Virus record (IMG/VR): IMGVR_UViG_3300020477_001008
Span: 178,647 to 242,646 of that record
Length of the DNA stretch: 64,000 nucleotides
Reading direction: 5' to 3' (one strand)
The position numbers were made by a program, and so were the translations under genes. Positions 1 through 64,000 of the stretch are shown here, one piece after another. How positions within the stretch are numbered: position 1 is the first letter of the stretch; each line of letters begins with the position of its first letter. The notes beneath the pieces were generated by a model that searched no databases, was not told the DNA's origin, and saw only the letters and a program-made list of their open reading frames with translations.

Positions 1-2
1 AA

Positions 3-1412
3 ACAGCACCGTCGACACTTATTACACAAAAGATAGAACAGATAGATGAAAGACTAGTTCGTGAAAATGCTAAAGTAGAAAGATTTACATTAGATTTAGA
101 AAGATTAAACACAGGTACTAACGTAAGAATAGATACATTAGTAGATACAGAACAAGGCAAATTAGATTCAATTTATTCACGTATTGATAAAGAGATTGCT
201 GATATTACAGCAATTGCTAATACAAGTATTAATACGCAAAAAGAAAGAATAACTCAAGCTAAAGAAAGAGCTGATAGAGATATTGCACAATTAAATGAAG
301 CTAGAGCAAAAACTTGGGGTAAGAAAAGAATTGATGATGAAATAGCAAAGATTAGAGATAATGAATTAGCTGTGGCGGCCGCGGCACAAAAAGAAATAAT
401 AAAAATACAAGAAAAATTAAATGTTGATATACAAGCTATTAAAGACAAATATCAAGCTAGTATTGATGCTATTACAACCAATGTAACAAAGTTAACAGGC
501 GAAGCTGAAGCTACAACAGGTGAAATAGAAGTCAAAGCAGATGAACTTGAAGGAAAACTTACAGTTGTATATGCTAATATTGATGATTTAAATGAAGAAA
601 AATTTGTACTACAATCACAAATTAAAGAGATAGAAGTTGAAGTAGGACCAATAAAATACATAGCAGAATTTGTATATGGTATGGAAGCAGATGCTGATCT
701 ATTAGAAAAATCAGTTAGATGGGTTATTATTATAATTATATTTGTATTTGATCCACTTGCAGTATTATTATTGATTGCGGCAAACTTCTCTTTAAAAAGA
801 AGATTTGGTAGTGATATGGAAGAAATGGTTGAAGCCAAATTTGGTGGCGGAAAATTAGATGACTATTGGAAAGATAGATATCAAGATATGAAAGAAGATC
901 TTTCAAGATTTAATAAACAAAAAGAACACCAAGATACTACACAAGAAGAACATTCAGTTAGTGCCTCATATAATTTAGGTGAAGTTAATGTTGATAATAC
1001 TGATCAATCAGTTGAAGATTATTTAGATGAAGTACAATATGATATAGATCCTAAAGAATTTGAAGGTGTAGAAGAAAACGATTTAGGTCATCCAAATTAT
1101 GATTTAATTAAAGATGAAGAAACAGGTAAAAAGAAATATTGGGAAGACCAAAATAAAGAAGAACAGCTAGAAAGATTTAAACAGCGAGAAGAAGAAGAAA
1201 AACAAGCACTAGAAGAATATTCACGTAAAGCTAGGGAAGAAGATGGCTTTGATCCAGATGAAGTTGAAGGATATGAAGAATTTAATAAAAATTACGAGAA
1301 TAAAGAAGATGACGAATCAGTTAGTATTGCTGAAGATGAAGTAACGCCAACTATAATTGAAGATGTTAAGATTACAGATCTATCCGATGAGGATGTTAAA
1401 AAAAAGACTTAA
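3..1412 (+). CDS. Coiled-coil membrane protein (DUF4407-like phage protein), 5'-truncated by window edge
   Basis: Frame is open from base 3 (the ORF track starts it at GTG 372). Long heptad-like region, then GPIKYIAEFVYG...WVIIIIIFVFDPLAVLLLIAAN transmembrane segment and an acidic tail. Confidence 0.6.
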   Translation, partial: TAPSTLITQKIEQIDERLVRENAKVERFTLDLERLNTGTNVRIDTLVDTEQGKLDSIYSRIDKEIADITAIANTSINTQKERITQAKERADRDIAQLNEARAKTWGKKRIDDEIAKIRDNELAVAAAAQKEIIKIQEKLNVDIQAIKDKYQASIDAITTNVTKLTGEAEATTGEIEVKADELEGKLTVVYANIDDLNEEKFVLQSQIKEIEVEVGPIKYIAEFVYGMEADADLLEKSVRWVIIIIIFVFDPLAVLLLIAANFSLKRRFGSDMEEMVEAKFGGGKLDDYWKDRYQDMKEDLSRFNKQKEHQDTTQEEHSVSASYNLGEVNVDNTDQSVEDYLDEVQYDIDPKEFEGVEENDLGHPNYDLIKDEETGKKKYWEDQNKEEQLERFKQREEEEKQALEEYSRKAREEDGFDPDEVEGYEEFNKNYENKEDDESVSIAEDEVTPTIIEDVKITDLSDEDVKKKT

Positions 1413-1618
1413 AAACCAGGAAAGAGAGAATAAAAAAAATTGACATCAACGATGAAATTAGTGTACAATTAAAAGAAGTAAAAAAAACTATTGATATGGA
1501 AGGCATTAATCAAAGAACTCAAAAAACACTGGCACTCAATCACGGAGCAAAAGGTGAGACAGTAATATCCAAGGCTGACAAAGAATGGTTAGATCAGAAA
1601 TCAGATAATAATAAATGA
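1400..1618 (+). other. A_AAA_AAG slippery heptamer (1400-1406) and 70-codon -1 frame extension ending at TGA overlapping the clpX ATG
   Basis: 0 frame GTT AAA AAA AAG ACT TAA. The -1 frame has a stop just before the A-run, then is open 1406-1615 (DLKTRKERIKKIDIND...DQKSDNNK) and ends in an ATGA overlap. Confidence 0.55.
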
Positions 1619-2907
1619 GCGATAAAGAGATTAAAATGAAATGCTCGTTCTGTGAAAAGACTAGAGCCGAATCACATAAATTAATAGCAGGACCTAAAGA
1701 AACATTTATTTGCGATGAATGTGTAAAACTTTGCCACGATATTTTAAAAGAAGGAACAATTGAAAACGAAACAAAAGAGTTTGCTATTCCTGATCCAAAA
1801 AAATTACACGGATATTTAAATGAACACGTAATTGGTCAAGATAGAGCAAAGAAAATTGTTAGTGTAGCAGTTTATAACCATTATAAAAGAATTGTTAATA
1901 ATTTAATTAAAGAAGATGGGCAAGACGAAATTGAAAAATCTAATGTTATGATGTTAGGACCATCAGGTGTTGGAAAAACACTTTTAGCTAAAAAGGTTGC
2001 TGAATACGTAAATGTACCATTTGCTATTGCTGATGCAACAACAATAACAGAATCAGGTTATGTAGGTGATGACGTAGAGAATATTGTAACAAGATTATTG
2101 CAACAAGCAGACTTTAATGTTGAAAAAGCTGAACGTGGAATTATATACATTGATGAAATAGATAAAAAAGCAAAAAAAGGTGAGAACGTATCAATTACTA
2201 GAGATGTATCTGGTGAAGGTGTACAACAAGCTTTATTAAAAATTATTGAAGGAACAACTGTTAGAGTTCCGCCACAAGGTGGAAGAAAACATCCTGGTGC
2301 AGAAATGATTGAAGTTGATACATCAAATATATTGTTTATAGTTGGTGGAGCATTTGTTGGTATAGATAAAGTTATTAATAAAAGGGCTAATAAGTCAGCA
2401 GGTATTGGATTTAATCAACGAGTAGAAACTGTTGATACAGGATTTGATGAATGCGAACCAGATGATTTAATTAAGTATGGATTAATACCTGAACTTGTTG
2501 GAAGGTTACCAGTTATAGTAGGTTGTCATAATTTAGATAAAAAAGATTTAAAAGCAATTATGCTTGATGTAAAAAATTCATTGATTAAACAATCTCAACG
2601 TTTATTTAAAATGGAAAATGTAAATTTAATTATAACTGAAGATGCAGTAGATTATGTAGTAGATGAAGCACACGAAAAGAAATTAGGTGCTAGAGGATTA
2701 AAATCTGTGTTAGAAAAAGGTTTATTAGAAATACAATATGACTTACCAGAATACAGAGATGGTGGAGTTAGTGAAATTACAGTTACAGAAAAAACGCTCA
2801 AAGGAGAAAAACCGATGCTCACTTATGAGTTTGATGCTAAAGATATAAAAGCTAAAGAAACAAAAAAAGGGAAAAAGGAAGATAACGGTACAACAGGAAA
2901 AGAATGA
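1615..2907 (+). CDS. clpX: ATP-dependent Clp protease ATP-binding subunit ClpX
   Basis: CSFC...CDEC zinc domain, Walker [34 protein letters not shown] loop, GARGL. Confidence 0.97.
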
Positions 2908-3458
2908 AACAAAGATATAGTAATTACGAGTATCAAAAAAAGAAAGCATTAATTAACGAGAATATTAGAAGTAAAGAAGTTCGTTTAATATTAGAATCAT
3001 CACAAGAAATAGTAACTACACAAGAAGCATTAAGATTATCTAGAGAGCAAGATTTAGATCTAGTTTGTGTTAGCACAAAATCAAATCCACCTATATGTAA
3101 AATTATGGATTATGGGAAACATCTATATGAACAAAAAAAGAAACAAAAAATTGCTGATAAAAAACAAAGAGAAGCTATTGTGGATACAAAAGAAATCCAG
3201 TTTAGACCAGCAACTGGAATTGGAGATCTTAAAGTAAAAGCTAAAAAGGTACAAGAGTTTATAGATGATGGAGATAAGGTAAAATTAGTAATGAAATTGC
3301 GTGGCAGGGAAAATGCTATGAAGGATTTTGCTATGGAACAATTCAAAAAATTTGTTGATTTAATTGAGAATTATGACTACGATTATAGGCCAAATATACA
3401 GGGAAATAAAATACTTGCAATTTTAAAGAAAGGTGTTATAATAAAGAACAATGAGTGA
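2904..3458 (+). CDS. infC: Translation initiation factor IF-3
   Basis: [60 protein letters not shown]. Confidence 0.95.
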
Positions 3459-3807
3459 TAAACCAAGGAAAAAATACGACATCAAAAATTTCTCTAATTT
3501 TGGGAAATTTGAGCAAAAGCGAGATCGAAGACCAAGACGTGAGCCAGATCCACCTGGTTTAGCAGTTACAGTTCACGGCGACGATGTAATGAAAGCTTAT
3601 AGAAGGCTTAAAAAGAAACTAATGAAAGATAACCTTATGGATACAATAAGGGATAAAAGATATTACAAAAAGCCAAGTGAAATTAGACAAGAAAAATTAA
3701 AAGTGCAAAGAAGGAATATGCAAAAAGCTCAAAGAGATAGAGCTATGCAATATGGTATAAGATATAAAAACTATGATCCTAGCACAGCCAAAACACGTGG
3801 CTATTAA
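3451..3807 (+). CDS. rpsU: Ribosomal protein bS21 with N-terminal extension
   Basis: VTVHGDDVMKAYRRLKKKL...RDKRYYKKPSEIRQEK matches the bS21 core. Confidence 0.85.
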   Translation: MSDKPRKKYDIKNFSNFGKFEQKRDRRPRREPDPPGLAVTVHGDDVMKAYRRLKKKLMKDNLMDTIRDKRYYKKPSEIRQEKLKVQRRNMQKAQRDRAMQYGIRYKNYDPSTAKTRGY

Positions 3808-4133
3808 TGTTCGACCAAATAAAGTTTCATCAGCACCCCACAGAGAATAAAGGCAAACAAGCTATAATAGATTTTGTAGATTACAAAATGAGTATAGTAT
3901 GCTCACCTACATCTTATGGTGGAGATAAAGGTTTGTTTGAAATTGCAGTATTTGATAAAGCTGGAGAGTTTGTTGATTTAAAAGGTATTAGTGATAAAGA
4001 TGATCAAGTACACGGTTGGTTAAGAGAAGATGAAGTTGTATTAGTAATAGAAAAATTGTGTGAAATAACAGATATGGATGTTAGATTAGTTTTATTGCGT
4101 TCAGCATTTAGGGAGAACAAAAATGATAGATGA
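3807..4133 (+). CDS. Hypothetical phage protein
   Basis: Coupled ORF; SYGGDKGLFEIAVFD resembles a motif I recall from phage hypothetical proteins. Confidence 0.65.
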   Translation: MFDQIKFHQHPTENKGKQAIIDFVDYKMSIVCSPTSYGGDKGLFEIAVFDKAGEFVDLKGISDKDDQVHGWLREDEVVLVIEKLCEITDMDVRLVLLRSAFRENKNDR

Positions 4134-4275
4134 ACTTGTAGAACAAATAGCTAGAATGAACAAAGACGAAAGAAATGAATTTGTTGAAACTCTAGTTAAA
4201 AAATGGCCTGATTTATCAGAGTCAATTTATTTTTTATTAAATGTAAATTTAATGGAGAAGGAGAACATTAAATAG
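4123..4275 (+). CDS. Small hypothetical protein (50 aa; below ORF-track cutoff)
   Basis: ATG 4123 with GGGAG upstream; MIDELVEQIARMNKDERNEFVETLVKKWPDL...; TAG 4273-4275; fills the gap before the tRNAs. Confidence 0.6.
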   Translation: MIDELVEQIARMNKDERNEFVETLVKKWPDLSESIYFLLNVNLMEKENIK

Positions 4276-4288
4276 ATGTTTAATTCAA

Positions 4289-4364
4289 GGGCGGTTAGCT
4301 CAGTTGGTAGAGCATCTCGTTTACACCGAGGGGGTCAAAGGTTCGAGTCCTTTACTGCCCACCA
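4289..4364 (+). tRNA. tRNA-Val (TAC)
   Basis: Cloverleaf GGGCGGT/ACTGCCC, anticodon loop TT TAC AC, TTCGAGT, encoded CCA. Confidence 0.97.
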
Positions 4365-4368
4365 TTAC

Positions 4369-4444
4369 GGAGTATTAGTGTAGCGGTTAACACGTCGCCC
4401 TGTCACGGCGAAGACCACGGGTTCGAATCCCGTATACTCCGCCA
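4369..4444 (+). tRNA. tRNA-Asp (GTC)
   Basis: GGAGTAT/ATACTCC acceptor stem, TCGCC CT GTC AC GGCGA, TTCGAAT, CCA. Confidence 0.97.
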
Positions 4445-4450
4445 TCAACA

Positions 4451-4457
4451 ATAAATA
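4451..4457 (+). promoter_or_regulatory. T4-like late promoter box ATAAATA, 5 nt before sufS ATG
   Basis: One of at least 9 TAAATA-N5/N8-ATG instances in the window. Confidence 0.55.
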
Positions 4458-4462
4458 TTATT

Positions 4463-5668
4463 ATGCACAATATTCGAAAACAATTTCCCATATTTGATAA
4501 AACATTACCTAACGGTAAAAAATTAGTATATTTAGATAGTGCTAATTCTTCACAAAAACCGAAAAGGGTATTAGATAGATTATATGATTTTTATGCACAA
4601 GAATATAGTAGTGTTGGGAGAAGTATACACCAGTTAAGTACAGGTGCAAGTAAATGTTTAAATGATAGTAGAGAAGCAGTTGCAAAATTTTTAAATGCTG
4701 GTTCTGTAGATGAAATTGTTTTTACTAAAAGTGCCACAGAAGCTATTAATACGATTGCAGAAAGTTTTGGCAGAACTCAACGTGATCATTATGAAATAAT
4801 TTGTTCTGAATTAGAACATAATTCAAATTATCTTCCTTGGCATTTGCAAAGAGCTCATAAAAATGCAACAATTAAATTTATTCCTTTAAAAGATGATTAT
4901 ACATTAGATGTAGATAAGCTAGAAAGTTTAATTACTAAAAAAACTAAAATGATAGCAATAACTCATTTATCAAATGTTACTGGAGAAGTAATTAATGTTA
5001 AAAAAATATGTGAGATAGCACACAGTAAAGGAATAGCAGTTTTTGTAGATGGTACACAAGGTGCACCACATATGAAAGTTGATGTACAAGATATTGATTG
5101 TGATTTTTATTGTATTAGTGGTCATAAAATGTACGGACCTTCAGGCGTTGGGGCTTTGTACGCCAAAGAAAAATGGTTAGATGAATTATCGCCTTTTCAA
5201 GGTGGTGGTGGAACGGTACTTGATGCAACGCAAAGTGTTATTCAATATGCAGATGGACCAAAAAAATGGGAAGCTGGAACACACCCAGTTGCTGAAATTG
5301 TAGCATTAAAAGAAGCAATTGATTTTTATTATGATGTTGGATTTGATAATATGTTAAATCACGAAAAACAATTAGTTGAGTATTTGTATGAAAAATTAGC
5401 ATCTGATAATGATATTGAGTTACTATGTGGTAATAAGCCTAATGCTGTTTTATCATTTAATATTAAAGGAATACATCACGAAGATATGTCAATGTTTTTA
5501 GATGAATATGGTATTGCTACAAGACCAGGTCAACATTGTGCTATGTTATTCCATAAAAGGTACAGTTTAACTGGTTCTGTTAGAGTATCATTAGGTGTAT
5601 ATAATACCAAAGAAGAAATGGACTTTTTCTTACAGTCTTTGGGTGAAATTAAGAAGAGATTATCCTAA
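4463..5668 (+). CDS. sufS: Cysteine desulfurase, SufS type
   Basis: YLDSANSSQKP, DGTQG, SGHKMYGP (PLP Lys), EAGT, RPGQHCA (catalytic Cys). Confidence 0.93.
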   Translation: MHNIRKQFPIFDKTLPNGKKLVYLDSANSSQKPKRVLDRLYDFYAQEYSSVGRSIHQLSTGASKCLNDSREAVAKFLNAGSVDEIVFTKSATEAINTIAESFGRTQRDHYEIICSELEHNSNYLPWHLQRAHKNATIKFIPLKDDYTLDVDKLESLITKKTKMIAITHLSNVTGEVINVKKICEIAHSKGIAVFVDGTQGAPHMKVDVQDIDCDFYCISGHKMYGPSGVGALYAKEKWLDELSPFQGGGGTVLDATQSVIQYADGPKKWEAGTHPVAEIVALKEAIDFYYDVGFDNMLNHEKQLVEYLYEKLASDNDIELLCGNKPNAVLSFNIKGIHHEDMSMFLDEYGIATRPGQHCAMLFHKRYSLTGSVRVSLGVYNTKEEMDFFLQSLGEIKKRLS

Positions 5669-5673
5669 TCCTA

Positions 5674-5702
5674 TTGACTTCCTGATAAGTATTTTATATA
5701 AT
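5674..5702 (+). promoter_or_regulatory. Sigma70-type promoter
   Basis: TTGACT-N17-TATAAT upstream of rplL. Confidence 0.75.
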
Positions 5703-5739
5703 ACTGATGTACAATTAAATATAATTAATAAGGAAAACT

Positions 5740-6210
5740 ATGTCAGAAGATGAAGTAAAAAAAGCTGAAGAAACAAAGGCAGAAGAAAAGCCAGTAGAAC
5801 CAAAAGCTGAAGAAACATCTAAAACTATTACAAGAAATTTAGATGCTATTGTTGAAGAACTTGGACAATTAACAGTTATGGAAGCGGCCGATCTTGCTAA
5901 AAAATTAGCTAAAGCTTGGGATATTGATTTAGATAATATGGCGGCCGGTGTTGCACCAGCAGGTGGTGGCGCCGCGGGAGCTCCAGCAGACGCAGATGCT
6001 CCTGTAACAGTTATATTAAAAGATTTTAAAGAAGGTACTAAAATTAATGTCTTAAAAGCAATTAAGGCAATTAAAGGTTTAGGACTAATGGAATCTAAAC
6101 AATTTGTAGAAGCATTACCTAAAGAAGTTGATTCAGAAATACCAAGAGATAAAGCAGAAGAAATTAAAAAACAATTGGAAGAAGTTGGCGGTAACGTTGA
6201 AATAAAATAA
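5740..6210 (+). CDS. rplL: Ribosomal protein bL12 (L7/L12), divergent, with acidic N-terminal extension
   Basis: [20 protein letters not shown], Ala/Gly hinge, [41 protein letters not shown]. Confidence 0.9.
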
Positions 6211-7634
6211 TGTTAGATGAGCATAAGGTAGGAAAAGATTATAAAGAAGGCTTTACTACGGACATTGAAGCCTATACACTACCCCCTGGTCTAAATGAAG
6301 ACGTTATTAAAAAGATATCAAGTTTTAAAAAAGAACCACAATGGCTTTTAGACTGGAGACTAAAAGCTTATAAGGTTTGGCTGAATATGAAACAGCCTGA
6401 GTGGGCAAAGTTAGATATTAAGCCAATTGACTATCAAGCAATATCATATTATTCAACACCTAATCCTAAATTAAAATCTTTAGATGAATTAGATCCTAAA
6501 ATTTTAGAAACATATAATAAGTTAGGTATTCCATTACACGAACAAAAAGCATTAGCAGGTGTGGCCGTTGATGCAGTATTTGATTCTGTATCTGTAGCTA
6601 CAACGTACAAAGCAGATTTAGAAAAACAAGGTATACTTTTTTGTAGCTTTAGTGAAGCAGTAGAAAAATATCCAGAAATAGTTAAAAAATATTTAGGTAG
6701 TGTAGTACCACAAGGTGATAATTTTTTTGCTTGTTTAAATTCAGCTGTATTTACAGATGGTTCATTTGCTTATATTCCTAAAGGAGTTAGATGTCCTATG
6801 GAACTATCAACTTATTTTAGAATAAATGCGGCCAACACAGGACAATTTGAAAGAACATTAATTATATGTGAAGATGATGCATACGTATCTTATCTAGAAG
6901 GATGTACAGCACCAATGCGTGATGAAAATCAATTACACGCCGCGGTAGTTGAATTAGTAGCAAAAGAAAATGCAGAGATAAAATATTCAACAATACAAAA
7001 TTGGTATCCAGGAGATGAAGATGGAAAAGGTGGTGTATATAATTTTGTAACTAAACGTGGTAAATGTCAAGGACGTAAAAGTAAAATATCTTGGACACAA
7101 TTAGAAACAGGTTCAGCATTAACTTGGAAGTATCCTTCTTGTGTATTAATGGGAGATTATTCAGTAGGAGAGTTTTATTCAGTAGCAGTATCAACAGGTA
7201 AACAACAAGCTGATACAGGAACTAAAATGATACATTTAGGAAAACATACAAAATCAACAGTTATATCAAAAGGTATTTCAGCAAAACAAGGAAAGCAAAC
7301 TTATAGAGGATTAGTATCAATGGGTGGTAATGCTAAAAAATCACAAAACTATACTCAATGTGATTCGTTGCTTCTTGGAGATAAGTGTTCAGCACTTACT
7401 ATACCTTATATTAAAAGTAAAACAAAATCTTCTAAATGCGAACACGAAGCGTCAACATCAAAAGTATCTGATGAACAATTATTTTATTTAAGACAACGTG
7501 GACTTAAAGAAGAAGATGCTGTGAACTTAATTGTAAATGGTTTTGTAAAAGAAGTAACTAAACAGTTACCAATGGAGTTTGCAGTTGAGGCCAATAAACT
7601 TTTATCAGTAACATTAGAAGGATCAGTAGGATAA
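6210..7634 (+). CDS. sufB: Fe-S cluster assembly scaffold SufB
   Basis: [62 protein letters not shown]. Confidence 0.97.
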
Positions 7635-7855
7635 TGATAGATAAATTAGATTTAAGAACGTTGCAAAAAGAATCAGCAAGAGCATTAATAGTAATGCAAA
7701 ATGCTGACAATTTATCTTTATCTGAAATAAATCAAAAAGTTAGTCACGACTCAACTATATTTTATAAAAAAGTTTTAGAAAAATATGTAGAACTGTTTGG
7801 TGACTTACCAAGTAAAACAACAGAAGGACAAAAAATAAATTTAATAATGGAGTAG
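7634..7855 (+). CDS. Hypothetical protein
   Basis: Translationally coupled 73 aa ORF. Confidence 0.65.
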   Translation: MIDKLDLRTLQKESARALIVMQNADNLSLSEINQKVSHDSTIFYKKVLEKYVELFGDLPSKTTEGQKINLIME

Positions 7856-7859
7856 TTTT

Positions 7860-9230
7860 ATGAAAGTAGACAAATATATTAAAGTAATTGATGAGTCAAT
7901 TGAAGCACAGAAAAAATGGAGAACTGTTCCTGCACCTGTACGTGGTGAGGCAATTAGAAAGTTTGGAAATAAATTAAGAGAAAATTTAGTATCAGTTGGA
8001 AAAGGTGTTACTAGAGAAAGTAAAAAAATATTAGTAGAAGGTATAGGTGAAGTACAAGAAGTAATTGATATGTGTGATTTTGCAGTTGGGCTATCAAGAC
8101 AACTATATGGAAAAACAATGCCTTCTGAAAGACAGGATCATAGACTACAAGAAATTTGGAATCCTATTGGAGTAGTTGGTGTAATTACAGCTTTTAATTT
8201 TCCTGTTGCACCTTGGGGTTGGAATTTTTGTTTAGCAATTGTATGTGGTAATAGTGTTATTTGGAAACCATCTCCAAAAACAATGGAAGTATCTCATTTA
8301 TGTAAAAAGATTTGGGACGAAACTGTAGAAACTGATGATGAACGTAAACTTTTAGAAATTATAGATGGTGATGTAACTGAATCACGTTGGATGGCACAAG
8401 ACAAAAGGATTAATTTATTAAGTGCTACAGGTTCTTGTGAAATGGGTAAAGCATTAGCACCATTAGTATCAGAAAGAATGGGTAAAGGATTATATGAATT
8501 AGGTGGAAATAATGCAATGGTTGTGTCTAAACACGCAAATTTAGATTTGGCAGTAAGAGCTATTGTTTTTAGTGCAGTAGGAACTTGTGGACAAAGATGT
8601 ACAACATTAAGAAGATTAATAGTACACGAGTCTAAATATGATGAATTATTGGAAAGATTAACAAAATCATATGCAAGTTTACCTATAGGAAATCCAATAA
8701 AAAGAGAAAATTTAGTAGGTCCATTAATAAATCAACAAGCATTAGATAAAATGCAAGGTGTATTAAAAGAATGTAAAGAAAAAGGATATACAATACACGG
8801 CGGAGAACCATTAGCAGATCTTGGAGAAGGCTTTGTTAAACCTGCTATTGTTGAAGTACCAGAACAATGCGATATTGTAAGAACAGAAACATTTGCTCCT
8901 ATTTTGTATACTATGAAATATAATGAGCTAGATGAAGCAATAGCAATACAAAATGATGTAGATCAAGGATTAAGTTCTTGTATATTTACAGACAATATTC
9001 AAGAAGCTGAAACATTTATTTCTGCACAAGGTTCAGATTGTGGAATAGTAAATATTAACATAGGACCATCAGGTGCAGAGATTGGTGGAGCATTTGGTGG
9101 AGAAAAAGATACAGGCGGCGGAAGAGAATCAGGCTCTGATGCTTGGAAACAGTATATGAAAAGAACTACTGTTACAACAAACTATGGTAAAGACCTACCA
9201 TTAGCACAAGGAATAACATTCGATGCCTAA
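7860..9230 (+). CDS. Aldehyde dehydrogenase, ALDH7 / piperideine-6-carboxylate dehydrogenase family
   Basis: VPAPVRGE, ITAFNFPVA, WKPS, ATGS, ELGGNNA, GQRCT (catalytic Cys), ETFAP, GAEIGGAFGGEKDTGGGRESGSDAWKQY. Confidence 0.92.
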   Translation: MKVDKYIKVIDESIEAQKKWRTVPAPVRGEAIRKFGNKLRENLVSVGKGVTRESKKILVEGIGEVQEVIDMCDFAVGLSRQLYGKTMPSERQDHRLQEIWNPIGVVGVITAFNFPVAPWGWNFCLAIVCGNSVIWKPSPKTMEVSHLCKKIWDETVETDDERKLLEIIDGDVTESRWMAQDKRINLLSATGSCEMGKALAPLVSERMGKGLYELGGNNAMVVSKHANLDLAVRAIVFSAVGTCGQRCTTLRRLIVHESKYDELLERLTKSYASLPIGNPIKRENLVGPLINQQALDKMQGVLKECKEKGYTIHGGEPLADLGEGFVKPAIVEVPEQCDIVRTETFAPILYTMKYNELDEAIAIQNDVDQGLSSCIFTDNIQEAETFISAQGSDCGIVNINIGPSGAEIGGAFGGEKDTGGGRESGSDAWKQYMKRTTVTTNYGKDLPLAQGITFDA

Positions 9231-9813
9231 AGGCTTTTATAAAGATCCAGACTTAAATTTTGATATTAAGAAAATGCAATCAGCATTAAAAGAAGTTGAT
9301 TCAAGAGTAGCAAGACAATCTCCGTTAGGTGAAAGAGATATTAATGCAATTTGTTTAACACAGGTGCCAGGAGATCCAAATTCAATTACTGGCGGTAATG
9401 TTAGAGGATTGTTTTGGACTAAACCAGATAGTACATACGAAGAAGTTCAAAGAGAAGAACCAATTGATGAAACAAAGTATTCAGAATTTGTAAAACTATT
9501 CGAAGACACTTATTTTAAAGATGTGTATGATAGTATATGTAACAAATATAAAATTGGTAGAATTAGATTGTTATGGAAATTACCTCGTACAACTTTAAGT
9601 TGGCATAGAGATCCTGAACCAAGATTACATATTCCTATAGTTACAAACTATGGTGCTCGTATGTGTATTGATGATGTAGTTCATCATATGCCTGCAGATG
9701 GATCAACTTGGATTACTGATAATACAAAATATCATAATGCATTTAATGGTGGAGAAGAAGATAGAGTACATTTAGTTGCCACTGTTTTAGACTTTGATTT
9801 AGCTAAATTCTAA
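9223..9813 (+). CDS. Aspartyl/asparaginyl beta-hydroxylase-like Fe(II)/2OG cupin
   Basis: LSWHRDPEPRLHIPIVTN...HNAFNGGEEDRVHLV (HxD...H facial triad, basic Arg). Confidence 0.7.
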   Translation: MPKGFYKDPDLNFDIKKMQSALKEVDSRVARQSPLGERDINAICLTQVPGDPNSITGGNVRGLFWTKPDSTYEEVQREEPIDETKYSEFVKLFEDTYFKDVYDSICNKYKIGRIRLLWKLPRTTLSWHRDPEPRLHIPIVTNYGARMCIDDVVHHMPADGSTWITDNTKYHNAFNGGEEDRVHLVATVLDFDLAKF

Positions 9814-9863
9814 CATTTTTTATTTCATCCTCAACAATAACTTACACAACCTACAATATATGC

Positions 9864-9892
9864 TTGACAAAATACAACTTATACACTATATT
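9864..9892 (+). promoter_or_regulatory. Sigma70-type promoter for porin
   Basis: TTGACA-N17-TATATT. Confidence 0.7.
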
Positions 9893-9899
9893 GTATCTT

Positions 9900-9949
9900 G
9901 AGTATGAAAAAAATACATACTCTATTTTTAATGTTCCAATGAAGGAACA
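9900..9949 (+). promoter_or_regulatory. Two-hairpin 5' UTR of the porin gene
   Basis: GAGTATG/CATACTC (9900-9922) and TGTTCC/GGAACA (9932-9949), followed by GGAGG at 9955. Confidence 0.5.
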
Positions 9950-9961
9950 ATTAAGGAGGAA

Positions 9962-10891
9962 ATGATGAGAAAAATAATAAGCACAGCCTTGGTTGTATTA
10001 TTTGCAGGTTTTCTTTTTTCATTAACAGCTTGTAGTGAAGCTGAAGCAGTAGAAACAAATATCTACGGTTCAATAAACTATAAAGTTAGTAATGATGAAG
10101 ACACAAACGGCAAACACAATTTAAAGGCCGAAAATAACTCATCTTATGTTGGTATAGATGCCAGCGAAGGTATAGGCGAAGGCATAACAGGTTTCGCTAA
10201 ATTAGAAGTTGGCGTTGATACTGACGACAGTAATAACAATCCTTTTGATTCAAAGTTAGCCTATGTAGGTTTAAACTTTGGTGAGATTGGATCTGTATCT
10301 GCTGGGCGACAGTCATCTCCGTTCACTGATAATGTTAGTGGAAACACAGATGTATTTGAAGTTTATGGTTCAGGTGCTGATCAAAGTTTGTTCGTAAGAG
10401 ATACAAACACGATTGCGTACTCGAACGTATTAGGCCCACTTACATTTGATGGCTTGGCCAAAATAGATGGATCTACTGGTAAAAGTGGTGTAGATGTTGG
10501 AGAAGCAACAGTTACATACAATGGCAGTACGTTCACAGTATCAGGCGGTATGTCTAATGATAATGTCAATGACATTGATTATTATGGTGTTGGACTTACA
10601 GCAGATGCTTCATCTATAGGGCTTCCAATAACTGTGGGTTATACTCACACGTTAAAAGATGCCGCAACTGATGTAACAGGCAATGAAATCATTGGATCTT
10701 ATTCTACAGGTAATACAACAATTACAGGTGGATACGGTAAAATCGAAGATTCAACAGCATTTTATACTGCCGGTGCATCATTTGGAATAACTGATTCTTT
10801 ATCTACGTATGTTGAGTATGAACATTCAGATAAAACTGGATCATCTAATGATACAGACAATTATTCCACAGGTCTTAAATTTACTTTCTAA
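9962..10891 (+). CDS. Gram-negative outer-membrane porin
   Basis: Signal peptide, IYGSINY first strand, SSYVGIDASEGIGEG, AYVGLNFG...GR, amphipathic strands, C-terminal GLKFTF with terminal Phe. Confidence 0.85.
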   Translation: MMRKIISTALVVLFAGFLFSLTACSEAEAVETNIYGSINYKVSNDEDTNGKHNLKAENNSSYVGIDASEGIGEGITGFAKLEVGVDTDDSNNNPFDSKLAYVGLNFGEIGSVSAGRQSSPFTDNVSGNTDVFEVYGSGADQSLFVRDTNTIAYSNVLGPLTFDGLAKIDGSTGKSGVDVGEATVTYNGSTFTVSGGMSNDNVNDIDYYGVGLTADASSIGLPITVGYTHTLKDAATDVTGNEIIGSYSTGNTTITGGYGKIEDSTAFYTAGASFGITDSLSTYVEYEHSDKTGSSNDTDNYSTGLKFTF

Positions 10892-10925
10892 TTTAAGGCA
10901 TTTTCAAGTTAACTTGAGATAAATT

Positions 10926-10959
10926 GGGGGAAAGTTGGACAAACTTTCCACTTTTCCCC
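10926..10959 (+). terminator. Hairpin after porin, possible intrinsic terminator
   Basis: GGAAAGTT/AACTTTCC stem, with an alternative GGGGAAAG/CTTTTCCCC pairing; T-rich tract follows. Confidence 0.4.
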
Positions 10960-10991
10960 TCTTGACTTTTTTAAATTAATGTTTATATTAG

Positions 10992-10999
10992 TATAAATA
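10992..10999 (+). promoter_or_regulatory. T4 late promoter consensus TATAAATA upstream of hsp20
   Basis: Exact TATAAATA match. Confidence 0.65.
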
Positions 11000-11003
11000 A
11001 CTT

Positions 11004-11059
11004 TGTAGATTGCTTTAGATAGGATCTACATTACATAAACTTGCTTAAAAGGAGGAGTT
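11004..11059 (+). promoter_or_regulatory. Tandem ROSE-like RNA thermometer hairpins in hsp20 5' UTR
   Basis: Two hairpins each place UUGCU opposite purine-rich AGGA/GGAG with a bulged G; the second sequesters the SD. Confidence 0.55.
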
Positions 11060-11062
11060 AAA

Positions 11063-11506
11063 ATGACAAAAAATCTATCTATTTTTAATCAATTAAGACC
11101 AATAACAATAGGGTTCGATAATATATTTGACCATTTTGAGAATATGTTTGACGGAAACGTTATGACTATTCCACAAGTAAATTATCCACCATACAATATT
11201 GTAAGAACAGGAGACAACACTTATGATATTGAGTTAGCATTAGCAGGATTCAGCAAAGAAGATATTAATGTTGAATATGAAAATAATGTACTAACAGTAA
11301 AATCAATTAAAAAGGCAGAAGAAACAGAAGAACAAGCTGATGGAGTTATCCATAGAGGTATTTCTAAAAGAATGTTTTCTAAATCTTTTACAGTTGCCGA
11401 TGAAGTTGAGGTTAAAGGTGCAGAACTTAAAGATGGTTTGCTTAAAGTTTCTTTGGAAAGAATTATTCCAGAAGCTAAAAAGCCAAGAACTATCAAAATA
11501 AAATAA
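11063..11506 (+). CDS. hsp20: Small heat-shock protein Hsp20 (IbpA-like)
   Basis: IGFDNIFDHF, NYPPYNIVR, IELALAGFSKEDI, HRGISKRMF, AELKDGLLKVSLERIIPE. Confidence 0.95.
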   Translation: MTKNLSIFNQLRPITIGFDNIFDHFENMFDGNVMTIPQVNYPPYNIVRTGDNTYDIELALAGFSKEDINVEYENNVLTVKSIKKAEETEEQADGVIHRGISKRMFSKSFTVADEVEVKGAELKDGLLKVSLERIIPEAKKPRTIKIK

Positions 11507-11521
11507 AGACTTGATTAAGGG

Positions 11522-11541
11522 TAGGGTGTTTAGGCACCCTA
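11522..11541 (+). terminator. GC-rich hairpin between hsp20 and dnaK
   Basis: TAGGGTG-TTTAGG-CACCCTA; no U-tract, so it may be a stabiliser or processing site. Confidence 0.35.
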
Positions 11542-11599
11542 TCTAAAAGGTCGTAAATTAAAAAAACGTGCTTATATATAAAGGCGTAAAGGAGAAAAG

Positions 11600-13492
11600 A
11601 TGAGTAAAATAATTGGAATAGACTTAGGTACTACAAACTCTTGCGTTTCAGTAATGGAGGGTAAAGGTGCTAAAGTAATCGAAAATGCTGAAGGAAATAG
11701 AACAACACCTTCAGTTGTATCATTTGGAGATGAAAGATTAGTAGGTACACCGGCTAAAAGACAAGCGGTAACAAATCCAACTAATACAATTTTTGCAACC
11801 AAAAGATTAATTGGAAGAAAGTTTGATGGAGATTCTGTACAAAAAGATATACAGACATCACCATTTAAAATAGTAAAAGCAGATAACGGAGATGCTTGGG
11901 TAGAAAGTAATGGTGAAAAATACTCACCAAGTCAAATCTCAGCTTTCGTTTTACAAAAAATGAAAGAGACTGCTGAAAAGTATTTGGGACAAGAAGTAAC
12001 TAAAGCAGTTATTACCGTTCCTGCATACTTTAATGATTCACAAAGACAAGCAACTAAAGACGCAGGTAAAATTGCAGGACTTGATGTTGAACGTATAGTA
12101 AATGAACCAACAGCGGCGGCACTTGCTTATGGGCTTGATAAAAAGAAATCAGGTACAGTAGCAGTATACGATTTAGGTGGTGGTACATTTGATATTTCTA
12201 TATTAGAAATTGGCGATGGAGTATTTGAAGTTAAATCAACAAATGGTGATACATCATTAGGTGGTGAAGACTTTGATAATGTTTTAGTCAACTATATTGT
12301 TAGTGAATTTAAAAAAGATTCAGGTGTAGATTTAAAAAATGATAATCTTGCACTTCAACGTGTAAGAGAAGCGGCGGAAAAAGCAAAATGTGAATTATCA
12401 TCTGCAACACAAACAGATATTAGTTTACCATTTATTACCGCTGATAAATCTGGACCAAAACATTTAAATCTTAAACTTACAAGAGCTAAATTTGAAGCAC
12501 TTGTTGATAGTTTAATTGATAAAACACTAGAACCTTGTAAGACTGCCTTAAAAGATGCAGAACTTTCAGCAGGAGATATTAATGAAGTAATACTTGTTGG
12601 TGGTATGACAAGAATGCCAAAAGTTGAACAAGCAGTTAAAAACTTCTTTGGAAAAGATCCACATAAAGGAGTTAATCCAGATGAGGTAGTGGCAATTGGT
12701 GCCGCGATACAAGCCGGTGTGCTTCAAGGAGATGTAAAAGATGTATTGTTGTTAGACGTTACACCTTTATCACTTGGTATTGAAACATTAGGTAGTGTAT
12801 GTACAAAACTGATTGAAAAGAATACAACTATTCCTACAAGAAAAAGCCAAGTATTCTCTACAGCAGAAGATAGCCAACCTGCTGTTTCAATAAGAGTACT
12901 ACAAGGTGAAAGAGAAATGGCCGCTGATAATAAGTTATTAGGTAACTTTGAATTAGTTGGTATTGCACCTGCTCCAAGAGGAGTTCCACAAATCGAAGTA
13001 ACATTTGATATTGATGCAAATGGTATTGTAAATGTATCTGCTAAAGATAAAGGTACAGGCAAAGAACAAAAAATACAAATACAAGCATCAGGTGGATTGT
13101 CAGATGATGAAATTGACAAAATGGTTAAAGACGCAGAAGCAAATAAAGATGCTGATAAAAAGAAAAGAGAAGAAGTAGATACTAAAAACCAAGGAGATAC
13201 TTTAGTTCACTCTGTTGAAAAACAGTTAAAAGAACACGGAGACAAGTTATCTGCTGAAGATAAAAGTAAACTTGAAGAAGATGTTAATGCATTAAAAGAA
13301 GCATTAAAGTCTGACAATAGTGATGCTATTAAAGATAAAGTAAAATCTTTAACAGAGTCAGCAATGAAACTTGGTGAAGCAGTATACAAATCACAACAAT
13401 CAGAACAACCACAGCAAGAACAAAAAACAAAAGACGATAATGTAGTTGATGCTGATTTCGAAGAAGTCAATAAAAAAGACAGCAAACAGTAA
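11600..13492 (+). CDS. dnaK: Molecular chaperone DnaK (Hsp70)
   Basis: [76 protein letters not shown]. Confidence 0.99.
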
Positions 13493-13496
13493 AGTT

Positions 13497-13520
13497 ATTT
13501 CCCCCTTAATTGGGGGAAAT
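13497..13520 (+). terminator. Hairpin after dnaK
   Basis: ATTTCCCCC-TTAATT-GGGGGAAAT perfect 9-bp stem. Confidence 0.6.
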
Positions 13521-13539
13521 TCTAGATAAGTACTACTAT

Positions 13540-13704
13540 ATGAAATTTATGGTATTACTATTTTTTGTGTTAGTAGTTGGTTGTGCAAACAACAAAGTAA
13601 GAATTAACGAATCATACCAAATGGAAAAGCCATATACCTACCCTGAAGAAAGGAATGTATTACAGGCAGTTCCAATTATTCCTGTACACATTGAAAGATT
13701 ATGA
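13540..13704 (+). CDS. Small putative lipoprotein
   Basis: MKFMVLLFFVLVVGC lipobox-like signal; start moved from 13510, which lies inside the hairpin. Confidence 0.5.
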   Translation: MKFMVLLFFVLVVGCANNKVRINESYQMEKPYTYPEERNVLQAVPIIPVHIERL

Positions 13705-14033
13705 TTAAGATTATTATTTTAGCATATATGATGAATACAAACCCAATGGCAACAGCAGAAGAATTCCAAATGGGTAAAACATTTGAAACAATGGAAGCTT
13801 GTAAAAGAGAATTAACTTTGCAATCAAGAGGTATACCTCAAGTTTATGATGTCACTTGGGACTTTGTAGTTCAAGGTGATTTTAAATGGGATTGGGTAAT
13901 TGCGGCCTGTGTAGATGAATCAACCGGAGAAAAATTTAAAGTATTTCCTGCGTATGATAACGGTGTACCAGAAGGCATTGACGAACTTCTTAAAGCAACT
14001 GAAGAAGGATATGTACCAGGATTAGATGCATAA
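13701..14033 (+). CDS. Hypothetical protein
   Basis: Coupled 110 aa ORF. Confidence 0.65.
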   Translation: MIKIIILAYMMNTNPMATAEEFQMGKTFETMEACKRELTLQSRGIPQVYDVTWDFVVQGDFKWDWVIAACVDESTGEKFKVFPAYDNGVPEGIDELLKATEEGYVPGLDA

Positions 14034-14097
14034 TTAAACCTGTAACATACTTTTTTCGTTGCATTAGTTAAAATAACACTTTATACTAAATATTATT

Positions 14098-14700
14098 ATG
14101 AATAGATCCATTTTTTCAAAATACAATATATTTCTAGAGTGGTGGTGGTTTTTCTGCTCACTTATCTTAATTTTCTTTGTACTAGGAACAGTTAACTTAT
14201 ACGAAATAGTATGGAATGCTGACCAAACTAAAATATCTTATATTATTTTAGCATTGTTTGGTGCAGTATCAGTATTTTGTGGACGCGAAGCTTGGAAACT
14301 CTCTAAACTTAAAAGAGATAACTTAGATGCTGAAGTGTCTCTTAAAACAAAATATGAGACTGGTTGGTTTGCAAGTGAGATATGTTTAACATTAGGTTTG
14401 ATTGGAACGGTAAGTGGATTTATCTTAATGTTATATGGAGCATTCTCTGATTTGAACATTTCAGATCCTCATAGTGTTCAAGAAAGTTTAGGTAAAATGA
14501 GTGTAGGGATGAGTACAGCTCTATACACGACATTAGTTGGTTTGATATGTAGTGTATTATTGAAATTACAATTTTTTAGATTAGAAATGCATTTAGACAC
14601 TTACATAAAACATAGAGCAGTTGTATACAAAGCTAGGCTTATGGAAGAAGCACAAAAACTTACGGACCAAACTAATGAATCGAGATCGTTACAAGACTAG
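14098..14700 (+). CDS. MotA/TolQ/ExbB proton-channel family protein
   Basis: Four TM segments; LGLIGTVSGFI and GMSTALYTTLVGL motifs; preceded by CTAAATA box. Confidence 0.8.
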   Translation: MNRSIFSKYNIFLEWWWFFCSLILIFFVLGTVNLYEIVWNADQTKISYIILALFGAVSVFCGREAWKLSKLKRDNLDAEVSLKTKYETGWFASEICLTLGLIGTVSGFILMLYGAFSDLNISDPHSVQESLGKMSVGMSTALYTTLVGLICSVLLKLQFFRLEMHLDTYIKHRAVVYKARLMEEAQKLTDQTNESRSLQD

Positions 14701-15313
14701 TATAGCATTTATTGATTTGCTTTTTAACATAACCATTGGACTGGCTATGTTGTTTATCATTGCATTTCTTTTAATAAATCCAATTGCTAAAAAAGGTGAT
14801 ATCATTGTTAATGCAGAATTTATTATTACTATGTCTTGGCCAAAAGAAAGTAAAGACGATATTGATTTATATGTAATGGATCCAGCTGGAAATATAGTTT
14901 ATTTTAGAGATAAAGATAATGGTTTGATGCACTTAGATAGAGATGATTTAGGTGATAAAAATGATCAGATATCTACTGATGCAGGAATTATTAGTTTTGA
15001 TTTAAATGAAGAACACTTAACAATAAGAGGAATAGTGCCTGGCGAATATATTGTAAATGCACATTGGTATTCAAAAGCAACGTATTCATTTAAAACACAA
15101 GAAGGTAATAAGTATGAACCAAGTGATACGATTCCAGTAACTATTAAGGTAGAAAAATTAAATCCTTATTCTGTAGTTTATGTTGATACTAGAGTATTTT
15201 CTAAAGCTGGTGAAGAACAAACATTTCTTAGATTTTATGTAGATGCAAAAGGTAATGTAACAAAGAAAAACAATTTAGCTAAAGCTTTAGTTATGGGAGG
15301 CGATAGTAATTAA
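14675..15313 (+). CDS. ExbD/MotB-like single-pass partner with periplasmic beta domain
   Basis: AFIDLLFN (Asp in TM) then ITMSWP..DDIDLYV..P.G..VYF...LDRDD; start at ATG 14675. Confidence 0.6.
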   Translation: MNRDRYKTSIAFIDLLFNITIGLAMLFIIAFLLINPIAKKGDIIVNAEFIITMSWPKESKDDIDLYVMDPAGNIVYFRDKDNGLMHLDRDDLGDKNDQISTDAGIISFDLNEEHLTIRGIVPGEYIVNAHWYSKATYSFKTQEGNKYEPSDTIPVTIKVEKLNPYSVVYVDTRVFSKAGEEQTFLRFYVDAKGNVTKKNNLAKALVMGGDSN

Positions 15314-15838
15314 ATGGATATAATCACAGGACATATAGCAGTTATAATCAGTATAGCAATTTTAATTAGTTTTGTTATATTAGCAATCGTTAAAAGACCT
15401 AAAGTAAAACTTTTTGTTAAGATTGCATCTACTACAATGGCAGTTGGAACTGTTATTGCTTTATATTTTGCTTTAGAAACTATGTATGGATGGCCTTGGA
15501 AAACCACTTTCCCAACTGGAAAATATACATATATCAGTCATACCGTTAGTGCAGATGAAGAGGAAATTTACATATGGCTAATTGATAGGAATAAAACTAG
15601 TGACTATGCTTTTTGGCAAAAATGGTTAATTAATGATAGACAACCAAGGAACATTAGTGTATTATATGATGATATGTTACACGAACAGCTACAAAAAATT
15701 CAAGAAATGGCGGCTGGACAACCATATCCGGTTGAACTAAAATCTATGAAATTAAAAGATGTAAAAGAAGGTGAAATAAATCGTTCGGATGAAACTTTAA
15801 ATTATATCTTACCAGATGTCAACATACAGGCAAAATAA
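15314..15838 (+). CDS. Two-TM membrane protein, third gene of the Mot/Exb-like triad
   Basis: Two N-terminal hydrophobic helices, then GWPW and a soluble domain; tightly coupled. Confidence 0.6.
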   Translation: MDIITGHIAVIISIAILISFVILAIVKRPKVKLFVKIASTTMAVGTVIALYFALETMYGWPWKTTFPTGKYTYISHTVSADEEEIYIWLIDRNKTSDYAFWQKWLINDRQPRNISVLYDDMLHEQLQKIQEMAAGQPYPVELKSMKLKDVKEGEINRSDETLNYILPDVNIQAK

Positions 15839-16140
15839 TGACTGAAGAAAAATCAAATCAGCAAGTACAAACAGATGTAGAAATAAAAGAACCAAGTAGA
15901 TATAATGTTCTGTTTATGAATGATGATTATACACCAATTGATTTTGTTCAACAATTATTAACAGATATATTTTATCATAAGCCTGATGATGCATCAGAAT
16001 TAGCAAAATTAATTCACGAAAAAGGTAAAGCAATTGTAGGAACATATACATATGAGGTTGCTGAACAAAAATCAATAGAATCAACAACGATGGCTAGATC
16101 CGCTGGACATCCTTTACAAGTAACAATAGAACAAGAATAA
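15838..16140 (+). CDS. clpS: N-end-rule adaptor ClpS
   Basis: YNVLFMNDDYTPIDFV, IHEKGKAIVGTYTYEVAEQK, HPLQVTIE. Confidence 0.92.
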   Translation: MTEEKSNQQVQTDVEIKEPSRYNVLFMNDDYTPIDFVQQLLTDIFYHKPDDASELAKLIHEKGKAIVGTYTYEVAEQKSIESTTMARSAGHPLQVTIEQE

Positions 16141-17108
16141 TGTTTAGATTTTTTACCGCTAGAAAATGGCTATTATGGGCCTGGTTAGGTTCTGCTATTA
16201 TTTTAGGATCACTTTGGGTACAAGTAGAAATTGATGTTAAAATAAATGAATGGTTTGGTGTGTTTTATGATATGATTCAAAAAGCACTTGCAACACCGAA
16301 TGCAATTACAATAGAAGAATACTTTGGAAGTTTATTATCGTTTATAACACTTGCAGGAATATATGTTGGTGTTTATGTTTTAATAAGTTATTTTACAGCA
16401 CACTTTCTTTTTAGATGGCGTACAGCAATGGTAGAATGGTACCATAGTGTTTACGATAAAGCTCGTAAAATTGAAGGTGCGGCACAACGGGTTCAAGAAG
16501 ATACAATTAAATTTAGTCGTATTATGGAAGGACTTGGTACAAGTCTAATTGAAGCTATAATGATTTTAATTCAATTTATTCCAATCTTATTTGGTTTAAG
16601 TATTGGTATACCAATTTTCTTTTTTGGTGATTGGGAATATGGATTAATAGTTGGTGCATTAGTTTGGACAATTGGTGGTACTGTATTCTTGATTGGATTA
16701 GGATGGTTATTACGACTAGTTGGTGTAGAATATGATATACAAAAGAAAGAGGCCGCATATAGAAAAATACTTGTAATAGCAGAAGACGATAATACTGTAA
16801 GACCAAAAACAATTAATGAGTTGTTTGATGATGTCCGACAAATTCACTTTTTAAGTTATCTACGTTATCTATATTTTAATATTGGGCGAATGGCATACTT
16901 ACAAGCCAATGTTTTATCAGCCTATGTATTTTTAGCACCAGCCATAGTTGCTGGAGTAATGACACTTGGAGTTATGCAACAAATTATAAGAGCATTTGGA
17001 AGAGTTGAAGGTTCTATGCAATATTTGTTAAAAGCTTGGCCAACAATCATTGAATTAATGAGTGTTTATAGAAGATTACGAGAATTCGAAGCTAAATTAC
17101 CAAAATAA
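16140..17108 (+). CDS. sbmA: SbmA/BacA peptide transporter
   Basis: INEWFGVFYDMIQKAL, FRWRTAM, IEGAAQRVQEDT, EYDIQKKEAAYRKILV, FGRVEGSMQYL, SVYRRLREFE. Confidence 0.85.
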   Translation: MFRFFTARKWLLWAWLGSAIILGSLWVQVEIDVKINEWFGVFYDMIQKALATPNAITIEEYFGSLLSFITLAGIYVGVYVLISYFTAHFLFRWRTAMVEWYHSVYDKARKIEGAAQRVQEDTIKFSRIMEGLGTSLIEAIMILIQFIPILFGLSIGIPIFFFGDWEYGLIVGALVWTIGGTVFLIGLGWLLRLVGVEYDIQKKEAAYRKILVIAEDDNTVRPKTINELFDDVRQIHFLSYLRYLYFNIGRMAYLQANVLSAYVFLAPAIVAGVMTLGVMQQIIRAFGRVEGSMQYLLKAWPTIIELMSVYRRLREFEAKLPK

Positions 17109-17114
17109 TCATAC

Positions 17115-17143
17115 TTTACAAATAGTAAATATTGTAGTACAAT
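17115..17143 (+). promoter_or_regulatory. Sigma70-type promoter
   Basis: TTTACA-N17-TACAAT upstream of the Nfu gene. Confidence 0.6.
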
Positions 17144-17165
17144 AATTAAAAAATAGGAATGAATA

Positions 17166-17726
17166 ATGTTTATACAAACTGAAGCAACACCAAACCCAAA
17201 TGCTTTAATTTTTCAACCAGGTTGTGAAATTATGGGATCAAAGCCTTATAAATCTTATAACAGAAATAATCCTGTTGATGATTCACCATTAGCAGAAATT
17301 TTGTTTAATATTGATGGTATTGAAGATATAATGTTTGGAAAAGACTTTATAACAATAAGCAAAAAAGCTTCAATAGAGTGGGCAGTTTTAAAAGCACCAA
17401 TATTGCATAGTTTAAATGATTACTTGAGCAATAATAATCCAGTTGTAATAAATGATAATCCATCTCCGGCTTGTGAAGATATTAATGAAGATGATAATGA
17501 TGAAGTTATAGAACGAATTAAACAATTATTAGAAACAAAAGTTAGACCAGCAGTTGCAAAAGACGGTGGAGATATTATATTTCACAAATATGAAAAAGGA
17601 GTTGTCTATCTTGAAATGTTTGGTGCTTGTTCTGGTTGCCCAAGTTCAGAGTATACTTTAAAAATGGGTATTGAAAGTATGTTGAAACATTATATACCAG
17701 AAGTAAAAAGGGTTGATGCAATATGA
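17166..17726 (+). CDS. Nfu/NifU-like Fe-S carrier (alphaproteobacterial type)
   Basis: MFIQTEATPNPNALIF, SPLAEILF, VRPAVAKDGGDI, GACSGCPSS, GIESMLKHYIPEV. Confidence 0.9.
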   Translation: MFIQTEATPNPNALIFQPGCEIMGSKPYKSYNRNNPVDDSPLAEILFNIDGIEDIMFGKDFITISKKASIEWAVLKAPILHSLNDYLSNNNPVVINDNPSPACEDINEDDNDEVIERIKQLLETKVRPAVAKDGGDIIFHKYEKGVVYLEMFGACSGCPSSEYTLKMGIESMLKHYIPEVKRVDAI

Positions 17727-18028
17727 GTGATAAAGTAAAAGAAGAAATTATTAAAAATTTAAGAACAGTATTTGATCCAGAAATTTCTATTAACATTTAT
17801 GACCTTGGATTAATTTATAATATTGATATGAGTGAGTTACCTAAAGTAACAATTACTCATACATTAACATCAGTATTTTGCCCAGCCGCGGATCAAATTA
17901 TTGAAGATATCCAAATGGCAACTGAATCAGTAGCAGAAGTGGACCAATGTATGATTATTACTACATTTGATCCACCTTTTGGTCCAGAAATGATGAGTGA
18001 AGAAGCAAGATTAATATTAAACATTTGA
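17723..18028 (+). CDS. SufT / DUF59 Fe-S maturation protein
   Basis: LRTVFDPEISINIYDLGLIY, TLTSVFCP, FDPPF..EMMSEEARL. Confidence 0.85.
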   Translation: MSDKVKEEIIKNLRTVFDPEISINIYDLGLIYNIDMSELPKVTITHTLTSVFCPAADQIIEDIQMATESVAEVDQCMIITTFDPPFGPEMMSEEARLILNI

Positions 18029-18053
18029 CAAATTTAGGAAAGGGTAGTATTAT
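18025..18053 (+). promoter_or_regulatory. Sigma70-type promoter, 6 nt before clpP ATG (leaderless)
   Basis: TTGACA-N17-TATTAT-N6-ATG. Confidence 0.7.
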
Positions 18054-18059
18054 ATACAT

Positions 18060-18647
18060 ATGAGTAATTTAATTCCAATAGTAGTAGATCAAACTTCAAG
18101 AGGTGAAAGAAGTTATGACATCTACTCAAGACTTTTAAAAGAACGAATTGTATTTGTAACAGGTCCAATTGACGATTCAGTTTCAAGTGTAGTTTGTGCC
18201 CAATTATTATTTTTAGAATCACAAGATCCTAAAAAAGATATCTTTATGTACATTAATTCTCCAGGAGGTATTGTAACTTCTGGTTTAGCTATGTACGACA
18301 CAATGCAGTATGTAAAACCAGATATTTCAACTGTATGTATTGGACAGGCCGCTAGTGCTGGATCATTATTATTAATGGCAGGTACAAAAGGCAAAAGAAT
18401 TGCATTACCTCATAGTAAAGTAATGATACACCAACCATCAGGTGGATTTAGAGGACAAGCAACAGATATAGAGATTCACGCAAAAGATATATTAGATACT
18501 AAAGCAAGATTGAATCAACTATACGTTAAGCATACAGGGAAGGATCTTAAAACAATTGAACAAGCTATGGAAAGAGATAATTTTATGACAGCTCAACAAG
18601 CCATAGATTTTGGATTAATTGATAAGATAGAAGAAACCCGTGCTTAA
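18060..18647 (+). CDS. clpP: ATP-dependent Clp protease proteolytic subunit
   Basis: [51 protein letters not shown]. Confidence 0.98.
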
Positions 18648-19345
18648 TGTCATACGATATATTCCATTTAAGTTATAAAGAGCTATACGCAGACGAAACA
18701 TTTAAAAACTTAAAAGAAAAGTTTCCTTGGGCTAGACGAGTACAAGGTGTGAAAGGTATTTTTAATGCTCACAAAAAATGTGCCGAACAAGCCTATACAC
18801 AGATGTTTTATGTTATAGATGCTGATGCTGATTTAGATGATAATTTTGATTTAACTTATAAGCCAAACAAATGGGATTTAGATAAAATTCACGTATGGCG
18901 TTGTCGTAATCCAATTAATGATTTAATATATGGTTATGGTGGCGTTAAGTTATTCCCAACTTATACTTTACGTGATGCTACAGATTGGAAAATTGACTTT
19001 ACTAGTTCTGTAGGTGGTGCAAAAAAGTTTAAACCTATGCCGCCTGTTAGTAATACTACTAGATTCAATACTGATCCTTTTAACACTTGGAAGTCAGCAT
19101 TTAGAGAGTGTACAAAATTATCAAGTAAAATTATTGAAGAACAAAAAGATGATGAAACCAATGCACGATTAGATGTTTGGTGTACAAAAGGTGCTAATGA
19201 ACAGTTTGGAAATTATGCTATTGCAGGAGCAAAAGCAGGACGCCAATGGGGATTAGATAACAAAGATGATTTAGAAAAATTAAATTTAATAAATGACTTT
19301 GATTGGTTAAAGGAAAAATTTGATGAAGATACACGAAATACTTGA
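18647..19345 (+). CDS. GT-A-fold glycosyltransferase-like protein
   Basis: Ala-His-rich stretch (AHKKCA) followed by VIDADA DxD motif, as in GT2-like enzymes. Confidence 0.5.
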   Translation: MSYDIFHLSYKELYADETFKNLKEKFPWARRVQGVKGIFNAHKKCAEQAYTQMFYVIDADADLDDNFDLTYKPNKWDLDKIHVWRCRNPINDLIYGYGGVKLFPTYTLRDATDWKIDFTSSVGGAKKFKPMPPVSNTTRFNTDPFNTWKSAFRECTKLSSKIIEEQKDDETNARLDVWCTKGANEQFGNYAIAGAKAGRQWGLDNKDDLEKLNLINDFDWLKEKFDEDTRNT

Positions 19346-20162
19346 TAGGTTTGAAAAGTTATATCCAAATAATTCAATTATTATGGATATGCGTAGAGCT
19401 TATATTGATAAAGATTTAAATAGTATCTTTAGAATAGTAGAAACAGATAATAAAGAAGATCTACGTAAAGTTGTTTGTGAAAGCAATTATCAAAGCTTAT
19501 GGAGATTGCTAGAAAAATATTGTAAAACAAGACTTGCTACATCATTAAAATATTTTTATAATGAAGAAATTACAATAGCAGAAGATTGCTTTAGTCAAGG
19601 TCAAGTACAAAGTAAATCTTGGTTAGTAAAAGAACTATCAAAACTTGATTTAAATTTAGGTACAGTATTTTTGTGTGCTGGATGGTATGGTACACTAGCA
19701 ACTTTAATTTTTGAAAACCATAGAATAAATGTTGATAAAATAAGAAGTTTTGATATTGATGATAGTTGTTGGAAAATTGCTGAAGTGTTTAATAAGCCTT
19801 GGGTAATGGAAGACTGGAAATTTAAAGCGTCAACAAAAGATATTATGGATTTAACTTATGATGTTGATACTTACTACACTACTAAAAAGAATGGCGATGA
19901 ACAAGAGTTAAGAGAATCACCAGATACTATTATTAATACAAGTTGTGAACATATTGCAGACTTTGATACTTGGTATAATAAAATACCAAGCGGAAAAATA
20001 GTTATATTACAATCTAATAACTATATTGGATTACCTGAACACGTAAATTGCTCTAAAACCTTAAAAGATTTTAACAATAAAACACCTATGCAAGAAGTAT
20101 TATTCCAAGGTGAACTTTACCTAGACAAGTATTCTCGCTATATGAGAATCGGCGTTAAATAA
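19320..20162 (+). CDS. Class I SAM-dependent methyltransferase-like protein
   Basis: VFLCAGWYG (motif I-like), RSFDID, IINTSCEH. Confidence 0.55.
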   Translation: MMKIHEILDRFEKLYPNNSIIMDMRRAYIDKDLNSIFRIVETDNKEDLRKVVCESNYQSLWRLLEKYCKTRLATSLKYFYNEEITIAEDCFSQGQVQSKSWLVKELSKLDLNLGTVFLCAGWYGTLATLIFENHRINVDKIRSFDIDDSCWKIAEVFNKPWVMEDWKFKASTKDIMDLTYDVDTYYTTKKNGDEQELRESPDTIINTSCEHIADFDTWYNKIPSGKIVILQSNNYIGLPEHVNCSKTLKDFNNKTPMQEVLFQGELYLDKYSRYMRIGVK

Positions 20163-20168
20163 TGTTAG

Positions 20169-21245
20169 ATGTATACAATAGAACAAATAAAAACAATACA
20201 CTTAGAAATTACCCAAAAGTGTCAAGCCGCTTGTCCAATGTGCGACAGAAATCAAAATGGCGGAGACCTTAATCCACATATAAAATTAGACGAATTAACA
20301 TTACAAGACTGTAAACAAATTTTTACACCTTCATTTATATCACAATTAAAGAAAATGTATATGTGTGGTAATTTAGGTGATCCTGTAATTGCTACTGATA
20401 CTTTAGAAGTATTTGAATACTTTAGACAACACAATCCAAACATATGGTTGAATATGCATACAAACGGTGGTGCTAAAAAACCTGAGTGGTGGAAAGATTT
20501 AGCAAAAGTTATTGGCAAAAATGGAGACGTTACTTTTAGTGTTGATGGGTTAGAAGATACAAATCATTTATACAGGCAAAATGTTAATTGGAAACTTGTA
20601 GACCAATCAATGAAAGCATATATTGAAGGTGGTGGAAAAGTTAGATGGGATTATTTAATATTTGATCACAATCAACATCAAGTAGAAGAAGCAGAACAAT
20701 ATGCCAAGTCAATTGGTGTACATAAATTTCAAGCAAAGAAAACAGGTAGATTTATTACTACTACAAGTCAAGCTAAACAATCACACCAAGCAGTAAATCG
20801 TAAAGGTAAAGAAACTCAAGAATTAAAAAAGCCAGATGATAAGTTTGTAAACAAAGCTCTTAAAAAACAAGACTCTTTACTTGACAAATATGGTTCTATG
20901 GATGCATACTACGATAAAGTACCAATTTGGTGCAAAGTAAAAGATGAAGGTAGTTTATATATTAGTGCAGAAGGACTAGCATTACCTTGTTGTTGGACAG
21001 CAGGTAGAATGTACAAATGGTGGCATAAAGATCCTAAAGTAGAACAAATATGGAATCATATAGATGAAGTAGGTGGAAAACAAATGCTTGATGCTAAAAA
21101 CGGATTAGATAAAGTTTTTAATACTGGAATATTTGATTCAATTGAAAAGAGTTGGAATATTGATGGCTGTAATAACGGCAAATTAAAAGTATGTTCTATG
21201 AAATGTGGTAAAGAATTTGATCCATTTGCAGAACAGTTTAACTAA
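20169..21245 (+). CDS. Radical SAM protein, class B (core + C-terminal Cys module)
   Basis: CQAACPMC, GNLGDP, HTNGG, FSVDGLEDTNHLYR; C-terminal C...PCC...CSMKC. Confidence 0.9.
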   Translation: MYTIEQIKTIHLEITQKCQAACPMCDRNQNGGDLNPHIKLDELTLQDCKQIFTPSFISQLKKMYMCGNLGDPVIATDTLEVFEYFRQHNPNIWLNMHTNGGAKKPEWWKDLAKVIGKNGDVTFSVDGLEDTNHLYRQNVNWKLVDQSMKAYIEGGGKVRWDYLIFDHNQHQVEEAEQYAKSIGVHKFQAKKTGRFITTTSQAKQSHQAVNRKGKETQELKKPDDKFVNKALKKQDSLLDKYGSMDAYYDKVPIWCKVKDEGSLYISAEGLALPCCWTAGRMYKWWHKDPKVEQIWNHIDEVGGKQMLDAKNGLDKVFNTGIFDSIEKSWNIDGCNNGKLKVCSMKCGKEFDPFAEQFN

Positions 21246-21272
21246 TTAAATTACCAATAAATATAGTAAAAG

Positions 21273-22745
21273 ATGACTGATAAACCTAAACTACCATCGA
21301 AAACGTTTTGTGCTTTACCTTGGATGCACTTGTCAACAAGGCCTGACGGAAATATGCGAGTATGTTGTACAGCAAACGCAAGTTCTGTTGGTGCTACAAA
21401 TGATAAGGAATTTGGAGGACAAGTGGGACTATTACGTAATGAAGATGGTGTACCGGCAAATTTAAACAATGCAGATTTAATGTCTAGTTGGAATAACAGT
21501 TATATGAAAAATGTGCGTAAGCAGATGTTAACTGGAAAAAGACCACCAAGTTGTATTAAATGTTATAAAGAAGAAGATGCAGGACATATGAGTAAGCGTC
21601 AATGGGAAACTGAATATTGGTTAAACAGATATTCAATGGATGAAATAATTGGCGAAACAACTGAAGATGGTGCTATTCCACCTAAGATTAGATATATTGA
21701 TTTACGTATGGGATCTAAATGTAATTTAAAATGTATTATGTGTAGTCCACACGATAGTTCATTGTGGGTAAAAGACTGGCAGGCTGTTTATCCTAAAATT
21801 AAAAATCCTATATTAAAAGAATCAATGAGCTGGCAGAATAAAGGAAAAGTTCACGGAGCAAATTACAATTGGCATAAAGACAATCCTACATTCTGGGATC
21901 AATTATATGAGCAAATACCTCATATGTATCAGTTATATTTTGCTGGAGGCGAATCTACTATTATTGAAGAGCATTATACTTTATTAGAAGAAGTAATTAG
22001 ACGTGGATATGCTCACAAGATAGAATTACGATACAACTCAAATGGTGTCGAAATGCCTGATAGATTATTTGAGATTTGGAGCAAATTTAAGAGAGTAAGA
22101 TTTCATTATAGTGTTGACTCTATAGAAGAGATGAATAGTTATATACGTTTTCCAGCAGACTGGGATAATACAGTTAAGCAGTTTCATCTATTAGATAATA
22201 CAGATGATAAAGTTGAAGTTACAATTGCCTGTGCAGTACAGGCCTTGAATATACATTATATTCCTGACTTTATAAAATGGAAGCTTGAACAGAATTTTAA
22301 AAAGATTAATGTATGGCCATTTGGTGCTGGAATGATTAATTATCATTTTGTATATTGGCCACCTCAATTAAATGTAAAAGTATTACCACAATGGTTTAAA
22401 GAAAGAGTTAAACAGAAGTACGAGGAGTTTTATCCTTGGCTAGAAGAAAATTGGAAATTAAGTGGTGCTCCAAGTAAAGAAGCATTTTTAAACGCAGACT
22501 ACGGTATCAAAAGATTAAAAGGAATGGTTAAATTTATGATGTCAGAAGATTGGTCTGTGAGAATGCCAGAGTTTAGAGAGTACATAACACAATTTGATAT
22601 ACAGAGAAACACAGACTTTAAAAAAGTATTTCCTGATATGGCAGGCCTTTTAGATGAAACACTTGACAATAGTATTGAGACCAAACTAGGTGATAAAGTG
22701 GATGAAAAAACTGAAAAGGAACTTGCAGATGGCGGAACGATCTAA
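21273..22745 (+). CDS. Radical SAM protein, class A (N-terminal twitch-like module)
   Basis: CALPW...CC...CIKC, then DLRMGSKCNLKCIMC, AGGES, SVDS; ATAAATA 9 nt upstream. Confidence 0.92.
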   Translation: MTDKPKLPSKTFCALPWMHLSTRPDGNMRVCCTANASSVGATNDKEFGGQVGLLRNEDGVPANLNNADLMSSWNNSYMKNVRKQMLTGKRPPSCIKCYKEEDAGHMSKRQWETEYWLNRYSMDEIIGETTEDGAIPPKIRYIDLRMGSKCNLKCIMCSPHDSSLWVKDWQAVYPKIKNPILKESMSWQNKGKVHGANYNWHKDNPTFWDQLYEQIPHMYQLYFAGGESTIIEEHYTLLEEVIRRGYAHKIELRYNSNGVEMPDRLFEIWSKFKRVRFHYSVDSIEEMNSYIRFPADWDNTVKQFHLLDNTDDKVEVTIACAVQALNIHYIPDFIKWKLEQNFKKINVWPFGAGMINYHFVYWPPQLNVKVLPQWFKERVKQKYEEFYPWLEENWKLSGAPSKEAFLNADYGIKRLKGMVKFMMSEDWSVRMPEFREYITQFDIQRNTDFKKVFPDMAGLLDETLDNSIETKLGDKVDEKTEKELADGGTI

Positions 22746-24003
22746 AACATACTGTCCTTTACCTTTTATTCATTCACACGCAGGGTTAAATGGAAAATAT
22801 AAACCTTGTTGTAATTCAGATACATCAGTTCACGGTTACAAATATCATATAGAAAAATTAGGTTATAAAGATTGGTTTTATCATCCAGAAATGGATAAAC
22901 TAAGAAATGATTTATTAAATGGTGTACAAAATCCAATGTGTGATGTTTGTTGGAAACAAGAAGCATTTAGTTCAGATAGTTATAGAACAGTTTATATAAA
23001 AAAATATCAAGATGATAATATAAATCATAAAGATCCAAAAATAACTTATATTGATATGAAGCTATCAAATGAATGTAATTTAGCTTGTACTCATTGTGAT
23101 TATTCTAACTCATCACAAATTTATAAAGATATGTTATCTATAGAAGAGCAAGGTTTGGAGTTACCACCTCAATGGGAAAGAAGTCCTAATTTTGAAAAAA
23201 GATTAGAAGATAAAGATAGAAAAGATATGTATCATAAGCAACCACAAAACGTTGTTGATGAATTAATTGATTTAATGCCAGACCTTAAACACTTAAAAGT
23301 TACAGGTGGAGAGCCTACTATTACAAAAGAATTTTTTAGATTAGTAGATTATGCAGTTGAAAATAACTATGCAAAAAATCTTAATTTGTATATTACTACT
23401 AATGGAACAAGGTTTACTCCTGACTTTATAAAAAAATTACAACACTTTAAAAATTTACATTTAACAGTTAGTTGTGATGGATATGGAGATACTTACGAAT
23501 ATATTAGATATCCATTTACTTGGAAAATGTTTGAGAAAAGATTAAAAGTTGTTGCAGAACATTTAAAGTCAACTAATCATAATATTAGATCATTAAATTT
23601 TAACTGTGTAGCTCAGATGCAAAACATTGAAAACATACCAAAACTTGAAAATTGGATTTATGATTTATTTCAGCAACAAGCATCTCTTTATGTACAGCCA
23701 CATATTAATCCTGTTGATAGTACAAATCATTCTAAACTATTACCAAAGCATATTTTAGAAAAAGCACTAGAAGATATAAGAATATCAAATGCAAAATCAG
23801 GATATGATTTAAAAATGTATACAGATATGTTAGAATGGTTAATTAAAAACTTTAATAGTGATGAATTAAAAATATATAGATCAGTCAAATATCTAAAAAA
23901 TATGAAAAATGCACTTGTTAATCTTGACAAGATAAGAAAACAAGACTATAGAACTAATCTTGAACCATTAACAAGAGAATGGGTGGAGGGTTTAAATGTC
24001 TAA
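22729..24003 (+). CDS. Radical SAM protein, class A
   Basis: CPLPF...PCC...CDVC; CNLACTHC; TGGEP; SCDG; start set at MAERSK. Confidence 0.9.
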   Translation: MAERSKTYCPLPFIHSHAGLNGKYKPCCNSDTSVHGYKYHIEKLGYKDWFYHPEMDKLRNDLLNGVQNPMCDVCWKQEAFSSDSYRTVYIKKYQDDNINHKDPKITYIDMKLSNECNLACTHCDYSNSSQIYKDMLSIEEQGLELPPQWERSPNFEKRLEDKDRKDMYHKQPQNVVDELIDLMPDLKHLKVTGGEPTITKEFFRLVDYAVENNYAKNLNLYITTNGTRFTPDFIKKLQHFKNLHLTVSCDGYGDTYEYIRYPFTWKMFEKRLKVVAEHLKSTNHNIRSLNFNCVAQMQNIENIPKLENWIYDLFQQQASLYVQPHINPVDSTNHSKLLPKHILEKALEDIRISNAKSGYDLKMYTDMLEWLIKNFNSDELKIYRSVKYLKNMKNALVNLDKIRKQDYRTNLEPLTREWVEGLNV

Positions 24004-25246
24004 AACATTTAAGTTTTGTAAGGCACCATTTGGTAGTATATATGTAAGACCAAATGTAAGACCAAATCCACAAGCTGGTAAACAAACTGAGATTAGCTTC
24101 TGCTGTGTGCAGACTGAAAAATATATGTTAAAAGAAAATGAAACAGTTAATGATTTTTGGAAAAGCGACTGGGCAAAAGAACATAGGCAACAGTTTCTTA
24201 ATAAAGAGTGGCCTTCTTCTTGTAGTTATTGTGAATGGAAAGAAAATAACAATATTGAAAGCGATATTGGAACACACCAACAGATTACTATTAAAGAGTA
24301 TAATATTTCTGATGGCAATGAAATGGCTAAACCAAAATATGTTGATTATAGACCAGATAATTTATGCAACCTAATGTGTACAATGTGTGGTCCTAGTAAT
24401 AGTAATTTAATTGAAGATATGTGGCGTGAAATACCTATTAGTCCTGGGTGGCACCACGAAGCAAATGCAGGAATAGATGGTGATGTAACTATTGAAGAAG
24501 AAGAATTAGTAACCAAAGAATTACTTGGTAATCATACAATGCAATTAAAAGTTTTAGGTGGAGAACCTACTATTAATAAAAAAGTTCATTCAGTATTTCA
24601 ATATGCGATTGATAAAGGATATGCACAAAATATAGATTTAAAAATAACAACCAATTTTACTAATGTAAACAAAACTTATGATATGTTTGATAAGTTTAAG
24701 TCTTGCAGGATACAAGCTAGTATTGATGCAACAGGACCAACATATGATTATATTAGAAGACCAGCTAAATGGTCAGCTGTAAAAGAAAAGCTTTTACAAT
24801 TTGCTGATAGATACGAAAATTCTTATCCAAAAATGCAATGGAATTTTAATATTGTTTGGCAATTAGCAAATTGCTTTACTGTTAAAGATTGGTTACCTGA
24901 ATTACTTGATATGTTCTACAATGATCCAAAGCTAAAAAAAATAGCAAAACAAGACGTAGGATTATCATTAATTAATTGTGATGGAACAGGTATAACACTA
25001 GACGCTATACCAGATAGTATGAAACATTATATAATTGATGATTTAGAAGATTTATTAAAAGATTGGAAACATAATCCTTTCGCATTTAAAGATATTGAAA
25101 CATTAATCAAGTATACTGAAAATGCAAAGTTTACCAATTTGCAACATAGAGCATTTAAAAGAAAATTTACATTAATGGATCAATATAAAAAAACAAATAT
25201 GTTTGAATTAAGTCCAAGGTTTAAGGAGTTGTATGACTTTAGATAA
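23996..25246 (+). CDS. Radical SAM protein, class A
   Basis: CKAPF...FCC...CSYC; DNLCNLMCTMC; LGGEP; SIDA. Confidence 0.9.
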   Translation: MSKTFKFCKAPFGSIYVRPNVRPNPQAGKQTEISFCCVQTEKYMLKENETVNDFWKSDWAKEHRQQFLNKEWPSSCSYCEWKENNNIESDIGTHQQITIKEYNISDGNEMAKPKYVDYRPDNLCNLMCTMCGPSNSNLIEDMWREIPISPGWHHEANAGIDGDVTIEEEELVTKELLGNHTMQLKVLGGEPTINKKVHSVFQYAIDKGYAQNIDLKITTNFTNVNKTYDMFDKFKSCRIQASIDATGPTYDYIRRPAKWSAVKEKLLQFADRYENSYPKMQWNFNIVWQLANCFTVKDWLPELLDMFYNDPKLKKIAKQDVGLSLINCDGTGITLDAIPDSMKHYIIDDLEDLLKDWKHNPFAFKDIETLIKYTENAKFTNLQHRAFKRKFTLMDQYKKTNMFELSPRFKELYDFR

Positions 25247-26153
25247 AAAATTGTTTTTAACAAAACACGCCGCTATCTATGATCCTGAATTTCAAGATAG
25301 ATTGTGGAATGCACCTTGGCAAGATTGGTTAAGTAAATCAGGTTATTTTAATGTTAAAGATGAATATATAGAAACTATTGATAAATGGATTTATAATTCT
25401 AATGAAATTAAATTTAATGGGTTAGACAGATTTAAGTATAAAGATTTAATTCACGGAACAACTCAAGCTTTTGATGAAGCATATTACAGATATAAAGAAC
25501 GTAGGTTACGAACTTATAGAGGAGAGTATGCTTATCATAAAAGAGTGCAAGGAGTAAAGAATTTTATTGATACTAAAGAAGGTGATTATATACCAATTGA
25601 AGAAAATGATTGGGTAGTAATAAGTTTACCATTTTGTGGTAATGGTGCTGAGCCACCATTTTTAGAAAAAGTTTTAAATGATTGTGCAAATTTAAATGTA
25701 CCAGTATTAATTGATTGTGCTTGGTTTGGAACACACTATTGGAAAAAAACATTTACTTTAGATAATCCTTGTATTAAAGAAGTATGTTTTAGTATTTCAA
25801 AAGGAATAGGAATGGGTAATATGAGAACTGGTATTCGATATTCTAATTACGATGATCATTTACCTATTAGACAACATAATAATTATAACCATTTGCCTTT
25901 AGGATTATCACAAATTGGTATATGGCAAATGCAAAAGTTTAGTTCTGATTTTATTGGTAACAAGTATAATGAAATGGTAAAAACAGTTTGCGAACAAAAT
26001 AATATTATAATGACTCCAGTTATGCATATTGGGTTACTTGAAAAAGGACATCCTGATTATGAATATTTTTTAACTGATGATGTTTATAGTAAAGTTGGAA
26101 TACGTGAAGCTGTAAAAAAGTATAGAAAGGAATTGCGAAATGAAGAAAGATAA
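25233..26153 (+). CDS. PLP-dependent (aminotransferase fold I-like) protein inside the radical SAM array
   Basis: VISLPF..G, VLIDCAWFG, FSISKG (PLP Lys), RTGIR. Confidence 0.6.
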   Translation: MTLDKKLFLTKHAAIYDPEFQDRLWNAPWQDWLSKSGYFNVKDEYIETIDKWIYNSNEIKFNGLDRFKYKDLIHGTTQAFDEAYYRYKERRLRTYRGEYAYHKRVQGVKNFIDTKEGDYIPIEENDWVVISLPFCGNGAEPPFLEKVLNDCANLNVPVLIDCAWFGTHYWKKTFTLDNPCIKEVCFSISKGIGMGNMRTGIRYSNYDDHLPIRQHNNYNHLPLGLSQIGIWQMQKFSSDFIGNKYNEMVKTVCEQNNIIMTPVMHIGLLEKGHPDYEYFLTDDVYSKVGIREAVKKYRKELRNEER

Positions 26154-27444
26154 TTTTTGCATATTACCTTTTATACATTTAAGTACTAGGACTAACGGTG
26201 CTATGCAATTATGCTGTCACGCAAATAGTAGTACTACAAAAAATTATCGACAGCCAGGACTTAATAGAAAATCAAATGGCGAGTTTGTATATGTGTATAA
26301 AGACAAACCTTCTGATTATTGGAATACTGATTATATGAAAGCTGTTCGTAAAAAACTAATAAATGGCCAAATGCCAAAAGAATGTATGGTATGCTATAAA
26401 GAAGAAGCATCAGGATATAGATCAAAAAGACAATGGGAAAATGATGAGTGGTCTGAAAAAGTAAATTTTGATGATGTATTAGCAAAAGTAAAAGATGATG
26501 GCGAAGCACCTTTTGATATACGTTATGTAGATATGAAATTAGGTAATAAATGTGACCTGGCTTGTTTAATGTGTAATCCAGCAGATAGTTCTTTATGGAT
26601 ACCTGATTATAATAAATTAATTGATTCTAATATATCTGAAAAAGCTAAAGAAGAATTGTTATGGAAAAAAGGCGAAGGAAAATTAAATTGGTATAAAGTA
26701 GATGCAGTTTTTTGGAAAGATATAGAAAGCAAATTAGACAGTATTGAAAATCTATATATAATTGGTGGAGAACCAACAATCAATCCAGAGTTTAAAACTT
26801 TCTTGGAAATGTGCGTAGAATCAGGGCATTCCAGCCGGATAAACCTGCGTTTTAATACGAACGGGTATACTACTACAAAAGAGCTTGATCGCCTTTATAC
26901 GTGCTTTAAAACGTGTTTAATCCACCTTTCTTTAGACGGGTTTGGTGATTATCATAATCTTATACGTTATCCAAGTAATTGGGAAACAATGTTGGAAAAA
27001 TTAGATTATTGGGATAATACAGCAGACAATATACAAGTTACAATTGACTTAACAGCTTCAATATTAAACATTATGCATATACCAGATTTTATTAAGTGGA
27101 AAGTATCACAGAACTTTAAAAAAATTAATACAGATATAAATCAAGGATTTATAGGAATTCATTATTTGCATTCTCCTAATTTTTTAAAAGTAACATCATT
27201 GCCAAAACATATTAAAGAACAAGTAGTAAAACAGTATGAAGATTTATACCAATGGATAAGTGAAAACATTGAAGGTGGAGATAAAAAATTAAAAAAATAT
27301 CAAAAGTTCAAAGCACTTATAGATTTAATGAATGGTAAAGATGAAAGTCATATGTGGCCAACAGTAATAGAGTATTTAGATAAGATGGATAGTATACGAG
27401 GAACAAATTGGAGAAAGGTGTTAAAAGAATATGAAGAAAACTAG
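26140..27444 (+). CDS. Radical SAM protein, class A
   Basis: CILPF...LCC...CMVC; GNKCDLACLMC; IGGEP; SLDG. Confidence 0.92.
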   Translation: MKKDNFCILPFIHLSTRTNGAMQLCCHANSSTTKNYRQPGLNRKSNGEFVYVYKDKPSDYWNTDYMKAVRKKLINGQMPKECMVCYKEEASGYRSKRQWENDEWSEKVNFDDVLAKVKDDGEAPFDIRYVDMKLGNKCDLACLMCNPADSSLWIPDYNKLIDSNISEKAKEELLWKKGEGKLNWYKVDAVFWKDIESKLDSIENLYIIGGEPTINPEFKTFLEMCVESGHSSRINLRFNTNGYTTTKELDRLYTCFKTCLIHLSLDGFGDYHNLIRYPSNWETMLEKLDYWDNTADNIQVTIDLTASILNIMHIPDFIKWKVSQNFKKINTDINQGFIGIHYLHSPNFLKVTSLPKHIKEQVVKQYEDLYQWISENIEGGDKKLKKYQKFKALIDLMNGKDESHMWPTVIEYLDKMDSIRGTNWRKVLKEYEEN

Positions 27445-28831
27445 ACCTAGTGATTTATATTATAAACATCTTACAAAGAATAATAATTCTTGGTGCCCAG
27501 TACCGTGGACTCAGATAGCAGTCCATAACTCAGGAGAATATAGAAGTTGTATACAAGCCAGAACTTGTAAAAAAACAAAAGGTATTTTAAAAGACGAAAA
27601 TAATAAAATTATGAGAGCAGATACACACTCTATTGAAGATGTAAGAAATGCACCTTTATTAAAAGAAGTAAGAAAAGATATGCTAGACAGTAAACGCCAT
27701 AGTATGTGTATTAGATGTAATGAAGAAGATGATGCAAAAATGAATTCAAGACGTAGATATGCAATTAGAGAATACTATAACAAGTATGAATATGATTTTT
27801 GGAATGCTGAATCAAGTACAAAACCTGATGGGACTTTAGTTATAGAAAAGTCACCTATAATAGAGTGGGATATTAGATTAGGCAATTTATGTAATTTAAA
27901 ATGTAGAATGTGTGATCCAAGTGAAAGTACACAGTGGTACGACGAATGGTTTGATACAATGTTTAAAGGATTTAAAACTGATTTTACTGAAGTAGAGTTA
28001 GTTAAAGATAAAAATAGAGCTAAAGTAAAAAATGACATTTATAGTTGGTATGATGAAGTAAACTTTTATGACCAATTTGATACTAATGCAAGTGGAACAA
28101 GAAAAATACATTTCTCAGGTGGAGAACCTACTTTAGTAGAGAATATGTATGATATGTTACAAAAGTTAATTGATAGTGGTATAGCAAAAGAAATGGACCT
28201 TGATTATAATATTAATTTAACTAATATTCCAAAAAGAGCAATTAATTTATGGCACGAGTTTAAAAGTGTACAAATAGGTGGAAGTGTTGATGGTGTTGGA
28301 AAAATTAATGAATATATAAGATACCCTTCAAAATGGAGTAAAGTTGAAGAAAATATTAAATGGTTAGATGCTAATACCCAGCCTAACATTTCTTTATTCA
28401 ATACATTTACTTGGCAAATATTAAATGCTGTAGAAGTATTTGATTTAGTAAAATATCAAATTGAAAATGATTTTGTTAAGTTTAATGCAGAAGTTAATAG
28501 TGTTTTCTTTAGTATGCATTTTTTACATTCACCAGATTATTTAAATGTAAAAGCTCTACCTAAGGAATTAAAAGAATATGTACAACAAGAATTTGATAAA
28601 TTTGATAATGAATTTTTTAAATTGTGGGAAACTGATGACATAAGTTTAAAAGAAAGATTTAGAGATAAAATGCAATCAATGTTAGATTTTATGTGGAGTG
28701 AAGACAAATCAGACCATTTTATTGAGTTTGTTAAAAGAACTAAAATACAAGACAAATATAGGAATCAAAATTTTGCTGAATTATATCCAGTAATAAGCAA
28801 TTATATAAAGAGAAACTACAATGAGTTTTAA
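27431..28831 (+). CDS. Radical SAM protein, class A (paralog copy 1)
   Basis: CPVPW...SCIQARTC...CIRC; GNLCNLKCRMC; SGGEP. Confidence 0.92.
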   Translation: MKKTRPSDLYYKHLTKNNNSWCPVPWTQIAVHNSGEYRSCIQARTCKKTKGILKDENNKIMRADTHSIEDVRNAPLLKEVRKDMLDSKRHSMCIRCNEEDDAKMNSRRRYAIREYYNKYEYDFWNAESSTKPDGTLVIEKSPIIEWDIRLGNLCNLKCRMCDPSESTQWYDEWFDTMFKGFKTDFTEVELVKDKNRAKVKNDIYSWYDEVNFYDQFDTNASGTRKIHFSGGEPTLVENMYDMLQKLIDSGIAKEMDLDYNINLTNIPKRAINLWHEFKSVQIGGSVDGVGKINEYIRYPSKWSKVEENIKWLDANTQPNISLFNTFTWQILNAVEVFDLVKYQIENDFVKFNAEVNSVFFSMHFLHSPDYLNVKALPKELKEYVQQEFDKFDNEFFKLWETDDISLKERFRDKMQSMLDFMWSEDKSDHFIEFVKRTKIQDKYRNQNFAELYPVISNYIKRNYNEF

Positions 28832-30392
28832 AGATAGACATAATTATCGTCCTGTTGATTTATATTATCAACATATTAACAAGAGTAATAACTCTTGGTG
28901 TCCGTTGCCTTGGGCTCAAGTGGCAGTTCATAATTCTGGTGAATATAGAAGTTGTATACAAGCAAGATCTTGTAAAAAAACAAAAGGTATTTTAAAAGAC
29001 GAAAATAATAAAATTATGAGAGCAGAAGTTAATACTATTGATGAAGTTAGAAATGCACCGTTACTAAAAGATGTACGTAAAGATATGTTAGATGGAAAAC
29101 GCCATAGTATGTGTATTAGATGTAATGAAGAAGATGATGCAAAAATGAATTCAAGACGTAGAAATGCAATCAGAGAATATTATTTAAAATACAGTTATGA
29201 TATGTTTGATGCAGAATCAAGTACTAATTCTGATGGAACATTAATTACAGATAAAGCACCAATATTAGAATGGGATATTAGATTAGGTAATTTGTGTAAT
29301 TTAAGATGTCGTATGTGTAACCCAAGTGAAAGTACACAGTGGTATGATGAATGGTTTGATACTATGTTTTCAGGTTTTAAAACAGATTTCACAAGAGTTG
29401 AATTAATAAAAGATAGAGGAAAGGCCCAACCTAAAGATGACATATATGGTTGGTATGCAAAAGCTAATTTCTTTGATCAGTTTGATAATAGTTCAATTGG
29501 TACAAAGAAAATATATTTCTCAGGTGGAGAGCCAACGTTAGTAGAAAATATGTATGATATGTTACAAAAATTAATTGATAGCGGTATAGCAAAAGATATG
29601 GAATTAGAATATAATATTAATTTAACTAATATTCCAAGGAGAGCAATTAACTTATGGCACGAATTTAAAAAAGTACAGTTAGGATGTAGTATAGACGGTG
29701 TTGGAAAAATTAATGATTATATAAGATATCCAAGTAAGTGGAATAAGATAGATGAAAATATTAAATGGCTAGATACTAATACTAAATCAAATATTGTTTT
29801 ATTCAATACATTTACTTGGCAGATTTTAAATGCAGTTGAAGTATTAGATCTAGTTAAGTATCAAATAGAAAATAACTTTACTAAATTTAATTTTGCTGTC
29901 AATAGTGTATTTTTTAGTATGCATTTTTTACACTCTCCTGACTATTTAAATGTAAAAGCTTTACCTAGAGAGCTAAAAGAATATGTACAGCACGAGTTTG
30001 ATAAATTTGATAATGAATTTTTTAAACCTTGGGTAGATAATTTGCCAGATGATGCAAAAATATTAGGTCATAGATTTAAACAAAAAGATGATGATATAGA
30101 ACCTGAAATACCAATATTTCAAGAGATGCTTCCTTTACCTAAAAAATATCTTACTAAAGATAAGTTTAATGAACAAAATGAAAGTTATGATTGGTATGGA
30201 ACTAAAAGAAAGTTTTATTATAAATGGAAAGATAAAATGCAATCAATGTTAGACTTTATGTGGAGTGAAGACAAATCAGAACATTTTGACGAATTTGTTG
30301 AAAGAATGAAAATACAAGACAAATACAGAAATGAAAAATTAGAGGACTTATATCCACAAATAAGTAACTATATAAGGAAAAAATATCAATGA
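28821..30392 (+). CDS. Radical SAM protein, class A (paralog copy 2, with C-terminal insertion)
   Basis: CPLPW...SCIQARSC...CIRC; GNLCNLRCRMC; near-identical blocks to 27431. Confidence 0.92.
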   Translation: MSFKDRHNYRPVDLYYQHINKSNNSWCPLPWAQVAVHNSGEYRSCIQARSCKKTKGILKDENNKIMRAEVNTIDEVRNAPLLKDVRKDMLDGKRHSMCIRCNEEDDAKMNSRRRNAIREYYLKYSYDMFDAESSTNSDGTLITDKAPILEWDIRLGNLCNLRCRMCNPSESTQWYDEWFDTMFSGFKTDFTRVELIKDRGKAQPKDDIYGWYAKANFFDQFDNSSIGTKKIYFSGGEPTLVENMYDMLQKLIDSGIAKDMELEYNINLTNIPRRAINLWHEFKKVQLGCSIDGVGKINDYIRYPSKWNKIDENIKWLDTNTKSNIVLFNTFTWQILNAVEVLDLVKYQIENNFTKFNFAVNSVFFSMHFLHSPDYLNVKALPRELKEYVQHEFDKFDNEFFKPWVDNLPDDAKILGHRFKQKDDDIEPEIPIFQEMLPLPKKYLTKDKFNEQNESYDWYGTKRKFYYKWKDKMQSMLDFMWSEDKSEHFDEFVERMKIQDKYRNEKLEDLYPQISNYIRKKYQ

Positions 30393-32116
30393 GTGTAGAG
30401 AACTTTGAACAGAGACATAAGCATTATGATGTAGTTCCTGAGATAGGATCTAGGACAGATAAAGTACAACCTTTATGGCGTGATGATGACGGCAGAACAA
30501 TGTTTCAATATGAACGTGTTGATAGATTAGAGCTAGAATTTAATAATACCTGTTTCTTATATTGTGGTGGTTGTGGTAGAACATTTAATAGTAAAATTGA
30601 ACAAGCAGGTAAAAAAATTATTACATTAGAAAATATTAAAAGGTTTTTTCCACCTGAGTTTTGTAAACAACTTCGTTGGTTTTTAAGTTGCGGTAATTAT
30701 GGGGAACCAGCGGCACACCCTGAAATGTTAGATATTCTAAGATGGTTTAGAAATAATGGAACTAGAAATGTTTCAATTGGAACAAACGGTAGTTCTAGAG
30801 ATCCTGAGTTTTGGAAAGAAGTTGCAGGAATTATAAATGGCCCTGGTGGCTCAAGAGGCGATATTAAAAATTTCGGTGGTGGTAGAGTTACTTTTAGTAT
30901 TGACGGTTTAGAAGATACTAATCACTTGTATCGTATTGGTGCACGATGGGATAAGTTAATGGCTAACACAGAAGCATTTATAAATGCTGGCGGTAGAGCT
31001 AGATGGCAGTTTATTACATTTAATCATAATTCACATCAGTTACAAAAAGCTAGAGATATGGCTAAAGAACTTGGGTTTAGTGAATTTGTTGAAAAAATGA
31101 GTTTTAGATTTATTCCAGTACGTTTATCAAAACGTCACGCAGAACAGTTAGCGGATGAAGCCGAGTGGAAAATGGTTCAAGAAAAAGAAGCAACTGAAAG
31201 AGCTAGAAGAAAAAATACAAAAGATGATGGTAATAATGCTTTGACTCCTGAATCAGGTCGTCTACAGCCATCAAAAGATTTATTAGAAGGAAAATCAAAA
31301 AGAGCTGATAAAGTAGGAGGTATAATTGAACACCCTATTAACATTTCAGAAAAGCAAGAGTTTAGACATCCAGATAGAGAGATGTTAGCAAAACAAAGAC
31401 AAAAAGGTACTAAAGCTGTTAAAGGAAAAGATCACTATTCACAAAAACATAAAATTATTTGTCAAAATAGAACTGAACCAAGAATTTATGTTGATGCTAC
31501 TGGTAAAATATGGCCTTGTAATTGGTTAGGTGGAATTGAGTTTTATGAAACTGATAGTAATCCGTATAAACAACATTGGCCAATACCAAGTCAATTACAT
31601 CACGGTGTACCTATTGAATTCAACAATTTACACAATGAAGAATATAAAGATGATCCTAATCCAGTAAGAACTATTTTAGAAAGTCCGTGGTATTCACATT
31701 TATTAGAAGAAGATTGGACTAGAGAAGATGACCCAGAAGGAGTTTTACAACCAGCAAAATGTAAACAAATGTGTCATACAGAATTAGGTACAGGTATATT
31801 TGAAAAAATGCGTAGGAATGAACAAAACCTTGTTACAGGTGAATATAAAGATGTAAATGAAATTCACGGATTAACACCACCACAAGGTGGATCAGGTTGG
31901 GGTAAAGGATCTGCTATACAAATTGATGAGAAAAATACTACCAAAGTAGAAGATGTAGCAGGTATACATAAAGATTCTGCAACTGACGTAAAAATTATTG
32001 ATGAAGATGATATAAGACTTTACAAATCTTATAAGCAAATGGATGATGGTACTATTAAAACAAGAGTCACTGATGATGAAAGAAAGATATCTAAAAAAGA
32101 TGACAAAGGTGAATAA
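30389..32116 (+). CDS. Radical SAM protein, class B, with long charged insertion
   Basis: CFLYCGGC, GNYGEP, GTNGS, FSIDGLEDTNHLYR; C...WPCN...CKQMC. Confidence 0.88.
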   Translation: MSVENFEQRHKHYDVVPEIGSRTDKVQPLWRDDDGRTMFQYERVDRLELEFNNTCFLYCGGCGRTFNSKIEQAGKKIITLENIKRFFPPEFCKQLRWFLSCGNYGEPAAHPEMLDILRWFRNNGTRNVSIGTNGSSRDPEFWKEVAGIINGPGGSRGDIKNFGGGRVTFSIDGLEDTNHLYRIGARWDKLMANTEAFINAGGRARWQFITFNHNSHQLQKARDMAKELGFSEFVEKMSFRFIPVRLSKRHAEQLADEAEWKMVQEKEATERARRKNTKDDGNNALTPESGRLQPSKDLLEGKSKRADKVGGIIEHPINISEKQEFRHPDREMLAKQRQKGTKAVKGKDHYSQKHKIICQNRTEPRIYVDATGKIWPCNWLGGIEFYETDSNPYKQHWPIPSQLHHGVPIEFNNLHNEEYKDDPNPVRTILESPWYSHLLEEDWTREDDPEGVLQPAKCKQMCHTELGTGIFEKMRRNEQNLVTGEYKDVNEIHGLTPPQGGSGWGKGSAIQIDEKNTTKVEDVAGIHKDSATDVKIIDEDDIRLYKSYKQMDDGTIKTRVTDDERKISKKDDKGE

Positions 32117-33152
32117 GAAAATATATCCAAAATGTTTGTTTACTACAAAAGCAAAAGCAACTTATATTAGTCACGATGGCTATGTAAGACCTTGTTGCTT
32201 TGTTCATAGGCATAATAAAACTGAAAGAGATGAACCGTGGATGGTTGATTTTAAACATAATATTGGTTCTGGTAAAAGTTTAGAAGAAATGTTTAGTACT
32301 CCTGAGTATACAGATTTTTTTAATAGGTTAAAGACTGGAAAAGATATACCTGAAAGATGTTATGAAGTCTGTGGAAAAGTTCAAACAAATGTTGGAACAG
32401 ATCATAGAAAAGAAAAAACAACAAATGAAGTACCAAGATGGACTAAAGCAGTTGAGCAGTCATATGAAGAAACATATAAAGTACAAAAGAAATTACAAGT
32501 AGATGTAACTCACAGATGCAGTTTAGGTTGTCCTAAATGTATGAGGTTTGAAGCAAATTGGACAGATCCAGTAACTAAAAAGAAATATGCCCTAGCTCAT
32601 CAAGTTTTAAAAAAAGTAGAATTACAAGTAGATGATTTTAAAAAGTTATTTAAAGAAAATCCGCAGATGTGTAAAGGTGATGTTGATTTTTGTGGTACTT
32701 GGAGTGATGCAATTTATCATCCTGAATTTTTAGAAATTTGTAGAGTAATTAAAAACAATGGTGCTAATATTAATATTGCAACAAATGGATCTCGTAAAAA
32801 ACCAGAATGGTGGGATGAATTATATAGTATGATGGATCCTGCTTGGGATTCAATTGTATTTGGAATGGACGGTTTAAAAGATACAGCAGACAAATATAGA
32901 AAATATATTATATACGATGATGTTATTACAGCAATGAAAAAAGGTGCTGATGCTGGATTTGTTAAAAATAAATGGTCCTTTATTGTTTTTAATTTTAATC
33001 AACATCAAGTTTATGAAGCAGAACAATTAGCAAAAGATATTGGAATAAAATTTGAAATAGTAAAATCACATAGATGGGATGGACCAAATGATCCATACAT
33101 ACCTACTAAAGAATGGTTACCACAATCAACAATCAAGGAGTACAATTTATAA
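32100..33152 (+). CDS. Radical SAM protein, class B core with the Cys module moved to the N-terminus
   Basis: PKC...RPCC...CYEVC precedes CSLGCPKC, ATNGS, FGMDGLKDTADKYR; start may be GTG 32109. Confidence 0.88.
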   Translation: MTKVNKKIYPKCLFTTKAKATYISHDGYVRPCCFVHRHNKTERDEPWMVDFKHNIGSGKSLEEMFSTPEYTDFFNRLKTGKDIPERCYEVCGKVQTNVGTDHRKEKTTNEVPRWTKAVEQSYEETYKVQKKLQVDVTHRCSLGCPKCMRFEANWTDPVTKKKYALAHQVLKKVELQVDDFKKLFKENPQMCKGDVDFCGTWSDAIYHPEFLEICRVIKNNGANINIATNGSRKKPEWWDELYSMMDPAWDSIVFGMDGLKDTADKYRKYIIYDDVITAMKKGADAGFVKNKWSFIVFNFNQHQVYEAEQLAKDIGIKFEIVKSHRWDGPNDPYIPTKEWLPQSTIKEYNL

Positions 33153-34363
33153 TGCATAGGGCAAATGAATTAAAAGAAGTACAACTTGAAATATCAAGTA
33201 ATTGTCAAGCAGGCTGTATGGAATGCAGTAGATGGAAAATGTTAGATGGAAAACAAATACCTAATCCAAATGTAAAATTTGGTGCCGCAGGTAATATGAG
33301 TATTGATTTAATTAAAGAAACGTTTGATAGAAAAATATTACCTGTGTTTGAATTTATAGCACTTGATGGTAATTATGGAGATAGTTTAATACATCCACAA
33401 AGTCTTGAAATTATAGAACACTTGCTTTTAACATTTGGAGATAGAAAAAATCCTGCACTTAAAACTAATGTTCCAGTACATATTGAAATAAATTCAAATG
33501 GTGGTTATCATAATAAAGATTATTGGTATGAATTAGGAAAGCTGTTTGCTAAACATAGAGAATTAAATGGAGATAGAGAAAGTTCAGTTTGTTTTGGAAT
33601 AGATGGAACTGATAATGAAACACACGACAAATATAGAAGAAATGTTGTATATGATAAAGTTATTGAACACGCAGAACAATTTATAAAAGGTGGTGGCAGA
33701 GCTGAATGGAAATATTTGGAGTTTGATCATAATGTACATCAAACAGATGAAGCTAGGAAGATAGCTAAAGAAATGGGATTTAAAAAATTTTTTGTAAAAA
33801 GATCTAGATGGGTTGATGCCGCATTACGTGAAATTGTAGAACAAAAGCAAACAGGCGACTCGTCAGGAACAACTATACAAGGTGCAAAATTAGGTAAAAA
33901 AGCTGGAGCGACATATAGCAGGATACCAAAAGCAAAAAAAGATTTTGTTAAAAAAGTAGAACAGCAAGTTAGCAAGTATAAAGATTATTTTAATGAAGTA
34001 CCAATAAGTTGTTATTGGAGGAATCAAAAAAGAATACAAATAGAGTATGATGGTGCTGTATGGCAATGTTGTCATTTTCCACCAGTTTATAGTGTTGATA
34101 TGAGACCAGATAATCAAAGAGGAAAATGGGAATTAGAAAAAGCTAAAGAATATGATTATTATCGTGCAACATATGGCAATGATTGGAATAATTTAAACAA
34201 GCATAATTTAGTTAATATATTAGAACACCCTTATTTTGATTCTATTGAGAGAAGTTGGAGCCATACAACTAAAGATAAAATAGAACCAAGATTGTCGCGA
34301 TGTGTTGAAAAATGTGCTATAACTACTAAAGCATTAACAAAAGATAAAAGGGAAAGATTATAA
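33152..34363 (+). CDS. Radical SAM protein, class B
   Basis: CQAGCMEC, GNYGD, NSNGG, FGIDGTDNETHDKYR; C...QCC...CVEKC; AAGGAG SD upstream of ATG 33152. Confidence 0.88.
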   Translation: MHRANELKEVQLEISSNCQAGCMECSRWKMLDGKQIPNPNVKFGAAGNMSIDLIKETFDRKILPVFEFIALDGNYGDSLIHPQSLEIIEHLLLTFGDRKNPALKTNVPVHIEINSNGGYHNKDYWYELGKLFAKHRELNGDRESSVCFGIDGTDNETHDKYRRNVVYDKVIEHAEQFIKGGGRAEWKYLEFDHNVHQTDEARKIAKEMGFKKFFVKRSRWVDAALREIVEQKQTGDSSGTTIQGAKLGKKAGATYSRIPKAKKDFVKKVEQQVSKYKDYFNEVPISCYWRNQKRIQIEYDGAVWQCCHFPPVYSVDMRPDNQRGKWELEKAKEYDYYRATYGNDWNNLNKHNLVNILEHPYFDSIERSWSHTTKDKIEPRLSRCVEKCAITTKALTKDKRERL

Positions 34364-35742
34364 TGTCAGCAAAAGATGTATATTGTCCAATACCGTGGAT
34401 GTTCCAAGCAGTCAGGAACAATGGTGATGTGAGAATATGCTGTCAAGCCAATGTTACTAAAAATCAAGGAGTAGTAAGAAAAGAAGATGGATCATCATAT
34501 AATGCTGGAAAAGATGATATGGATGAAGCCAGAAATGCTGAGCTAATGAAAATTGTTAGAAAAAATATGCTTGAAGGACGTTGGAGTCACGAATGTGGTA
34601 GATGTAAAAAAGAAGAAGAAGCTGGTTTACGAAGTAGAAGACAATATGAACAGGAATGGGGATTTAAATTAGAAGACGCAATACGAATTACTAATGAAGA
34701 TGGTACTATTAAAACTGATGATACACCTTTAGTATATTATGATTTACGTTTTGGTAACTTATGTAATTTAAAATGTAGAATGTGCGGACCAACAGATAGT
34801 CACAGTTGGTATGAAGACTGGCTTGCCTTACACGGAGGTGATGGGTTTCAAGATACTCACGGATATGTAAAATTAAACAAAAATAATAAAGGCAGATTGG
34901 AAACAAACGATTATGATTGGCACAGTAGTGAAAGTTTCTGGAATAATATAGAAAAAAATATTCCTAATATGCAACACGTTTATATGGCAGGTGGAGAACC
35001 TTTAATGATAGAAAGACATTATGACTTTTTACAAAAATGTGTTGATATGGGTCAAGCAGAAAAAATGATAATTGAATATAATACTAATATGACTAATTTG
35101 CAACCTCGTGTTTTAAAATTATGGGAAAAATTTAAAACAGTAAGAGTTGGAGCGTCGATCGATGGAATAGGTAAAGTATTAGAGTATCAAAGGTATCCAG
35201 CTAAATGGAAATCAGTTTTAAAAAATTTACAAGCAGTTGATAACCTAGGACCAAATGTTCAAGGTTGGTTAGCTTGTACAGTTACAACGGTAAATGTATT
35301 TCATATACCAGAATTTATAAAATGGAAAATTATGGAGAGTGGATTTAAAAAGTTTAATACTGGAAAAAAATTACCAGTGTTAACTATACACGTAGCACAC
35401 TCACCAGGCCACGCCTGTATTAAAACTCTACCTCCTGAGTTAAAACAAATAGTTAGAGAAAAGTATGATAATTTTAAAGATTGGCTAATCAATGCAGATT
35501 TAGATGAAAAATATGTACACGCATCTATGAAAATTATTAATAGTATAGTTGACTATATGATGAGTGGCGACAATGGTGGTAAAGGTTGGGGCTGGTTTAA
35601 AATGTATACAAGAACATTAGATTTACGTAGAAAACAAAATATATTAGATATAGCACCTGAGTATGAACCATATTTTAGAGATTTAGATCATATTGATCAG
35701 AACATAAGAGAGAGTGAAAATGCAAGAGTCGGACAAACCTAA
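34363..35742 (+). CDS. Radical SAM protein, class A
   Basis: CPIPW...ICC...CGRC; GNLCNLKCRMC; AGGEP; SIDG. Confidence 0.92.
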   Translation: MSAKDVYCPIPWMFQAVRNNGDVRICCQANVTKNQGVVRKEDGSSYNAGKDDMDEARNAELMKIVRKNMLEGRWSHECGRCKKEEEAGLRSRRQYEQEWGFKLEDAIRITNEDGTIKTDDTPLVYYDLRFGNLCNLKCRMCGPTDSHSWYEDWLALHGGDGFQDTHGYVKLNKNNKGRLETNDYDWHSSESFWNNIEKNIPNMQHVYMAGGEPLMIERHYDFLQKCVDMGQAEKMIIEYNTNMTNLQPRVLKLWEKFKTVRVGASIDGIGKVLEYQRYPAKWKSVLKNLQAVDNLGPNVQGWLACTVTTVNVFHIPEFIKWKIMESGFKKFNTGKKLPVLTIHVAHSPGHACIKTLPPELKQIVREKYDNFKDWLINADLDEKYVHASMKIINSIVDYMMSGDNGGKGWGWFKMYTRTLDLRRKQNILDIAPEYEPYFRDLDHIDQNIRESENARVGQT

Positions 35743-36973
35743 AACTTTTTGCGTTGCCCCATTTTCTCATATGTGGTATCGTAATTCTGGAAACTATTAT
35801 GTCTTTAAACCTTGTTGTGAGGTAAGAGATAATGATGTTTATTATATTGATAAAAATAAAAATCATAAAGATAATGTAATTGCTGAATATTGGAATAGTG
35901 AATGGATTAAAGATATTCGAAAAACTATGTTGGAAAATAAACCGCATAAGATTTGTACAGATTGTTATAAAGTTGAAAAAACAACTGGACGTAAGCACAG
36001 AGATGATTATGCTGGATATTTAAAAGATAATACTATAGAGTTTAATGTTGATACTGGAAATAAATGGAATACACCATTAACACTTGATTATAGACCAAGT
36101 AACTTATGTAATTTAAAATGTAGAATGTGTGGCCCTGGTAGTAGTACTGAGTGGGCTAAAGAAATTGAAAGATATAAAAATTCACATTATCAAAATTTAG
36201 ATAAAATGGAAGATGGCACAGAAGTTATAATGATGTCAACGGACAATGCATTTATGTTTGATAGGGAAACAAATGCAGATGACCAATATAAAAATTTACC
36301 TTTAGACAACATAAGAAGAGCCGCTTTCTTAGGTGGAGAACCTTTATTAAATGAAGAAGTTTTTAATATAATGTCTAATTGGATAAAATTAGGAAAAGAT
36401 AATATTAAGATACAAATAACTACAAATGGTACAAGTTTTACAGATAGATGGTTAAAGTTATTTTCTAAATTCAAAAGAATAAAACTTGTAATTAGTTTAG
36501 ATGGTGTAGGTAATACTTTTGATTATATTAGAACAAATGCAAACTGGGATAAAGTTTTAGAAAATTGTAAAAATTTATCTAAATTAGATCATATTACAAT
36601 ATGTTTTAGTTATTGTATACAGATGTATAATGTTTTTGGTTTAGTTGAGATACTTGAATTTTTAAAGACTTGGAAACAACCAAAAGATGATACTCATATT
36701 TTTGAAGTAGTATTCCAAAATTTTCTTTCAACATCAATGTTAGATACAGAAGATTATAATAAAGTTATTTCAGAGTTACAAGATTATAGAAATAAAAATT
36801 TAGATAGAACTATTGAAGTGGATGAAATATTAGGTATTCTAAAGTATGATAGGAATAGAGTTGTATCAGATGCAGAGAAAAAGTATTTTATAAGTTATAC
36901 AAATAAACTAGACGAAGCTAGGAAAACTAGCCTTATTGATTTAAATCAGGATTTTAAAAAATACTTGATTTAA
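35720..36973 (+). CDS. Radical SAM protein, class A
   Basis: CVAPF...PCC...CTDC; SNLCNLKCRMC; LGGEP; SLDG. Confidence 0.92.
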   Translation: MQESDKPKTFCVAPFSHMWYRNSGNYYVFKPCCEVRDNDVYYIDKNKNHKDNVIAEYWNSEWIKDIRKTMLENKPHKICTDCYKVEKTTGRKHRDDYAGYLKDNTIEFNVDTGNKWNTPLTLDYRPSNLCNLKCRMCGPGSSTEWAKEIERYKNSHYQNLDKMEDGTEVIMMSTDNAFMFDRETNADDQYKNLPLDNIRRAAFLGGEPLLNEEVFNIMSNWIKLGKDNIKIQITTNGTSFTDRWLKLFSKFKRIKLVISLDGVGNTFDYIRTNANWDKVLENCKNLSKLDHITICFSYCIQMYNVFGLVEILEFLKTWKQPKDDTHIFEVVFQNFLSTSMLDTEDYNKVISELQDYRNKNLDRTIEVDEILGILKYDRNRVVSDAEKKYFISYTNKLDEARKTSLIDLNQDFKKYLI

Positions 36974-36993
36974 TGGGAAAGTTATTATATAAT
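36965..36993 (+). promoter_or_regulatory. Sigma70-type promoter for tRNA-Glu/fpr
   Basis: TTGATT-N17-TATAAT. Confidence 0.65.
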
Positions 36994-37003
36994 ATAGGTG
37001 CGT

Positions 37004-37078
37004 GGTCCCTTCGTCTATCGGTTAGGACAGCGGTTTTTCATACCGCAAAGAGGAGTTCGATTCTCCTAGGGACTACCA
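37004..37078 (+). tRNA. tRNA-Glu (TTC)
   Basis: GGTCCCT/AGGGACT, GCGGT TT TTC AT ACCGC, TTCGATT, CCA. Confidence 0.96.
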
Positions 37079-37096
37079 GAATAAAAAGGAATTAAA

Positions 37097-37864
37097 ATGG
37101 CGTTAGTAAAAGAAAAAGTAACAGAAGTTAAACATTGGTCTGATAAGACCTTCACATTTAAAACAACACGTAGTCCGGGCTTTAGATTTAACAATGGTGA
37201 ATTTGTAATGATGGGCTTAGAGCACGAAGGTAAAAAAATTGTTAGGGCTTATAGTGTAGCTTCAGCAAATTATGAAGATTATTTAGAATGGGTATCAATA
37301 AAAATTCAAGATGGACCGTTAACATCTAAATTACAACATATAAAAGTTGGTGATGAAGTTATTATGATGGATAAAGCAACAGGTACACTTGTAATTGATT
37401 ATTTGAAGCCAGGCCGTAATTTATATCTAGTTTCAACAGGTACAGGACTAGCACCATTTTTAGGTATTATAAAAGATTTAGAAACTTATAATAGATTTGA
37501 AAATGTTATTTTAACTCATACAGTACAATATGAAGAAGAATTAGTTTATAGGGAATATTTAGAATCTTTTAATAAGGAAAAAGAATTTATTACACAAGGA
37601 AATTTTCAATACTTTAATACTTTAACAAAAGGTCCTTGGTTAAGACAAGGTAGAATTACAACTTGGATTAAAGGAAACATATTAACATTATGGAAAGCTG
37701 TTGATAAACCAGAGTTTGATCCAACAAAAGATAGAATGATGATATGTGGATCAATGGGCCTGAATGAAGATTTAATGGAATGGTTAAACGGTACAGGCGC
37801 AAAAGAAGGTAACACGTCAACACCAGGGGACTATGTTGTAGAAAAAGCTTTCGTACAAAAATAA
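37097..37864 (+). CDS. fpr: Ferredoxin/flavodoxin-NADP+ reductase
   Basis: FTFKTTR, RAYSVAS, KIQDGPLTSKL, GTLVID, STGTGLAPF, MICGS, PGDYVVEKAF. Confidence 0.93.
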   Translation: MALVKEKVTEVKHWSDKTFTFKTTRSPGFRFNNGEFVMMGLEHEGKKIVRAYSVASANYEDYLEWVSIKIQDGPLTSKLQHIKVGDEVIMMDKATGTLVIDYLKPGRNLYLVSTGTGLAPFLGIIKDLETYNRFENVILTHTVQYEEELVYREYLESFNKEKEFITQGNFQYFNTLTKGPWLRQGRITTWIKGNILTLWKAVDKPEFDPTKDRMMICGSMGLNEDLMEWLNGTGAKEGNTSTPGDYVVEKAFVQK

Positions 37865-37867
37865 TAA

Positions 37868-38653
37868 ATGAAATATTGGCAAAAAAACGTAGATCAAAAA
37901 CCAAATTGGCATATTTGGGGTACTGGACAATCTTTCTGGCCTAAAAATTATTCTAATCAAGTACTGAATTGGTGTGACTCAGACAATAAATCTCGTTTTA
38001 ATTTTAATATGAAAACACATAAAAGTAAATTAGAGAAACTAGGATGGACTAATTCAAACATCACGTATTCTTTTAATAAAGAGAGTTTTCGTAGTGATAG
38101 TTTTAGAAAAAAATGTAGTATACTTTTTAATGGATGTTCACAAACAATGGGGACAGGATTACCTTTAGAAAAAACTTGGACAAATCAAGTTGCTAATTAT
38201 TATAAAGTAAATTATCACAATCTTGCAATAGCTGGTTCTGATTGGAATGCTATAGCACAGAGATCAGTATTTTGGTTGCCTAGACTTAAACCAAAAGTAC
38301 ATATTATCAAAGCACCACCTTCACAAAGATTTACTTGGTGGAAGGACCGAGTACTTATAGGGTCTTCTGATATGTCACGGCAAGAATTATTAAAAAATAA
38401 AGCAGTAGTTGATATAATTGATGATGGTGCAAACTATGAATGGATGAGATATTCAGCTATGAAAGTAATAGAAACTATCTGTAAAGATTTAGATATTAAA
38501 TTACTATATGTTCCTATGGGTAGGATCAGTAAATCTAACTCCGGTGATTTAGCTAGAGATTTAGTGCATTGGGGTTGTATTGAAAATGATAAACTAGCAG
38601 ACTGGGTTATTAAAAAAATGAAAGAGAAAAAATATGAAAATTTTATTAACTGA
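37868..38653 (+). CDS. SGNH/GDSL hydrolase-like protein
   Basis: FNGCSQTMG (block I), NLAIAGSD, DLVHWG (DxxH). Confidence 0.45.
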   Translation: MKYWQKNVDQKPNWHIWGTGQSFWPKNYSNQVLNWCDSDNKSRFNFNMKTHKSKLEKLGWTNSNITYSFNKESFRSDSFRKKCSILFNGCSQTMGTGLPLEKTWTNQVANYYKVNYHNLAIAGSDWNAIAQRSVFWLPRLKPKVHIIKAPPSQRFTWWKDRVLIGSSDMSRQELLKNKAVVDIIDDGANYEWMRYSAMKVIETICKDLDIKLLYVPMGRISKSNSGDLARDLVHWGCIENDKLADWVIKKMKEKKYENFIN

Positions 38654-39236
38654 TATAGACGGTGTAGTATTAGATTGGGTAAAACATTTTGAAGCTTATC
38701 TAGACAAGTACTATCCAGATAATAAATTAGCAAATCCAAAAGAATTTGATTTGACTTTAAGATATACGGATTTAAAACCAATGTCAGAATCAATGGGTAA
38801 AGATAAAGACTTTATGAGAAATGTAGTTAAAAATTTTAACACTACAGCCTGGATTGGATTTTTAGAACCTTTTAGAGATGCAAAAGAAGTATTACCAAAG
38901 TTTAAAGATGCAGGCTACAAAATAATTGCTTGTACGTCAATGGGCACTGATCCTTACTCAAATGCTTTAAGAAAAATGAATTTAGAACAACATTTTCCTG
39001 GAGTATTTGATCAAGTAGATATTATTCCATTTGCTGAACCTAAAGGAAATTGGTTAAAGCAATATAGAGATTCTGGAGCATATTGGATAGAAGACAAATG
39101 GACTAATGCAGTTGCAGGAGCAGATGTGGGGTTAAATACACTTATAATGAAGCACGAATATAATGCTTTTATGAAGGATAGTAGAATAAGACACGTTGAT
39201 AACTGGCAACAAATATATTCTATAATAAAAAAATAA
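38634..39236 (+). CDS. HAD-family 5'(3')-nucleotidase-like phosphatase
   Basis: TDIDGVVLDW, CTS, K, WIEDK motifs. Confidence 0.75.
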   Translation: MKILLTDIDGVVLDWVKHFEAYLDKYYPDNKLANPKEFDLTLRYTDLKPMSESMGKDKDFMRNVVKNFNTTAWIGFLEPFRDAKEVLPKFKDAGYKIIACTSMGTDPYSNALRKMNLEQHFPGVFDQVDIIPFAEPKGNWLKQYRDSGAYWIEDKWTNAVAGADVGLNTLIMKHEYNAFMKDSRIRHVDNWQQIYSIIKK

Positions 39237-40220
39237 ATGTACGGACAACAAAAACTATTAAGAATTAAAAATATTATTGATATCTATAAGAATGATGCTT
39301 GTAGTAAATGTGGTACTGCGATAGCATCAGATCAAAAAGAGCAGATTCTTCTTTATTCAAGAAATGATGTATCTCCTATTAGAGATTACTATAAAAAGAT
39401 TAATTTCTTATCAGTTAAAATGTTTGTTGGAAATACAAAAGTTTCTCAAGTGAACTTTTTAGATAATAAAGTAAAAATATTACATTCTGAATACTTTAGA
39501 GATAAAGAGTTTCATTTTGATGATACTATATATTTGTTACCATTTTTAAAAGCACTTCATATATATTCAAGAAATAACTTACCTACTACATTAAGAAAAT
39601 TATTAATTGATGATTATAATCAATTTTTAATTAAAGCTGTTCAATCAAATAGTGATTCAGATAATGCAACGTATGGAAAACATATTTCTAATTATAGTCC
39701 ATCAGAGAAGTTAGTAAAAATGTTTCAGAGTGCTAAACCAATTATAGTAGACCAAGAAATAAAAGGATTTGTTTCTCAAAAGTTTTATGAAAAATATGAA
39801 GGACAAGAACTATTCCTTATTATTAATGAAAATTCTCAAGAAAATTTTTTAAATCAATATACAACATCAGATAAAGATAATCATCTTGTTTGGTTAATGA
39901 TAGATGATTTTACTAAATGGTATATTAAAAATAGTGACAATTATAAATTTTTATGTAGTATATGTTTAGGAAAAGCTGAATTCAAAAGATCTAGAAGACT
40001 TTTACCAATATTAGATGAGACGTTTGAAAATAAAGAAATAGTAGATTTAAGACAAGAGTTTAGAGATAAAGTAATTGCTCGAGTTAAACGCGATCAAGAA
40101 GAAACAAAGCGAATGTATAAAGAGTTTAGACCTAAGGCGTATGAAGCCCAATACGGAACTACAGAAACAATTATTAAAGACGGTAAAAAAACTACTATCA
40201 CAAATATCAAAAAAAAATAA
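39237..40220 (+). CDS. Hypothetical protein
   Basis: 327 aa coupled ORF; no motif recognised. Confidence 0.6.
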   Translation: MYGQQKLLRIKNIIDIYKNDACSKCGTAIASDQKEQILLYSRNDVSPIRDYYKKINFLSVKMFVGNTKVSQVNFLDNKVKILHSEYFRDKEFHFDDTIYLLPFLKALHIYSRNNLPTTLRKLLIDDYNQFLIKAVQSNSDSDNATYGKHISNYSPSEKLVKMFQSAKPIIVDQEIKGFVSQKFYEKYEGQELFLIINENSQENFLNQYTTSDKDNHLVWLMIDDFTKWYIKNSDNYKFLCSICLGKAEFKRSRRLLPILDETFENKEIVDLRQEFRDKVIARVKRDQEETKRMYKEFRPKAYEAQYGTTETIIKDGKKTTITNIKKK

Positions 40221-40238
40221 CAAGTAAATATACTTGTT

Positions 40239-41408
40239 ATGGAAATTAATCTTAAAGACAATAAAACCTTTTGTGCTTTTGGCTTTAAAGGAGCAATGAT
40301 TGAAGTTGATGGCAGAGTAAGGCCGTGCTGTCGTTTTAAGATTAAAAAATCACAAAGATTAAAAGTAAATGAAGATAGATCTATTACTGATATTTTTAAT
40401 TCAGAACTTTATAAAGATATAAGAAAAAAAATGTTAGCTGGCGAAAAAGTAGATGGTTGCCAGAGATGTTATAGAGAAGAAGAAGCAGGATATCTTAGTA
40501 TGCGTTTATCTGATATTATCCAATCAACTAATACTGATGTAGAGTTACAATATCTTGAGTTTGAATCAGGAAGACATTGTAATTTAAAATGTAGAAGTTG
40601 CTCAGCTGATGTGTCAACTAAATGGAATGAAGATATAAAAAGACTTCCATCATTACAAGATCCAGATTTTGATTATGAAGCACATTATTATAATGAAGCA
40701 TTAGAAAAATTATCTAAAGATGAGTGTTCTAAATTAAGGTCTATAAAAGTTACAGGTGGTGAGCCATTTTTAAGTAAAACATTTTTAACTTTTATGAATA
40801 ATATGGTTGAATGGGATTATGCAAAAAATGTAACTTTGAAAGTTTATACAAATACTTCTTTTTTACCAAAAAAAAAGTTTCTTGATCAATTATTAAAATT
40901 TCGAAATTTATATTTGTATATGAGTATTGATGATATTAAAGAAAGAAATGATTATTTAAGATCAGGTAGTGAGTGGAAACTAGTAGAACTTGTAGCTCGT
41001 TATTGGATGGAGTTAGCATCAAAAGAGAAAAAAGTACATTTAGTTGTTAGTAATACAGTGAGTATTTTTAATCTGTTAACTTTAAATGAATTTGATGAAT
41101 GGCTAAAACAAAAAGAAAAAGAATATAATATTTTTATAGAATGCAATTATCAGCCTTTGCATTATCCAACAGAATTAGCATACTACAATTGGCCAAGACA
41201 TATTAAAAATCAAATGAAAGAATCTTTAGCTAGATACAAAAACCCATCTAATAAAATTAAAAGGCTTTATGATTTATTAGATTCACATAAGGTGACTACA
41301 ATTAGTGTTAAAAAGCAATTCTTATCCACTACAAATAGTATCGATTATGTTAGAAATGAGAGTTGGAAACAAGTATTTCCTGAACTTTTCAAGCTATTAA
41401 ATGGTTGA
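40239..41408 (+). CDS. Radical SAM protein, class A (13th copy, outside main array)
   Basis: CAFGF...PCC...CQRC; GRHCNLKCRSC; TGGEP; SIDD; GTAAATA-N8-ATG. Confidence 0.9.
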   Translation: MEINLKDNKTFCAFGFKGAMIEVDGRVRPCCRFKIKKSQRLKVNEDRSITDIFNSELYKDIRKKMLAGEKVDGCQRCYREEEAGYLSMRLSDIIQSTNTDVELQYLEFESGRHCNLKCRSCSADVSTKWNEDIKRLPSLQDPDFDYEAHYYNEALEKLSKDECSKLRSIKVTGGEPFLSKTFLTFMNNMVEWDYAKNVTLKVYTNTSFLPKKKFLDQLLKFRNLYLYMSIDDIKERNDYLRSGSEWKLVELVARYWMELASKEKKVHLVVSNTVSIFNLLTLNEFDEWLKQKEKEYNIFIECNYQPLHYPTELAYYNWPRHIKNQMKESLARYKNPSNKIKRLYDLLDSHKVTTISVKKQFLSTTNSIDYVRNESWKQVFPELFKLLNG

Positions 41409-41432
41409 CAGATCTGGATTCTATGTTATATT
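41405..41432 (+). promoter_or_regulatory. Sigma70-type promoter, leaderless spacing
   Basis: TTGACA-N16-TATATT (extended TGn), then N6-ATG 41439. Confidence 0.6.
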
Positions 41433-41438
41433 AATAAT

Positions 41439-42086
41439 ATGGAACAGAAACAATACAATTTAAAAACAGCACTTTCTATAGCTTGTGACATTTTTGATAA
41501 GCAAGGCTATGTAAAAGAAATACAACCAGGTAAAGACGTTGATACTAATAAATCCGTTTTATCTAAAAGGTTGGACAAAGAACCTAATTTTGTCCATTCT
41601 AATATAAAAGACATATTAAACTTTAAGCAAGAATTGGTTTTTAAAAAATTGAGTGGTAAATTATCTGACTATGAACATTTAGTTATTAAAATTTTAGAAA
41701 AAGAAAAAATGGATTTAAGAGAAATGGGCATAGTAGCAAGTGTACCATTAATGTATAGTAATGCTATGAAGAAAAGAGCAAAACAAGAAAAATACGAGAG
41801 TTTTCAACAAACAAGTCAGTTTCGTGGAGTACTTGGACAAAAATATTATGCACCAGTTGTATTATTAGACAAGATGTATCATAATAGAGGATTTTGGATT
41901 TACACATTTGTTGAAGATGGTAAGCATATTTTAAAATGGTTAACTGGAAAAGATTATGAAGAGTTTACTAAAGGATCTAAGATTAAATTAAGTGGTGTAG
42001 TTAAATTACATAATACTACAGGATACTATGGTGATGAAACTACATTAAGAAGTTGTAAACTAATAAGGGATATTGAAAATGCATAA
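41439..42086 (+). CDS. Hypothetical protein, possible C-terminal OB-fold
   Basis: Beta-rich C-terminus (G..VKLH...YG..TTL) resembling phage OB domains. Confidence 0.55.
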   Translation: MEQKQYNLKTALSIACDIFDKQGYVKEIQPGKDVDTNKSVLSKRLDKEPNFVHSNIKDILNFKQELVFKKLSGKLSDYEHLVIKILEKEKMDLREMGIVASVPLMYSNAMKKRAKQEKYESFQQTSQFRGVLGQKYYAPVVLLDKMYHNRGFWIYTFVEDGKHILKWLTGKDYEEFTKGSKIKLSGVVKLHNTTGYYGDETTLRSCKLIRDIENA

Positions 42087-43368
42087 ACCTTGGAAAATTA
42101 TACAAGAGCTAGAAGCTGATAATAGTAGATTAAAAAAAGAATCAATTATTAAACGAGAAAGTGATGCAGACAACATTAGATTTTTTGATGGTGTGTGTAT
42201 GGCGTTAGATGGATTTAGAACGTTTGGTGTACAAAAGGTTCCAGTAGCTACAAAAGATGGTCCAGGCATACCAGAAGCAGAATTTTTAGATACTATTCAA
42301 AAATTAGAAGATAGAACTCTTACAGGTAATGATATGAGAGATAAGATTGAAGATTTATGTAATAGATCTAATATGGAAGAATGGAACGATTGGTATAGAA
42401 GAATTTTAATTAAAGATTTAAGATGTGGTGTAACACATAAGACAGTTAATAAGTTTTCTACTTACAAAGTGCCTGTGTTTGAATGTATGTTGGCAACAGA
42501 TTCAGCAAAACACGAAAAGAAAATGGTAGGAGATGTTATTGTAGAACCAAAATTAGATGGAGTTAGAGTTGTAGTTATTTGTGATGTAGATAAAGATGAA
42601 GTAAAACTTTTTAGTAGAAACGGTAAAGAGCTTACAAACTTTCCACACATAAACGAGCAATTTGATGATATGTTAGACCAGATGGGCGAGTCAATGGTGT
42701 TTGATGGAGAAGTAATGAGTGATGACTTCCAAACATTAATGAGAGAGATACACAGAAAACAAGGTGCTAAAACAAAAGATGCAATACTTAATTTATTTGA
42801 TTGTATACCATTAGAAGATTTTAAGCAAGGCGAATGTGGATTATCAATAACAAAAAGAAAACAATTATTAGAAGATTTTAAATATGGACCAAATATTAAT
42901 TTAGTAGAGTATGTTAAAATTAATTTAAGTGACGATGATGGCCAAAAACAATTTGCTGATTACAATAAAATTTGCATTGATAAAGGATATGAAGGAATAA
43001 TGGTTAAACCAATTGGCGGTTTATATGAATGTAAGAGATCTACATTGTGGTTAAAAGTAAAACCATTTATAGAAGTATCATTAACAGTTAAAGCAACAGA
43101 AGAAGGTACAGGACGTAATATAGGTAAACTAGGTGCTCTTATTGTTGAAGGCGAAGATGATAGTAAATTTATTAAAACAAATGTTGGCTCAGGTTTAACT
43201 GATAATAATAGAGAAGAATTTTGGAAAGCAAAAGAAAAGTTAATTGGGCAAGTTGTTGAAATTAGAGCTGATGCTATTACACAAAATCAAGATGCTAAAG
43301 ATGAATACAGTTTAAGATTTCCAAGATTTTTAAGATTTAGAGGTTTTGAAGTTGGGGAGAAAATGTAA
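42073..43368 (+). CDS. ATP-dependent DNA ligase
   Basis: EPKLDGVR (motif I), FSRNGK, VFDGE, GYEGIMVK, WLKVK, VGSG, SLRFPRF. Confidence 0.95.
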   Translation: MKMHKPWKIIQELEADNSRLKKESIIKRESDADNIRFFDGVCMALDGFRTFGVQKVPVATKDGPGIPEAEFLDTIQKLEDRTLTGNDMRDKIEDLCNRSNMEEWNDWYRRILIKDLRCGVTHKTVNKFSTYKVPVFECMLATDSAKHEKKMVGDVIVEPKLDGVRVVVICDVDKDEVKLFSRNGKELTNFPHINEQFDDMLDQMGESMVFDGEVMSDDFQTLMREIHRKQGAKTKDAILNLFDCIPLEDFKQGECGLSITKRKQLLEDFKYGPNINLVEYVKINLSDDDGQKQFADYNKICIDKGYEGIMVKPIGGLYECKRSTLWLKVKPFIEVSLTVKATEEGTGRNIGKLGALIVEGEDDSKFIKTNVGSGLTDNNREEFWKAKEKLIGQVVEIRADAITQNQDAKDEYSLRFPRFLRFRGFEVGEKM

Positions 43369-43559
43369 TGAAAGTAAATTATCAAATTTGGTATATACCA
43401 AGAATACAAGACGAATTAGCAGTAGCAAATTTTAATACTTTAGACGATGCAGTAGAACAAATGAATCAACTAAAAGAAAAAAGACCAAAAGCATTTCCAC
43501 ATCATTATATATGGGACGTTACTAAAAAGCAAAAGGTCAACTATGACAAAGAAATTTAA
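43368..43559 (+). CDS. Hypothetical protein
   Basis: Coupled small ORF. Confidence 0.55.
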   Translation: MKVNYQIWYIPRIQDELAVANFNTLDDAVEQMNQLKEKRPKAFPHHYIWDVTKKQKVNYDKEI

Positions 43560-43767
43560 AATACTTGATAAAAAGAAAGTAATAAAGGAAATACAAATTG
43601 AGGAACCAAAATTTACATATCAGCAGGCAGTTAACCATTTGAGTTCAATTGGTTCGGTATATTTAGATAAACACGGAAAATCAATGCATAAAACAGATAG
43701 ACAAATGCTAGAAGAATCAATTAAAATAGTAGATGGATATTATGATTATATAAAATGGCCGAAATAA
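43543..43767 (+). CDS. Hypothetical protein
   Basis: Coupled small ORF. Confidence 0.55.
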   Translation: MTKKFKILDKKKVIKEIQIEEPKFTYQQAVNHLSSIGSVYLDKHGKSMHKTDRQMLEESIKIVDGYYDYIKWPK

Positions 43768-44054
43768 TAAATTTAAAAAAATATAGAAACGTAAAAATTA
43801 AAAAAACTGAAAAGCAGTTAAATGAAATTTGGAGACAAATTATGGAAAATGCTTTAGGTAAATTAATGGCAAGTGGAGTTAAGTTTGATGAAAGAACGGA
43901 ATTAGCAGTAGTACCAGCTTTTAAAATTTTACAAAGTATATTATTTAAAGCACACGGTCTTAAACATAATTTAGATAAACCTTTAGATCAATTTATAAAA
44001 CAATATTATGGCAAAGACATACATTCACGTAAACCAACACAAGATAAGGAGTAA
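43755..44054 (+). CDS. Hypothetical protein
   Basis: Coupled ORF with MAEIINL N-terminus. Confidence 0.6.
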   Translation: MAEIINLKKYRNVKIKKTEKQLNEIWRQIMENALGKLMASGVKFDERTELAVVPAFKILQSILFKAHGLKHNLDKPLDQFIKQYYGKDIHSRKPTQDKE

Positions 44055-44238
44055 TAAAAAGAATGGTACTAACGAACCTGTTATTACGATCAAAAGAGGT
44101 ACTAAAAATACTTACTGTCACGAAGTTAAAATTCTTGGCCCGTCATCCGTTGTTTATGGCGGTAATGATAAACCTTTGCTTTCTTGTGGCGCTAGGGTGG
44201 TCGTATTAACTGAAGCAGAAGTTGAGGTTGTAAAATAA
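44008..44238 (+). CDS. Conserved phage hypothetical protein
   Basis: IHVNQHKIRSN...EPVITIK...YCHEV...LSCGARV motif recalled from phage hypotheticals. Confidence 0.7.
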   Translation: MAKTYIHVNQHKIRSNKKNGTNEPVITIKRGTKNTYCHEVKILGPSSVVYGGNDKPLLSCGARVVVLTEAEVEVVK

Positions 44239-44798
44239 TGTTCGAAGTTCCATTTGTCCATAAGAACATTGAAGAAACTTTAGATATCAACAAAGTCGTT
44301 AATGAAATTAGAGAACATTGTAAAACATTAAAACTTCCAAATCCCTGGGCAAAGCAATCTCACGTGATAACATCAATTGCCGCTGGTGGCGAAGATTCTT
44401 GGCAAAGTGAAGATGTTTTAAAAGCCTGTATGCCTATAATAAAAGAGTATGTTGATAAAGCAATAGGACTTAATATAAAGTTAAATTGCCATATGTGGTA
44501 CAATATCTATAATGAAGGATTTAACCAAGAACAACATAATCATATTACAGTTGGTAATGTAGCAAGTGGAGTAGTATACCTATCAGTTCCAGAAAAATCC
44601 ACAGGTACAACCTTTATAAATCCAAATACACTATTTCTTAATTCTACTGAATATAAAGAAGAATTTAAGTATTATACACCTAAAGTAAAGAAGGGTGATG
44701 TTATAATTTTTCCACCTTGGGTAGAACATAGAGTTGATAAGCAGTTTGATATAGAAAATACCAGAATAACAGTAGCATTTAATATTTCCAACAGTTAA
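44238..44798 (+). CDS. Putative 2OG-Fe(II) oxygenase
   Basis: WYNIY...QEQHNH...SGVVYL...GDVIIFPPWVEHRV...RITVAFN. Confidence 0.7.
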   Translation: MFEVPFVHKNIEETLDINKVVNEIREHCKTLKLPNPWAKQSHVITSIAAGGEDSWQSEDVLKACMPIIKEYVDKAIGLNIKLNCHMWYNIYNEGFNQEQHNHITVGNVASGVVYLSVPEKSTGTTFINPNTLFLNSTEYKEEFKYYTPKVKKGDVIIFPPWVEHRVDKQFDIENTRITVAFNISNS

Positions 44799-44834
44799 AA
44801 CAGATTAACCATAGTTTTTATAAATATATATGTT

Positions 44835-45077
44835 ATGAAAACTATTTGTCCTGTAATTGATATTACATATCTTATCGAGCAACGTAAGATTAAAAGAGCT
44901 ATACGTGAGCAGTTAAAGAAGCTAGAAATAGCTGATATGTTTGTTGAAGAATGTATAGTTAACTTTAAGAACGGAAAAGCAGAATATACTGGATATGTTT
45001 GGTGCAGAGAATCAGGCGAAAAAGTTCAGCTAGGTAAAACTTACGATGTAACAGAAGCATTGGCTTGGCTAGGATAA
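44835..45077 (+). CDS. Hypothetical protein
   Basis: TATAAATA (44819-44826) then N8-ATG. Confidence 0.6.
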   Translation: MKTICPVIDITYLIEQRKIKRAIREQLKKLEIADMFVEECIVNFKNGKAEYTGYVWCRESGEKVQLGKTYDVTEALAWLG

Positions 45078-45127
45078 TATACCCATATTACCTTTTTGTT
45101 CATAAATAGATAAAGTAATACATAATT

Positions 45128-45169
45128 ACAAGACTAGAATAATTTTCTAGACTGTGGAAACAGACTTGT
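45128..45169 (+). promoter_or_regulatory. Three-way-junction RNA structure directly before the SD of a structural gene
   Basis: ACAAG/CTTGT closes CTAGAA/TTCTAG and CTGT-GGAA-ACAG (GNRA loop); GAGGA follows; CATAAATA at 45101. Confidence 0.5.
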
Positions 45170-45177
45170 GAGGAAAA

Positions 45178-45891
45178 ATGGCAGTAACATATAATATAAA
45201 AGGAACTACAAATAGTTCATTTAAAGTTGGGAAAAGTGGAACCGGAACGGTTTACCTTAATACTTTATCTGCCGACGATCTTTCAGCAACAGGTAATTTA
45301 ACAATATCAGGAAATCTTGTAGTATCAGGAACAACGACAACAGTAAATTCAACTACTATAGAAGTTAAAGATAGATTTATTTTTGAAGGTGCAACAACAG
45401 ATGCACACGAAACAACATTGATTGTTGAAGACCCAACAGCAGATAGAACAGTTACTATACCAAATGCTACAACAACATTAGTAGGTAGAGATACAACAGA
45501 TACGTTAACAAATAAAACATTAACAAGTCCTGTGATTACAGGTTTAAATATTTCTGATAATATTGTTTTTGAAGGTGCAACAGCAGATGCTCACGAACTG
45601 ACACTAGCAGTTGCAGATCCAACAACAGATAGAACAGTTACTATACCAGATGAAACAGGAATATTAATAGTAAAAAATACTGTAACAGGAATGATACAGT
45701 TACCTGTAGGTACAACGGCGGAAAGACCGACACCATCAGCAGGTATGCTAAGATTTAATTCAACAACAAAACGTTTTGAAGGCTATAATGGAATTAACTG
45801 GACACCATTATCATCTTCACCAAATGACTTGTCATCACGTGATGGTACAGAAGTTGATGTACACGCAAGTGACTTTGGTAACATAACGTAA
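45178..45891 (+). CDS. Virion structural / tail-fibre-like protein with duplicated module
   Basis: Two copies of FEGAT.DAHE.TL.V.DPT.DRTVTIP; LPVGTTAERP...GMLRFNSTTKRFEGYNG motif typical of myovirus fibre/baseplate proteins. Confidence 0.65.
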   Translation: MAVTYNIKGTTNSSFKVGKSGTGTVYLNTLSADDLSATGNLTISGNLVVSGTTTTVNSTTIEVKDRFIFEGATTDAHETTLIVEDPTADRTVTIPNATTTLVGRDTTDTLTNKTLTSPVITGLNISDNIVFEGATADAHELTLAVADPTTDRTVTIPDETGILIVKNTVTGMIQLPVGTTAERPTPSAGMLRFNSTTKRFEGYNGINWTPLSSSPNDLSSRDGTEVDVHASDFGNIT

Positions 45892-45912
45892 ATACACTAG
45901 GAGAATAATAAT

Positions 45913-46176
45913 ATGTGGAATATGATAAAATATGAAATACCTGAAATGTTAGACAATTGGAGAGTAATTCCAAGATTGTTAATATTTTTATATGCGGTGG
46001 TATTTTATCAAACAATGAATTGGTTTATGTTATTAGAAAATCCAAACAATGCACAGGCAGGTTTTGTATCAGTGATAGTTGGTGCAGGTGCGGCCTGGTT
46101 TGGTTTATATGTAAATTCAGGTTCAGGTAAAAAAGTAAGATTTGAAACTACAAGAACAGGAAGTAAAAGTAGCTAA
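45913..46176 (+). CDS. Two-TM membrane protein
   Basis: DNWRVIPRLL, two hydrophobic helices. Confidence 0.6.
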   Translation: MWNMIKYEIPEMLDNWRVIPRLLIFLYAVVFYQTMNWFMLLENPNNAQAGFVSVIVGAGAAWFGLYVNSGSGKKVRFETTRTGSKSS

Positions 46177-46610
46177 TGACACCGGATCTTAACTCATTGT
46201 CAATGGATTTAACAGGTATGCTATTACCTTGGATTGCAGTATTAATATCTTTAGTAGTAGCAATTTGGTTTAAAGACTTTGCAACAGGATTAGCAAAAGG
46301 ACTAAAGTTCAAATATGATCCTGCGTTCAAAGAAGGTGACGAAGTTATCTTAGATGGACAAACAGCAATGATAGTTAAGATTGGTGTAAGCCAAACAGTA
46401 TTTGGAATATATTCAGAAAAAGGTTATACTTGGAGATATGTTCCAAATGAAAGAATACCATATTTAAAACTTGAAAAAGTTGTTAAGAAAGATTTACACC
46501 TTGACTCTGAAGAAGAAAAAGCAGAGAAATTAAAATCAATGATTGATAAAATACAAGACCAACAAATTGCTAAAAATCAAGAAGCAATAGAGAAAATGAA
46601 AAATGAATAA
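46176..46610 (+). CDS. MscS-like mechanosensitive channel beta-domain protein
   Basis: TM helix then PAFKEGDEVILDG...IVKIGV...T...RYVPN. Confidence 0.55.
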   Translation: MTPDLNSLSMDLTGMLLPWIAVLISLVVAIWFKDFATGLAKGLKFKYDPAFKEGDEVILDGQTAMIVKIGVSQTVFGIYSEKGYTWRYVPNERIPYLKLEKVVKKDLHLDSEEEKAEKLKSMIDKIQDQQIAKNQEAIEKMKNE

Positions 46611-46962
46611 AATAATGTTAAAATTTGAATCTGAGTTGAATACTGAATCTTTGGAATCATTATTTGATACAGTTGCAACTGTTTTATCAGAAGAACTATA
46701 TGCAGAACAAAATGTTATAGGTGGAGATGGAATTGAATCCAACTATAATTTAATACATCACGAAACACACGGCTATCATTGTTATGATATGCCAATAGCC
46801 AGACCTCTTTCTATTTCAGAAAGTAAAGCACTTTACCAAGTTTTGGATAAAGCTATAACTGGAGATTATATGTTGGAAATATCAGCAGATTCTACAGAGC
46901 TACAAAACAGGTATAAATTTAATAGTTTTGAAGGTGCTATCCAAGAAGGCGATTTAGACTAG
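46603..46962 (+). CDS. Hypothetical protein
   Basis: Coupled acidic ORF. Confidence 0.6.
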   Translation: MNKIMLKFESELNTESLESLFDTVATVLSEELYAEQNVIGGDGIESNYNLIHHETHGYHCYDMPIARPLSISESKALYQVLDKAITGDYMLEISADSTELQNRYKFNSFEGAIQEGDLD

Positions 46963-46987
46963 ACATAATTTTTATTTGTGTTATACT
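46960..46987 (+). promoter_or_regulatory. Sigma70-type promoter, leaderless spacing
   Basis: TAGACA-N16-TATACT (extended TGn), then N6-ATG 46994. Confidence 0.6.
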
Positions 46988-46993
46988 AGTAGT

Positions 46994-47542
46994 ATGACAC
47001 AGCACATTATGATCGATCTGGAGACGTTAGCCACAACTATAGATGCCAATATTCTAACAATAGGTGCTATAAAGTTTGACCCCAATGAAGATTATAGTAA
47101 CTGGAAGTGGGGAGAGTATCCTAAGACGCAGGTTTTCTATAGAAGAATTGATCCTGAATCTGGATCCAAAATTGGATTGAAAAATGATGATGAAACTATT
47201 GCTTGGTGGAGTCAGCAATCAGATGAAGTTAAAGCTGAAGCATTCGCTGAAGAAGAAAGATATCCAATTGACCAAGTAATGAAAGAGTTTTATAAATTTT
47301 GTTTGCCTGGAAAATATTTTTGGGCTCAAGGTGTAGCTTTTGATACTGTAATATGTGAACAAGTATTTAAAAAATTAAAACGTGGTGCTCCTTGGATGTT
47401 TTATAATTTACGTGATACTAGAACATTATTTGATTTAAAAGATCCAAATATGCCAAGTGCTAGACACCATCACGCATTATTTGATTGTTGGAGACAAATT
47501 GTAGGGGTACAAAATGTTTATAGACAAATCTACAAAAATTAA
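46994..47542 (+). CDS. DEDDh 3'-5' exonuclease
   Basis: IMIDLETL, QGVAFD, RDTRTL, HHALFD. Confidence 0.8.
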   Translation: MTQHIMIDLETLATTIDANILTIGAIKFDPNEDYSNWKWGEYPKTQVFYRRIDPESGSKIGLKNDDETIAWWSQQSDEVKAEAFAEEERYPIDQVMKEFYKFCLPGKYFWAQGVAFDTVICEQVFKKLKRGAPWMFYNLRDTRTLFDLKDPNMPSARHHHALFDCWRQIVGVQNVYRQIYKN

Positions 47543-48602
47543 AAGAATAGGTTTTTGTTGTAAATGGTTAAACGATCCTAGTGAAACTAGGGGTATGAAA
47601 ATCAATGCTAAAGATAGAGATCTAAATGGTAGAGCAACTACTATGCGTTGGTTACGAGAACATCCAGAAGAAGCAGAACAAAGACAATGGGACATTATGA
47701 ATCATAATGCCACAGCCGCTCGTAAAATGATTGAACGTGTAGCAACATTACCTTTAGAACGTAGAATGGTTAGATTAGGTAGTGAAATGTTACAAGGTTA
47801 CACAGAACCTAATTGGATTGATTGGTGGCAACAAAAAAATGTCCAAGATCATTTAGAAAAAATATTTGCACCTGTTGGTGATGCTTCAAGAAAACATAAT
47901 GTTAAGATAAGTTTTCATCCTGGGCAATTTTGTGTACTTGCAAGTGCCACACCTGATATTGTAGAACGTAGTATATTAGAATTTGAATATCACGCAGATA
48001 TGGCTCGTTGGATGGGTTTTGGCAAAAGCTTTCAAGATGGTTGCAAACTAAATGTACATATTTCAGGTAAGCAAGGTCCAGAAGGCATTATTAAAGTATT
48101 ACCCAAATTATCATCAGAAGCAAGAAATCTTATTACTATTGAAAATGATGAAATGGGTTGGGGCCTAGATGCTAGTTTACAATTAGAAAATCATTTAGCA
48201 TTAGTATTAGATATACATCATCATTGGATACGTGATGAAGAATATATACGACCTACAGATGATAGGGTTAAAAGAGTTATTGATAGTTGGCGTGGTCAAC
48301 GTCCTACTTTACATTATTCATATAGTAGAGATGAAGCACTTGCTCCTGCAAATTTAGGAAACAAAATGCATACAGAAATGCACAATATAAAAGATTTAAT
48401 AGCCAAAGGCTGTAAAAAACAAAAATTAAGAGCTCATAGCGACTTTTATCCTAATAAAAAAGCAAATGATTGGGCTTTAAGTTTTAATGAAGAATTTGAC
48501 ATACAGGCAGAGTCCAAGGGTAAAAATTTAGCTTCGCAGATGCTTTATGAACAGTCTATTGGTGTAAAACAGTTAAATGAAGAGTGGCAAGCCGTTTGTT
48601 AA
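47514..48602 (+). CDS. uvsE: UV-damage endonuclease (UvsE/UVDE)
   Basis: RIGFCC, RMVRLGSE, ISFHPGQF, NVHISG, TIENDE, LVLDIHHH, LHYS, RAHSD, QAESKGKN. Confidence 0.9.
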   Translation: MFIDKSTKIKRIGFCCKWLNDPSETRGMKINAKDRDLNGRATTMRWLREHPEEAEQRQWDIMNHNATAARKMIERVATLPLERRMVRLGSEMLQGYTEPNWIDWWQQKNVQDHLEKIFAPVGDASRKHNVKISFHPGQFCVLASATPDIVERSILEFEYHADMARWMGFGKSFQDGCKLNVHISGKQGPEGIIKVLPKLSSEARNLITIENDEMGWGLDASLQLENHLALVLDIHHHWIRDEEYIRPTDDRVKRVIDSWRGQRPTLHYSYSRDEALAPANLGNKMHTEMHNIKDLIAKGCKKQKLRAHSDFYPNKKANDWALSFNEEFDIQAESKGKNLASQMLYEQSIGVKQLNEEWQAVC

Positions 48603-48634
48603 CACAGAGCTAGGTACAGATAAATATTTGTGTT

Positions 48635-50209
48635 ATGAGAGCAACGCATTTAAATACGGCAGTTTTTGCATTTGGAAGGTTTAATCCACCTACAATTGGT
48701 CACGGTAGATTGGTAGAAGTTGTTAAAAAACAGCCAGGAACACCTTTCTTATTTTTAACTCATACGCAAAAACCAAAAACAGATCCATTAACATTTGAGC
48801 AAAAAGTAAAGTATGCTAAAGCTAGTTTTACTAATATTAAAATTGGTGATAGTTCTGTAAGAACATTAATACAAGCTTTACAAAAACTAGAGTCTTTAGG
48901 ATTCTTAAATGTAATAATGGTTGCTGGAGATGATAGACTACAACAGTTTACAGACTTTTTACCAAAGTACAATGGTAAAGATTATAGTTTTGAAAGTGTT
49001 AAAGTTGTTAGTGCTGGAGAAAGAGATCCAGATTCAGATGGTGCTATAGGTATGTCAGCAAGTAAAATGAAAGCTATGGCAGTTGCCGGTGACTTTAAAG
49101 GATTTCAAAAAGGAACTATTAATCCTGATATAGCAAAAAGTATGTATGATGATGTAAGAGCAGGTATGGGAATTACCGAAATTAAAGAAGCACAATATCC
49201 AATGCCAAAAGTTTATGTTGATATGGATGGTGTGTTAGCAGACTTCTTTACAGCTTTAGCAAAATTTAGAGGAGTTGACCATTGGAAAGATGGCGGCCAC
49301 GATAGTGTACAAGATTCAATTGAAGCAATTCAAGGAACAGATTTCTTTTCAACATTACCAGTATTCAATACCGCACCAAATATTATTAATAGTGTAAAAG
49401 CATTTACTGGTGGCGAATGGTATATTAATTCATCTCCATTAAGAGGAGATCACGAAAATTCTACAAAGCATAAATTAGATTGGCTTAAGAAGAATAATTT
49501 TGATCCAACAGATGTTGTTATAACAGGAAGAAAAGAATCGTATGCAATTAATAAACAAACAAATCAACCAAACATATTAATTGATGATAAGCCATCTAAT
49601 TTAGAAAGATGGACATCTAAAGGTGGTATTGGAATTAGATATCAAGCAACACAAGATAATCCAATGAGAGTACAAAAAGGTTTAGAAGTAATTAAAAATT
49701 ATTTAGAAAAAAATAATGGATTAATAGATCCTAAAGATGTTGCTGAATTAAATAAAGCAATTGATACAGGACAACTAATGGAGAATGGTGGAAAAATTAT
49801 TCCAGGTGTTAATACTACTCACGATGTTGGTCCTAATGAAATAAAAATACAAGCAAAGAAAATGGGATTTACAGTTAGTAAAGATGGAGTACCACCAATT
49901 ATGAAACCAAAAAATTTAAGAGAATATATTAAACTTATTGAAGAAAGAGATACAAGAGAATTGAAATTTCAAAATAGAGATGGAAAATATTCTATGTTGA
50001 GTTTACCAGGAACACAAAAATGGCAAAAAGATAAAAAGACTGCAGAACCAGGAACAGACAAATGGTTTAAAACTTGGAAAACATTACCATATTTAACTAA
50101 AGGTAGAAAGAATCATTATATGCTACCTATAAAAGAAAAGTTAAATGAGTTAGAAAATTTATTAAAAGAATACGGAGTTATTAAAAATGAAAATAAAAGA
50201 GATAGCTAA
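48635..50209 (+). CDS. Nucleotidyltransferase (cytidylyl/NMN adenylyltransferase-like) fused to HAD 5'-nucleotidase and extra modules
   Basis: FGRFNPPTIGH...SAGERDPD...MSASKMK, then VYVDMDGVLADF...ILIDD...GGIGI; ATAAATA-N8-ATG. Confidence 0.8.
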   Translation: MRATHLNTAVFAFGRFNPPTIGHGRLVEVVKKQPGTPFLFLTHTQKPKTDPLTFEQKVKYAKASFTNIKIGDSSVRTLIQALQKLESLGFLNVIMVAGDDRLQQFTDFLPKYNGKDYSFESVKVVSAGERDPDSDGAIGMSASKMKAMAVAGDFKGFQKGTINPDIAKSMYDDVRAGMGITEIKEAQYPMPKVYVDMDGVLADFFTALAKFRGVDHWKDGGHDSVQDSIEAIQGTDFFSTLPVFNTAPNIINSVKAFTGGEWYINSSPLRGDHENSTKHKLDWLKKNNFDPTDVVITGRKESYAINKQTNQPNILIDDKPSNLERWTSKGGIGIRYQATQDNPMRVQKGLEVIKNYLEKNNGLIDPKDVAELNKAIDTGQLMENGGKIIPGVNTTHDVGPNEIKIQAKKMGFTVSKDGVPPIMKPKNLREYIKLIEERDTRELKFQNRDGKYSMLSLPGTQKWQKDKKTAEPGTDKWFKTWKTLPYLTKGRKNHYMLPIKEKLNELENLLKEYGVIKNENKRDS

Positions 50210-50651
50210 AGATCCTTGTTGGAGCGGTTATAAACAAATTGGAATGAAAAAGAAAAATGGTAAACAAGTACCAAACTGTGTACCAAACGAATCAATTGAA
50301 GTTACATTAGATGATAATCAAGACTTTCACGAAGAATATGGATATCTAGGTTATAGTATTGATGAAAATGATTTATTTGAAGCTGAGTATCAAGGTAGAA
50401 CAGTTAAATTAAACAAACCAACACGTGGTGATGTTAAAAAGTTTAAAGTGTATGTCAAAGATCCAAAAACAGGAAACGTTAAAAAAGTTAATTTTGGACA
50501 CGGCGGTACAAGTGCTAAAAAAGCCGGACAGAAAACTATGAAAATTAAAAAGTCAAATCCTGAAAGAAGAAGATCTTTTAGAGCAAGACATAATTGTAAA
50601 AATCCAGGACCTAAAACAAAAGCAAGGTATTGGAGTTGTAAGGCTTGGTAA
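50187..50651 (+). CDS. Basic phage protein (DUF6321-like C-terminus), putative head protein
   Basis: MKIKEI N-terminus; KKVNFG...RRRSFRARHNC...KARYWSCKAW. Confidence 0.6.
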   Translation: MKIKEIAKDPCWSGYKQIGMKKKNGKQVPNCVPNESIEVTLDDNQDFHEEYGYLGYSIDENDLFEAEYQGRTVKLNKPTRGDVKKFKVYVKDPKTGNVKKVNFGHGGTSAKKAGQKTMKIKKSNPERRRSFRARHNCKNPGPKTKARYWSCKAW

Positions 50652-50652
50652 T

Positions 50653-50856
50653 ATGAGATTATACGAGATAGTTGAAGCTAGTTGGTATCAAGATGTAAGG
50701 TTACAGCCAAAGAGACTTACGACTAAAAAGCCTCGTAAACTTTTACCAAAACCTATAAGAAAAATAATTGTTAAAAGACCAAAAAGAATTAAAAGTCATA
50801 TGAAAACTGACTTTACTAGAAGAGCTGATAAATCATCTTGGTTAGCAGGAAAGTAA
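50653..50856 (+). CDS. Small basic protein with capsid-targeting-like N-terminus
   Basis: MRLYEIVE followed by a Lys/Arg-rich body. Confidence 0.6.
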   Translation: MRLYEIVEASWYQDVRLQPKRLTTKKPRKLLPKPIRKIIVKRPKRIKSHMKTDFTRRADKSSWLAGK

Positions 50857-50857
50857 A

Positions 50858-51556
50858 ATGAAACTTGCAGAATTTTTTTTAAAAGAAAACTTTGATTTAA
50901 CCGATTTGGTTTATTATGATGAAGTCCAACTTAAAAAGTCAGAGAAAAAAGTAGAAGAATATGAAGCACATCATTTAAAAGATGGTTGGCAAGATATTAA
51001 ATTAGAATCACCACCTGATAATAATAGTGATGAAACTAAAAATGAATTAGTTACTATTACTAACATACAAGAAAAAAGAACTGAAGAAGATGAAAATTCT
51101 ATTCACGTTTCTGATATGATGGACGCATTTCATTTTAGAGAATTTTTAAATGCAAAGAAAATAGATTATAGATCTAGCGAAATATCAGCTATTATTGATG
51201 ATGTATGGAAAGTAGTTAGAACATATAAAAATATGTATAATAGACCTAGGCCATATCAAATTGCTGAAGCATATAATATGGAGTTTGATACAATGTACGG
51301 TCAGAGTAACAAAACACCTGCTTATCCTAGTGGTCACAGTTGTGGTGCTAGAGTAGTTGCTGAATACCTATCAAAAAAATATCCTGAGCATAAAGAAAAA
51401 TTTTTAGAGATAGCTGAAAAAATTGGCATAGGAAGAATACAAGCTGGTTTTCATTATCCATCAGATCACGTAGCAGGAATAGATCTTGCATTAAAAGTTT
51501 TTCCTTATTTAGAAATATCAGAACAACATTTGGACGATTATAAAAATGAAAATTAA
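50858..51556 (+). CDS. PAP2-superfamily acid phosphatase
   Basis: KNMYNRPRP, PAYPSGH, GRIQAGFHYPSD; MKLAEFFLKE leader. Confidence 0.85.
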   Translation: MKLAEFFLKENFDLTDLVYYDEVQLKKSEKKVEEYEAHHLKDGWQDIKLESPPDNNSDETKNELVTITNIQEKRTEEDENSIHVSDMMDAFHFREFLNAKKIDYRSSEISAIIDDVWKVVRTYKNMYNRPRPYQIAEAYNMEFDTMYGQSNKTPAYPSGHSCGARVVAEYLSKKYPEHKEKFLEIAEKIGIGRIQAGFHYPSDHVAGIDLALKVFPYLEISEQHLDDYKNEN

Positions 51557-52016
51557 AGATATTACAAATGAATGGATTCCAATATATAGCACAATGAAAG
51601 CTTATGGTATGAAACGTGCTAAACATCCAGACGGTTCAAGATATTTTAAATTAGCTGAACAAGAAATTACAGATCAAGATTTACAGCAATTAGAAACGTA
51701 TGCTGATAGATTATTTGCATCATTAGGAATTGATGTTGCATTTTCAAAACATTTTAAAGACAGATTAAATGATCCAAGAAATAAAAAACCAATAACAATG
51801 GGAGAACTTACTAGGTTATTTAGACAGGTCTATAAACAACACGGTAAGCCAATTGCACAATTAGGTCCAGACGCAGAAGCAGTAATGAAAGATATGAAAA
51901 CTGATGTAAATGTTCCATTTGCTTTACAATGGGATGGCAACGAATTAGATTTAGTTGCAAAAACAGTTATGCGTAAACAAAACTTTGCAACGCCTAATCC
52001 TGAATTTAGAATTTAA
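51546..52016 (+). CDS. Hypothetical phage protein with capsid-targeting-like leader
   Basis: MKIKDITNE leader; FSKHFKDRLNDPRN...KTVMRK core. Confidence 0.65.
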   Translation: MKIKDITNEWIPIYSTMKAYGMKRAKHPDGSRYFKLAEQEITDQDLQQLETYADRLFASLGIDVAFSKHFKDRLNDPRNKKPITMGELTRLFRQVYKQHGKPIAQLGPDAEAVMKDMKTDVNVPFALQWDGNELDLVAKTVMRKQNFATPNPEFRI

Positions 52017-52026
52017 GAGAGTTTTT

Positions 52027-52230
52027 ATGAAATGGGCGTTGGTGATTTTATATTTTGTAGTGGGACCTGAAGGTGGTTGGTATGAAAGTGAACGTAAATT
52101 TTTTAAAACAGAAACAGAATGTAAAGAGCATATGGAGTTCTTTAATTCTATGCCAAAGCCAGGAACAATGACATCAAGATGTATTACTAGTACAGATGAA
52201 GGTTGGTGGAATAAAAAGGATAGTATATAA
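52027..52230 (+). CDS. Small secreted/membrane protein
   Basis: MKWALVILYFV, F.TETEC...C; start at ATG 52027. Confidence 0.55.
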   Translation: MKWALVILYFVVGPEGGWYESERKFFKTETECKEHMEFFNSMPKPGTMTSRCITSTDEGWWNKKDSI

Positions 52231-52556
52231 TGGAATTATTACTTAAAGCAATTATTGGTGGTATAGTAATTGCAACAGTTAGTACAGTTGGACAACGTTA
52301 TCCCACTATAGGAGCCTTTGTGTTAGGTGTACCATTAGCAACATTTGTGTCATTTATTTTTATGCATTATGCTGGAGTAGATGTACAAACATTTAAAACT
52401 ATTAGTATACAAACTGTATACTTTGTGTTAATTAGTTTATTATTCTTTCCTGTATTTGTTTTTATGTTACCGCAATATGGATTTTTAATGTCAATGCTTT
52501 CTGGAGTTGTAATTTCAGGTTCATTGATGCTATTATTATTAAAGTATGTCAGCTAA
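52230..52556 (+). CDS. Four-TM membrane protein (DUF3147-like)
   Basis: KAIIGGIVIATVS...YPTIGAFVLGVPL. Confidence 0.55.
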   Translation: MELLLKAIIGGIVIATVSTVGQRYPTIGAFVLGVPLATFVSFIFMHYAGVDVQTFKTISIQTVYFVLISLLFFPVFVFMLPQYGFLMSMLSGVVISGSLMLLLLKYVS

Positions 52557-52761
52557 TTTTGATAAAACACATAATCAGTTTTGTAAAGTTTACGTGGCTA
52601 ATGAGAAAAAGACTGATACATTTCATTGGGGATACTTTACTAAACGTATGGTTGATAAAGAGTTTAAAGAATTAGTTAAGTCAGACGAATGGGATGTTAT
52701 AGTAGTTGATGATATTACTAAAGAAGAATTTGATAAAATAATGGAACCATATACAGGATGA
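52546..52761 (+). CDS. Hypothetical protein
   Basis: Coupled ORF. Confidence 0.55.
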   Translation: MSANFDKTHNQFCKVYVANEKKTDTFHWGYFTKRMVDKEFKELVKSDEWDVIVVDDITKEEFDKIMEPYTG

Positions 52762-52988
52762 TTGATTGGGATAGACATAAAAGACCACAGTATGAACCAC
52801 CAAGTTGGATTGAGTGGCAACCAACTAATCCTATGAAATATTTGTTTATGCTTTGTCTTGTTCTTTGGATACTTCCAGTTTTATTTGGATTAATTTTAAC
52901 ACCCTTAGGTGCAATAGTTAATATTTTATTTGTTGATTGGGTTATGTATAAAAGAGATACTTCTTTTTTAAACCGTGATCGTGATTAA
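52758..52988 (+). CDS. Small membrane protein
   Basis: Two hydrophobic segments. Confidence 0.55.
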   Translation: MIDWDRHKRPQYEPPSWIEWQPTNPMKYLFMLCLVLWILPVLFGLILTPLGAIVNILFVDWVMYKRDTSFLNRDRD

Positions 52989-52996
52989 ATATTATT

Positions 52997-53542
52997 ATGC
53001 ACAAAGAATATTTTTTTCATATACCTAAACTAGATTTAAATGATGAACAAAGGTCTATATTACATAAAAAATATCTAGTTTCTAAAATTACACATAAAGG
53101 TTATAATAAAAATACGCATCAATATCTTAAAACATTTCATACTGAAATTGATGTTTTAAAAGACATTTATTCAAGTAAAATAATTAAGCAAATAGAAGAT
53201 TTATGTGAAGGATTACCTATAGATAAATTTAATAGACACACGTCATACGAATTTTTAAAAACAGAAGGTAAAGTTGAAATACATAGAGATCCTGTACGTT
53301 TAGCAGTTTTAGTTATTCCTTTGTTTAGTAAAGAAAACAATAAATTAGAATTTTGGAATGAAGAAGAAACAAAAATTGTTAATGAATTAGATTATGGTAC
53401 TAAAACCTATATAATGAGAACTCGTGTGCCTCATAGTGTATCAACTAGTAAAAAACCAAGGGTTTTTTGGCAGGGAAGTATTTTTACAAGAGATTTTGAT
53501 GAAGTGTTAAAAGATTATCGTCAAGGACGACTTTTTAAATAA
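52997..53542 (+). CDS. Cupin / 2OG-Fe(II) oxygenase-like protein
   Basis: IHRDPVR...PHSV...PRV; TTAAATA-N5-ATG. Confidence 0.5.
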   Translation: MHKEYFFHIPKLDLNDEQRSILHKKYLVSKITHKGYNKNTHQYLKTFHTEIDVLKDIYSSKIIKQIEDLCEGLPIDKFNRHTSYEFLKTEGKVEIHRDPVRLAVLVIPLFSKENNKLEFWNEEETKIVNELDYGTKTYIMRTRVPHSVSTSKKPRVFWQGSIFTRDFDEVLKDYRQGRLFK

Positions 53543-53550
53543 ATATTGTT

Positions 53551-53754
53551 ATGATAGAATGGATAAAAAAATTGTTCGCATCGCAGACTTACGAACTAAT
53601 TATAGAGCATTTAGGAACAGTAAAAAATTATACAGTTACTAAGGTTTATACATTAAATGATCGTACTGCTCATTTTAAAGCAATAGATGGCGAAAAATAT
53701 ACATTAAGAAGTGCTGATAAAATGAGTTGGTCTTTAAGAAAGATTACAAAATGA
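53551..53754 (+). CDS. Hypothetical protein
   Basis: ATAAATA-N5-ATG. Confidence 0.6.
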   Translation: MIEWIKKLFASQTYELIIEHLGTVKNYTVTKVYTLNDRTAHFKAIDGEKYTLRSADKMSWSLRKITK

Positions 53755-53951
53755 GTAAATTTAGAGTAATTGAAAAATCAAATAAAACGTTTATTCTTAA
53801 ACAAGAGAACGTAATTGAAGCTATTGCTAACTTTCTTGCTGATGCTGGTATGCTAGAAGAAGACGAAACTGAAGGTAAAATGACTTATAAAATGAACAAA
53901 GATGCTTCAATAACAGTTGAATTGCACTTTGCAAAAACCACTGTAAACTAA
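53751..53951 (+). CDS. Hypothetical protein
   Basis: ATGA-coupled to upstream ORF. Confidence 0.55.
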   Translation: MSKFRVIEKSNKTFILKQENVIEAIANFLADAGMLEEDETEGKMTYKMNKDASITVELHFAKTTVN

Positions 53952-53974
53952 AATAAACACTAAATACAGCTATT

Positions 53975-54475
53975 ATGCGTTATTCGGAAATAATTAATGA
54001 GTCAATGAGCTTTTCAGCAGGACATTCTGAGAAAAGAGAAGACGGAAACTACTGGATAAGCGACACAGATTCAGGTGATAGATATGCTCCAGAATTTTAT
54101 AAGAATATGGACAAGTATTCTAAAGATCTTGATTTAGAGCCACCTGAAAACCCAGATTATAAAGAAGAATTAGATTTATCATTATCAAACGCAAGTATGC
54201 GTGAAGTATTTCACGAATTAGGATATCCTACAGATTTAGAGGACAGAGCACCTTTTCCAATAGATGAATTTATTGGTAGAACTACACAATGGTTACAAAA
54301 AGCAATTGGCAAGCCATCTCCAGAGCAAAAACCAGAAATAGTTAAACAACCATATGGGGCTACAATGATTAGTGGTGGCAAACCAGAAGGATATTTTAAT
54401 AGAGTTATCAAAAGAATGAATGAGATTGCTAGAGCTGGGAAACAAAATGGTGCAACTCACGTGTGGGCAAGTTAG
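53975..54475 (+). CDS. Hypothetical protein with capsid-targeting-like leader
   Basis: MRYSEIINE; CTAAATA-N8-ATG. Confidence 0.65.
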   Translation: MRYSEIINESMSFSAGHSEKREDGNYWISDTDSGDRYAPEFYKNMDKYSKDLDLEPPENPDYKEELDLSLSNASMREVFHELGYPTDLEDRAPFPIDEFIGRTTQWLQKAIGKPSPEQKPEIVKQPYGATMISGGKPEGYFNRVIKRMNEIARAGKQNGATHVWAS

Positions 54476-54487
54476 GTAAATATTACT

Positions 54488-56500
54488 ATGAGACTTACAA
54501 AACTTTTTGAAGCATTAGATAAACAAGCTAAAAAGCCAAATCCAATGGCTAAAGCATTATCAGATCCTAAATTTAAGCCAAAAACAGAAACAGATAAAAA
54601 GAAAGAAGCTAAAAAAGGTTATCAAAAGCATAAAGGTAAGATAGATGAAGCAGGCTACGAAGGACAAGTAGAGCCAACACACCACGATTTTAAAAATGTA
54701 AATTTAGATTCAATTAAAAAAATTATAGCTGATAGAGATTTATCAGCAGATGCTGAAGAAGTAGATGGTGCTATTAGAGTACACACATATGATACTGATA
54801 GAAAATCAGTAGCAAAATCATTAGGAATCAATGAAGAACTTTATATTAATGGTATGAAAGATGTTGAAGATGTTATTAATATGATTAAAGACACACTTGA
54901 TGATGGTCAAATTGATAGTGCTAAAGATTATTTAGAACAGTTTAAAGAATATCTACACTCAAAAGGAATTACAGATTCAGTTGATCCTATTAGACACGAT
55001 CAAGATGCTAAAGAAGAACTTGCAAAAGAAATTTATGCTAACAATGAATATTACCAAAGTGAGTATGAAGATTGGGAAGCATTTATGAATTCAGATGATT
55101 TTGAAGAAGAAAATATGAGACTATGGAGTAAGTTTGGTGAATCAAAAATTAAACCATATGTGTCTATGTATAATGATAAAGACACAGGTAAGATGACGTA
55201 TGACGTATTAGATAGCGATGGAAAATCAGCATTTAAAACTAAAGACAAGAAAGCGGCTATGGGTTTCTTTAATAAAAACTTTGATGCTTTAAGAAAAGGT
55301 TTTGATTCATTAAAAGATGAAAATGTTTCAGCTATAGCTAAAGCAATAAATTCAGCTTATGATCCAACTTTTGGAGATACTGATAATAGATTTATGAAAA
55401 CTGTAAAAAAATTAAATCCTTTTAAAAGTGATGAATATAAAAAATTGCAAATGGCAAAACAAGCTGAAAGAGATAATCCAAATTGGAAAGGTGAGCCTGG
55501 CGACCAAGCTGGTGAAACTTTACCAAATGGAAGAAGAGCATATTACAGAAATGTAAATGGACAGAAGCAAAGAGTAGATATTTACAAAGACATATATCCA
55601 AGTGAAGCAGTTGCAGAATTTGATGGTCCAGATGAAACTAAAGATAATGCAGACTTTACAGATAAAGAAATTAAAATGGCGTTTGGTGTTTTAAATGATC
55701 CAAGATTTAAAGGTGGTAATTACAGTGGTGCTGTTAATGTTATTAATAAAATTGCACCAGGTTTAGCAGATCACCCATCAGTAGCAAATGCTTTAAAAAG
55801 AACAAATGAAAATTTAACTGAAGATCAAATGACAGATGAAGTTAAAGCAATATTAGACAAACACGGTATTAAAAGTACAGACGATATTGAATATGGTGGA
55901 GAAGCTTTTAGTGATTTATTTGATTATTTCTCAAGTGATCCTGATGAAATGCCATATGGTGTTCAAAAAGCAAGAACAGGAATGCCAGATGAATGGATTG
56001 CAAATAGAATTTTAGATTTAGGTTTACTTAAAGAAGTAGAGCCACAAATGAATCCAGAACCTAATAGACCACAACCTACTACTCCACAAAGAGGACCAGA
56101 TGATACAAGATTAAAAACAAATGTTTCTTTACAACAAATTGCTAACTTATTTCCTGGAATAGAAGATAAGCAAACATTTTTACAATCATTGTTAAGATTA
56201 AAGCAAGGGCAAAAAATTTCAATGCAACACGCATATACTTTAGCTAATGCATTTAAAGAATTAATTTCAAAAGATCCACAAGACACACAAAGAGCAATGA
56301 TACAATTAAAAAAAATCGGAGCTCAAGAGTCAATAAACGAAACTAAAGAAGATGATGCACCTGGTTATCCACACCAATATAAAACTATGAATCAAGGTAA
56401 GACGCCAGAAGAAGCATTACAAGATGAAAGAATTGAAGATAGTAAAGAATTAGAACGAATTCAAATGTTAGCAGGGTTATTTCATAGCGAGAAGGAATAA
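54488..56500 (+). CDS. Large modular putative head-internal polyprotein
   Basis: MRLTKLFE leader; unrelated short modules separated by (I/L/V)xE sites; ends ELERIQMLAGL. Confidence 0.65.
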   Translation: MRLTKLFEALDKQAKKPNPMAKALSDPKFKPKTETDKKKEAKKGYQKHKGKIDEAGYEGQVEPTHHDFKNVNLDSIKKIIADRDLSADAEEVDGAIRVHTYDTDRKSVAKSLGINEELYINGMKDVEDVINMIKDTLDDGQIDSAKDYLEQFKEYLHSKGITDSVDPIRHDQDAKEELAKEIYANNEYYQSEYEDWEAFMNSDDFEEENMRLWSKFGESKIKPYVSMYNDKDTGKMTYDVLDSDGKSAFKTKDKKAAMGFFNKNFDALRKGFDSLKDENVSAIAKAINSAYDPTFGDTDNRFMKTVKKLNPFKSDEYKKLQMAKQAERDNPNWKGEPGDQAGETLPNGRRAYYRNVNGQKQRVDIYKDIYPSEAVAEFDGPDETKDNADFTDKEIKMAFGVLNDPRFKGGNYSGAVNVINKIAPGLADHPSVANALKRTNENLTEDQMTDEVKAILDKHGIKSTDDIEYGGEAFSDLFDYFSSDPDEMPYGVQKARTGMPDEWIANRILDLGLLKEVEPQMNPEPNRPQPTTPQRGPDDTRLKTNVSLQQIANLFPGIEDKQTFLQSLLRLKQGQKISMQHAYTLANAFKELISKDPQDTQRAMIQLKKIGAQESINETKEDDAPGYPHQYKTMNQGKTPEEALQDERIEDSKELERIQMLAGLFHSEKE

Positions 56501-56503
56501 GCT

Positions 56504-57142
56504 ATGGACCTTGAATATCTAAAAAAATTAGCAGGGATAGGTGAGCAGAATCAAATGAAAAGTTTGGCTCAAGAAATGGCCGAACGTAGAAGAGACATTA
56601 TGAAAAATGTAATGAAAGAACAAAAAGAAGAACAATTGGAATTACAAGCACTTCCTTACAAAATTACAGATTTAGCACCAGTACTATCAAAAGAAAATGT
56701 TGATTATCATTATGATATATTAAGTAGAGGATACGTAAACAGATATAATAATAATGAAGGCGATTCAGACTTTAATTATGGTGGTGCAAAACTACACAAT
56801 TTATGGTGGCAACAATTTAAACCAGCAAAAGAAACATCAAATTACAGCGGTCCTATAAAGCAAACTATAGATGCTAATTATGGTGATTTAAAAGGTTTAG
56901 AAGAAAAATTAGTTGAAGCCGCAATGACTATACAAGGATCAGGATGGGTTTATCTAACTAAAACTGGAACAATTAAAACAACACCAAATCAAAGTTACAA
57001 ACCAGATGTGTTTATGCCTATAGATATGTGGGAACACAGCTTCACGGACTATGTACCAGCCAAAGACGCAAAGGTTAAATACATTAAAGCAGTTCTTAAA
57101 TTAATAGATTGGAATGCGATTAATAGAAGGTTAGAAGGATGA
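56504..57142 (+). CDS. sod: Fe/Mn superoxide dismutase with N-terminal extension
   Basis: LPY...YHY, LHNLWW, QGSGW, PNQ, DMWEH: all four metal ligands present; Gly-Gly and NQ suggest Mn-type. Confidence 0.9.
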   Translation: MDLEYLKKLAGIGEQNQMKSLAQEMAERRRDIMKNVMKEQKEEQLELQALPYKITDLAPVLSKENVDYHYDILSRGYVNRYNNNEGDSDFNYGGAKLHNLWWQQFKPAKETSNYSGPIKQTIDANYGDLKGLEEKLVEAAMTIQGSGWVYLTKTGTIKTTPNQSYKPDVFMPIDMWEHSFTDYVPAKDAKVKYIKAVLKLIDWNAINRRLEG

Positions 57143-57957
57143 ATTTAAAAGATTTTACTAAAGAAGATATTACACCTGCAGATTTAAAAAGGCTAGGTGC
57201 TTCTGAGCCTCAAATTTATATGCACAAAGATGGCAAAACAATAATGGTGCCTAAATCTAAAGAACAAGAATATGCAAAACAAGGTTATCAAAAGTCTTCA
57301 TTAAGAGCTGAAACAAAAGTAAATGAAAGAATGCCTGCGTCAGTTATCAAGCATAAAGAAAGATTAGCACATATGACGGATCAAGAACTTGCTGATAGAC
57401 ACGGTGATACTGATGAAGAAAGATTAAGACAAATGGCTTGGAGACACGGCTATGGTAAAATGAGTTCACATTATGTTGACAGAATTCGTAGAGCTAAAGA
57501 AAAAGTTGAAGGCTTACAAGAAGACTATGCAAAAATGACAAAAGATTTAATTATTAAATTAGTTAAAAAAGGTAAAACAGATGATGAAATTCAACAAGCA
57601 ACAGGGGAAACTGGTTTGCGAATTAGACTTATTAGAAAAAGTGTCGACTACGATAAAAAAGAAGAAGCAATTAAAATAGCAGAAGAAAACGCAAGAAGAG
57701 ATTTTATGAAAAAAGCGGCCGCTGGAATGGGTGCAGTAGCATTGGGAACAATGGCACCATCAGTAGCTTGGCCAGATGAACCACCTGAAAATTTTGATTT
57801 TATGGATCAGTTCTTTAGTGATAAAATTTTAAATGATCCAAAATATAAAGAGTTTAAATTAAAAGGAAATGATTTTTTAAATATGATGAAAGATTTAGAA
57901 AAGAAATGGGAAAAAGATAAACAAAAAAATAAAGATGATGGTTCAGTAGAGGTATAA
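57139..57957 (+). CDS. Modular putative head protein with internal twin-arginine signal
   Basis: MNLKDFTKE leader; ARRDFMKKAAAGMGAVALGTMAPSVA at 57691-57768. Confidence 0.65.
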   Translation: MNLKDFTKEDITPADLKRLGASEPQIYMHKDGKTIMVPKSKEQEYAKQGYQKSSLRAETKVNERMPASVIKHKERLAHMTDQELADRHGDTDEERLRQMAWRHGYGKMSSHYVDRIRRAKEKVEGLQEDYAKMTKDLIIKLVKKGKTDDEIQQATGETGLRIRLIRKSVDYDKKEEAIKIAEENARRDFMKKAAAGMGAVALGTMAPSVAWPDEPPENFDFMDQFFSDKILNDPKYKEFKLKGNDFLNMMKDLEKKWEKDKQKNKDDGSVEV

Positions 57958-57958
57958 T

Positions 57959-58210
57959 ATGTTAATATCAGAAATTTGCAATAAAAAATTAAAAGAAGAT
58001 GCCACAGCAGGAGCAACTACTTCAGGTGTAGTAGCTTCAGTTAATATGCCGATGTTTACAGGTAAAAGAGGTGGCGATCATTATGCAACAGCCAGAAAGG
58101 CTATTGATCCAATGGGTAAAATCTTTAAGAAAAAGAATTTAAGAAAAGCACCACACAAATTAAAAGATAGTGTTGACAAATTAGTATATACAAAGGAAAT
58201 CACTAAATAA
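57959..58210 (+). CDS. Small putative head protein
   Basis: MLISEICNKKLKE leader, then DATAGATTSGVVASV. Confidence 0.6.
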   Translation: MLISEICNKKLKEDATAGATTSGVVASVNMPMFTGKRGGDHYATARKAIDPMGKIFKKKNLRKAPHKLKDSVDKLVYTKEITK

Positions 58211-58239
58211 CAAAGCAGAGATAGGTGAGCGGAATTATT

Positions 58240-58725
58240 ATGAAAAACAATATAAGAAAATGGAAACAATTAATTGAAAGCTGTGGTGAAATAAACCACA
58301 CTGATTCTGGCGAACACGACCACGAAGCTTCAATGGCACGTGGACAATTATATCATATAGCCAAAGATGCAATTAACTTAATCAAATTTATTGAAAAAGG
58401 TGAAAACCTAGAAGGTTGGGTTGCATCTAAAATTACTAAAGCAAAAGAAAATATATCAGTAGTTGCAGACTATATTGAGTCAGAAAAAACTGTTAACAAT
58501 AACGATTCACCTGAAGAATATACAAAAGTACCTGAAGAAATGCCTACAGAAGAAGATAGCAAATATACAAGTATGAACAAATACGGTATCTATACTACAA
58601 AAAGTAAAGATGGTGATTTTCAAGTTTGGCAACACGACAAACATTTAGGCTCTTTTAAAACTATTCAAGATGTAGATAAGTTCTTAACTACACATCTAAA
58701 CAAAGAATCCGTTGACAATCAATAA
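58240..58725 (+). CDS. Putative head protein
   Basis: KQLIE leader; DHEASMARGQL...LEGWVASKITKA module; CTAAATA at 58203. Confidence 0.6.
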   Translation: MKNNIRKWKQLIESCGEINHTDSGEHDHEASMARGQLYHIAKDAINLIKFIEKGENLEGWVASKITKAKENISVVADYIESEKTVNNNDSPEEYTKVPEEMPTEEDSKYTSMNKYGIYTTKSKDGDFQVWQHDKHLGSFKTIQDVDKFLTTHLNKESVDNQ

Positions 58726-58740
58726 TTAATATTGTATTCT
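58712..58740 (+). promoter_or_regulatory. Sigma70-type promoter for tRNA-Thr/Asn and fdx
   Basis: TTGACA-N17-TATTCT. Confidence 0.65.
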
Positions 58741-58750
58741 ATTAACTTAT

Positions 58751-58826
58751 GCCGCTTTAGCTCAGTTGGTAGAGCAACTGATTTGTAATCAGTAGGTCCG
58801 CGGTTCGAGTCCGTGAAGCGGCACCA
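58751..58826 (+). tRNA. tRNA-Thr (TGT)
   Basis: GCCGCTT/AAGCGGC, ACTGA TT TGT AA TCAGT, CCA. Confidence 0.97.
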
Positions 58827-58837
58827 GGCTACCACAT

Positions 58838-58913
58838 TCCTCGGTAGCTCAGTTGGTAGAGCAGTTGACTGTTAATCAATTGGTCGCAGGTTCGAGTCCT
58901 GCCCGAGGAGCCA
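58838..58913 (+). tRNA. tRNA-Asn (GTT)
   Basis: TCCTCGG/CCGAGGA, GTTGA CT GTT AA TCAAT, CCA. Confidence 0.97.
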
Positions 58914-58926
58914 AAAAGGATTAACA

Positions 58927-59232
58927 ATGACACTGACTATTAATGTTATAGATAGAGACGGAAATAATCATAAAATTGAAACATTTGAAGGCCAATCTAT
59001 AGCTCAAGCAATTGTTCAACATATAAAACCAAGTGAATTTATGATATGTGGAGGTTGTTGTGCTTGTGGTACGTGTGCTGTTGATATTGATAAAAAAGGC
59101 GAACTACCTGAAATGGATGTTGATGAAGATGCATTATTAGATACAGTAGATGATAGAAATCCTAATAGTAGATTAAGTTGCCAAGTACCAATGACTAAAG
59201 AGCTTGATGGAGTTACAGTAAAGATAATATGA
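58927..59232 (+). CDS. fdx: [2Fe-2S] ferredoxin, adrenodoxin/Fdx type
   Basis: CGGCCACGTC...EDALLD...SRLSCQ. Confidence 0.9.
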   Translation: MTLTINVIDRDGNNHKIETFEGQSIAQAIVQHIKPSEFMICGGCCACGTCAVDIDKKGELPEMDVDEDALLDTVDDRNPNSRLSCQVPMTKELDGVTVKII

Positions 59233-59969
59233 TAAAATCATTTACGGTATTTGCACCACAACGTTCCGGAACCAATTACACAGAACATCTTATAACTCAA
59301 AATTTTAAAAATATACATTGTCATTTACCTATGAATGAGTATGCGTGGAAGCACGAACCTAGTGCAAAAAGAATTTATGGAAATTATAAAGAGCATAGAA
59401 AAGAATTAAGACAACATTTACATTTACTTGTAACAAAATATGTTTATAAATGGATTGAAAGTATACAACGGAATGCAGTTGATATTGTTATAAGAAGACC
59501 TGAACTATTAGATATTTCATATTGTAGTTCACACGAAAAATTAAAAACAGAAAACAATATGCAAGTACCAATATCTTGGGTAGTTGGTGAAATAAATTTA
59601 ATTGAACTTGTAAAATTATGGAATGAATTTTATAATAATTGGTTAGAAATGGGACCAAAGTTTAAGCATTGGGGAATAGTAAAGTATGAAAGTCTATTAG
59701 TAAGAGAGTTAAGGCAAAATTTTTTACAAGCTATGCAAAAAACTTATGGATTAGAAAAAGTTAACTTAACTGGCTGGAATTTACCAGTAGCAGTACCAAT
59801 GTCTCCAAGATGGAATAAATCTTTAGCAATAGTTAAGAGCAGAGATTATTCAGATTTAAGTAGATGTTATAAATTAACACAAAATCAAATAGATATTATA
59901 GATACGTTAGTAGACAAAGATTTGCTAGACAAATTAGGATACCCTACAGAAAAACCTATATCCAATTGA
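59229..59969 (+). CDS. Sulfotransferase-fold protein
   Basis: APQRSGTN (5'-PSB loop), KH, VTKYVYKWIES (3'-PB-like), VKYESL. Confidence 0.6.
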   Translation: MIKSFTVFAPQRSGTNYTEHLITQNFKNIHCHLPMNEYAWKHEPSAKRIYGNYKEHRKELRQHLHLLVTKYVYKWIESIQRNAVDIVIRRPELLDISYCSSHEKLKTENNMQVPISWVVGEINLIELVKLWNEFYNNWLEMGPKFKHWGIVKYESLLVRELRQNFLQAMQKTYGLEKVNLTGWNLPVAVPMSPRWNKSLAIVKSRDYSDLSRCYKLTQNQIDIIDTLVDKDLLDKLGYPTEKPISN

Positions 59970-59994
59970 CACATTATACTTTATAGTATATAAT
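59966..59994 (+). promoter_or_regulatory. Perfect sigma70 promoter, leaderless spacing
   Basis: TTGACA-N17-TATAAT-N6-ATG 60001. Confidence 0.8.
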
Positions 59995-60000
59995 CTTAAT

Positions 60001-60231
60001 ATGACAGAATTTACTAATGGAATATTTAAAGTAGTTGCCGGTACTAGTATAGGCCGTGCGTTAATTTATACACTTGGTCATATTATAATTGCAATGACAG
60101 TTGTAAGTTTAGTTACGGGTGCTAGTTTATGGGAAGCGGGGTTAGTTGCTTTAATAGAGCCTACTATAAATGGTTGTTGGTATTATTGTCTTGATAAATT
60201 ATGTACAAAGTACATAAGACAAAGTACATAA
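60001..60231 (+). CDS. DUF2061-like small membrane protein
   Basis: RALIYTLGHIIIAMTV...ALIEP.ING.WYY.LDK. Confidence 0.6.
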   Translation: MTEFTNGIFKVVAGTSIGRALIYTLGHIIIAMTVVSLVTGASLWEAGLVALIEPTINGCWYYCLDKLCTKYIRQST

Positions 60232-60233
60232 GA
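60206..60233 (+). repeat. Perfect 14-bp tandem duplication
   Basis: CAAAGTACATAAGA x2. Confidence 0.9.
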
Positions 60234-60240
60234 TCTTAAT

Positions 60241-60316
60241 GGGGGATTAGCTCATCTGGGAGAGCGCCTGATTTGCATTCAGGAGGTGGCTGGTTCGAGT
60301 CCAGTATCCTCCACCA
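60241..60316 (+). tRNA. tRNA-Ala (TGC)
   Basis: GGGGGAT/ATCCTCC with G3:U70, CCTGA TT TGC AT TCAGG, CCA. Confidence 0.97.
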
Positions 60317-60409
60317 AATTCATTAATAATTATAATAGCATATTTTAAATCATTAACTCATCATTTAAATACAGTTATACGGTATAGGAATAACTAAAAA
60401 GAGAGAGCG

Positions 60410-61390
60410 ATGAGTTTAAAACAAATTATTGAAACAGTTGGTATAGTTGGAATGGCGGCATTATTTTGCTGGTTCCTATTAATGAGTGCTACAAGTATGA
60501 ATAGAGCATACGCAGATGTAACAAACTCAGGTGCAACTACAAATACGCAAACAAATACTTCAGGTTCAAACACTACTATCTCAGGTGGTTATGCGGCTGA
60601 AACAACAAACACATATCAGGATGGCTCATCAAACAATACTACTACTAATAACGATACTACTAATACAACAAATAACAAATCAACTATTCCAGTACCAAGT
60701 GCAGGTGCTCCAAGTATGAGTGCTTACTCTCAAGATGTTTGTGCTGTTGGTAGATCAGGTGGTTTACAATTACCAGGTGTTGGTTTATCAGGTGGTAGTA
60801 CAGCAAGAGATATGAATTGTGAACGTATGAAGCTTTCTAAATTATTAAATGATTATGGTATGAAGGTTGCCGCGGTGGCAATACTCTGCCAAGACGAAAG
60901 AGTGTTTGAAGCAATGGAACAAGCAGGTACTCCTTGTCCGTTTGAAGGTCGAATTGGTAAAGATGCAAAAGCACAATGGGAAAAATACGATATTGAAAGA
61001 CCAGATTACGACAAGTATGTTGAGAAAATGGATGAACGTTTAGAAATAGATGAACGTATTATGAAAGAAGAAGGTGTACTTGAAGAAAACGAAACTTTAA
61101 AAGTAAACATAAAACAAATTGCAAAAGATAATAAAAAATTACAAAAAGAAATACAAAAGTTACAAAAAATGCAGGCAGAATTACTAGCGGCGGCTGAGGA
61201 AGAAGCATCTAAAACAGAAAAGATGATATTACCAAAGAAAAAGCCAGTAGTAGAAACAGTGAATCCAGAAGTGCATACTGATAATAATGATGAGCAGGCT
61301 TGGAATGAGCTTGATGATGAAGCTGTAGAAGATCCATCTGAAGTAATTGAGCCAGTAGCAGAGACAGAATACAATTCAGCAGGGAAGTAA
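60410..61390 (+). CDS. Secreted/membrane protein with Cys-containing conserved domain
   Basis: N-terminal hydrophobic segment, Thr/Asn-rich repeats, SQDVC...NCERMKLSK...LCQDERVFEAM..AGTPCP, coiled coil. Confidence 0.7.
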   Translation: MSLKQIIETVGIVGMAALFCWFLLMSATSMNRAYADVTNSGATTNTQTNTSGSNTTISGGYAAETTNTYQDGSSNNTTTNNDTTNTTNNKSTIPVPSAGAPSMSAYSQDVCAVGRSGGLQLPGVGLSGGSTARDMNCERMKLSKLLNDYGMKVAAVAILCQDERVFEAMEQAGTPCPFEGRIGKDAKAQWEKYDIERPDYDKYVEKMDERLEIDERIMKEEGVLEENETLKVNIKQIAKDNKKLQKEIQKLQKMQAELLAAAEEEASKTEKMILPKKKPVVETVNPEVHTDNNDEQAWNELDDEAVEDPSEVIEPVAETEYNSAGK

Positions 61391-61393
61391 TAG

Positions 61394-63247
61394 ATGAGAG
61401 TGTTTCTTTCAACACTCGTTATAACACTAGGACTGGTGTTATTTTCTACAAACGTGGGCGGTGAAACAGCAACGTCATCAAACTTGTTACCTCAAGGTTC
61501 AGGTTGTAGTCAAACTTATGATGATAATAGTGTAAGTGTACCAGGAGTAGGTTGTTCGGGTAGTGGAAAAAATTTATCAACAGGGGATACAACTAATCAA
61601 GGTTTTGATGTAAGATCAGGTACAGGATACGAATTTGGTACAAGTGGAACTCAAGATTTAGAATCAAATGGTAACATAACAATAGGCTCATCAGGTTCAC
61701 TAGAAAATCTTAATATCATAACAGAGAACGCCACAAGTCATACAACTACAACAGATAGTTTAGATGGTGGTGTTACACTAAAGTCAACCACAGAAACGCA
61801 GAACTGTGAATGGACAGGATCAAGTTATCAATGTGGACAAGCACGTTCAGGCAGAGACACATTCACAGTCAGAGTACAGATCAAAGATGCTAGTGGTAAC
61901 GTGTTGGCCACAGTAGAACAACAAAGGAACACAGATGCTGGTTATTATGGTAACTCAGCTGTACACGATGATACAGTAACTTATACAGGAGAAGGCTCAA
62001 GAAGCTGGGACTGGCAATGGACAGGTACAGATGGTAACAATCCAAATGCTACCAGCAGTAGGCAAGGACCAAACTTGTTAGGTGCGGCACTATATTTGAC
62101 ACTAGCAGACGTTAACTATACGCCAACGCCACCTATATCAGAAGAAACACAAGAAGAAATTAATGAAGCAAATGAAGCCATAGAAGAAGTAGAGGAAATT
62201 ATTGAAAATATTCCAATAGAAGAAATAGTAGAAGGTGTTGAAGAAGTTGCTATAGAAGAACCAACTGTTGAAGTAGCGGAACCTACAATAGAAGAACCAA
62301 CAGTAGAGATTGAACAACAAGCATTCCAAGAATCATTTGAAGAAAACTTTACAGCAATAATTGAAGAAGAAGGTTTAACAGAAACATTTGAACAAGCATT
62401 AGAAGAAGAAGGTATTACAGAAGAACAATTTTTTGAATCAGTAACAGAAATGGTTACAGAAGAATTTGCAACGCCTACAGAATCAGAACCTACTGTAGAA
62501 GAACCTACTGTAGAAGAAGAACCAGTAGTGGAAGAAAGTCCAGTAGTAGAAGAAACACCTACAGAAGAAGAAACAGTAAATACTAACGAAGAGTCAGTAG
62601 AAACAGAAACTGAGCCAACTACAGAAACAGAAGCGGAAACAACTGAAAGTGAGCCTAGTACTGAAACATCATCAGAACCTGAAACGTCAGAAACTGAAAC
62701 GGAAAGCACAGAGAGTGAGACCGAGTCTACAGAATCAGAAGAAGCTGAGACAACTGAACAAGAAGAGTCCACTGGTAATGAGGAAGAGTCAGTGGAAGAA
62801 GGTAACGAGGAAGCATCCACTGATGAACAAGATGGTGCAGATGGAAGTGTTGATACCGATAGTGTAGAATCAGCAGTTAGTGAAATTCAAGCTAAAGTAG
62901 AAAAAGTACTTAAAAAATTAGAATCAAAATTAAAAACAATTGATCAAAAATTAAAAGTTATATCAATTGTAACTTTACAAGGTATGGTTGAAGATCAACC
63001 TGATATGACAGAATATACTCAAACGCAATTTTATGATACAAGAAAAATGTCTGATAATCCAGATTGGTATGCAGAAGATCAATTATTAAATGCTTACAGT
63101 AGATCAATATATCAAAATATTACGTTAGCAGAGTATCAAACTAGCGATCCTGTGTTCCAACATACAGAATCGGTAAATAGAGTAAACGAAACAATAGGCC
63201 GATTAGAGGCTGAACTAGAGGTATTAAGAAATGAACTTAATGAATAA
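61394..63247 (+). CDS. Secreted protein with long Glu/Thr-rich low-complexity stalk
   Basis: Signal peptide, beta-rich domain, EEPTVEE/ETE repeats, C-terminal coiled coil. Confidence 0.7.
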   Translation: MRVFLSTLVITLGLVLFSTNVGGETATSSNLLPQGSGCSQTYDDNSVSVPGVGCSGSGKNLSTGDTTNQGFDVRSGTGYEFGTSGTQDLESNGNITIGSSGSLENLNIITENATSHTTTTDSLDGGVTLKSTTETQNCEWTGSSYQCGQARSGRDTFTVRVQIKDASGNVLATVEQQRNTDAGYYGNSAVHDDTVTYTGEGSRSWDWQWTGTDGNNPNATSSRQGPNLLGAALYLTLADVNYTPTPPISEETQEEINEANEAIEEVEEIIENIPIEEIVEGVEEVAIEEPTVEVAEPTIEEPTVEIEQQAFQESFEENFTAIIEEEGLTETFEQALEEEGITEEQFFESVTEMVTEEFATPTESEPTVEEPTVEEEPVVEESPVVEETPTEEETVNTNEESVETETEPTTETEAETTESEPSTETSSEPETSETETESTESETESTESEEAETTEQEESTGNEEESVEEGNEEASTDEQDGADGSVDTDSVESAVSEIQAKVEKVLKKLESKLKTIDQKLKVISIVTLQGMVEDQPDMTEYTQTQFYDTRKMSDNPDWYAEDQLLNAYSRSIYQNITLAEYQTSDPVFQHTESVNRVNETIGRLEAELEVLRNELNE

Positions 63248-63584
63248 ATTAACTCAATGGGGATCTTTGATCGGAGTCATTTGTGCTATCGGTGGTGGAT
63301 TTTATGCTTGGGGTGAATTTAATACAAGATTATCATCAATTGAAAATAGCGGTAACGTTAACGAATTAAGAGTAGATATGGTTGACAGAATTACAGCTAT
63401 TGAAGATAAACTTGAAGCACAATCAGAATCAGATTTAGGATCTATCCAATCTGACATTAGTGCTATTAAAGAAGATTTATCTAAAGCATTAAAAGAAATC
63501 GAAATTGGCAAAAAAGTGGACGAACTTCAAGATACTAAAATTGAAGCAGTAAGATTAAAAGCAACAAATCCACTCGCAAACTAA
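63231..63584 (+). CDS. Single-TM coiled-coil protein
   Basis: LIGVICAIGGGFYAWGEF..RL..IE, then heptads. Confidence 0.65.
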   Translation: MNLMNKLTQWGSLIGVICAIGGGFYAWGEFNTRLSSIENSGNVNELRVDMVDRITAIEDKLEAQSESDLGSIQSDISAIKEDLSKALKEIEIGKKVDELQDTKIEAVRLKATNPLAN

Positions 63585-63588
63585 ACTA

Positions 63589-63617
63589 TTGACAAAAACC
63601 AATTTGTACAATAGTAT
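63589..63617 (+). promoter_or_regulatory. Sigma70-type promoter for tRNA-Gly
   Basis: TTGACA-N17-TAGTAT. Confidence 0.65.
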
Positions 63618-63627
63618 AGAAGTATAG

Positions 63628-63702
63628 GCGGGTGTAGCTCAGTGGTAGAGCGTCTCGTTGCCAACGAGAAGGTCAAGGGTTCGAACCCCTTTACCCGCTC
63701 CA
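63628..63702 (+). tRNA. tRNA-Gly (GCC)
   Basis: GCGGGTG/TACCCGC, TCTCG TT GCC AA CGAGA, CCA. Confidence 0.97.
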
Positions 63703-63716
63703 GACAAAGGATTGAA

Positions 63717-64000
63717 ATGCAAGAAGAAAAATTTAAAAAATTCACTGGAATGGTCCAGCAAGAAATATACAGTGAGCCAGACTCAGAATTACATCAAAAA
63801 TTAATTGATGAAATATTTCCTGCTTTAGCACAAAGGCCAGATGGTCCAAAAAAGGATGAAAAAATTCTTGATATTGGTTGTGGACCAGGTTTAGTTATGG
63901 ACAAGTTAGTTGAACTAGGTTATAAAAAAGAAAATTTAGTTGGGCTTACAAAAGGTAAATCAGATATTCAAAGAGTAACAGAAAAAGGTTATCGTGTTGT
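63717..64000 (+). CDS. Class I SAM-dependent methyltransferase, 3'-truncated
   Basis: MQEEKF...KILDIGCGPG; runs off the window end. Confidence 0.75.
   Translation, partial: MQEEKFKKFTGMVQQEIYSEPDSELHQKLIDEIFPALAQRPDGPKKDEKILDIGCGPGLVMDKLVELGYKKENLVGLTKGKSDIQRVTEKGYRV

What the first reader, a model, noticed from the sequence alone, without database searches (positions are those of the whole stretch)
1..64000. Apparent avoidance of CATG and GCWGC enforced through codon-pair choice
Seen (by eye, not an exhaustive count): His before a G-starting codon is CAC (CACGAA, CACGGA, CACGTA); Pro/Thr/Ala-Trp use CCT/CCG/ACT/GCT/GCG rather than NCA-TGG; Ala-Ala starts with GCG or GCC (e.g. GTGGCGGCCGCGGCA at 372, GCGGCGGCT at ~61187) despite the AT-rich bias. 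I found no CATG, GCAGC or GCTGC, while GATC, GANTC, GGCC and CCGG are present. Known: phages deplete restriction sites of their hosts (NlaIII-type CATG; TseI/ApeKI-type GCWGC). Inference: a fingerprint of two host restriction specificities, useful for host assignment and implying these sites are not protected by DNA modification.
Basis: partly seen in the sequence, partly recalled or inferred. Interest (0 to 1): 0.65.

Follow-up and report, generated by a model that had tools for sequence, protein, structure and literature searches.

The report
Restriction-site-free marine jumbo phage genome
This 64-kb stretch, the whole 243-kb marine giant-phage contig it belongs to and all sampled close relatives contain no CATG or GCWGC at all, which is an extreme case of the well-known trick by which phages delete the cutting sites of bacterial restriction enzymes.

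Summary
CATG and GCAGC/GCTGC are absent from the window, from the whole 242,646-bp contig, and from 21 related viral contigs (177 kb). One relative has three clustered CATG. Codon-preserving shuffles of the contig expect 427±15 CATG and 167±6 GCWGC.

The ban works mainly through synonymous codon-pair choice. It also holds in non-coding DNA, on both strands, in a host-derived dnaK and in the tmRNA tag. It has lowered His-(V/A/D/E/G) dipeptides to about 0.6 of expectation.

The contig is an incomplete (about 55%) uncultured marine T4-like jumbo myovirus. An alphaproteobacterial tmRNA with a short SAR11-like tag and a DnaK sister to Pelagibacteraceae suggest a SAR11-like host.

Host restriction is the best explanation. 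Unrelated SAR11 phages also eliminate GCWGC, and one podovirus lineage independently lacks CATG. About 16% of sampled Pelagibacteraceae genomes carry C5-methyltransferase genes; of the 16 loci examined, four had nuclease genes (two of named restriction-enzyme families) next to them.

The cognate enzymes were not identified. Phages of a single host strain carry very different avoidance sets, so the fingerprint is a poor tool for host assignment. This is a new, extreme member of a known kind.

The parts
1..64000 (.). DNA with no CATG, GCAGC or GCTGC on either strand. It is the last 64 kb of a 242,646-bp contig that is equally free of these sites.
   Evidence: Counts. Nulls. Codon-context tables.
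372..386 (+). Ala run written GTG GCG GCC GCG GCA. It uses the rare GCG and GCC codons so that no GCWGC forms.
   Evidence: Exact match at 372-386. Ala-Ala starts with GCG or GCC in 189 of 189 cases.
61187..61195 (+). GCG GCG GCT, a second example of Ala-Ala written to avoid GCWGC.
   Evidence: Exact match at 61187-61195.
11600..13492 (+). dnaK (Hsp70) of SAR11-like origin with both motifs removed.
   Evidence: 78% identity to Pelagibacteraceae DnaK, and sister to that family in a tree with aLRT 99. Fourteen SAR11 dnaK genes carry 41 CATG and 64 GCWGC; the phage copy carries none. At homologous positions 73 of 105 keep the amino acids and use other codons, for example CATGG to CACGG and GCWGC to GCG/GCC-GC.

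Best explanation
This is restriction-site avoidance. It is an uncultured marine T4-like jumbo myovirus, most likely of a SAR11-like (Pelagibacterales) alphaproteobacterium. The lineage has been under long, strong selection by DNA-cutting defence enzymes of its host pool that recognise CATG and GCWGC (or asymmetric GCAGC).

The phage does not appear to methylate these sites. Any genome carrying one is cut on entry, so every mutation that creates a site is purged. The result is a genome with no sites in coding or non-coding DNA.

The ban is achieved mostly by synonymous codon-pair choice: CAC instead of CAT before G, NNT instead of NNC before ATG, NCT/NCG instead of NCA before TG, and GCG/GCC as the first codon of Ala-Ala. 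It is achieved partly by avoiding the dipeptides themselves.

Shown: the depletion, its codon mechanics, its conservation across the clade, its convergence in unrelated SAR11 phages, and the presence of C5-methyltransferase genes, some with nuclease genes beside them, in Pelagibacteraceae. Inferred: that such systems have these two specificities, and that the host is SAR11-like.
For: 1. Size of the effect. CATG is 0 against 427+-15 and GCWGC is 0 against 167+-6 in codon-preserving shuffles of the contig. Non-ORF DNA has 0 against 85 and 0 against 22.

2. Real selection, not miscalling. X-Met dipeptides occur at expected frequency but always with NNT. His-G contexts are all CAC. Ala-Ala always starts with GCG or GCC.

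3. Recognition of duplex DNA. GCAGC and GCTGC are both absent from the + strand of a window where all but one listed ORF of at least 150 aa lie on +.

4. Conservation. All 21 relatives at 70-93% tail-sheath identity, from many metagenomes (177 kb), have 0 and 0 against roughly 750 and 170 expected (first-order Markov, summed from the per-locus figures). The exception is three CATG clustered in L105.

5. A host-derived dnaK and the tmRNA tag have been stripped of sites. SAR11 tags end gct-gct; the phage tag ends GCG-GCC.

6. Convergence in unrelated SAR11 phages. GCWGC is 0/45 (HTVC109P), 0/31 (Gjalp), 13/49 (HTVC019P), and zero in 12 of 20 informative uncultured HTVC019P-type loci. One podovirus lineage has CATG 0/31, 0/16 and 0/13, while its nearest sampled relative has 50/48.

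7. Possible agents exist. 48 of 301 sampled Pelagibacteraceae genomes carry C5 DNA methyltransferase genes. Neighbours of some include RE_NgoFVII, RE_Eco47II and HNH_2 nucleases. GCWGC methyltransferases listed in PMC11033074 are m5C enzymes. By my own knowledge, not checked here, SMRT methylome surveys detect m5C poorly.

8. No methyltransferase (PF01555, PF00145, PF02086) is in the contig.

9. Complete site elimination is a documented phage strategy, seen in about one-tenth of viral genomes (PMC6286503).
Against: - No enzyme with CATG or GCWGC specificity was found in any SAR11 genome. The specificities of the SAR11 systems seen are unknown.
- SAR11 methylomes published so far show only GANTC/GAWTC (PMC8919816, PMC9516812). 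CATG methyltransferases listed in PMC11033074 are m6A enzymes, which by my own knowledge SMRT should detect.
- None of eight cultured pelagiphages lacks CATG (O/E 0.48-1.07).
- The phage does not avoid GATC, GGCC, CCWGG or GANTC, which most HTVC019P-type pelagiphages eliminate. It therefore either infects a different host subset or has another protection.
- SAR11 genomes show no self-avoidance.
- The host is inferred only from a tmRNA, one gene tree, G+C content and habitat.
- The contig is about 55% complete, so a phage methyltransferase or nuclease could lie in the missing part.
Confidence: 0.7

Rival explanations
1. Self-immunity by site absence. The phage lineage itself encodes one or two site-specific nucleases (CATG, GCWGC) that shred host or competitor DNA. 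The phage genome survives because it contains no sites, rather than through methylation.
For: The ban is total, clade-wide and stable across metagenomes from many studies, which suits a constant agent carried by the phage. SAR11 restriction systems are sporadic (PMC13712998). SAR11 DNA carries a CATG or GCWGC every few hundred bases. About 45% of the genome is unseen.
Against: No candidate gene was found. HNH, GIY-YIG and Mrr_cat searches found nothing above cut-off except one weak 128-aa HNH-like ORF. The phage has no homologue of the proteins sampled around SAR11 methyltransferase genes, nucleases included. The same bans occur in unrelated small podoviruses, which would each need their own nuclease. 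One relative tolerates three CATG.
Confidence: 0.1
2. Avoidance of being methylated. Host orphan methyltransferases would mark CATG and GCWGC on phage DNA. Methylation-dependent (Type IV) nucleases in the next host would then cut it, so the phage removes the target sites.
For: C5 and D12 methyltransferase genes, several with no nuclease family recognised in the neighbours examined, occur in Pelagibacteraceae. AIPR and DUF4420 proteins sit beside some of them.
Against: No Type IV enzyme or matching methyltransferase specificity was identified. It needs two components where classical restriction needs one. The pattern is the same as classical Type II avoidance (PMC6286503).
Confidence: 0.07
3. 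The motifs are banned for a reason unrelated to DNA cleavage, for example an RNA-level target of an endoribonuclease, or a reserved regulatory or packaging signal.
For: A different word, TATAAATA, does behave as a reserved signal: all 15 copies lie outside ORFs. This shows that signal reservation occurs in this genome.
Against: There are zero copies anywhere, so nothing is 'reserved'. Both GCAGC and its complement GCTGC are absent from the sense strand, which argues against a strand-specific RNA target. Non-coding DNA is also free of both motifs. Both are typical Type II recognition sites.
Confidence: 0.03
4. Artefact of sequencing, base-calling at modified motifs, or assembly.
For: Motif-specific miscalls are known for long-read-only assemblies (my own knowledge, not checked here).
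Against: Miscalls would change amino acids and deplete X-Met dipeptides. Instead the amino acids are kept and only synonymous codons differ. Twenty-one independent contigs from other metagenomes show the same absence. Independently assembled contigs of other runs match stretches of the window with no differences (table 8).
Confidence: 0.01

Closest known systems
Restriction-site avoidance in lytic dsDNA phages (systematic survey: Rusinov et al. 2018, PMC6286503)
   Same: Short Type II-like palindromes are eliminated completely or almost completely. The effect is strongest for orthodox Type II sites and non-temperate dsDNA phages. It works on the principle 'no sites, no cleavage'.
   Different: A 4-bp site expected several hundred times is entirely absent from at least 243 kb. 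The ban is conserved across a clade diverged to 70% sheath identity. Neither the host nor the cognate enzymes are known. Dipeptide usage is measurably shifted.
GANTC depletion in pelagiphages (Seong et al. 2022, PMC9516812)
   Same: Motif depletion that follows phage clades in marine SAR11-associated phages, although SAR11 genomes are regarded as poor in restriction-modification systems.
   Different: Different motifs are involved. This phage is not depleted in GANTC (492 observed against 439 expected). In the pelagiphages sampled here the avoided set is far wider than GANTC: GATC, CCWGG, GGCC, GCGC, GCWGC, CASTG and CTNAG.
Type II systems acting on CATG (m6A methyltransferases such as M.ThaIV and M.TvoI) and on GCWGC (m5C methyltransferases such as M.ApeKI), as listed in PMC11033074
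   Same: These are exactly the two recognition sequences missing here.
   Different: The listed examples are archaeal. No homologue or specificity was established in any candidate host of this phage. An asymmetric GCAGC enzyme would leave the same footprint.
PA5oct-like and Rak2-like jumbo myoviruses
   Same: Tail sheath 40% identical over its full length to Pseudomonas phage PA5oct and about 35% to the 121Q/PBECO4 group. T4-type baseplate wedge and hub proteins are present. The genome exceeds 200 kb.
   Different: This phage is marine, has 32% G+C and is only distantly related. It carries SAR11-like dnaK, an alphaproteobacterial tmRNA and a long radical-SAM gene array.

Membership tests
Restriction-site avoidance (anti-restriction by site elimination) | Recognition-type word significantly under-represented against composition-aware and codon-aware nulls | tested here: met
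   CATG 0 against 427+-15 and GCWGC 0 against 167+-6. Window alone: 0 against 77+-7 and 0 against 22+-3.
Restriction-site avoidance (anti-restriction by site elimination) | Depletion acts on duplex DNA: both strands, coding and non-coding | tested here: met
   GCAGC and GCTGC are both 0 on the sense strand. Non-ORF DNA has 0 against 85 and 0 against 22.
Restriction-site avoidance (anti-restriction by site elimination) | Achieved by selection that preserves protein sequence (synonymous changes) | tested here: met
   Codon-context tables. dnaK comparison: 73 of 105 sites replaced with the amino acids kept.
Restriction-site avoidance (anti-restriction by site elimination) | A restriction enzyme of that specificity exists in the host | tested here: inconclusive
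   The host is only inferred. Pelagibacteraceae carry C5 methyltransferase genes, some with nuclease genes beside them, but their specificities are unknown. No NlaIII-like pair was found next to D12 methyltransferases.
Restriction-site avoidance (anti-restriction by site elimination) | Independent phages of the same host pool converge on the same site | tested here: met
   GCWGC is zero in HTVC109P and Gjalp, and in 12 of 20 informative HTVC019P-type loci. CATG is zero in one podovirus lineage.
Restriction-site avoidance (anti-restriction by site elimination) | The phage lacks a protective methyltransferase for the site | tested here: inconclusive
   PF01555, PF00145 and PF02086 gave no match in the contig, but the contig is about 55% complete.
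Restriction-site avoidance (anti-restriction by site elimination) | Re-introducing the site makes the phage restrictable | not testable with these tools
   The phage is uncultured.
T4-like jumbo myovirus (PA5oct/Rak2-related) | Contractile-tail and T4-type baseplate proteins; genome over 200 kb | tested here: met
   phrog_10581 tail sheath (E 4.7e-264), phrog_10646 baseplate wedge (E reported as 0) and gp5-like hub. 40% sheath identity to PA5oct. 242,646 bp and still incomplete.
Pelagiphage (phage of SAR11) | Infects Pelagibacterales | tested here: inconclusive
   Alphaproteobacterial permuted tmRNA at 152.8 bits. Nine-residue tag ADENLALAA, compared with SAR11 tags ANESYALAA, ANNKFALAA and ANDNELALAA. 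DnaK is sister to Pelagibacteraceae. The phage is marine and has 32% G+C. There is no direct host link.

The most novel reading that the evidence does not exclude
The CATG ban, which is total across this jumbo-phage clade but absent from all eight cultured SAR11 phages examined, may not be imposed by host restriction. It could be imposed by a CATG-cutting nuclease carried by the phage lineage itself, in the unsequenced 45% of the genome. That nuclease would shred host and competitor DNA while the phage stays immune simply by having no sites, a restriction enzyme without a methylase.
Probability: 0.08. Interest if true: 0.8.

Novelty: new member of a known kind. Interest (0 to 1): 0.45.

Why it matters
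SAR11 is the most abundant bacterial group in the ocean and is usually described as nearly defenceless. Several results here point to DNA restriction, probably largely m5C-based, as a strong and long-standing force on SAR11-type phages:
- A giant phage with SAR11-like genes has purged every CATG and GCWGC from at least 243 kb.
- Unrelated SAR11 phages have purged overlapping sets of palindromes.
- About one in six sampled Pelagibacteraceae genomes carries a C5-methyltransferase gene; of the 16 such loci examined, four had nuclease genes beside it.

By my own knowledge, SMRT methylome surveys see m5C poorly, so such systems could have been missed. The avoided words give concrete, testable predictions of the specificities to look for. 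The case also shows that a site ban can reach into protein composition: His-(V/A/D/E/G) dipeptides are about 40% below expectation.

Tried and rejected
- Near-identity DNA search of the phage collection found no match.
- My first guess that the contig was bacterial (DnaK, tmRNA, tRNAs) was dropped once structural phage genes and the IMG/VR record type were seen.
- Self-avoidance in SAR11 DNA: 22 dnaK loci and 2 x 200 kb of two genomes carrying restriction-modification genes show no depletion of CATG or GCWGC. The intended positive control (GGNCC in the genome with an Eco47II-like enzyme) is not depleted either, so this approach is uninformative.
- Population variants from other runs: 0 of 40 listed SNPs create a site, but only 0.63 were expected, so there is no statistical power.
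- Nuclease hunt in the phage: HNH, GIY-YIG and Mrr_cat family searches, plus phmmer with proteins sampled around SAR11 methyltransferase genes (nucleases included), gave nothing usable.
- Neighbours of SAR11 D12 adenine methyltransferases: no NlaIII-like nuclease was recognised.
- Base-calling or assembly artefact was rejected.
- RNA-level or strand-specific targets were rejected.
- A Pfam/PADLOC scan of all roughly 200 ORFs was not run. It would have needed one call holding a very long list of references.
- The large protein searches, structure prediction and complex prediction were not used because the question did not depend on them.


Full report
**Observation.** The window contains no CATG, GCAGC or GCTGC, while GATC (166), GANTC (138), GGCC (53) and CCGG (17) are present. 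Expected CATG is 165-231 under composition and Markov models, and expected GCWGC is 24-39. A conservative null shuffles synonymous codons within each ORF, and so inherits the biased codon usage. It still expects 77+-7 CATG (minimum 55) and 21.6+-2.6 GCWGC (minimum 13) in the window. The window is the last 64 kb of a single 242,646-bp contig, and that contig also has zero of each. Expectations for the contig are 427+-15 and 167+-6 by codon shuffle, or 712 and 204 by maximal-order Markov. The 31 kb outside ORFs of at least 100 aa has 0 CATG against 85 expected and 0 GCWGC against 22. Among the sixteen 4-bp palindromes CATG is unique at O/E 0.00. GCGC is 0.30, TCGA 0.52 and CGCG 0.76; the other twelve lie at 0.91-1.24.

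**How the ban is written.** My ORF calls cover about 70,700 codons.
- His before a G-starting codon is CAC 291 times and CAT never. Elsewhere CAT leads by about 3:1.
- Ser, Pro, Thr and Ala before Cys or Trp never use NCA (0 of 314), although NCA is their commonest codon.
- No codon ending in C precedes Met (0 of 1,505). X-Met dipeptides for the NNY-only amino acids occur at expected numbers, for example Asp-Met 109 against 106.
- Ala-Ala always starts with GCG or GCC (189 of 189), although GCA and GCT make up 86% of Ala codons. More than half of all GCG codons in the genome sit in this context.
- CAG or CTG is never flanked by both a preceding G and a following C.
- No ATG start codon follows a C.

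The amino acids are kept and only codons move. This is selection, not base-calling error, which would have altered residues and depleted the dipeptides. The ban also reaches the proteins. His-(V/A/D/E/G) dipeptides stand at O/E 0.62 in this contig and 0.57 in its close relatives. The same ratio is 0.97 in distant relatives that keep CATG, 0.93 in SAR11 and 0.89 in other pelagiphages, and the Gln control is about 1.0 everywhere.

**What the sequence is.** The contig encodes a T4-type tail sheath, a baseplate wedge and a gp5-like hub. Its sheath is 40% identical to that of Pseudomonas phage PA5oct and about 35% to the 121Q/PBECO4 group. The record is an IMG/VR viral contig, linear, with CheckV completeness 55%. 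It is therefore an uncultured jumbo myovirus whose full genome is probably much larger. Near-identical sequence occurs in marine and seawater metagenomes from 11 studies. Independently assembled contigs from other runs match stretches of the window without any difference.

**Host clues.**
- The contig carries a permuted alphaproteobacterial tmRNA (Rfam RF01849, 152.8 bits; contig 172221-172515).
- Its tag has nine residues, ADENLALAA. SAR11 tags are similarly short: ANESYALAA, ANNKFALAA and ANDNELALAA.
- The contig encodes a DnaK 78% identical to Pelagibacteraceae DnaK. In a tree it is sister to that family with aLRT 99, although on a long branch.
- G+C content is 32%.

I take the host to be SAR11-like with moderate confidence; there is no direct link.

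**The ban is old and clade-wide.** Twenty-one IMG/VR contigs with 70-93% sheath identity, from many different metagenomes and totalling 177 kb, all have zero GCWGC. All but one have zero CATG. The exception, L105, has three CATG within 1.1 kb, in a divergent ORF syntenic to contig positions of about 133-134 kb. More distant relatives (36-53% identity) mostly have normal counts. Several sublineages lack GCWGC only (L109-L111, L157, L159-L164), and L149 lacks both. Acquired genes have been cleaned. Fourteen SAR11 dnaK genes carry 41 CATG and 64 GCWGC in total, and the phage copy carries none. At the homologous positions 73 of 105 keep the same amino acids with other codons. SAR11 tmRNA tags end gct-gct, which forms GCTGC, while the phage tag ends GCG-GCC.

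**Who imposes it.** The contig has no DNA methyltransferase of the three main Pfam families. It has no HNH, GIY-YIG or Mrr-type nuclease above cut-off, only one weak 128-aa HNH-like ORF. It has no homologue of the proteins sampled around SAR11 methyltransferase genes, nucleases included.

The comparison with unrelated SAR11 phages is the most informative evidence.
- Eight cultured pelagiphages show many totally eliminated palindromes. GCWGC is 0/45 in HTVC109P, 0/31 in Gjalp and 13/49 in HTVC019P.
- Other eliminated or strongly depleted sites in various combinations are GATC, GCGC, GGCC, CCWGG, GGWCC, CASTG, CTNAG, TCGA and GANTC.
- Across 80 uncultured HTVC019P-type contigs, GATC is 14 against 1,034 expected, CCWGG 6/332 and GCWGC 161/558. 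GCWGC is zero in 12 of 20 informative loci.
- CATG is 1,557/1,936 overall in those contigs. One tight lineage (L311, L305, L310; 96-100% TerL nucleotide identity) has 0/31, 0/16 and 0/13. Its nearest sampled relative, L304, has 50/48.

Both bans therefore arise independently in small podoviruses of the SAR11 phage world. This favours an agent on the host side over a nuclease private to the jumbo-phage lineage.

Such agents are plausible in SAR11. Of 301 sampled Pelagibacteraceae genomes, 48 carry C5 cytosine methyltransferase genes, some in tandem. Neighbours of some include RE_NgoFVII-family, RE_Eco47II-family and HNH_2 nucleases, as well as DUF4420 and AIPR proteins. GCWGC methyltransferases listed in the literature are m5C enzymes (PMC11033074). 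By my own knowledge, SMRT sequencing detects m5C poorly. That could explain why marine methylome surveys report only GANTC/GAWTC for SAR11 (PMC8919816, PMC9516812). A recent survey also finds sporadic restriction-modification and other defences in SAR11 (PMC13712998).

**Limits.**
- No enzyme of either specificity was identified. CATG methyltransferases listed in PMC11033074 are m6A enzymes, which by my own knowledge SMRT should see. D12 adenine methyltransferases occur in only 10 of 301 genomes, and none has a recognisable NlaIII-like partner.
- The footprint cannot separate a palindromic GCWGC enzyme from an asymmetric GCAGC enzyme.
- SAR11 DNA is not depleted in either word.
- This phage keeps GATC, GGCC, CCWGG and GANTC at normal levels, unlike most HTVC019P-type phages. 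It either sees a different host subset or has some other protection.
- Phages isolated on one strain, HTCC1062, carry very different avoidance sets. The fingerprint reflects a lineage's history across a pool of hosts and is a weak host-assignment tool.

**Rivals.**
- A phage-borne nuclease with self-immunity by site absence is not excluded, because 45% of the genome is missing. It has no candidate gene and is made less likely by the convergence in podoviruses and by L105's three tolerated sites.
- Avoidance of host methylation followed by Type IV attack is possible but less economical.
- RNA-level or signal explanations fail, because both GCAGC and GCTGC are missing from the sense strand and there are no copies at all.
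- An artefact is excluded by the codon evidence and by independent assemblies.

**Verdict.** The restriction-avoidance reading is the best explanation (confidence about 0.7), but the enzymes, the host and the usefulness for host assignment remain unproven. The phenomenon is well known (PMC6286503). This is an unusually complete and deep example in an uncultured marine jumbo phage, and it suggests that restriction matters more in the SAR11 phage world than is usually assumed.

Noticed in passing
window 20169-36973 and 40239-41408: A tandem array of genes of roughly 360-575 aa. At least ten have radical SAM (some with SPASM) domain matches, several below Pfam's cut-off. Similar weak radical-SAM hits occur at contig 42-47 kb. 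The function is unknown, and this is unusual cargo for a phage.
   Followed up: partly
window 4463-5668, 37097-37864, 56504-57142: A cysteine desulfurase (Aminotran_5, E 3e-123), a ferredoxin-reductase-like FAD/NAD protein and an Fe/Mn superoxide dismutase. They may supply and protect Fe-S clusters for the radical SAM enzymes.
   Followed up: no
window 9962-10891, 11600-13492, 16140-17108, 42073-43368, 47514-48602: Cellular-type genes in a phage: a porin-like protein, DnaK, an SbmA/BacA-family transporter, an ATP-dependent DNA ligase and a UvdE UV endonuclease.
   Followed up: partly
contig G000 125472-125948 (- strand; outside the window, locus L087:5472-5948): A phage-encoded ribosomal protein L11 with both Pfam L11 domains (E 1e-29 and 1e-25).
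   Followed up: no
contig G000 172221-172515 (outside the window, locus L089:12221-12515): An alphaproteobacterial permuted tmRNA gene with tag ADENLALAA. Its final Ala-Ala is written GCG-GCC, where SAR11 tmRNAs use gct-gct.
   Followed up: yes
whole contig; window tRNAs at 4289-4441, 37004-37075, 58751-58910, 60241-60313, 63628-63699: Nine tRNA genes lie in the contig, seven of them in the window. From about contig position 126 kb to the end, all but one of my ORF calls (at least 100 aa) lie on the + strand, with strong G>C and A>T skew.
   Followed up: no
whole contig: TAAATA/TATTTA is depleted (225 observed against 524 expected, z = -20). The T4-type late-promoter word TATAAATA occurs 15 times, and all 15 copies lie outside ORFs. 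This suggests T4-like late promoters that are kept out of coding sequence.
   Followed up: partly
whole contig: There are weaker secondary depletions. AGCGC/GCGCT is 6 against 54, ACGCT/AGCGT 33 against 129, AACGCT/AGCGTT 2 against 45, CTWAG 113 against 240 and GCAAGC/GCTTGC 4 against 30. Of the 24 surviving GCGC, 14 are followed by C and only two are preceded by A. These may be further, less stringent restriction targets. GCSGC is over-represented as a by-product of the Ala-Ala escape route.
   Followed up: partly
loci L169-L171, L177-L179, L243-L244, L245-L324: SAR11 phages as a group eliminate many palindromes. HTVC019P-type contigs show GATC 14/1,034, CCWGG 6/332, GGCC 64/393 and GCGC 137/438. 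HTVC010P has CTNAG 0/63, HTVC008M has TCGA 0/34, and Gjalp has CASTG 0/33. In the papers I found, only GANTC depletion is reported (PMC9516812).
   Followed up: partly
loci L193-L208, L239-L242 (Pelagibacteraceae genomes): C5 DNA methyltransferase genes occur in 48 of 301 sampled Pelagibacteraceae genomes. Several are tandem pairs or sit next to RE_NgoFVII, RE_Eco47II, HNH_2, DUF4420 or AIPR genes. This is more restriction-modification than the usual 'defenceless SAR11' picture suggests.
   Followed up: partly
locus L105:4916-5996: The only CATG sites in the close relatives are three copies within 1.1 kb. They lie in a divergent ORF syntenic to contig positions of about 133-134 kb. Possible causes are a recent recombinant segment or a chimeric assembly.
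   Followed up: partly
contig G000 57689-69874 (- strand; outside the window): A single ORF of 4,061 aa lies next to the baseplate wedge gene. It is presumably a giant structural or fibre protein and was not examined.
   Followed up: no

What the first reader, a model, noticed from the sequence alone, without database searches (positions are those of the whole stretch)
1395..1618. Candidate programmed -1 frameshift that extends the membrane protein exactly up to clpX
Seen: the ORF ends GTT AAA AAA AAG ACT TAA. The -1 frame has a stop immediately 5' of the A-run, then stays open for 70 codons and stops at the TGA in the ATGA overlap with the clpX start, the same coupling used by real genes here. 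Known: A_AAA_AAG is the E. coli dnaX-type -1 slippery heptamer. Inference: two isoforms with different C-termini, with the long one translationally coupled to clpX. Alternatives: a one-base homopolymer assembly error, a separate 40-aa ORF from ATG ~1496, or mainly promoter DNA (TTGACA-N18-TACAAT at 1440-1469).
Basis: partly seen in the sequence, partly recalled or inferred. Interest (0 to 1): 0.7.

Follow-up and report, generated by a model that had tools for sequence, protein, structure and literature searches.

The report
Conserved poly-A frameshift before phage clpX
A membrane-protein gene of an uncultivated large marine phage ends at a run of eight A's, and comparison with dozens of relatives shows that the next reading frame encodes the protein's real tail up to clpX, so this looks like a genuine, previously undescribed programmed frameshift of a familiar type.

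Summary
The 565-aa membrane-protein ORF ends GTT AAA AAA AAG ACT TAA at 1395-1412. The -1 frame is closed by TAA at 1397-1399, then open to a TGA that overlaps the clpX ATG at 1615-1618.

The heptamer alone means nothing: 56 copies in the window against 63 expected. The comparative evidence is strong:
- Of 33 distinct junctions from independent marine assemblies, 32 keep an A8-A12 run a few codons before the 0-frame stop, with the continuation in the -1 frame.
- Of the 119 best homologue clusters, 91 end KKK plus 1-9 residues. None is fused.
- The -1 frame has no stop over the 32-57 codons before a conserved Met, against 3-11 stops in the other frames. It usually has no start codon there.
- In a sister lineage with A11, the trans-frame ORF is colinear with the C-terminus of uninterrupted relatives, at a non-homologous position in the gene.
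- The A8 stands in contigs of six DNA runs, so it is not an assembly error.

No dnaX-like stimulators were found. Ribosomal -1 shifting and RNA-polymerase slippage cannot be told apart here.

A conserved TTGACA-N18-TAnAAT promoter and a conserved Met lie inside the extension.

Verdict: a new member of a known kind.

The parts
1..1412 (+). 3' part of the membrane-protein gene in the 0 frame. The full ORF is 565 aa and starts 286 nt upstream of the window. It has N-terminal TM helices, a long coiled coil, one more TM helix and an acidic tail ending ...DEDVKKKT.
   Evidence: Only a sub-threshold Pfam Tetraspanin hit; no PHROG or NCBIfam hit. An uncharacterised viral family.
1397..1399 (+). TAA that closes the -1 frame directly 5' of the slip site, so the extension can be entered only within the A run.
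1398..1406 (+). Slip site: A8 followed by G. The in-phase heptamer A_AAA_AAG is 1400-1406.
   Evidence: Conserved as A8-A12 in 33 related junctions. A8 confirmed in contigs of 6 DNA runs and 1 RNA run.
1410..1412 (+). 0-frame stop (TAA) that ends the short 565-aa isoform.
1406..1618 (+). Trans-frame (-1) extension: 70 codons plus TGA. The predicted long isoform has 634 aa and ends in a conserved Trp-containing, Lys-rich tail.
1440..1469 (+). Sigma-70-like promoter TTGACA-N18-TACAAT embedded in the extension's coding sequence. It probably drives clpX.
   Evidence: 11 of 12 positions. TTGAC is kept in 22 of 23 relatives, with Asp always GAC although the genome uses GAC for only 20% of Asp codons.
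1496..1618 (+). Invariant Met and the 40-codon sub-ORF, called as a separate small gene by gene callers in relatives. It may be translated on its own from the internal promoter and coupled to clpX.
1615..2907 (+). clpX (zinc finger plus AAA+). Its ATG overlaps the TGA of the extension (ATGA).
2904..3807 (+). Context: an IF3-like gene (2904-3458) and an S21-like gene (3451-3807), each overlapping its neighbour.

Best explanation
The membrane-protein gene is decoded into two products. Most ribosomes stop at TAA 1410-1412 and make a 565-aa protein ending ...KKKT. A fraction shift one base back on the A run: P-site AAA 1401-1403 and A-site AAG 1404-1406 re-pair with 1400-1402 and 1403-1405. They then read GAC 1406-1408 onward for 70 more codons. 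This gives a 634-aa isoform with a conserved C-terminal module, and its stop codon overlaps the clpX start. I take ribosomal -1 slippage on A_AAA_AAG as the most likely mechanism for the window's A8 site, working without dnaX-like stimulators at a modest level. Ribosomes finishing the long isoform can re-initiate at clpX. A promoter embedded in the extension (1440-1469) gives clpX a second, independent route of expression, probably through the conserved Met 1496. Shown here: the site, its conservation, the coding nature of the -1 frame, and the lack of a start codon for its first 32-57 codons. Inferred: that shifting happens, at what level, by which machine, and what the tail does. The confidence of 0.5 is for this full statement, ribosomal route included. 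Recoding by either route (this explanation plus the first rival) I put at about 0.8.
For: (1) Conservation. 33 distinct junction sequences come from IMG/VR, JGI, ENA, Tara and NCBI assemblies. 32 need -1 (A8 x8, A9 x16, A10 x1, A11 x6, A12 x1). Run length differs among the 32 only in steps that leave the -1 relation intact. (2) No fused form. 91 of the 119 best homologue clusters end KKK plus 1-9 residues, and none of these is 600 aa or longer. (3) The -1 frame is coding. In 16 of 16 clade members it has no stop in the 32-57 codons between the run and the conserved Met, against 3-11 stops in each other frame. 10 of the 16 have no ATG, GTG or TTG there. The frame stays open across length differences of up to 25 codons. 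dN/dS is 0.17-0.59 in 8 of 10 pairs. (4) Parallel case in the same gene family. In the A11 lineage the -1 ORF has no ATG at all. It is colinear with the C-terminus of relatives whose ORF runs uninterrupted to clpX: tblastn gives two HSPs in frames x and x-1, the second with E down to 1e-13. That site lies about 150 residues from the window-type site, so the arrangement arose twice. (5) Not an error. A8 appears with no gaps in contigs of 6 DNA runs. (6) Background. A runs of 8 or more are strongly avoided in this phage's genes, 11 observed against 46.8 +/- 4.0 in synonymous shuffles, yet this one is kept. (7) For a ribosomal shift. The 0-frame codons at the site are AAA AAG, the most shift-prone heptamer in E. 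coli because the single tRNA-Lys pairs weakly with AAG (PMC5009743, PMC4066793). A8 and A9 forms coexist, which suggests the base before the heptamer is not critical. Runs as long as 9 are the efficient polymerase-slippage sites (PMC5009743).
Against: No product was observed. No upstream SD-like element or downstream stem-loop is conserved: the fold gives -3.4 kcal/mol with z = -0.06, alifold gives -0.28 kcal/mol, and Rfam finds no frameshift element. A ribosomal shift would therefore be unstimulated. The host and its tRNA-Lys set are unknown, and the contig carries no tRNA-Lys. Relatives carry A9-A12, lengths at which RNA polymerase slips efficiently. One relative, L024 with A8, needs +1, which a -1 ribosomal shift cannot serve. 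For the window's own clade, homology of the extension to the C-termini of uninterrupted relatives is not statistically significant. That argument holds only for the A11 lineage. Two further A8 runs lie inside the extension (1432-1439, 1480-1487) and would be shift-prone too.
Confidence: 0.5

Rival explanations
1. The recoding and the two isoforms are as in the best explanation, but the shift is made by RNA polymerase. Backward slippage on the A8-A12 run adds one A to a fraction of transcripts (A8 to A9). Ordinary translation of those transcripts gives the same 634-aa protein.
For: The conserved element is a homopolymer of at least 8 (8-12), not a bare heptamer. Single-base insertions dominate polymerase errors in A/T runs and rise exponentially with run length (PMC5574713). 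One added A yields exactly the -1 frame seen in 32 of 33 junctions. An A11 run before a stop gives about 20% full-length inner-membrane TssM1 in Citrobacter by this route (PMC4256274). No ribosomal stimulators were found. The +1 outlier L024 can be served by polymerase slippage (one A lost or two added) but not by a -1 ribosomal shift.
Against: The window and its nearest clade have only A8, below the run of 9 described as efficient (PMC5009743). A single synonymous change (GTT to GTA) would make A9. The one RNA contig across the site has A8, although contigs show only the majority form. The run ends at codon position 2, giving AAG or AAT in the A site, in both independent lineages. Polymerase slippage has no need for that phase.
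Confidence: 0.3
2. There is no recoding. The protein ends at 1412. The stretch 1413-1614 is the clpX promoter region plus an independent 40-aa gene starting at ATG 1496. The open -1 frame before that ATG is not translated.
For: The promoter hexamers are conserved at synonymous positions, and the Met is invariant in the window's clade. Gene callers annotate a separate 37-40-aa ORF in every relative looked up. No protein evidence for the long form exists. The heptamer is common in this A-rich genome.
Against: This cannot explain the absence of stops in 32-57 AT-rich codons before the Met in all 16 clade members, where the other frames carry 3-11 stops. It does not explain an open frame kept across large length differences, the amino-acid-level conservation there, or the strict retention of the A run and of the -1 offset. 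It cannot apply to the A11 lineage, whose -1 ORF has no ATG and matches the in-frame C-terminus of relatives.
Confidence: 0.12
3. It is an artefact or decay: a homopolymer miscount in assembly (true A9 and a single ORF), or a recently broken gene.
For: Homopolymers are error-prone. One relative (L024) differs from its nearest kin by a one-base change in run length.
Against: A8 appears without gaps in contigs of six DNA runs from several samples. The same offset occurs in 32 distinct junctions assembled independently, down to about 40% protein identity. No fused version is found among 119 homologue clusters.
Confidence: 0.03

Closest known systems
E. coli dnaX (tau/gamma) and IS3/IS911 orfAB: -1 ribosomal frameshifting on A_AAA_AAG
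   Same: The slippery heptamer is identical and in the correct phase. Two products share an N-terminal part. The -1 frame is closed just upstream of the site.
   Different: dnaX and IS911 use an upstream SD-like element and a downstream stem-loop or pseudoknot. None is conserved here. In dnaX the shifted product is the shorter one, whereas here it is the longer. The gene family is unrelated.
Citrobacter rodentium tssM1 (A11 before a stop), Thermus thermophilus dnaX (run of 9), Shigella mxiE: transcriptional slippage on A/T runs (PMC4256274, PMC5009743)
   Same: A homopolymeric A run lies just before a premature stop in a gene for an inner-membrane protein. The extended product carries a conserved C-terminal domain. 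Two length variants result. In mxiE the event also affects the adjacent downstream gene.
   Different: The window's run has only 8 A's, though relatives have 9-12. The shift needed is that of one added A. RNA heterogeneity could not be examined here. The gene family is different, and this is a phage rather than a cellular gene.
Phage lambda G/GT-type tail assembly chaperone frameshift
   Same: It is a conserved -1 shift in a tailed-phage gene that appends a C-terminal extension to a minority of the product. Such sites are recognised mainly by conservation of the slippery site and of the trans-frame ORF.
   Different: This is not a tail gene. The protein is a multi-pass membrane/coiled-coil protein next to clpX, infC and an S21 gene. 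The slippery sequence is a poly-A run, and a promoter is embedded in the extension.
Ribosome sliding on iterated AAA codons (PMC4363877) and poly(A)-tract rescue in endosymbionts (cited in PMC5009743)
   Same: Lys-encoding A runs cause loss of frame. Long A runs are avoided in genes.
   Different: Those cases are mostly unprogrammed or corrective. Here the offset and the run are conserved over deep divergence and arose twice in the family.

Membership tests
Programmed -1 ribosomal frameshift site (X_XXY_YYZ class) | Slippery heptamer in the correct phase of the 0 frame | tested here: met
   A_AAA_AAG at 1400-1406 with 0-frame codons AAA AAG. Every related run of 8 or more A's contains an in-phase A_AAA_AAN heptamer.
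Programmed -1 ribosomal frameshift site (X_XXY_YYZ class) | The trans-frame ORF is conserved as coding sequence and has no initiation codon of its own | tested here: met
   No stops in 32-57 codons in 16 of 16 sequences, against 3-11 in the other frames. No ATG, GTG or TTG before the conserved Met in 10 of 16. dN/dS is mostly below 0.6. The A11 lineage has no ATG in the whole ORF.
Programmed -1 ribosomal frameshift site (X_XXY_YYZ class) | Slippery site conserved among relatives beyond what the protein sequence requires | tested here: met
   A run of 8 or more in 33 of 33 junctions, and the -1 offset in 32 of 33. This is set against a genome-wide avoidance of A runs of 8 or more (11 against 46.8 expected).
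Programmed -1 ribosomal frameshift site (X_XXY_YYZ class) | Stimulatory elements: an SD-like sequence upstream and/or a stem-loop or pseudoknot 5-9 nt downstream (dnaX/IS911 type) | tested here: not met
   Downstream fold -3.4 kcal/mol, z = -0.06. Consensus fold -0.28 kcal/mol with no covariation. GAGG at 1390-1393 is absent from relatives. No Rfam frameshift element is found. Stimulators are common but not obligatory for this class.
Programmed -1 ribosomal frameshift site (X_XXY_YYZ class) | Trans-frame protein detected, with the junction peptide | not testable with these tools
   No proteomic data were available.
Transcriptional slippage (polymerase realignment) site | Homopolymeric A or T run long enough to slip (about 9 or more) | tested here: inconclusive
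   The window has A8. Relatives have A9 (16), A10 (1), A11 (6) and A12 (1).
Transcriptional slippage (polymerase realignment) site | Heterogeneous run length in RNA but not in DNA | not testable with these tools
   All runs are held as contigs, which drop minor variants. The one RNA contig across the site has A8.
Phage tail assembly chaperone (G/GT) frameshift | The gene lies between the major tail and tape-measure genes and encodes a chaperone-family protein | tested here: not met
   The neighbours are a PTPS-like gene upstream and clpX, infC-like and S21-like genes downstream. The protein is a membrane/coiled-coil protein with no chaperone match.
Assembly error or pseudogene | Run length differs in reads or other assemblies, or close relatives have a single ORF | tested here: not met
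   six DNA runs, no gaps; no fused homologue.

The most novel reading that the evidence does not exclude
The shift is a dosage device for a phage-built, membrane-tethered ClpXP system. On this reading only the long isoform carries the conserved Trp/Lys-rich tail, and that tail docks or regulates the phage ClpX made from the overlapping start codon. One ClpX would then be made per long isoform, next to the phage's own three ClpP homologues and its tmRNA. Selection for a mix of tailed and untailed anchor protein would explain why a poly-A recoding site arose twice, at different positions, in the same gene tail.
Probability: 0.1. Interest if true: 0.8.

Novelty: new member of a known kind. Interest (0 to 1): 0.6.

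Why it matters
Outside tail-chaperone genes and a few polymerase or transposase genes, conserved recoding sites in phages are rare. This one sits in an abundant group of uncultivated marine phages whose tmRNA is of the alphaproteobacterial type, in a gene tightly linked to a phage clpX-infC-S21 module. It shows three things. Gene callers systematically truncate this protein and invent a 40-aa gene. The same solution, a poly-A run plus a -1 offset, evolved twice in one gene family, which argues that the ratio of tailed to untailed protein is itself selected. A promoter can also be written into the synonymous sites of a trans-frame extension. The case is directly testable with a short reporter construct.

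Tried and rejected
- Megablast of the region against GenBank phages found no match.
- Pfam, PHROGs and NCBIfam gave nothing for the 72-aa extension.
- Profile comparisons of the window-clade extension with the C-termini of uninterrupted relatives were not significant: hhalign E = 0.12-0.24, and hmmsearch found only the other frameshifted lineage, L028. An earlier hhalign hit (E = 2.7e-4) came from a mixed alignment and is not used. The in-frame-homologue argument is therefore claimed only for the A11 lineage.
- No stimulatory RNA was found by folding the single sequence or the alignment, and Rfam found nothing at the junction.
- Complex prediction with ClpX plus the extension returned 'no answer' (score 0.00, partner pLDDT about 40). 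This is not evidence either way.
- Logan contigs cannot show minor run-length variants, so the RNA-versus-DNA test of polymerase slippage could not be made.
- Cultivated relatives were checked for a testable system. Pelagibacter phage Mosig has only the short 326-aa form, not next to clpX. Atu_ph07 and Phosso share clpX-IF3 but lack the membrane gene.
- Non-canonical initiation (ATT or ATA) inside the extension was considered. No such codon is conserved: the conserved ATT alternates with CTT.

Full report
**What is there.** The window is the last 64 kb of a 242,646-bp IMG/VR viral contig. CheckV rates the contig about 55% complete, and its GC content is 32%. Marine metagenomes hold it.

The finding sits at the 3' end of a 565-aa ORF that starts 286 nt before the window. 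The protein has N-terminal TM helices, a long coiled coil, a further TM helix and an acidic tail. It belongs to an uncharacterised viral family.

The ORF ends GTT AAA AAA AAG ACT TAA at 1395-1412. The -1 frame has TAA at 1397-1399, is open from 1400 to 1615, and stops at TGA 1616-1618, inside the ATGA that starts clpX. Next come an IF3-like gene and an S21-like gene, each overlapping its neighbour.

The motif alone carries no weight. AAAAAAG occurs 56 times in the window against 62.7 expected.

**It is not an error.** Contigs of six DNA runs from several samples and studies cross 1398-1405 without a gap. These include diverged strains in X8. One metatranscriptome contig spanning 1310-1490 also has A8.

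**Relatives.** Searches with the membrane protein, the -1 peptide and ClpX brought in more than 100 loci. The membrane gene lies directly upstream of clpX in nearly all of 80 phage clpX loci. The junction falls into five classes.

- **Window clade.** The 0 frame ends [V/A/L/S] AAA AAA AAG plus 1-9 codons. The -1 frame is open for 67-143 codons to the clpX start.
- **L028.** This locus has A9 and the same offset. Its extension is homologous to the window clade's.
- **A second lineage.** It carries A11, or A9 in one member, immediately before the stop. Its -1 ORF of 81-106 codons contains no ATG.
- **Inserted-gene lineages.** Here an unrelated gene of about 140 aa with its own ATG lies between the two genes.
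- **Uninterrupted lineages.** The membrane ORF runs without a break to within a few bases of clpX and ends in a Trp-Leu-Asp motif followed by Lys.

Across the frameshifted classes I count 33 distinct junction sequences. Of these, 32 need -1 (A8 x8, A9 x16, A10 x1, A11 x6, A12 x1) and one needs +1. Among the 32, run length differs only in steps that leave the -1 relation intact. One such step is GTT to GTA before the run; another is three extra A's.

In the protein database, 91 of the 119 best clusters end KKK plus 1-9 residues. None of these reaches 600 aa, so no close relative has a fused ORF.

**The -1 frame is coding and has no start.** I examined 16 clade members, looking at the 32-57 codons between the run and an invariant Met.

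- This stretch contains no stop in the -1 frame. Each of the other two frames has 3-11 stops.
- Ten of the 16 have no ATG, GTG or TTG there.
- The frame stays open across length differences of up to 25 codons.
- Replacements are conservative, for example K-I-D-I-N-D-E against K-L-D-I-Q-E-D.
- dN/dS is 0.17-0.59 in 8 of 10 pairs.

A relic frame would not stay open in 68% A+T DNA over this divergence.

**The parallel case.** In the A11 lineage, full-length proteins of uninterrupted relatives match the DNA in two pieces. The first piece runs up to the A run in one frame. The last 100 or so residues match in the frame one base back, with E down to 1e-13. Laid side by side, the motif F-S-K-K-E-K-K-T-L-D of the uninterrupted proteins corresponds to F-K-K-K-K / V-K-K-P-L-D across the run.

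That site lies about 35 residues after the last TM helix. The window-type site lies about 150 residues further on. The homologous stretch in the window's protein is in frame and has no run. The same device therefore arose at two positions in one gene family.

For the window's own clade, significant similarity of the extension to the uninterrupted C-termini could not be shown. I state this as a limit of the argument.

**Background.** A runs of 8 or more inside this phage's genes are four-fold rarer than synonymous shuffling predicts: 11 against 46.8 +/- 4.0, and none of 10 or more. Runs of 5-6 match expectation. The conserved run is thus kept against a general avoidance. Two other A8 runs inside the extension (1432-1439, 1480-1487) are not conserved.

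**Mechanism.** Both known routes give the same 634-aa product.

- *For ribosomal -1 slippage.* The heptamer is the E. coli dnaX/IS911 one. Its shiftiness there is ascribed to weak pairing of the single tRNA-Lys with AAG (PMC5009743, PMC4066793). The run ends at codon position 2 in both independent lineages. A8 and A9 forms coexist.
- *For polymerase slippage.* Runs reach 9-12 in relatives. Single-A insertions are the dominant polymerase error in A runs and rise with run length (PMC5574713). An A11 run before a stop produces about 20% full-length TssM1 (PMC4256274). The single +1 outlier, L024, has A8 while its nearest kin L114 has A12 and needs -1. It fits only this route.
- *Stimulators.* No SD-like element, stem-loop or Rfam element is conserved.
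- *Probabilities.* I put recoding at about 0.8 overall. That divides into roughly 0.5 ribosomal and 0.3 transcriptional.

They are real as well.

- TTGAC[A/T] is present in 22 of 23 clade members. Its Asp codon is always GAC, although the genome uses GAC for only 20% of Asp.
- The -10 hexamer TA[A/C]A[A/C]T sits at fixed spacing, built from xTA codons.
- Met 1496 is invariant in the clade.

So the extension also carries a clpX promoter. The last 40 codons may additionally be translated on their own and coupled to clpX.

**Function.** The role of the tail is unknown. A ClpX-tail complex prediction gave no answer. The phage also encodes three ClpP homologues and an alphaproteobacterial-type tmRNA. 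The tight linkage to clpX is therefore suggestive, but untested.

**Verdict.** This is a new member of a known kind, and the mechanism remains open between the two slippage routes.

Noticed in passing
L002:3575-3869 (own contig, about 6.4 kb upstream of the window): A phage-encoded permuted tmRNA of the alphaproteobacterial type (Rfam RF01849, 152.8 bits), with tag ADENLALAA by ARAGORN. This hints at an alphaproteobacterial host, and the tag ends in the classic ClpX degron.
   Followed up: partly
L002:5458-5615 (own contig, upstream of the window): A 158-nt match to bacterial RNase P class A at 77.5 bits, below the gathering score of 100. It spans the whole model's ends and sits next to a tRNA-Ser. 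It may be a reduced RNase P RNA or a chance or partial match.
   Followed up: no
window 18099-18638 (+), and own contig 155935-156408 and 73956-74465: Three ClpP-family ORFs in the phage (280.6, 109.8 and 101.1 bits). The phage therefore carries its own ClpXP parts.
   Followed up: no
window 4289-4444, 37004-37078, 58751-58913, 60241-60316, 63628-63702: Seven tRNA genes (Val, Asp, Glu, Thr, Asn, Ala, Gly). No tRNA-Lys is present on the 242-kb contig.
   Followed up: no
L022-L101 (about 1000-4300 in each locus): The order membrane gene, clpX, IF3 gene is conserved across about 80 viral contigs. The clpX-IF3 pair is also present in the cultivated jumbo phages Atu_ph07 and Phosso, which lack the membrane gene.
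   Followed up: partly
L054-L064, L071, L094 (about 2550-3000): In other lineages an unrelated gene of about 140 aa (starting M-T-E-E-T-Q-H-Y-Y-I-T-P-P or similar) with its own ATG sits between the membrane gene and clpX.
   Followed up: no
L024:2759-2989 (= L109) compared with L114:3141-3404: Two near-identical extensions lie behind runs of A8 and A12. The A8 form needs +1 instead of -1. This is either a natural run-length variant or an assembly slip in one sample.
   Followed up: partly
L113:1814-2329: A divergent relative (A9) whose trans-frame continuation is 143 codons long beyond the run. It lacks the TTGAC element and the Trp motif.
   Followed up: no
whole own contig: A runs of 8 or more inside genes are four-fold depleted relative to synonymous shuffles (11 against 46.8), and none reaches 10. 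Runs of 5-6 are as expected.
   Followed up: yes
window 1432-1439 and 1480-1487: Two more A8 runs inside the extension, both in a shift-prone phase of the -1 frame. Close relatives interrupt them with G, so they are probably incidental.
   Followed up: partly

Follow-up and report, generated by a model that had tools for sequence, protein, structure and literature searches.

Each kind of translation gene considered here is already known in phages. Mizuno et al. 2019 described virus-encoded ribosomal proteins, including the bS21 of Pelagibacter phage HTVC008M as well as viral bL12 and bL33; they found that viruses favor exchangeable ribosomal proteins and that viral bS21 and bL12 become part of E. 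coli 70S ribosomes (PMC6375957). The huge phages (>200 kb) of Al-Shayeb et al. 2020 encode IF1 or IF3, S21, L7/L12, tmRNA and tRNAs, in some cases with basic/aromatic N-terminal extensions on S21, and are modeled as redirecting host translation (PMC7162821). A T4-like virion core characterizes the Rak2-like “group 2.2” jumbo myoviruses CBB, GAP32, XaC1 and PA5oct (PMC7824862), and the Microcystis jumbo phage PhiMa05 / MaAM05 encodes several ribosomal proteins, including uL11 (PMC13157829).

Comparison with described phages

The 64,000-nt stretch of DNA analyzed here (the window) encodes IF3, bS21 and bL12 within 3.3 kb, all full-length, on the plus strand and above curated family cut-offs, as the original prediction proposed (Table 1). 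Its premise that each of the three has been reported in phages, with bS21 supporting Shine-Dalgarno (SD)-led initiation, IF3 controlling start-site fidelity and bL12 recruiting translational GTPases, agrees with the literature (PMC6375957, PMC7162821, PMC7824862). Its count of three translation genes was too low, as uL11, bL33 and an Alphaproteobacteria-type tmRNA are also encoded in the genome, together with nine tRNAs, Smr and a cold-shock protein. A proteostasis and Fe-S set comprises ClpX, two ClpP, ClpS, DnaK, HSP20 and Fe-S assembly genes.

The phage resembles the set of Mizuno et al. 2019 in its gene families, its origin in bona fide aquatic phage DNA, purifying selection and a bias toward exchangeable proteins, and it shares its probable host group, SAR11, with HTVC008M. 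However, more than 99% of the contigs in that study carry one ribosomal protein and eight carry two, whereas the present genome has four plus IF3 and tmRNA (PMC6375957). TBLASTN of its bS21 against 50,697 phage records gave no match at E 1e-3; the protein is therefore not of the HTVC008M type. The phage fits the >200-kb size, the gene repertoire and the model of redirected translation of the Al-Shayeb huge phages, but it differs from them in having a conserved clpX-infC-rpsU unit with overlapping stops and starts and in combining the stalk pair bL12 and uL11, and from most of their clades in its probable host lineage and habitat, open-ocean alphaproteobacteria (PMC7162821).

With the Rak2-like phages it shares the T4-like core, a baseplate wedge protein (phrog_10646, 1069 bits; 33-42% identity to PA5oct, SCTP-2 and Atu_ph07) and an IF3 gene that adjoins a Clp-system gene. 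In the cultured members, however, the IF3 neighbor encodes a ClpS-domain protein instead of ClpX, no ribosomal protein genes were found near IF3 in the two loci inspected (CBB and XaC1), and IF3 is only 34-41% identical to the present protein, with a tree uniting the two groups weakly (SH-aLRT 77). MaAM05 rplK is 53.6% identical to the present uL11; PhiMa05 / MaAM05 belongs to a separate phage lineage with a cyanobacterial host, and IF3 is unmentioned in the text of that paper (PMC13157829). According to that paper, viruses known before PhiMa05 had three ribosomal proteins at most; with six in PhiMa05, the four of the present phage would rank second (PMC13157829). The phage thus ranks among those best equipped to alter host ribosomes.

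Table 1. Features of the window discussed in the text; bit scores are followed by family cut-offs where available.
Feature	Position	Strand	Evidence
Putative promoter P1, sigma70-like, TTGACA-18-TACAAT	1440..1469	+	11/12 consensus positions; intergenic; ahead of orf40-clpX-infC-rpsU
orf40, small conserved ORF	1496..1618	+	Stop overlaps clpX start; 40-44 aa ORF at same position in relatives
clpX, AAA+ unfoldase with N-terminal zinc finger	1615..2907	+	NF003745 550.9 bits (359); zf-C4_ClpX and AAA_2
infC, translation initiation factor IF3, 184 aa, ATG start	2904..3458	+	TIGR00168 152.3 bits (60); PHROG 9787 184.5 bits
rpsU, bS21, 118 aa	3451..3807	+	PF01165 42.3 bits (27); TIGR00030 44.7 bits (28.95)
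orf108, conserved protein	3807..4133	+	1-nt overlap with rpsU; 45-80% identity in L019, L102, L104
orf50, small conserved ORF	4123..4275	+	84-86% identity in L102, L104; dN/dS 0.07-0.14
tRNA-Val(TAC)	4289-4364	+	ARAGORN; Rfam tRNA 68-73 bits (both tRNAs); inside transcription unit
tRNA-Asp(GTC)	4369-4444	+	ARAGORN; Rfam tRNA 68-73 bits (both tRNAs); inside transcription unit
sufS-family cysteine desulfurase	4463..5668	+	Aminotran_5 411.9 bits; TIGR01979 466.9 bits, slightly below cut-off (475.1)
Putative promoter P2, sigma70-like, TTGACT-17-TATAAT	5674..5702	+	11/12 consensus positions; in 71-nt gap before rplL
rplL, bL12, 156 aa	5740..6210	+	TIGR00855 99.6 bits (84.4); both Pfam domains (L12 N and C)
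sufB	6210..7634	+	1-nt overlap with rplL stop; NF008773 856.5 bits (717)
dnaK (HSP70)	11600..13492	+	Pfam HSP70
clpS adaptor	15838..16140	+	Pfam ClpS
clpP protease subunit	18060..18647	+	Pfam CLP_protease; second ClpP elsewhere in genome

Phage identity and probable host

The source record is classed as virus, and the window belongs to an extensive auxiliary region in the genome of a marine T4-like/Rak2-like jumbo myovirus (source contig, 242.6 kb; sister assembly, up to 311 kb). T4-type structural genes on the same contig encode the major capsid protein Gp23, portal, terminase, prohead protease, sheath, baseplate and gp25, and no rRNA genes were found on it. Cellular DNA, or a mis-assembly fusing bacterial genes to a phage contig, could be suspected from genes of typically cellular kinds and from a uL11 that is close to that of SAR11, but GC content is uniform across the window (0.27-0.37) and gene order is kept in diverged relatives. 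An identical IF3 protein occurs in 31 indexed blocks of the sequence collection, and the gene order around infC recurs independently in ENA, JGI and NCBI assemblies from several projects and many marine metagenomes; among 24 contigs read, at least three independent assemblies have uL11 flanked by the sheath gene on one side and gp13/gp15 on the other. Because the same order was assembled independently so often, the contig is neither cellular nor chimeric but bona fide phage DNA, and we regard an artifact as vanishingly improbable. The original prediction of phage origin thus held, and the cellular or chimeric contig that it had named as grounds for its rejection was checked for and in practice ruled out by the independent assemblies and the synteny of diverged relatives.

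The tmRNA, uL11 and base composition point to an alphaproteobacterium of the Pelagibacterales (SAR11-like) as the probable host. The phage tmRNA (alpha_tmRNA, 152.8 bits) is closest, among 401 alphaproteobacterial genomes, to that of a Pelagibacteraceae genome (72% identity over 227 nt), and the two have the same tag type, short (9 residues) and ending in ALAA. The best five cellular matches to uL11 are all Pelagibacteraceae (64-67% identity; clade SH-aLRT 93), whereas bL12 groups with other Alphaproteobacteria, not SAR11; all the trees are quick searches on short alignments. IF3 (≤47% identity) and bS21 (27-34% identity) are near no cell lineage among cell-labelled matches.

Organization and conservation of the two predicted units

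The first predicted transcription unit, orf40-clpX-infC-rpsU-orf108-orf50-tRNAVal-tRNAAsp-sufS, lies behind a putative host-type (sigma70-like) promoter, P1, which is kept in the related loci L019, L102 and L104 and likewise in L108, where protein identity is only 58-72%. Stop/start overlaps chain the five leading coding genes, orf40 to orf108; those between clpX and infC (4 nt) and between infC and rpsU (8 nt) bear out the claim that infC-rpsU is coupled directly after clpX. Synteny of clpX-infC-rpsU extends to L019, L102/L103, L104, L108 and L109, down to lineages with 45-60% IF3 identity, and the three genes are an old, stable core of the phage family. No family match was found for orf40 or orf50. 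For orf108 there was no match in Pfam, PHROG or NCBIfam, and no PDB fold match to its structure model (pLDDT 79.7).

The phage IF3 consists of IF3_N and IF3_C and aligns with E. coli IF3 across both domains. Its bS21 has a basic/aromatic N-terminal extension of ~38 aa and a C-terminal extension of ~20 aa, both conserved across six phage lineages; alphaproteobacterial bS21 lacks them. The bL12 aligns with T. maritima L7/L12, retains the invariant C-domain residues and has an acidic/lysine-rich N-terminal extension of ~32 aa; its length is ordinary in L102 and L108. Compared with relatives, dN/dS was 0.12-0.16 for infC, 0.06-0.24 for rpsU and 0.21-0.37 for rplL (overall 0.06-0.37), near the values of neighboring sufS and clpX (0.06-0.13 for the latter), and all three genes are intact and under purifying selection.

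The rplL gene, with the SD sequence AAGGA 7 nt upstream of its ATG, is predicted to begin a second unit, rplL-sufB plus downstream genes. The original prediction gave rplL its own sigma70 promoter: the sigma70-like P2 is indeed present and kept in L019 and L102, but because it directly precedes sufB in L104, it is better described as the putative promoter of the rplL-sufB unit. Genome-wide, strict sigma70-like matches number 12, compared with 3.7 in shuffles, and 9/12 fall in non-coding DNA, which makes up 7.4% of the genome. As predicted, the three genes are outside any ribosomal operon, with no rplJ, rpoB or other ribosomal-operon genes adjacent to them. A reading of the three as one co-inherited module did not stand: in the close relative L104, sufS and sufB have no rplL between them, and the gene is relocated in L108 and was not found within 9 kb on either side of infC in L109, where uL11 and EF-G are present instead. 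Thus, rplL is an accessory cassette, and rplL, uL11, EF-G and bL33 are add-ons that vary among lineages.

Possible roles in host translation

In the explanation we favor, with a probability of roughly 0.6, phage IF3 and exchangeable phage parts would enter host ribosomes and make them phage-flavored rather than merely replenished. Replenishment by itself is possible but a good deal less probable: after host shutdown, the phage would restock IF3 and the labile exchangeable parts, letting a slow-growing, ribosome-poor cell keep translating without any preference for phage messages. The four ribosomal proteins all lie at the ribosome periphery, bS21, bL12 and bL33 count among the exchangeable ones (PMC6375957), uL11 resembles a plain host copy, the neighbors (chaperones, proteases and Fe-S assembly genes) are of housekeeping type, and the bL12 of L102 and L108 lacks unusual length. 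However, the conserved bS21 extensions, not seen in cellular bS21, and the divergence of IF3 and bS21 from every sampled cell homolog suggest a phage-specific property and not a simple copy.

The coordinated rewiring of initiation and factor recruitment inferred in the original prediction, taken as the work of IF3, bS21 and bL12 as one module that serves leaderless and SD-led mRNAs, is unlikely. The genes stay together in the window, L019, L102/L103 and L108, and an SD core precedes only about 36-41% of ORFs; yet SD-less ORFs are mostly operon-internal and hence not leaderless on that account. IF3 bound to the 50S subunit near bL33, which the phage encodes, may favor leaderless initiation, but IF3 on the 30S subunit discriminates against leaderless mRNAs (PMC8138138). 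The rplL tree also departs from those of the other genes, rplL and infC-rpsU belong to different predicted units, and rplL varies in position as described above; since a close relative does without it at this site, any three-part cooperation is not obligatory. Use of the proteins off the ribosome, as defense decoys or antidotes, regulators of phage mRNA, or ClpX clients or adaptors, seems still more doubtful. It would suit the clpX-infC-rpsU overlaps in every lineage seen, the ClpS-like neighbors of IF3 in cultured relatives, the bS21 tails and the ribosome rescue or counter-defense roles proposed in jumbo-phage reviews (PMC7824862), but the domains and conserved residues fit ribosomal forms, viral bS21 and bL12 have been found experimentally to enter ribosomes (PMC6375957), and no defense or anti-defense genes were identified beside the three genes.

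Under the favored explanation of phage-flavored ribosomes, host RNA polymerase would transcribe both units early, a timing suggested by promoter consensus alone. Phage IF3 would make more 30S subunits ready for initiation and tighten AUG selection. Cellular infC has a non-AUG start and is subject to IF3 autoregulation; the phage gene starts with ATG and should therefore escape it. On the ribosome, bS21 is located at the 30S platform next to the anti-SD tail, bL12 and uL11 belong to the GTPase-associated stalk, and bL33 lies near the E site; the phage versions, all peripheral and exchangeable, would replace or top up host copies in existing ribosomes, and the bS21 extensions may take the effect beyond replenishment. 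The tmRNA, ClpXP and chaperones would remove stalled and misfolded products. Separately, the uL11 gene is located among late structural genes, whereas the timing proposed here is early.

Phage origin of the contig

The contig has a length of 242,646 bp and a GC content of 0.32, and its final 64 kb make up the window. It carries the T4-type genes for Gp23 (major capsid), Gp20 (portal), large terminase, prohead protease, sheath, gp25 and gp15. Its baseplate wedge gene (phrog_10646, 1069 bits) shares 33-42% identity with the wedge genes of PA5oct, SCTP-2, Atu_ph07 and Rak2-like jumbo phages. No rRNA was found anywhere in the genome, and base composition is even across the window. The gene order of the window is repeated in ENA/Tara, JGI and NCBI contigs, and an identical IF3 protein occurs in 31 indexed blocks of public assemblies. 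Virion genes, lack of rRNA and gene order in independent assemblies bear out a phage origin, and not a cellular or chimeric one. Its size (>200 kb), T4-like core and best wedge matches argue for a Rak2-like/group 2.2 jumbo myovirus (PMC7824862), as a group-level placement.

No terminal repeat was found on the 242,646-bp contig. The sister contig ERZ5402506 NODE_5 (311,421 bp) runs ~39 kb past the window end, so the 242.6-kb record is probably incomplete; this stretch, beyond window position 63999, encodes a methyltransferase, Hfq, Hc1, an IscA-like gene, Cpn10, a clamp loader and more radical-SAM genes. A marine jumbo-phage pipeline discarded bins with >1 ribosomal protein (PMC9123017), and such removal may explain why this lineage is little described.

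Genes for IF3, bS21 and bL12

The original prediction placed infC (IF3), rpsU (bS21) and rplL (bL12) within 2904-6210, and all three were found there, each above its curated cut-off.

Features of the window and of the wider phage genome. Coordinates are window positions unless marked genome; L-numbers in this table denote stretches of the same genome.
Feature	Coordinates	Strand	Evidence or remark
P1, sigma70-like site	1440-1469		11/12 matches; before orf40-clpX
clpX	1615-2907	+	
infC	2904-3458	+	TIGR00168, 152.3 bits (cut-off 60)
rpsU	3451-3807	+	TIGR00030, 44.7 bits (28.95); PF01165, 42.3 (27)
orf108	3807-4133	+	conserved unknown
orf50	4123-4275	+	conserved unknown
tRNA-Val	4289-4364	+	
tRNA-Asp	4369-4444	+	
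sufS	4463-5668	+	
P2, sigma70-like site	5674-5702		11/12 matches; before rplL
rplL	5740-6210	+	TIGR00855, 99.6 bits (84.4)
sufB	6210-7634	+	
Outer-membrane porin	9962-10891		Porin_1
Radical-SAM/SPASM array	20169-41408		~13 tandem paralogues
Fe/Mn superoxide dismutase	56504-57142		
Glutamine riboswitch	genome 10819-10871 (L001:10819-10871)		RF01739, 61.4 bits
57-aa ORF	genome 10894-11067		lysine-rich
33-aa ORF	genome 28846-28947 (L002:8846-8947)	-	intergenic gap; 55% Lys + Arg
bL33	genome 111091-111294 (L006:14091-14294)	+	PF00471, 33.8 bits (25); TIGR01023, 27.1 (23.95)
uL11	genome 125472-125948 (L007:9472-9948)	-	TIGR01632, 201.5 bits (141.85); located by tblastn
Sigma70-like promoter	genome 142128-142155		strict match
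AdoCbl-II (B12) riboswitch	genome 142165-142243 (L008:6165-6243)		
tmRNA	genome 172221-172515 (L010:6221-6515)		RF01849, 152.8 bits; Alphaproteobacteria-type permuted; ~6 kb upstream of window

The phage IF3 has the layout of its family: a lysine-rich linker connects IF3_N (residues 17-82; Pfam PF05198) to IF3_C (residues 93-175; PF00707). Aligned to E. coli IF3, it is matched over both domains (phage residues 16-174), and its C-domain retains the FRP and RGRE stretches; PHROG 9787, a phage IF3 family, scores the protein at 184.5 bits. Members of the IF3 family attach to 30S subunits, keep the two subunits apart and check the start codon and initiator tRNA. Cellular infC typically has a non-AUG autoregulatory start, AUU in E. 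coli, which is the route of IF3 self-repression; this start is a trait of the cellular gene and does not define the protein family. No AUU-type start was found in the infC of the window or of the related loci L019, L102, L104 and L108, all of which begin with ATG; the infC translation of L109, a distant relative, opens with valine, which would fit GTG as start codon. Because of its ATG start, phage IF3 should lie outside the self-repression loop, and it could also depress host infC.

The closest proteins to the phage IF3 are marine and lie on large contigs, in identity tiers of 76-93%, 48-61% and 45-48%, and the genomic context was phage-like wherever checked (L019, L102, L104, L108 and L109). 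The original prediction called for phylogeny against host homologues; comparison with cellular sequences placed bL12 inside Alphaproteobacteria and gave no such placement for IF3, whose cell-labelled matches reach ≤47% identity and spread over no single taxon. A shared origin of marine and Rak2-like IF3 was dropped, since the grouping had weak tree support (77). The trees in this analysis were quick searches on short proteins. In the related locus L105, an apparently broken infC was rejected as a pseudogene because the break is a scaffold gap of 10 N.

Typical bS21 proteins are small and single-domain, about 55-75 aa long, and sit on the 30S platform beside the 16S 3' end. The phage protein is 118 aa long, and its S21 domain (residues 39-92) is extended at the N terminus by ~38 aa that include a KPRK motif along with basic and aromatic residues, and at the C terminus by ~20 aa that include the motif RYKNYDP. 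All six phage lineages keep the N-terminal extension and five keep the C-terminal one, which L109 lacks; alphaproteobacterial bS21 has neither. N-terminal extensions were reported earlier on huge-phage S21 (PMC7162821). Identity to bS21 of five alphaproteobacterial genomes is 27-34%, a word-based search returned only the phage's own clade, and tblastn against INPHARED gave no match. The best solved-structure match is the longer mitochondrial bS21m (E 1e-5). A precedent for ribosomal placement is the incorporation of a pelagiphage bS21 into E. coli 70S ribosomes (PMC6375957).

Downstream, orf108 and orf50 overlap the rpsU 3' end or one another and are kept in close relatives. Profile searches found no family match for orf108, whose closest Atlas clusters are unnamed viral clusters. 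AlphaFold gave a confident model (pLDDT 79.7) of beta strands plus two helices, which matched no PDB fold at E ≤1e-3. The product could be a partner of the infC-rpsU pair.

The phage bL12 comprises an N-domain (residues 35-81), an Ala/Gly hinge and a factor-binding C-domain (residues 90-156; PF16320 and PF00542), all spanned by the alignment to Thermotoga L7/L12, and it retains the invariant K, G, E and P residues. A ~32-aa acidic/lysine-rich N-terminal extension occurs on bL12 of the window, L019 and P0003 and is absent from L102 and L108. Dimers of bL12 bind the uL10 C-terminal helix; for two phage bL12 N-domains with Pelagibacteraceae (SAR11) uL10, complex prediction gave a score of 0.18 (mark 0.34), a value that argues neither way on binding. 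Thirteen marine bL12 sequences form one clade on a long stem (SH-aLRT 98), beside Sphingomonadales and not with SAR11; five of them come from confirmed phage loci, and the genomic context looks viral. An IMG/VR pattern scan with bL12 gave one relative. The 11 bL12 matches in INPHARED look like bacterial contamination.

Purifying selection on the flagged genes is indicated by dN/dS values of 0.12-0.16 for infC, 0.06-0.24 for rpsU and 0.21-0.37 for rplL, with 0.06-0.13 for the comparison gene clpX. Together with the bona fide viral genome, this agrees with published criteria for virus-encoded ribosomal proteins (PMC6375957).

Gene order in related phages

Stop and start codons overlap by 4 nt at clpX/infC, 8 nt at infC/rpsU, and 1 nt each at rpsU/orf108 and rplL/sufB. 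The clpX-infC-rpsU core, with the same small upstream ORF, was found again in six related loci. The fate of rplL in these relatives varies: L019 (IMG/VR; bL12 71% identical to that of the window) encodes a 154-aa protein and L102/L103 (bS21 85% identical as aligned) a 122-aa protein, whereas in L104 (bS21 80% identical as aligned) rplL is missing between sufS and sufB, and the P2-equivalent promoter is followed directly by sufB. In L108 (IF3 58-60% identical) rplL encodes 121 aa and follows sufB-sufD and tRNA-Asp, and in L109 (IF3 45-47% identical) there is no rplL ≤9 kb either side of infC. Between the window and L102, rplL is 56% identical whereas neighboring genes are 80-92% identical, and in a quick tree the window rplL clusters with that of another phage type, not with L102. 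The original prediction took the presence of all three genes to suggest coordinated rewiring of initiation and factor recruitment; because the core recurs in relatives while rplL is missing, moved or diverged, infC-rpsU is best regarded as an old, stable pair and rplL as a mobile accessory. In the cultured Rak2-like phages CBB and XaC1, IF3 adjoins a ClpS-domain gene, so the association of IF3 with the Clp system appears older than the phage family of the window.

Further translation genes and the probable host

Although the flagged trio is all present, it is a short list, as the genome also encodes uL11, bL33 and a tmRNA. The uL11 gene is flanked by the tail sheath gene and gp13/gp15 in independent assemblies; the TIGR01023 match of bL33 is a marginal pass. 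Among genome ORFs ≥30 aa, in a sweep that left out six locus-boundary ORFs and a 4061-aa ORF, no ribosomal proteins beyond bS21, bL12, uL11 and bL33 were found. With uL11 and bL33 the count is four ribosomal proteins and not two. According to a 2026 paper, no virus with more than three was known until PhiMa05, which encodes six (PMC13157829); a set of four would therefore be the second-richest viral set reported.

The genome also has nine tRNAs, an Smr-domain protein and a CspA-like protein. Around the trio lie genes for SufE, SufS, SufB, Nfu, ClpX, ClpS, ClpP, DnaK and HSP20, with a second ClpP and SufC/SufD-type genes at other sites. Bacterial ClpX and ClpP degrade ssrA-tagged proteins, and this phage carries its tmRNA (tag ADENLALAA) together with ClpX and ClpP. 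Just upstream of its clpX-infC-rpsU, L109 encodes a full-length EF-G (689 aa), Smr, two cold-shock proteins and uL11 (L109:215-3469); tblastn of the window phage's genome found no EF-G.

Of 63 named cellular uL11 homologues, the five closest all come from Pelagibacteraceae (64-67% identity), and phage and SAR11 uL11 form a clade (SH-aLRT 93). Among 401 alphaproteobacterial genomes, the best tmRNA match is a Pelagibacteraceae genome (72% over 227 nt), which, like the phage, has a short tag of 9 residues ending in ALAA; tags of other alphaproteobacteria are 11-12 residues long. Based on uL11, tmRNA and the low GC content, the evidence points to a Pelagibacterales-type host.

Promoters and translation signals

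P1 and P2 occupy the only sizeable gaps and are kept in relatives, P1 even in L108. The original prediction gave rplL its own sigma70 promoter; rplL does follow a conserved sigma70-like site, which serves an rplL-sufB unit. Strict sigma70-like matches number 12 genome-wide vs 3.7 in shuffles, and nine of the 12 lie in non-coding DNA, which makes up 7.4% of the genome. This pattern fits transcription by host RNA polymerase, from which, by analogy with T4 biology, early expression of the clpX-infC-rpsU and rplL units would follow.

The original prediction also suggested a link to a mix of leaderless and SD-led phage messages. A Shine-Dalgarno core precedes 36-41% of ORFs vs a 5-8% background, and that of rplL is AAGGA, 7 nt upstream of ATG. 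When bound to 30S, IF3 works against leaderless mRNAs, whereas 50S-bound IF3 near bL33 may favor them (PMC8138138).

Possible modification of host ribosomes

What the sequences show is which genes are present and intact, the selection on them, their synteny and their promoters. Viral bS21 and bL12 enter E. coli ribosomes (PMC6375957), and by analogy with this experimental precedent we infer that the phage's exchangeable ribosomal parts and IF3 enter host ribosomes. There, they may keep initiation and factor turnover going and also bias them, with phage tmRNA, ClpXP and chaperones dealing with failed products. The main rival is that the phage parts plainly replenish ribosomes, without selectivity.

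Phage-encoded ribosome parts are already known. Our broader, tentative reading, to which we give a probability of roughly 0.3, is that a widespread SAR11-type jumbo-phage family makes virus-modified ribosomes by means of early clpX-infC-rpsU, lineage add-ons and tmRNA/ClpXP. An ancient early operon would yield tailed bS21 and self-sufficient IF3, which jointly would tilt initiation to phage messages. Lineage-specific add-ons would tune elongation, with bL12, uL11 and EF-G acting at the GTPase-associated center and bL33 at the E site, and stalled products would be disposed of by the phage's own tmRNA and ClpXP.

For testing phage specialization of host ribosomes, the lineage is a ready comparative series: it offers clpX-infC-rpsU fixed over deep divergence, a bS21 whose additional tails are conserved, and naturally occurring variants that have or lack bL12, uL11 and EF-G. 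SAR11 is the ocean's most abundant bacterium, and if it is the host, the effect acts there. Screens that read >1 ribosomal protein as cellular contamination will miss such phages, and pipelines with a bin filter of this kind would drop them (PMC9123017).

Other features of the genome

The 33-aa Lys/Arg-rich ORF had no family match and may be spurious. The 57-aa lysine-rich ORF follows the glutamine riboswitch. The AdoCbl-II riboswitch lies directly after a strict sigma70-like promoter, and a TonB-dependent receptor (Plug and barrel) is encoded in the same third of the genome. The radical-SAM/SPASM paralogues, 360-575 aa each, lie downstream of the Fe-S assembly genes for SufS, SufB, Nfu and an FeS_assembly_P protein, and additional radical-SAM genes occur at other genome sites. 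The window also encodes a porin and a superoxide dismutase (see table). Respiratory-chain genes are unusual in phages; cytochrome b is encoded on related phage contigs (L100:8402-9652, L101:8947-10197 and L108:17326-18540), and the window phage has a CtaG/Cox11-type copper chaperone and ferredoxins (region upstream of the window, L011:2104-2520).
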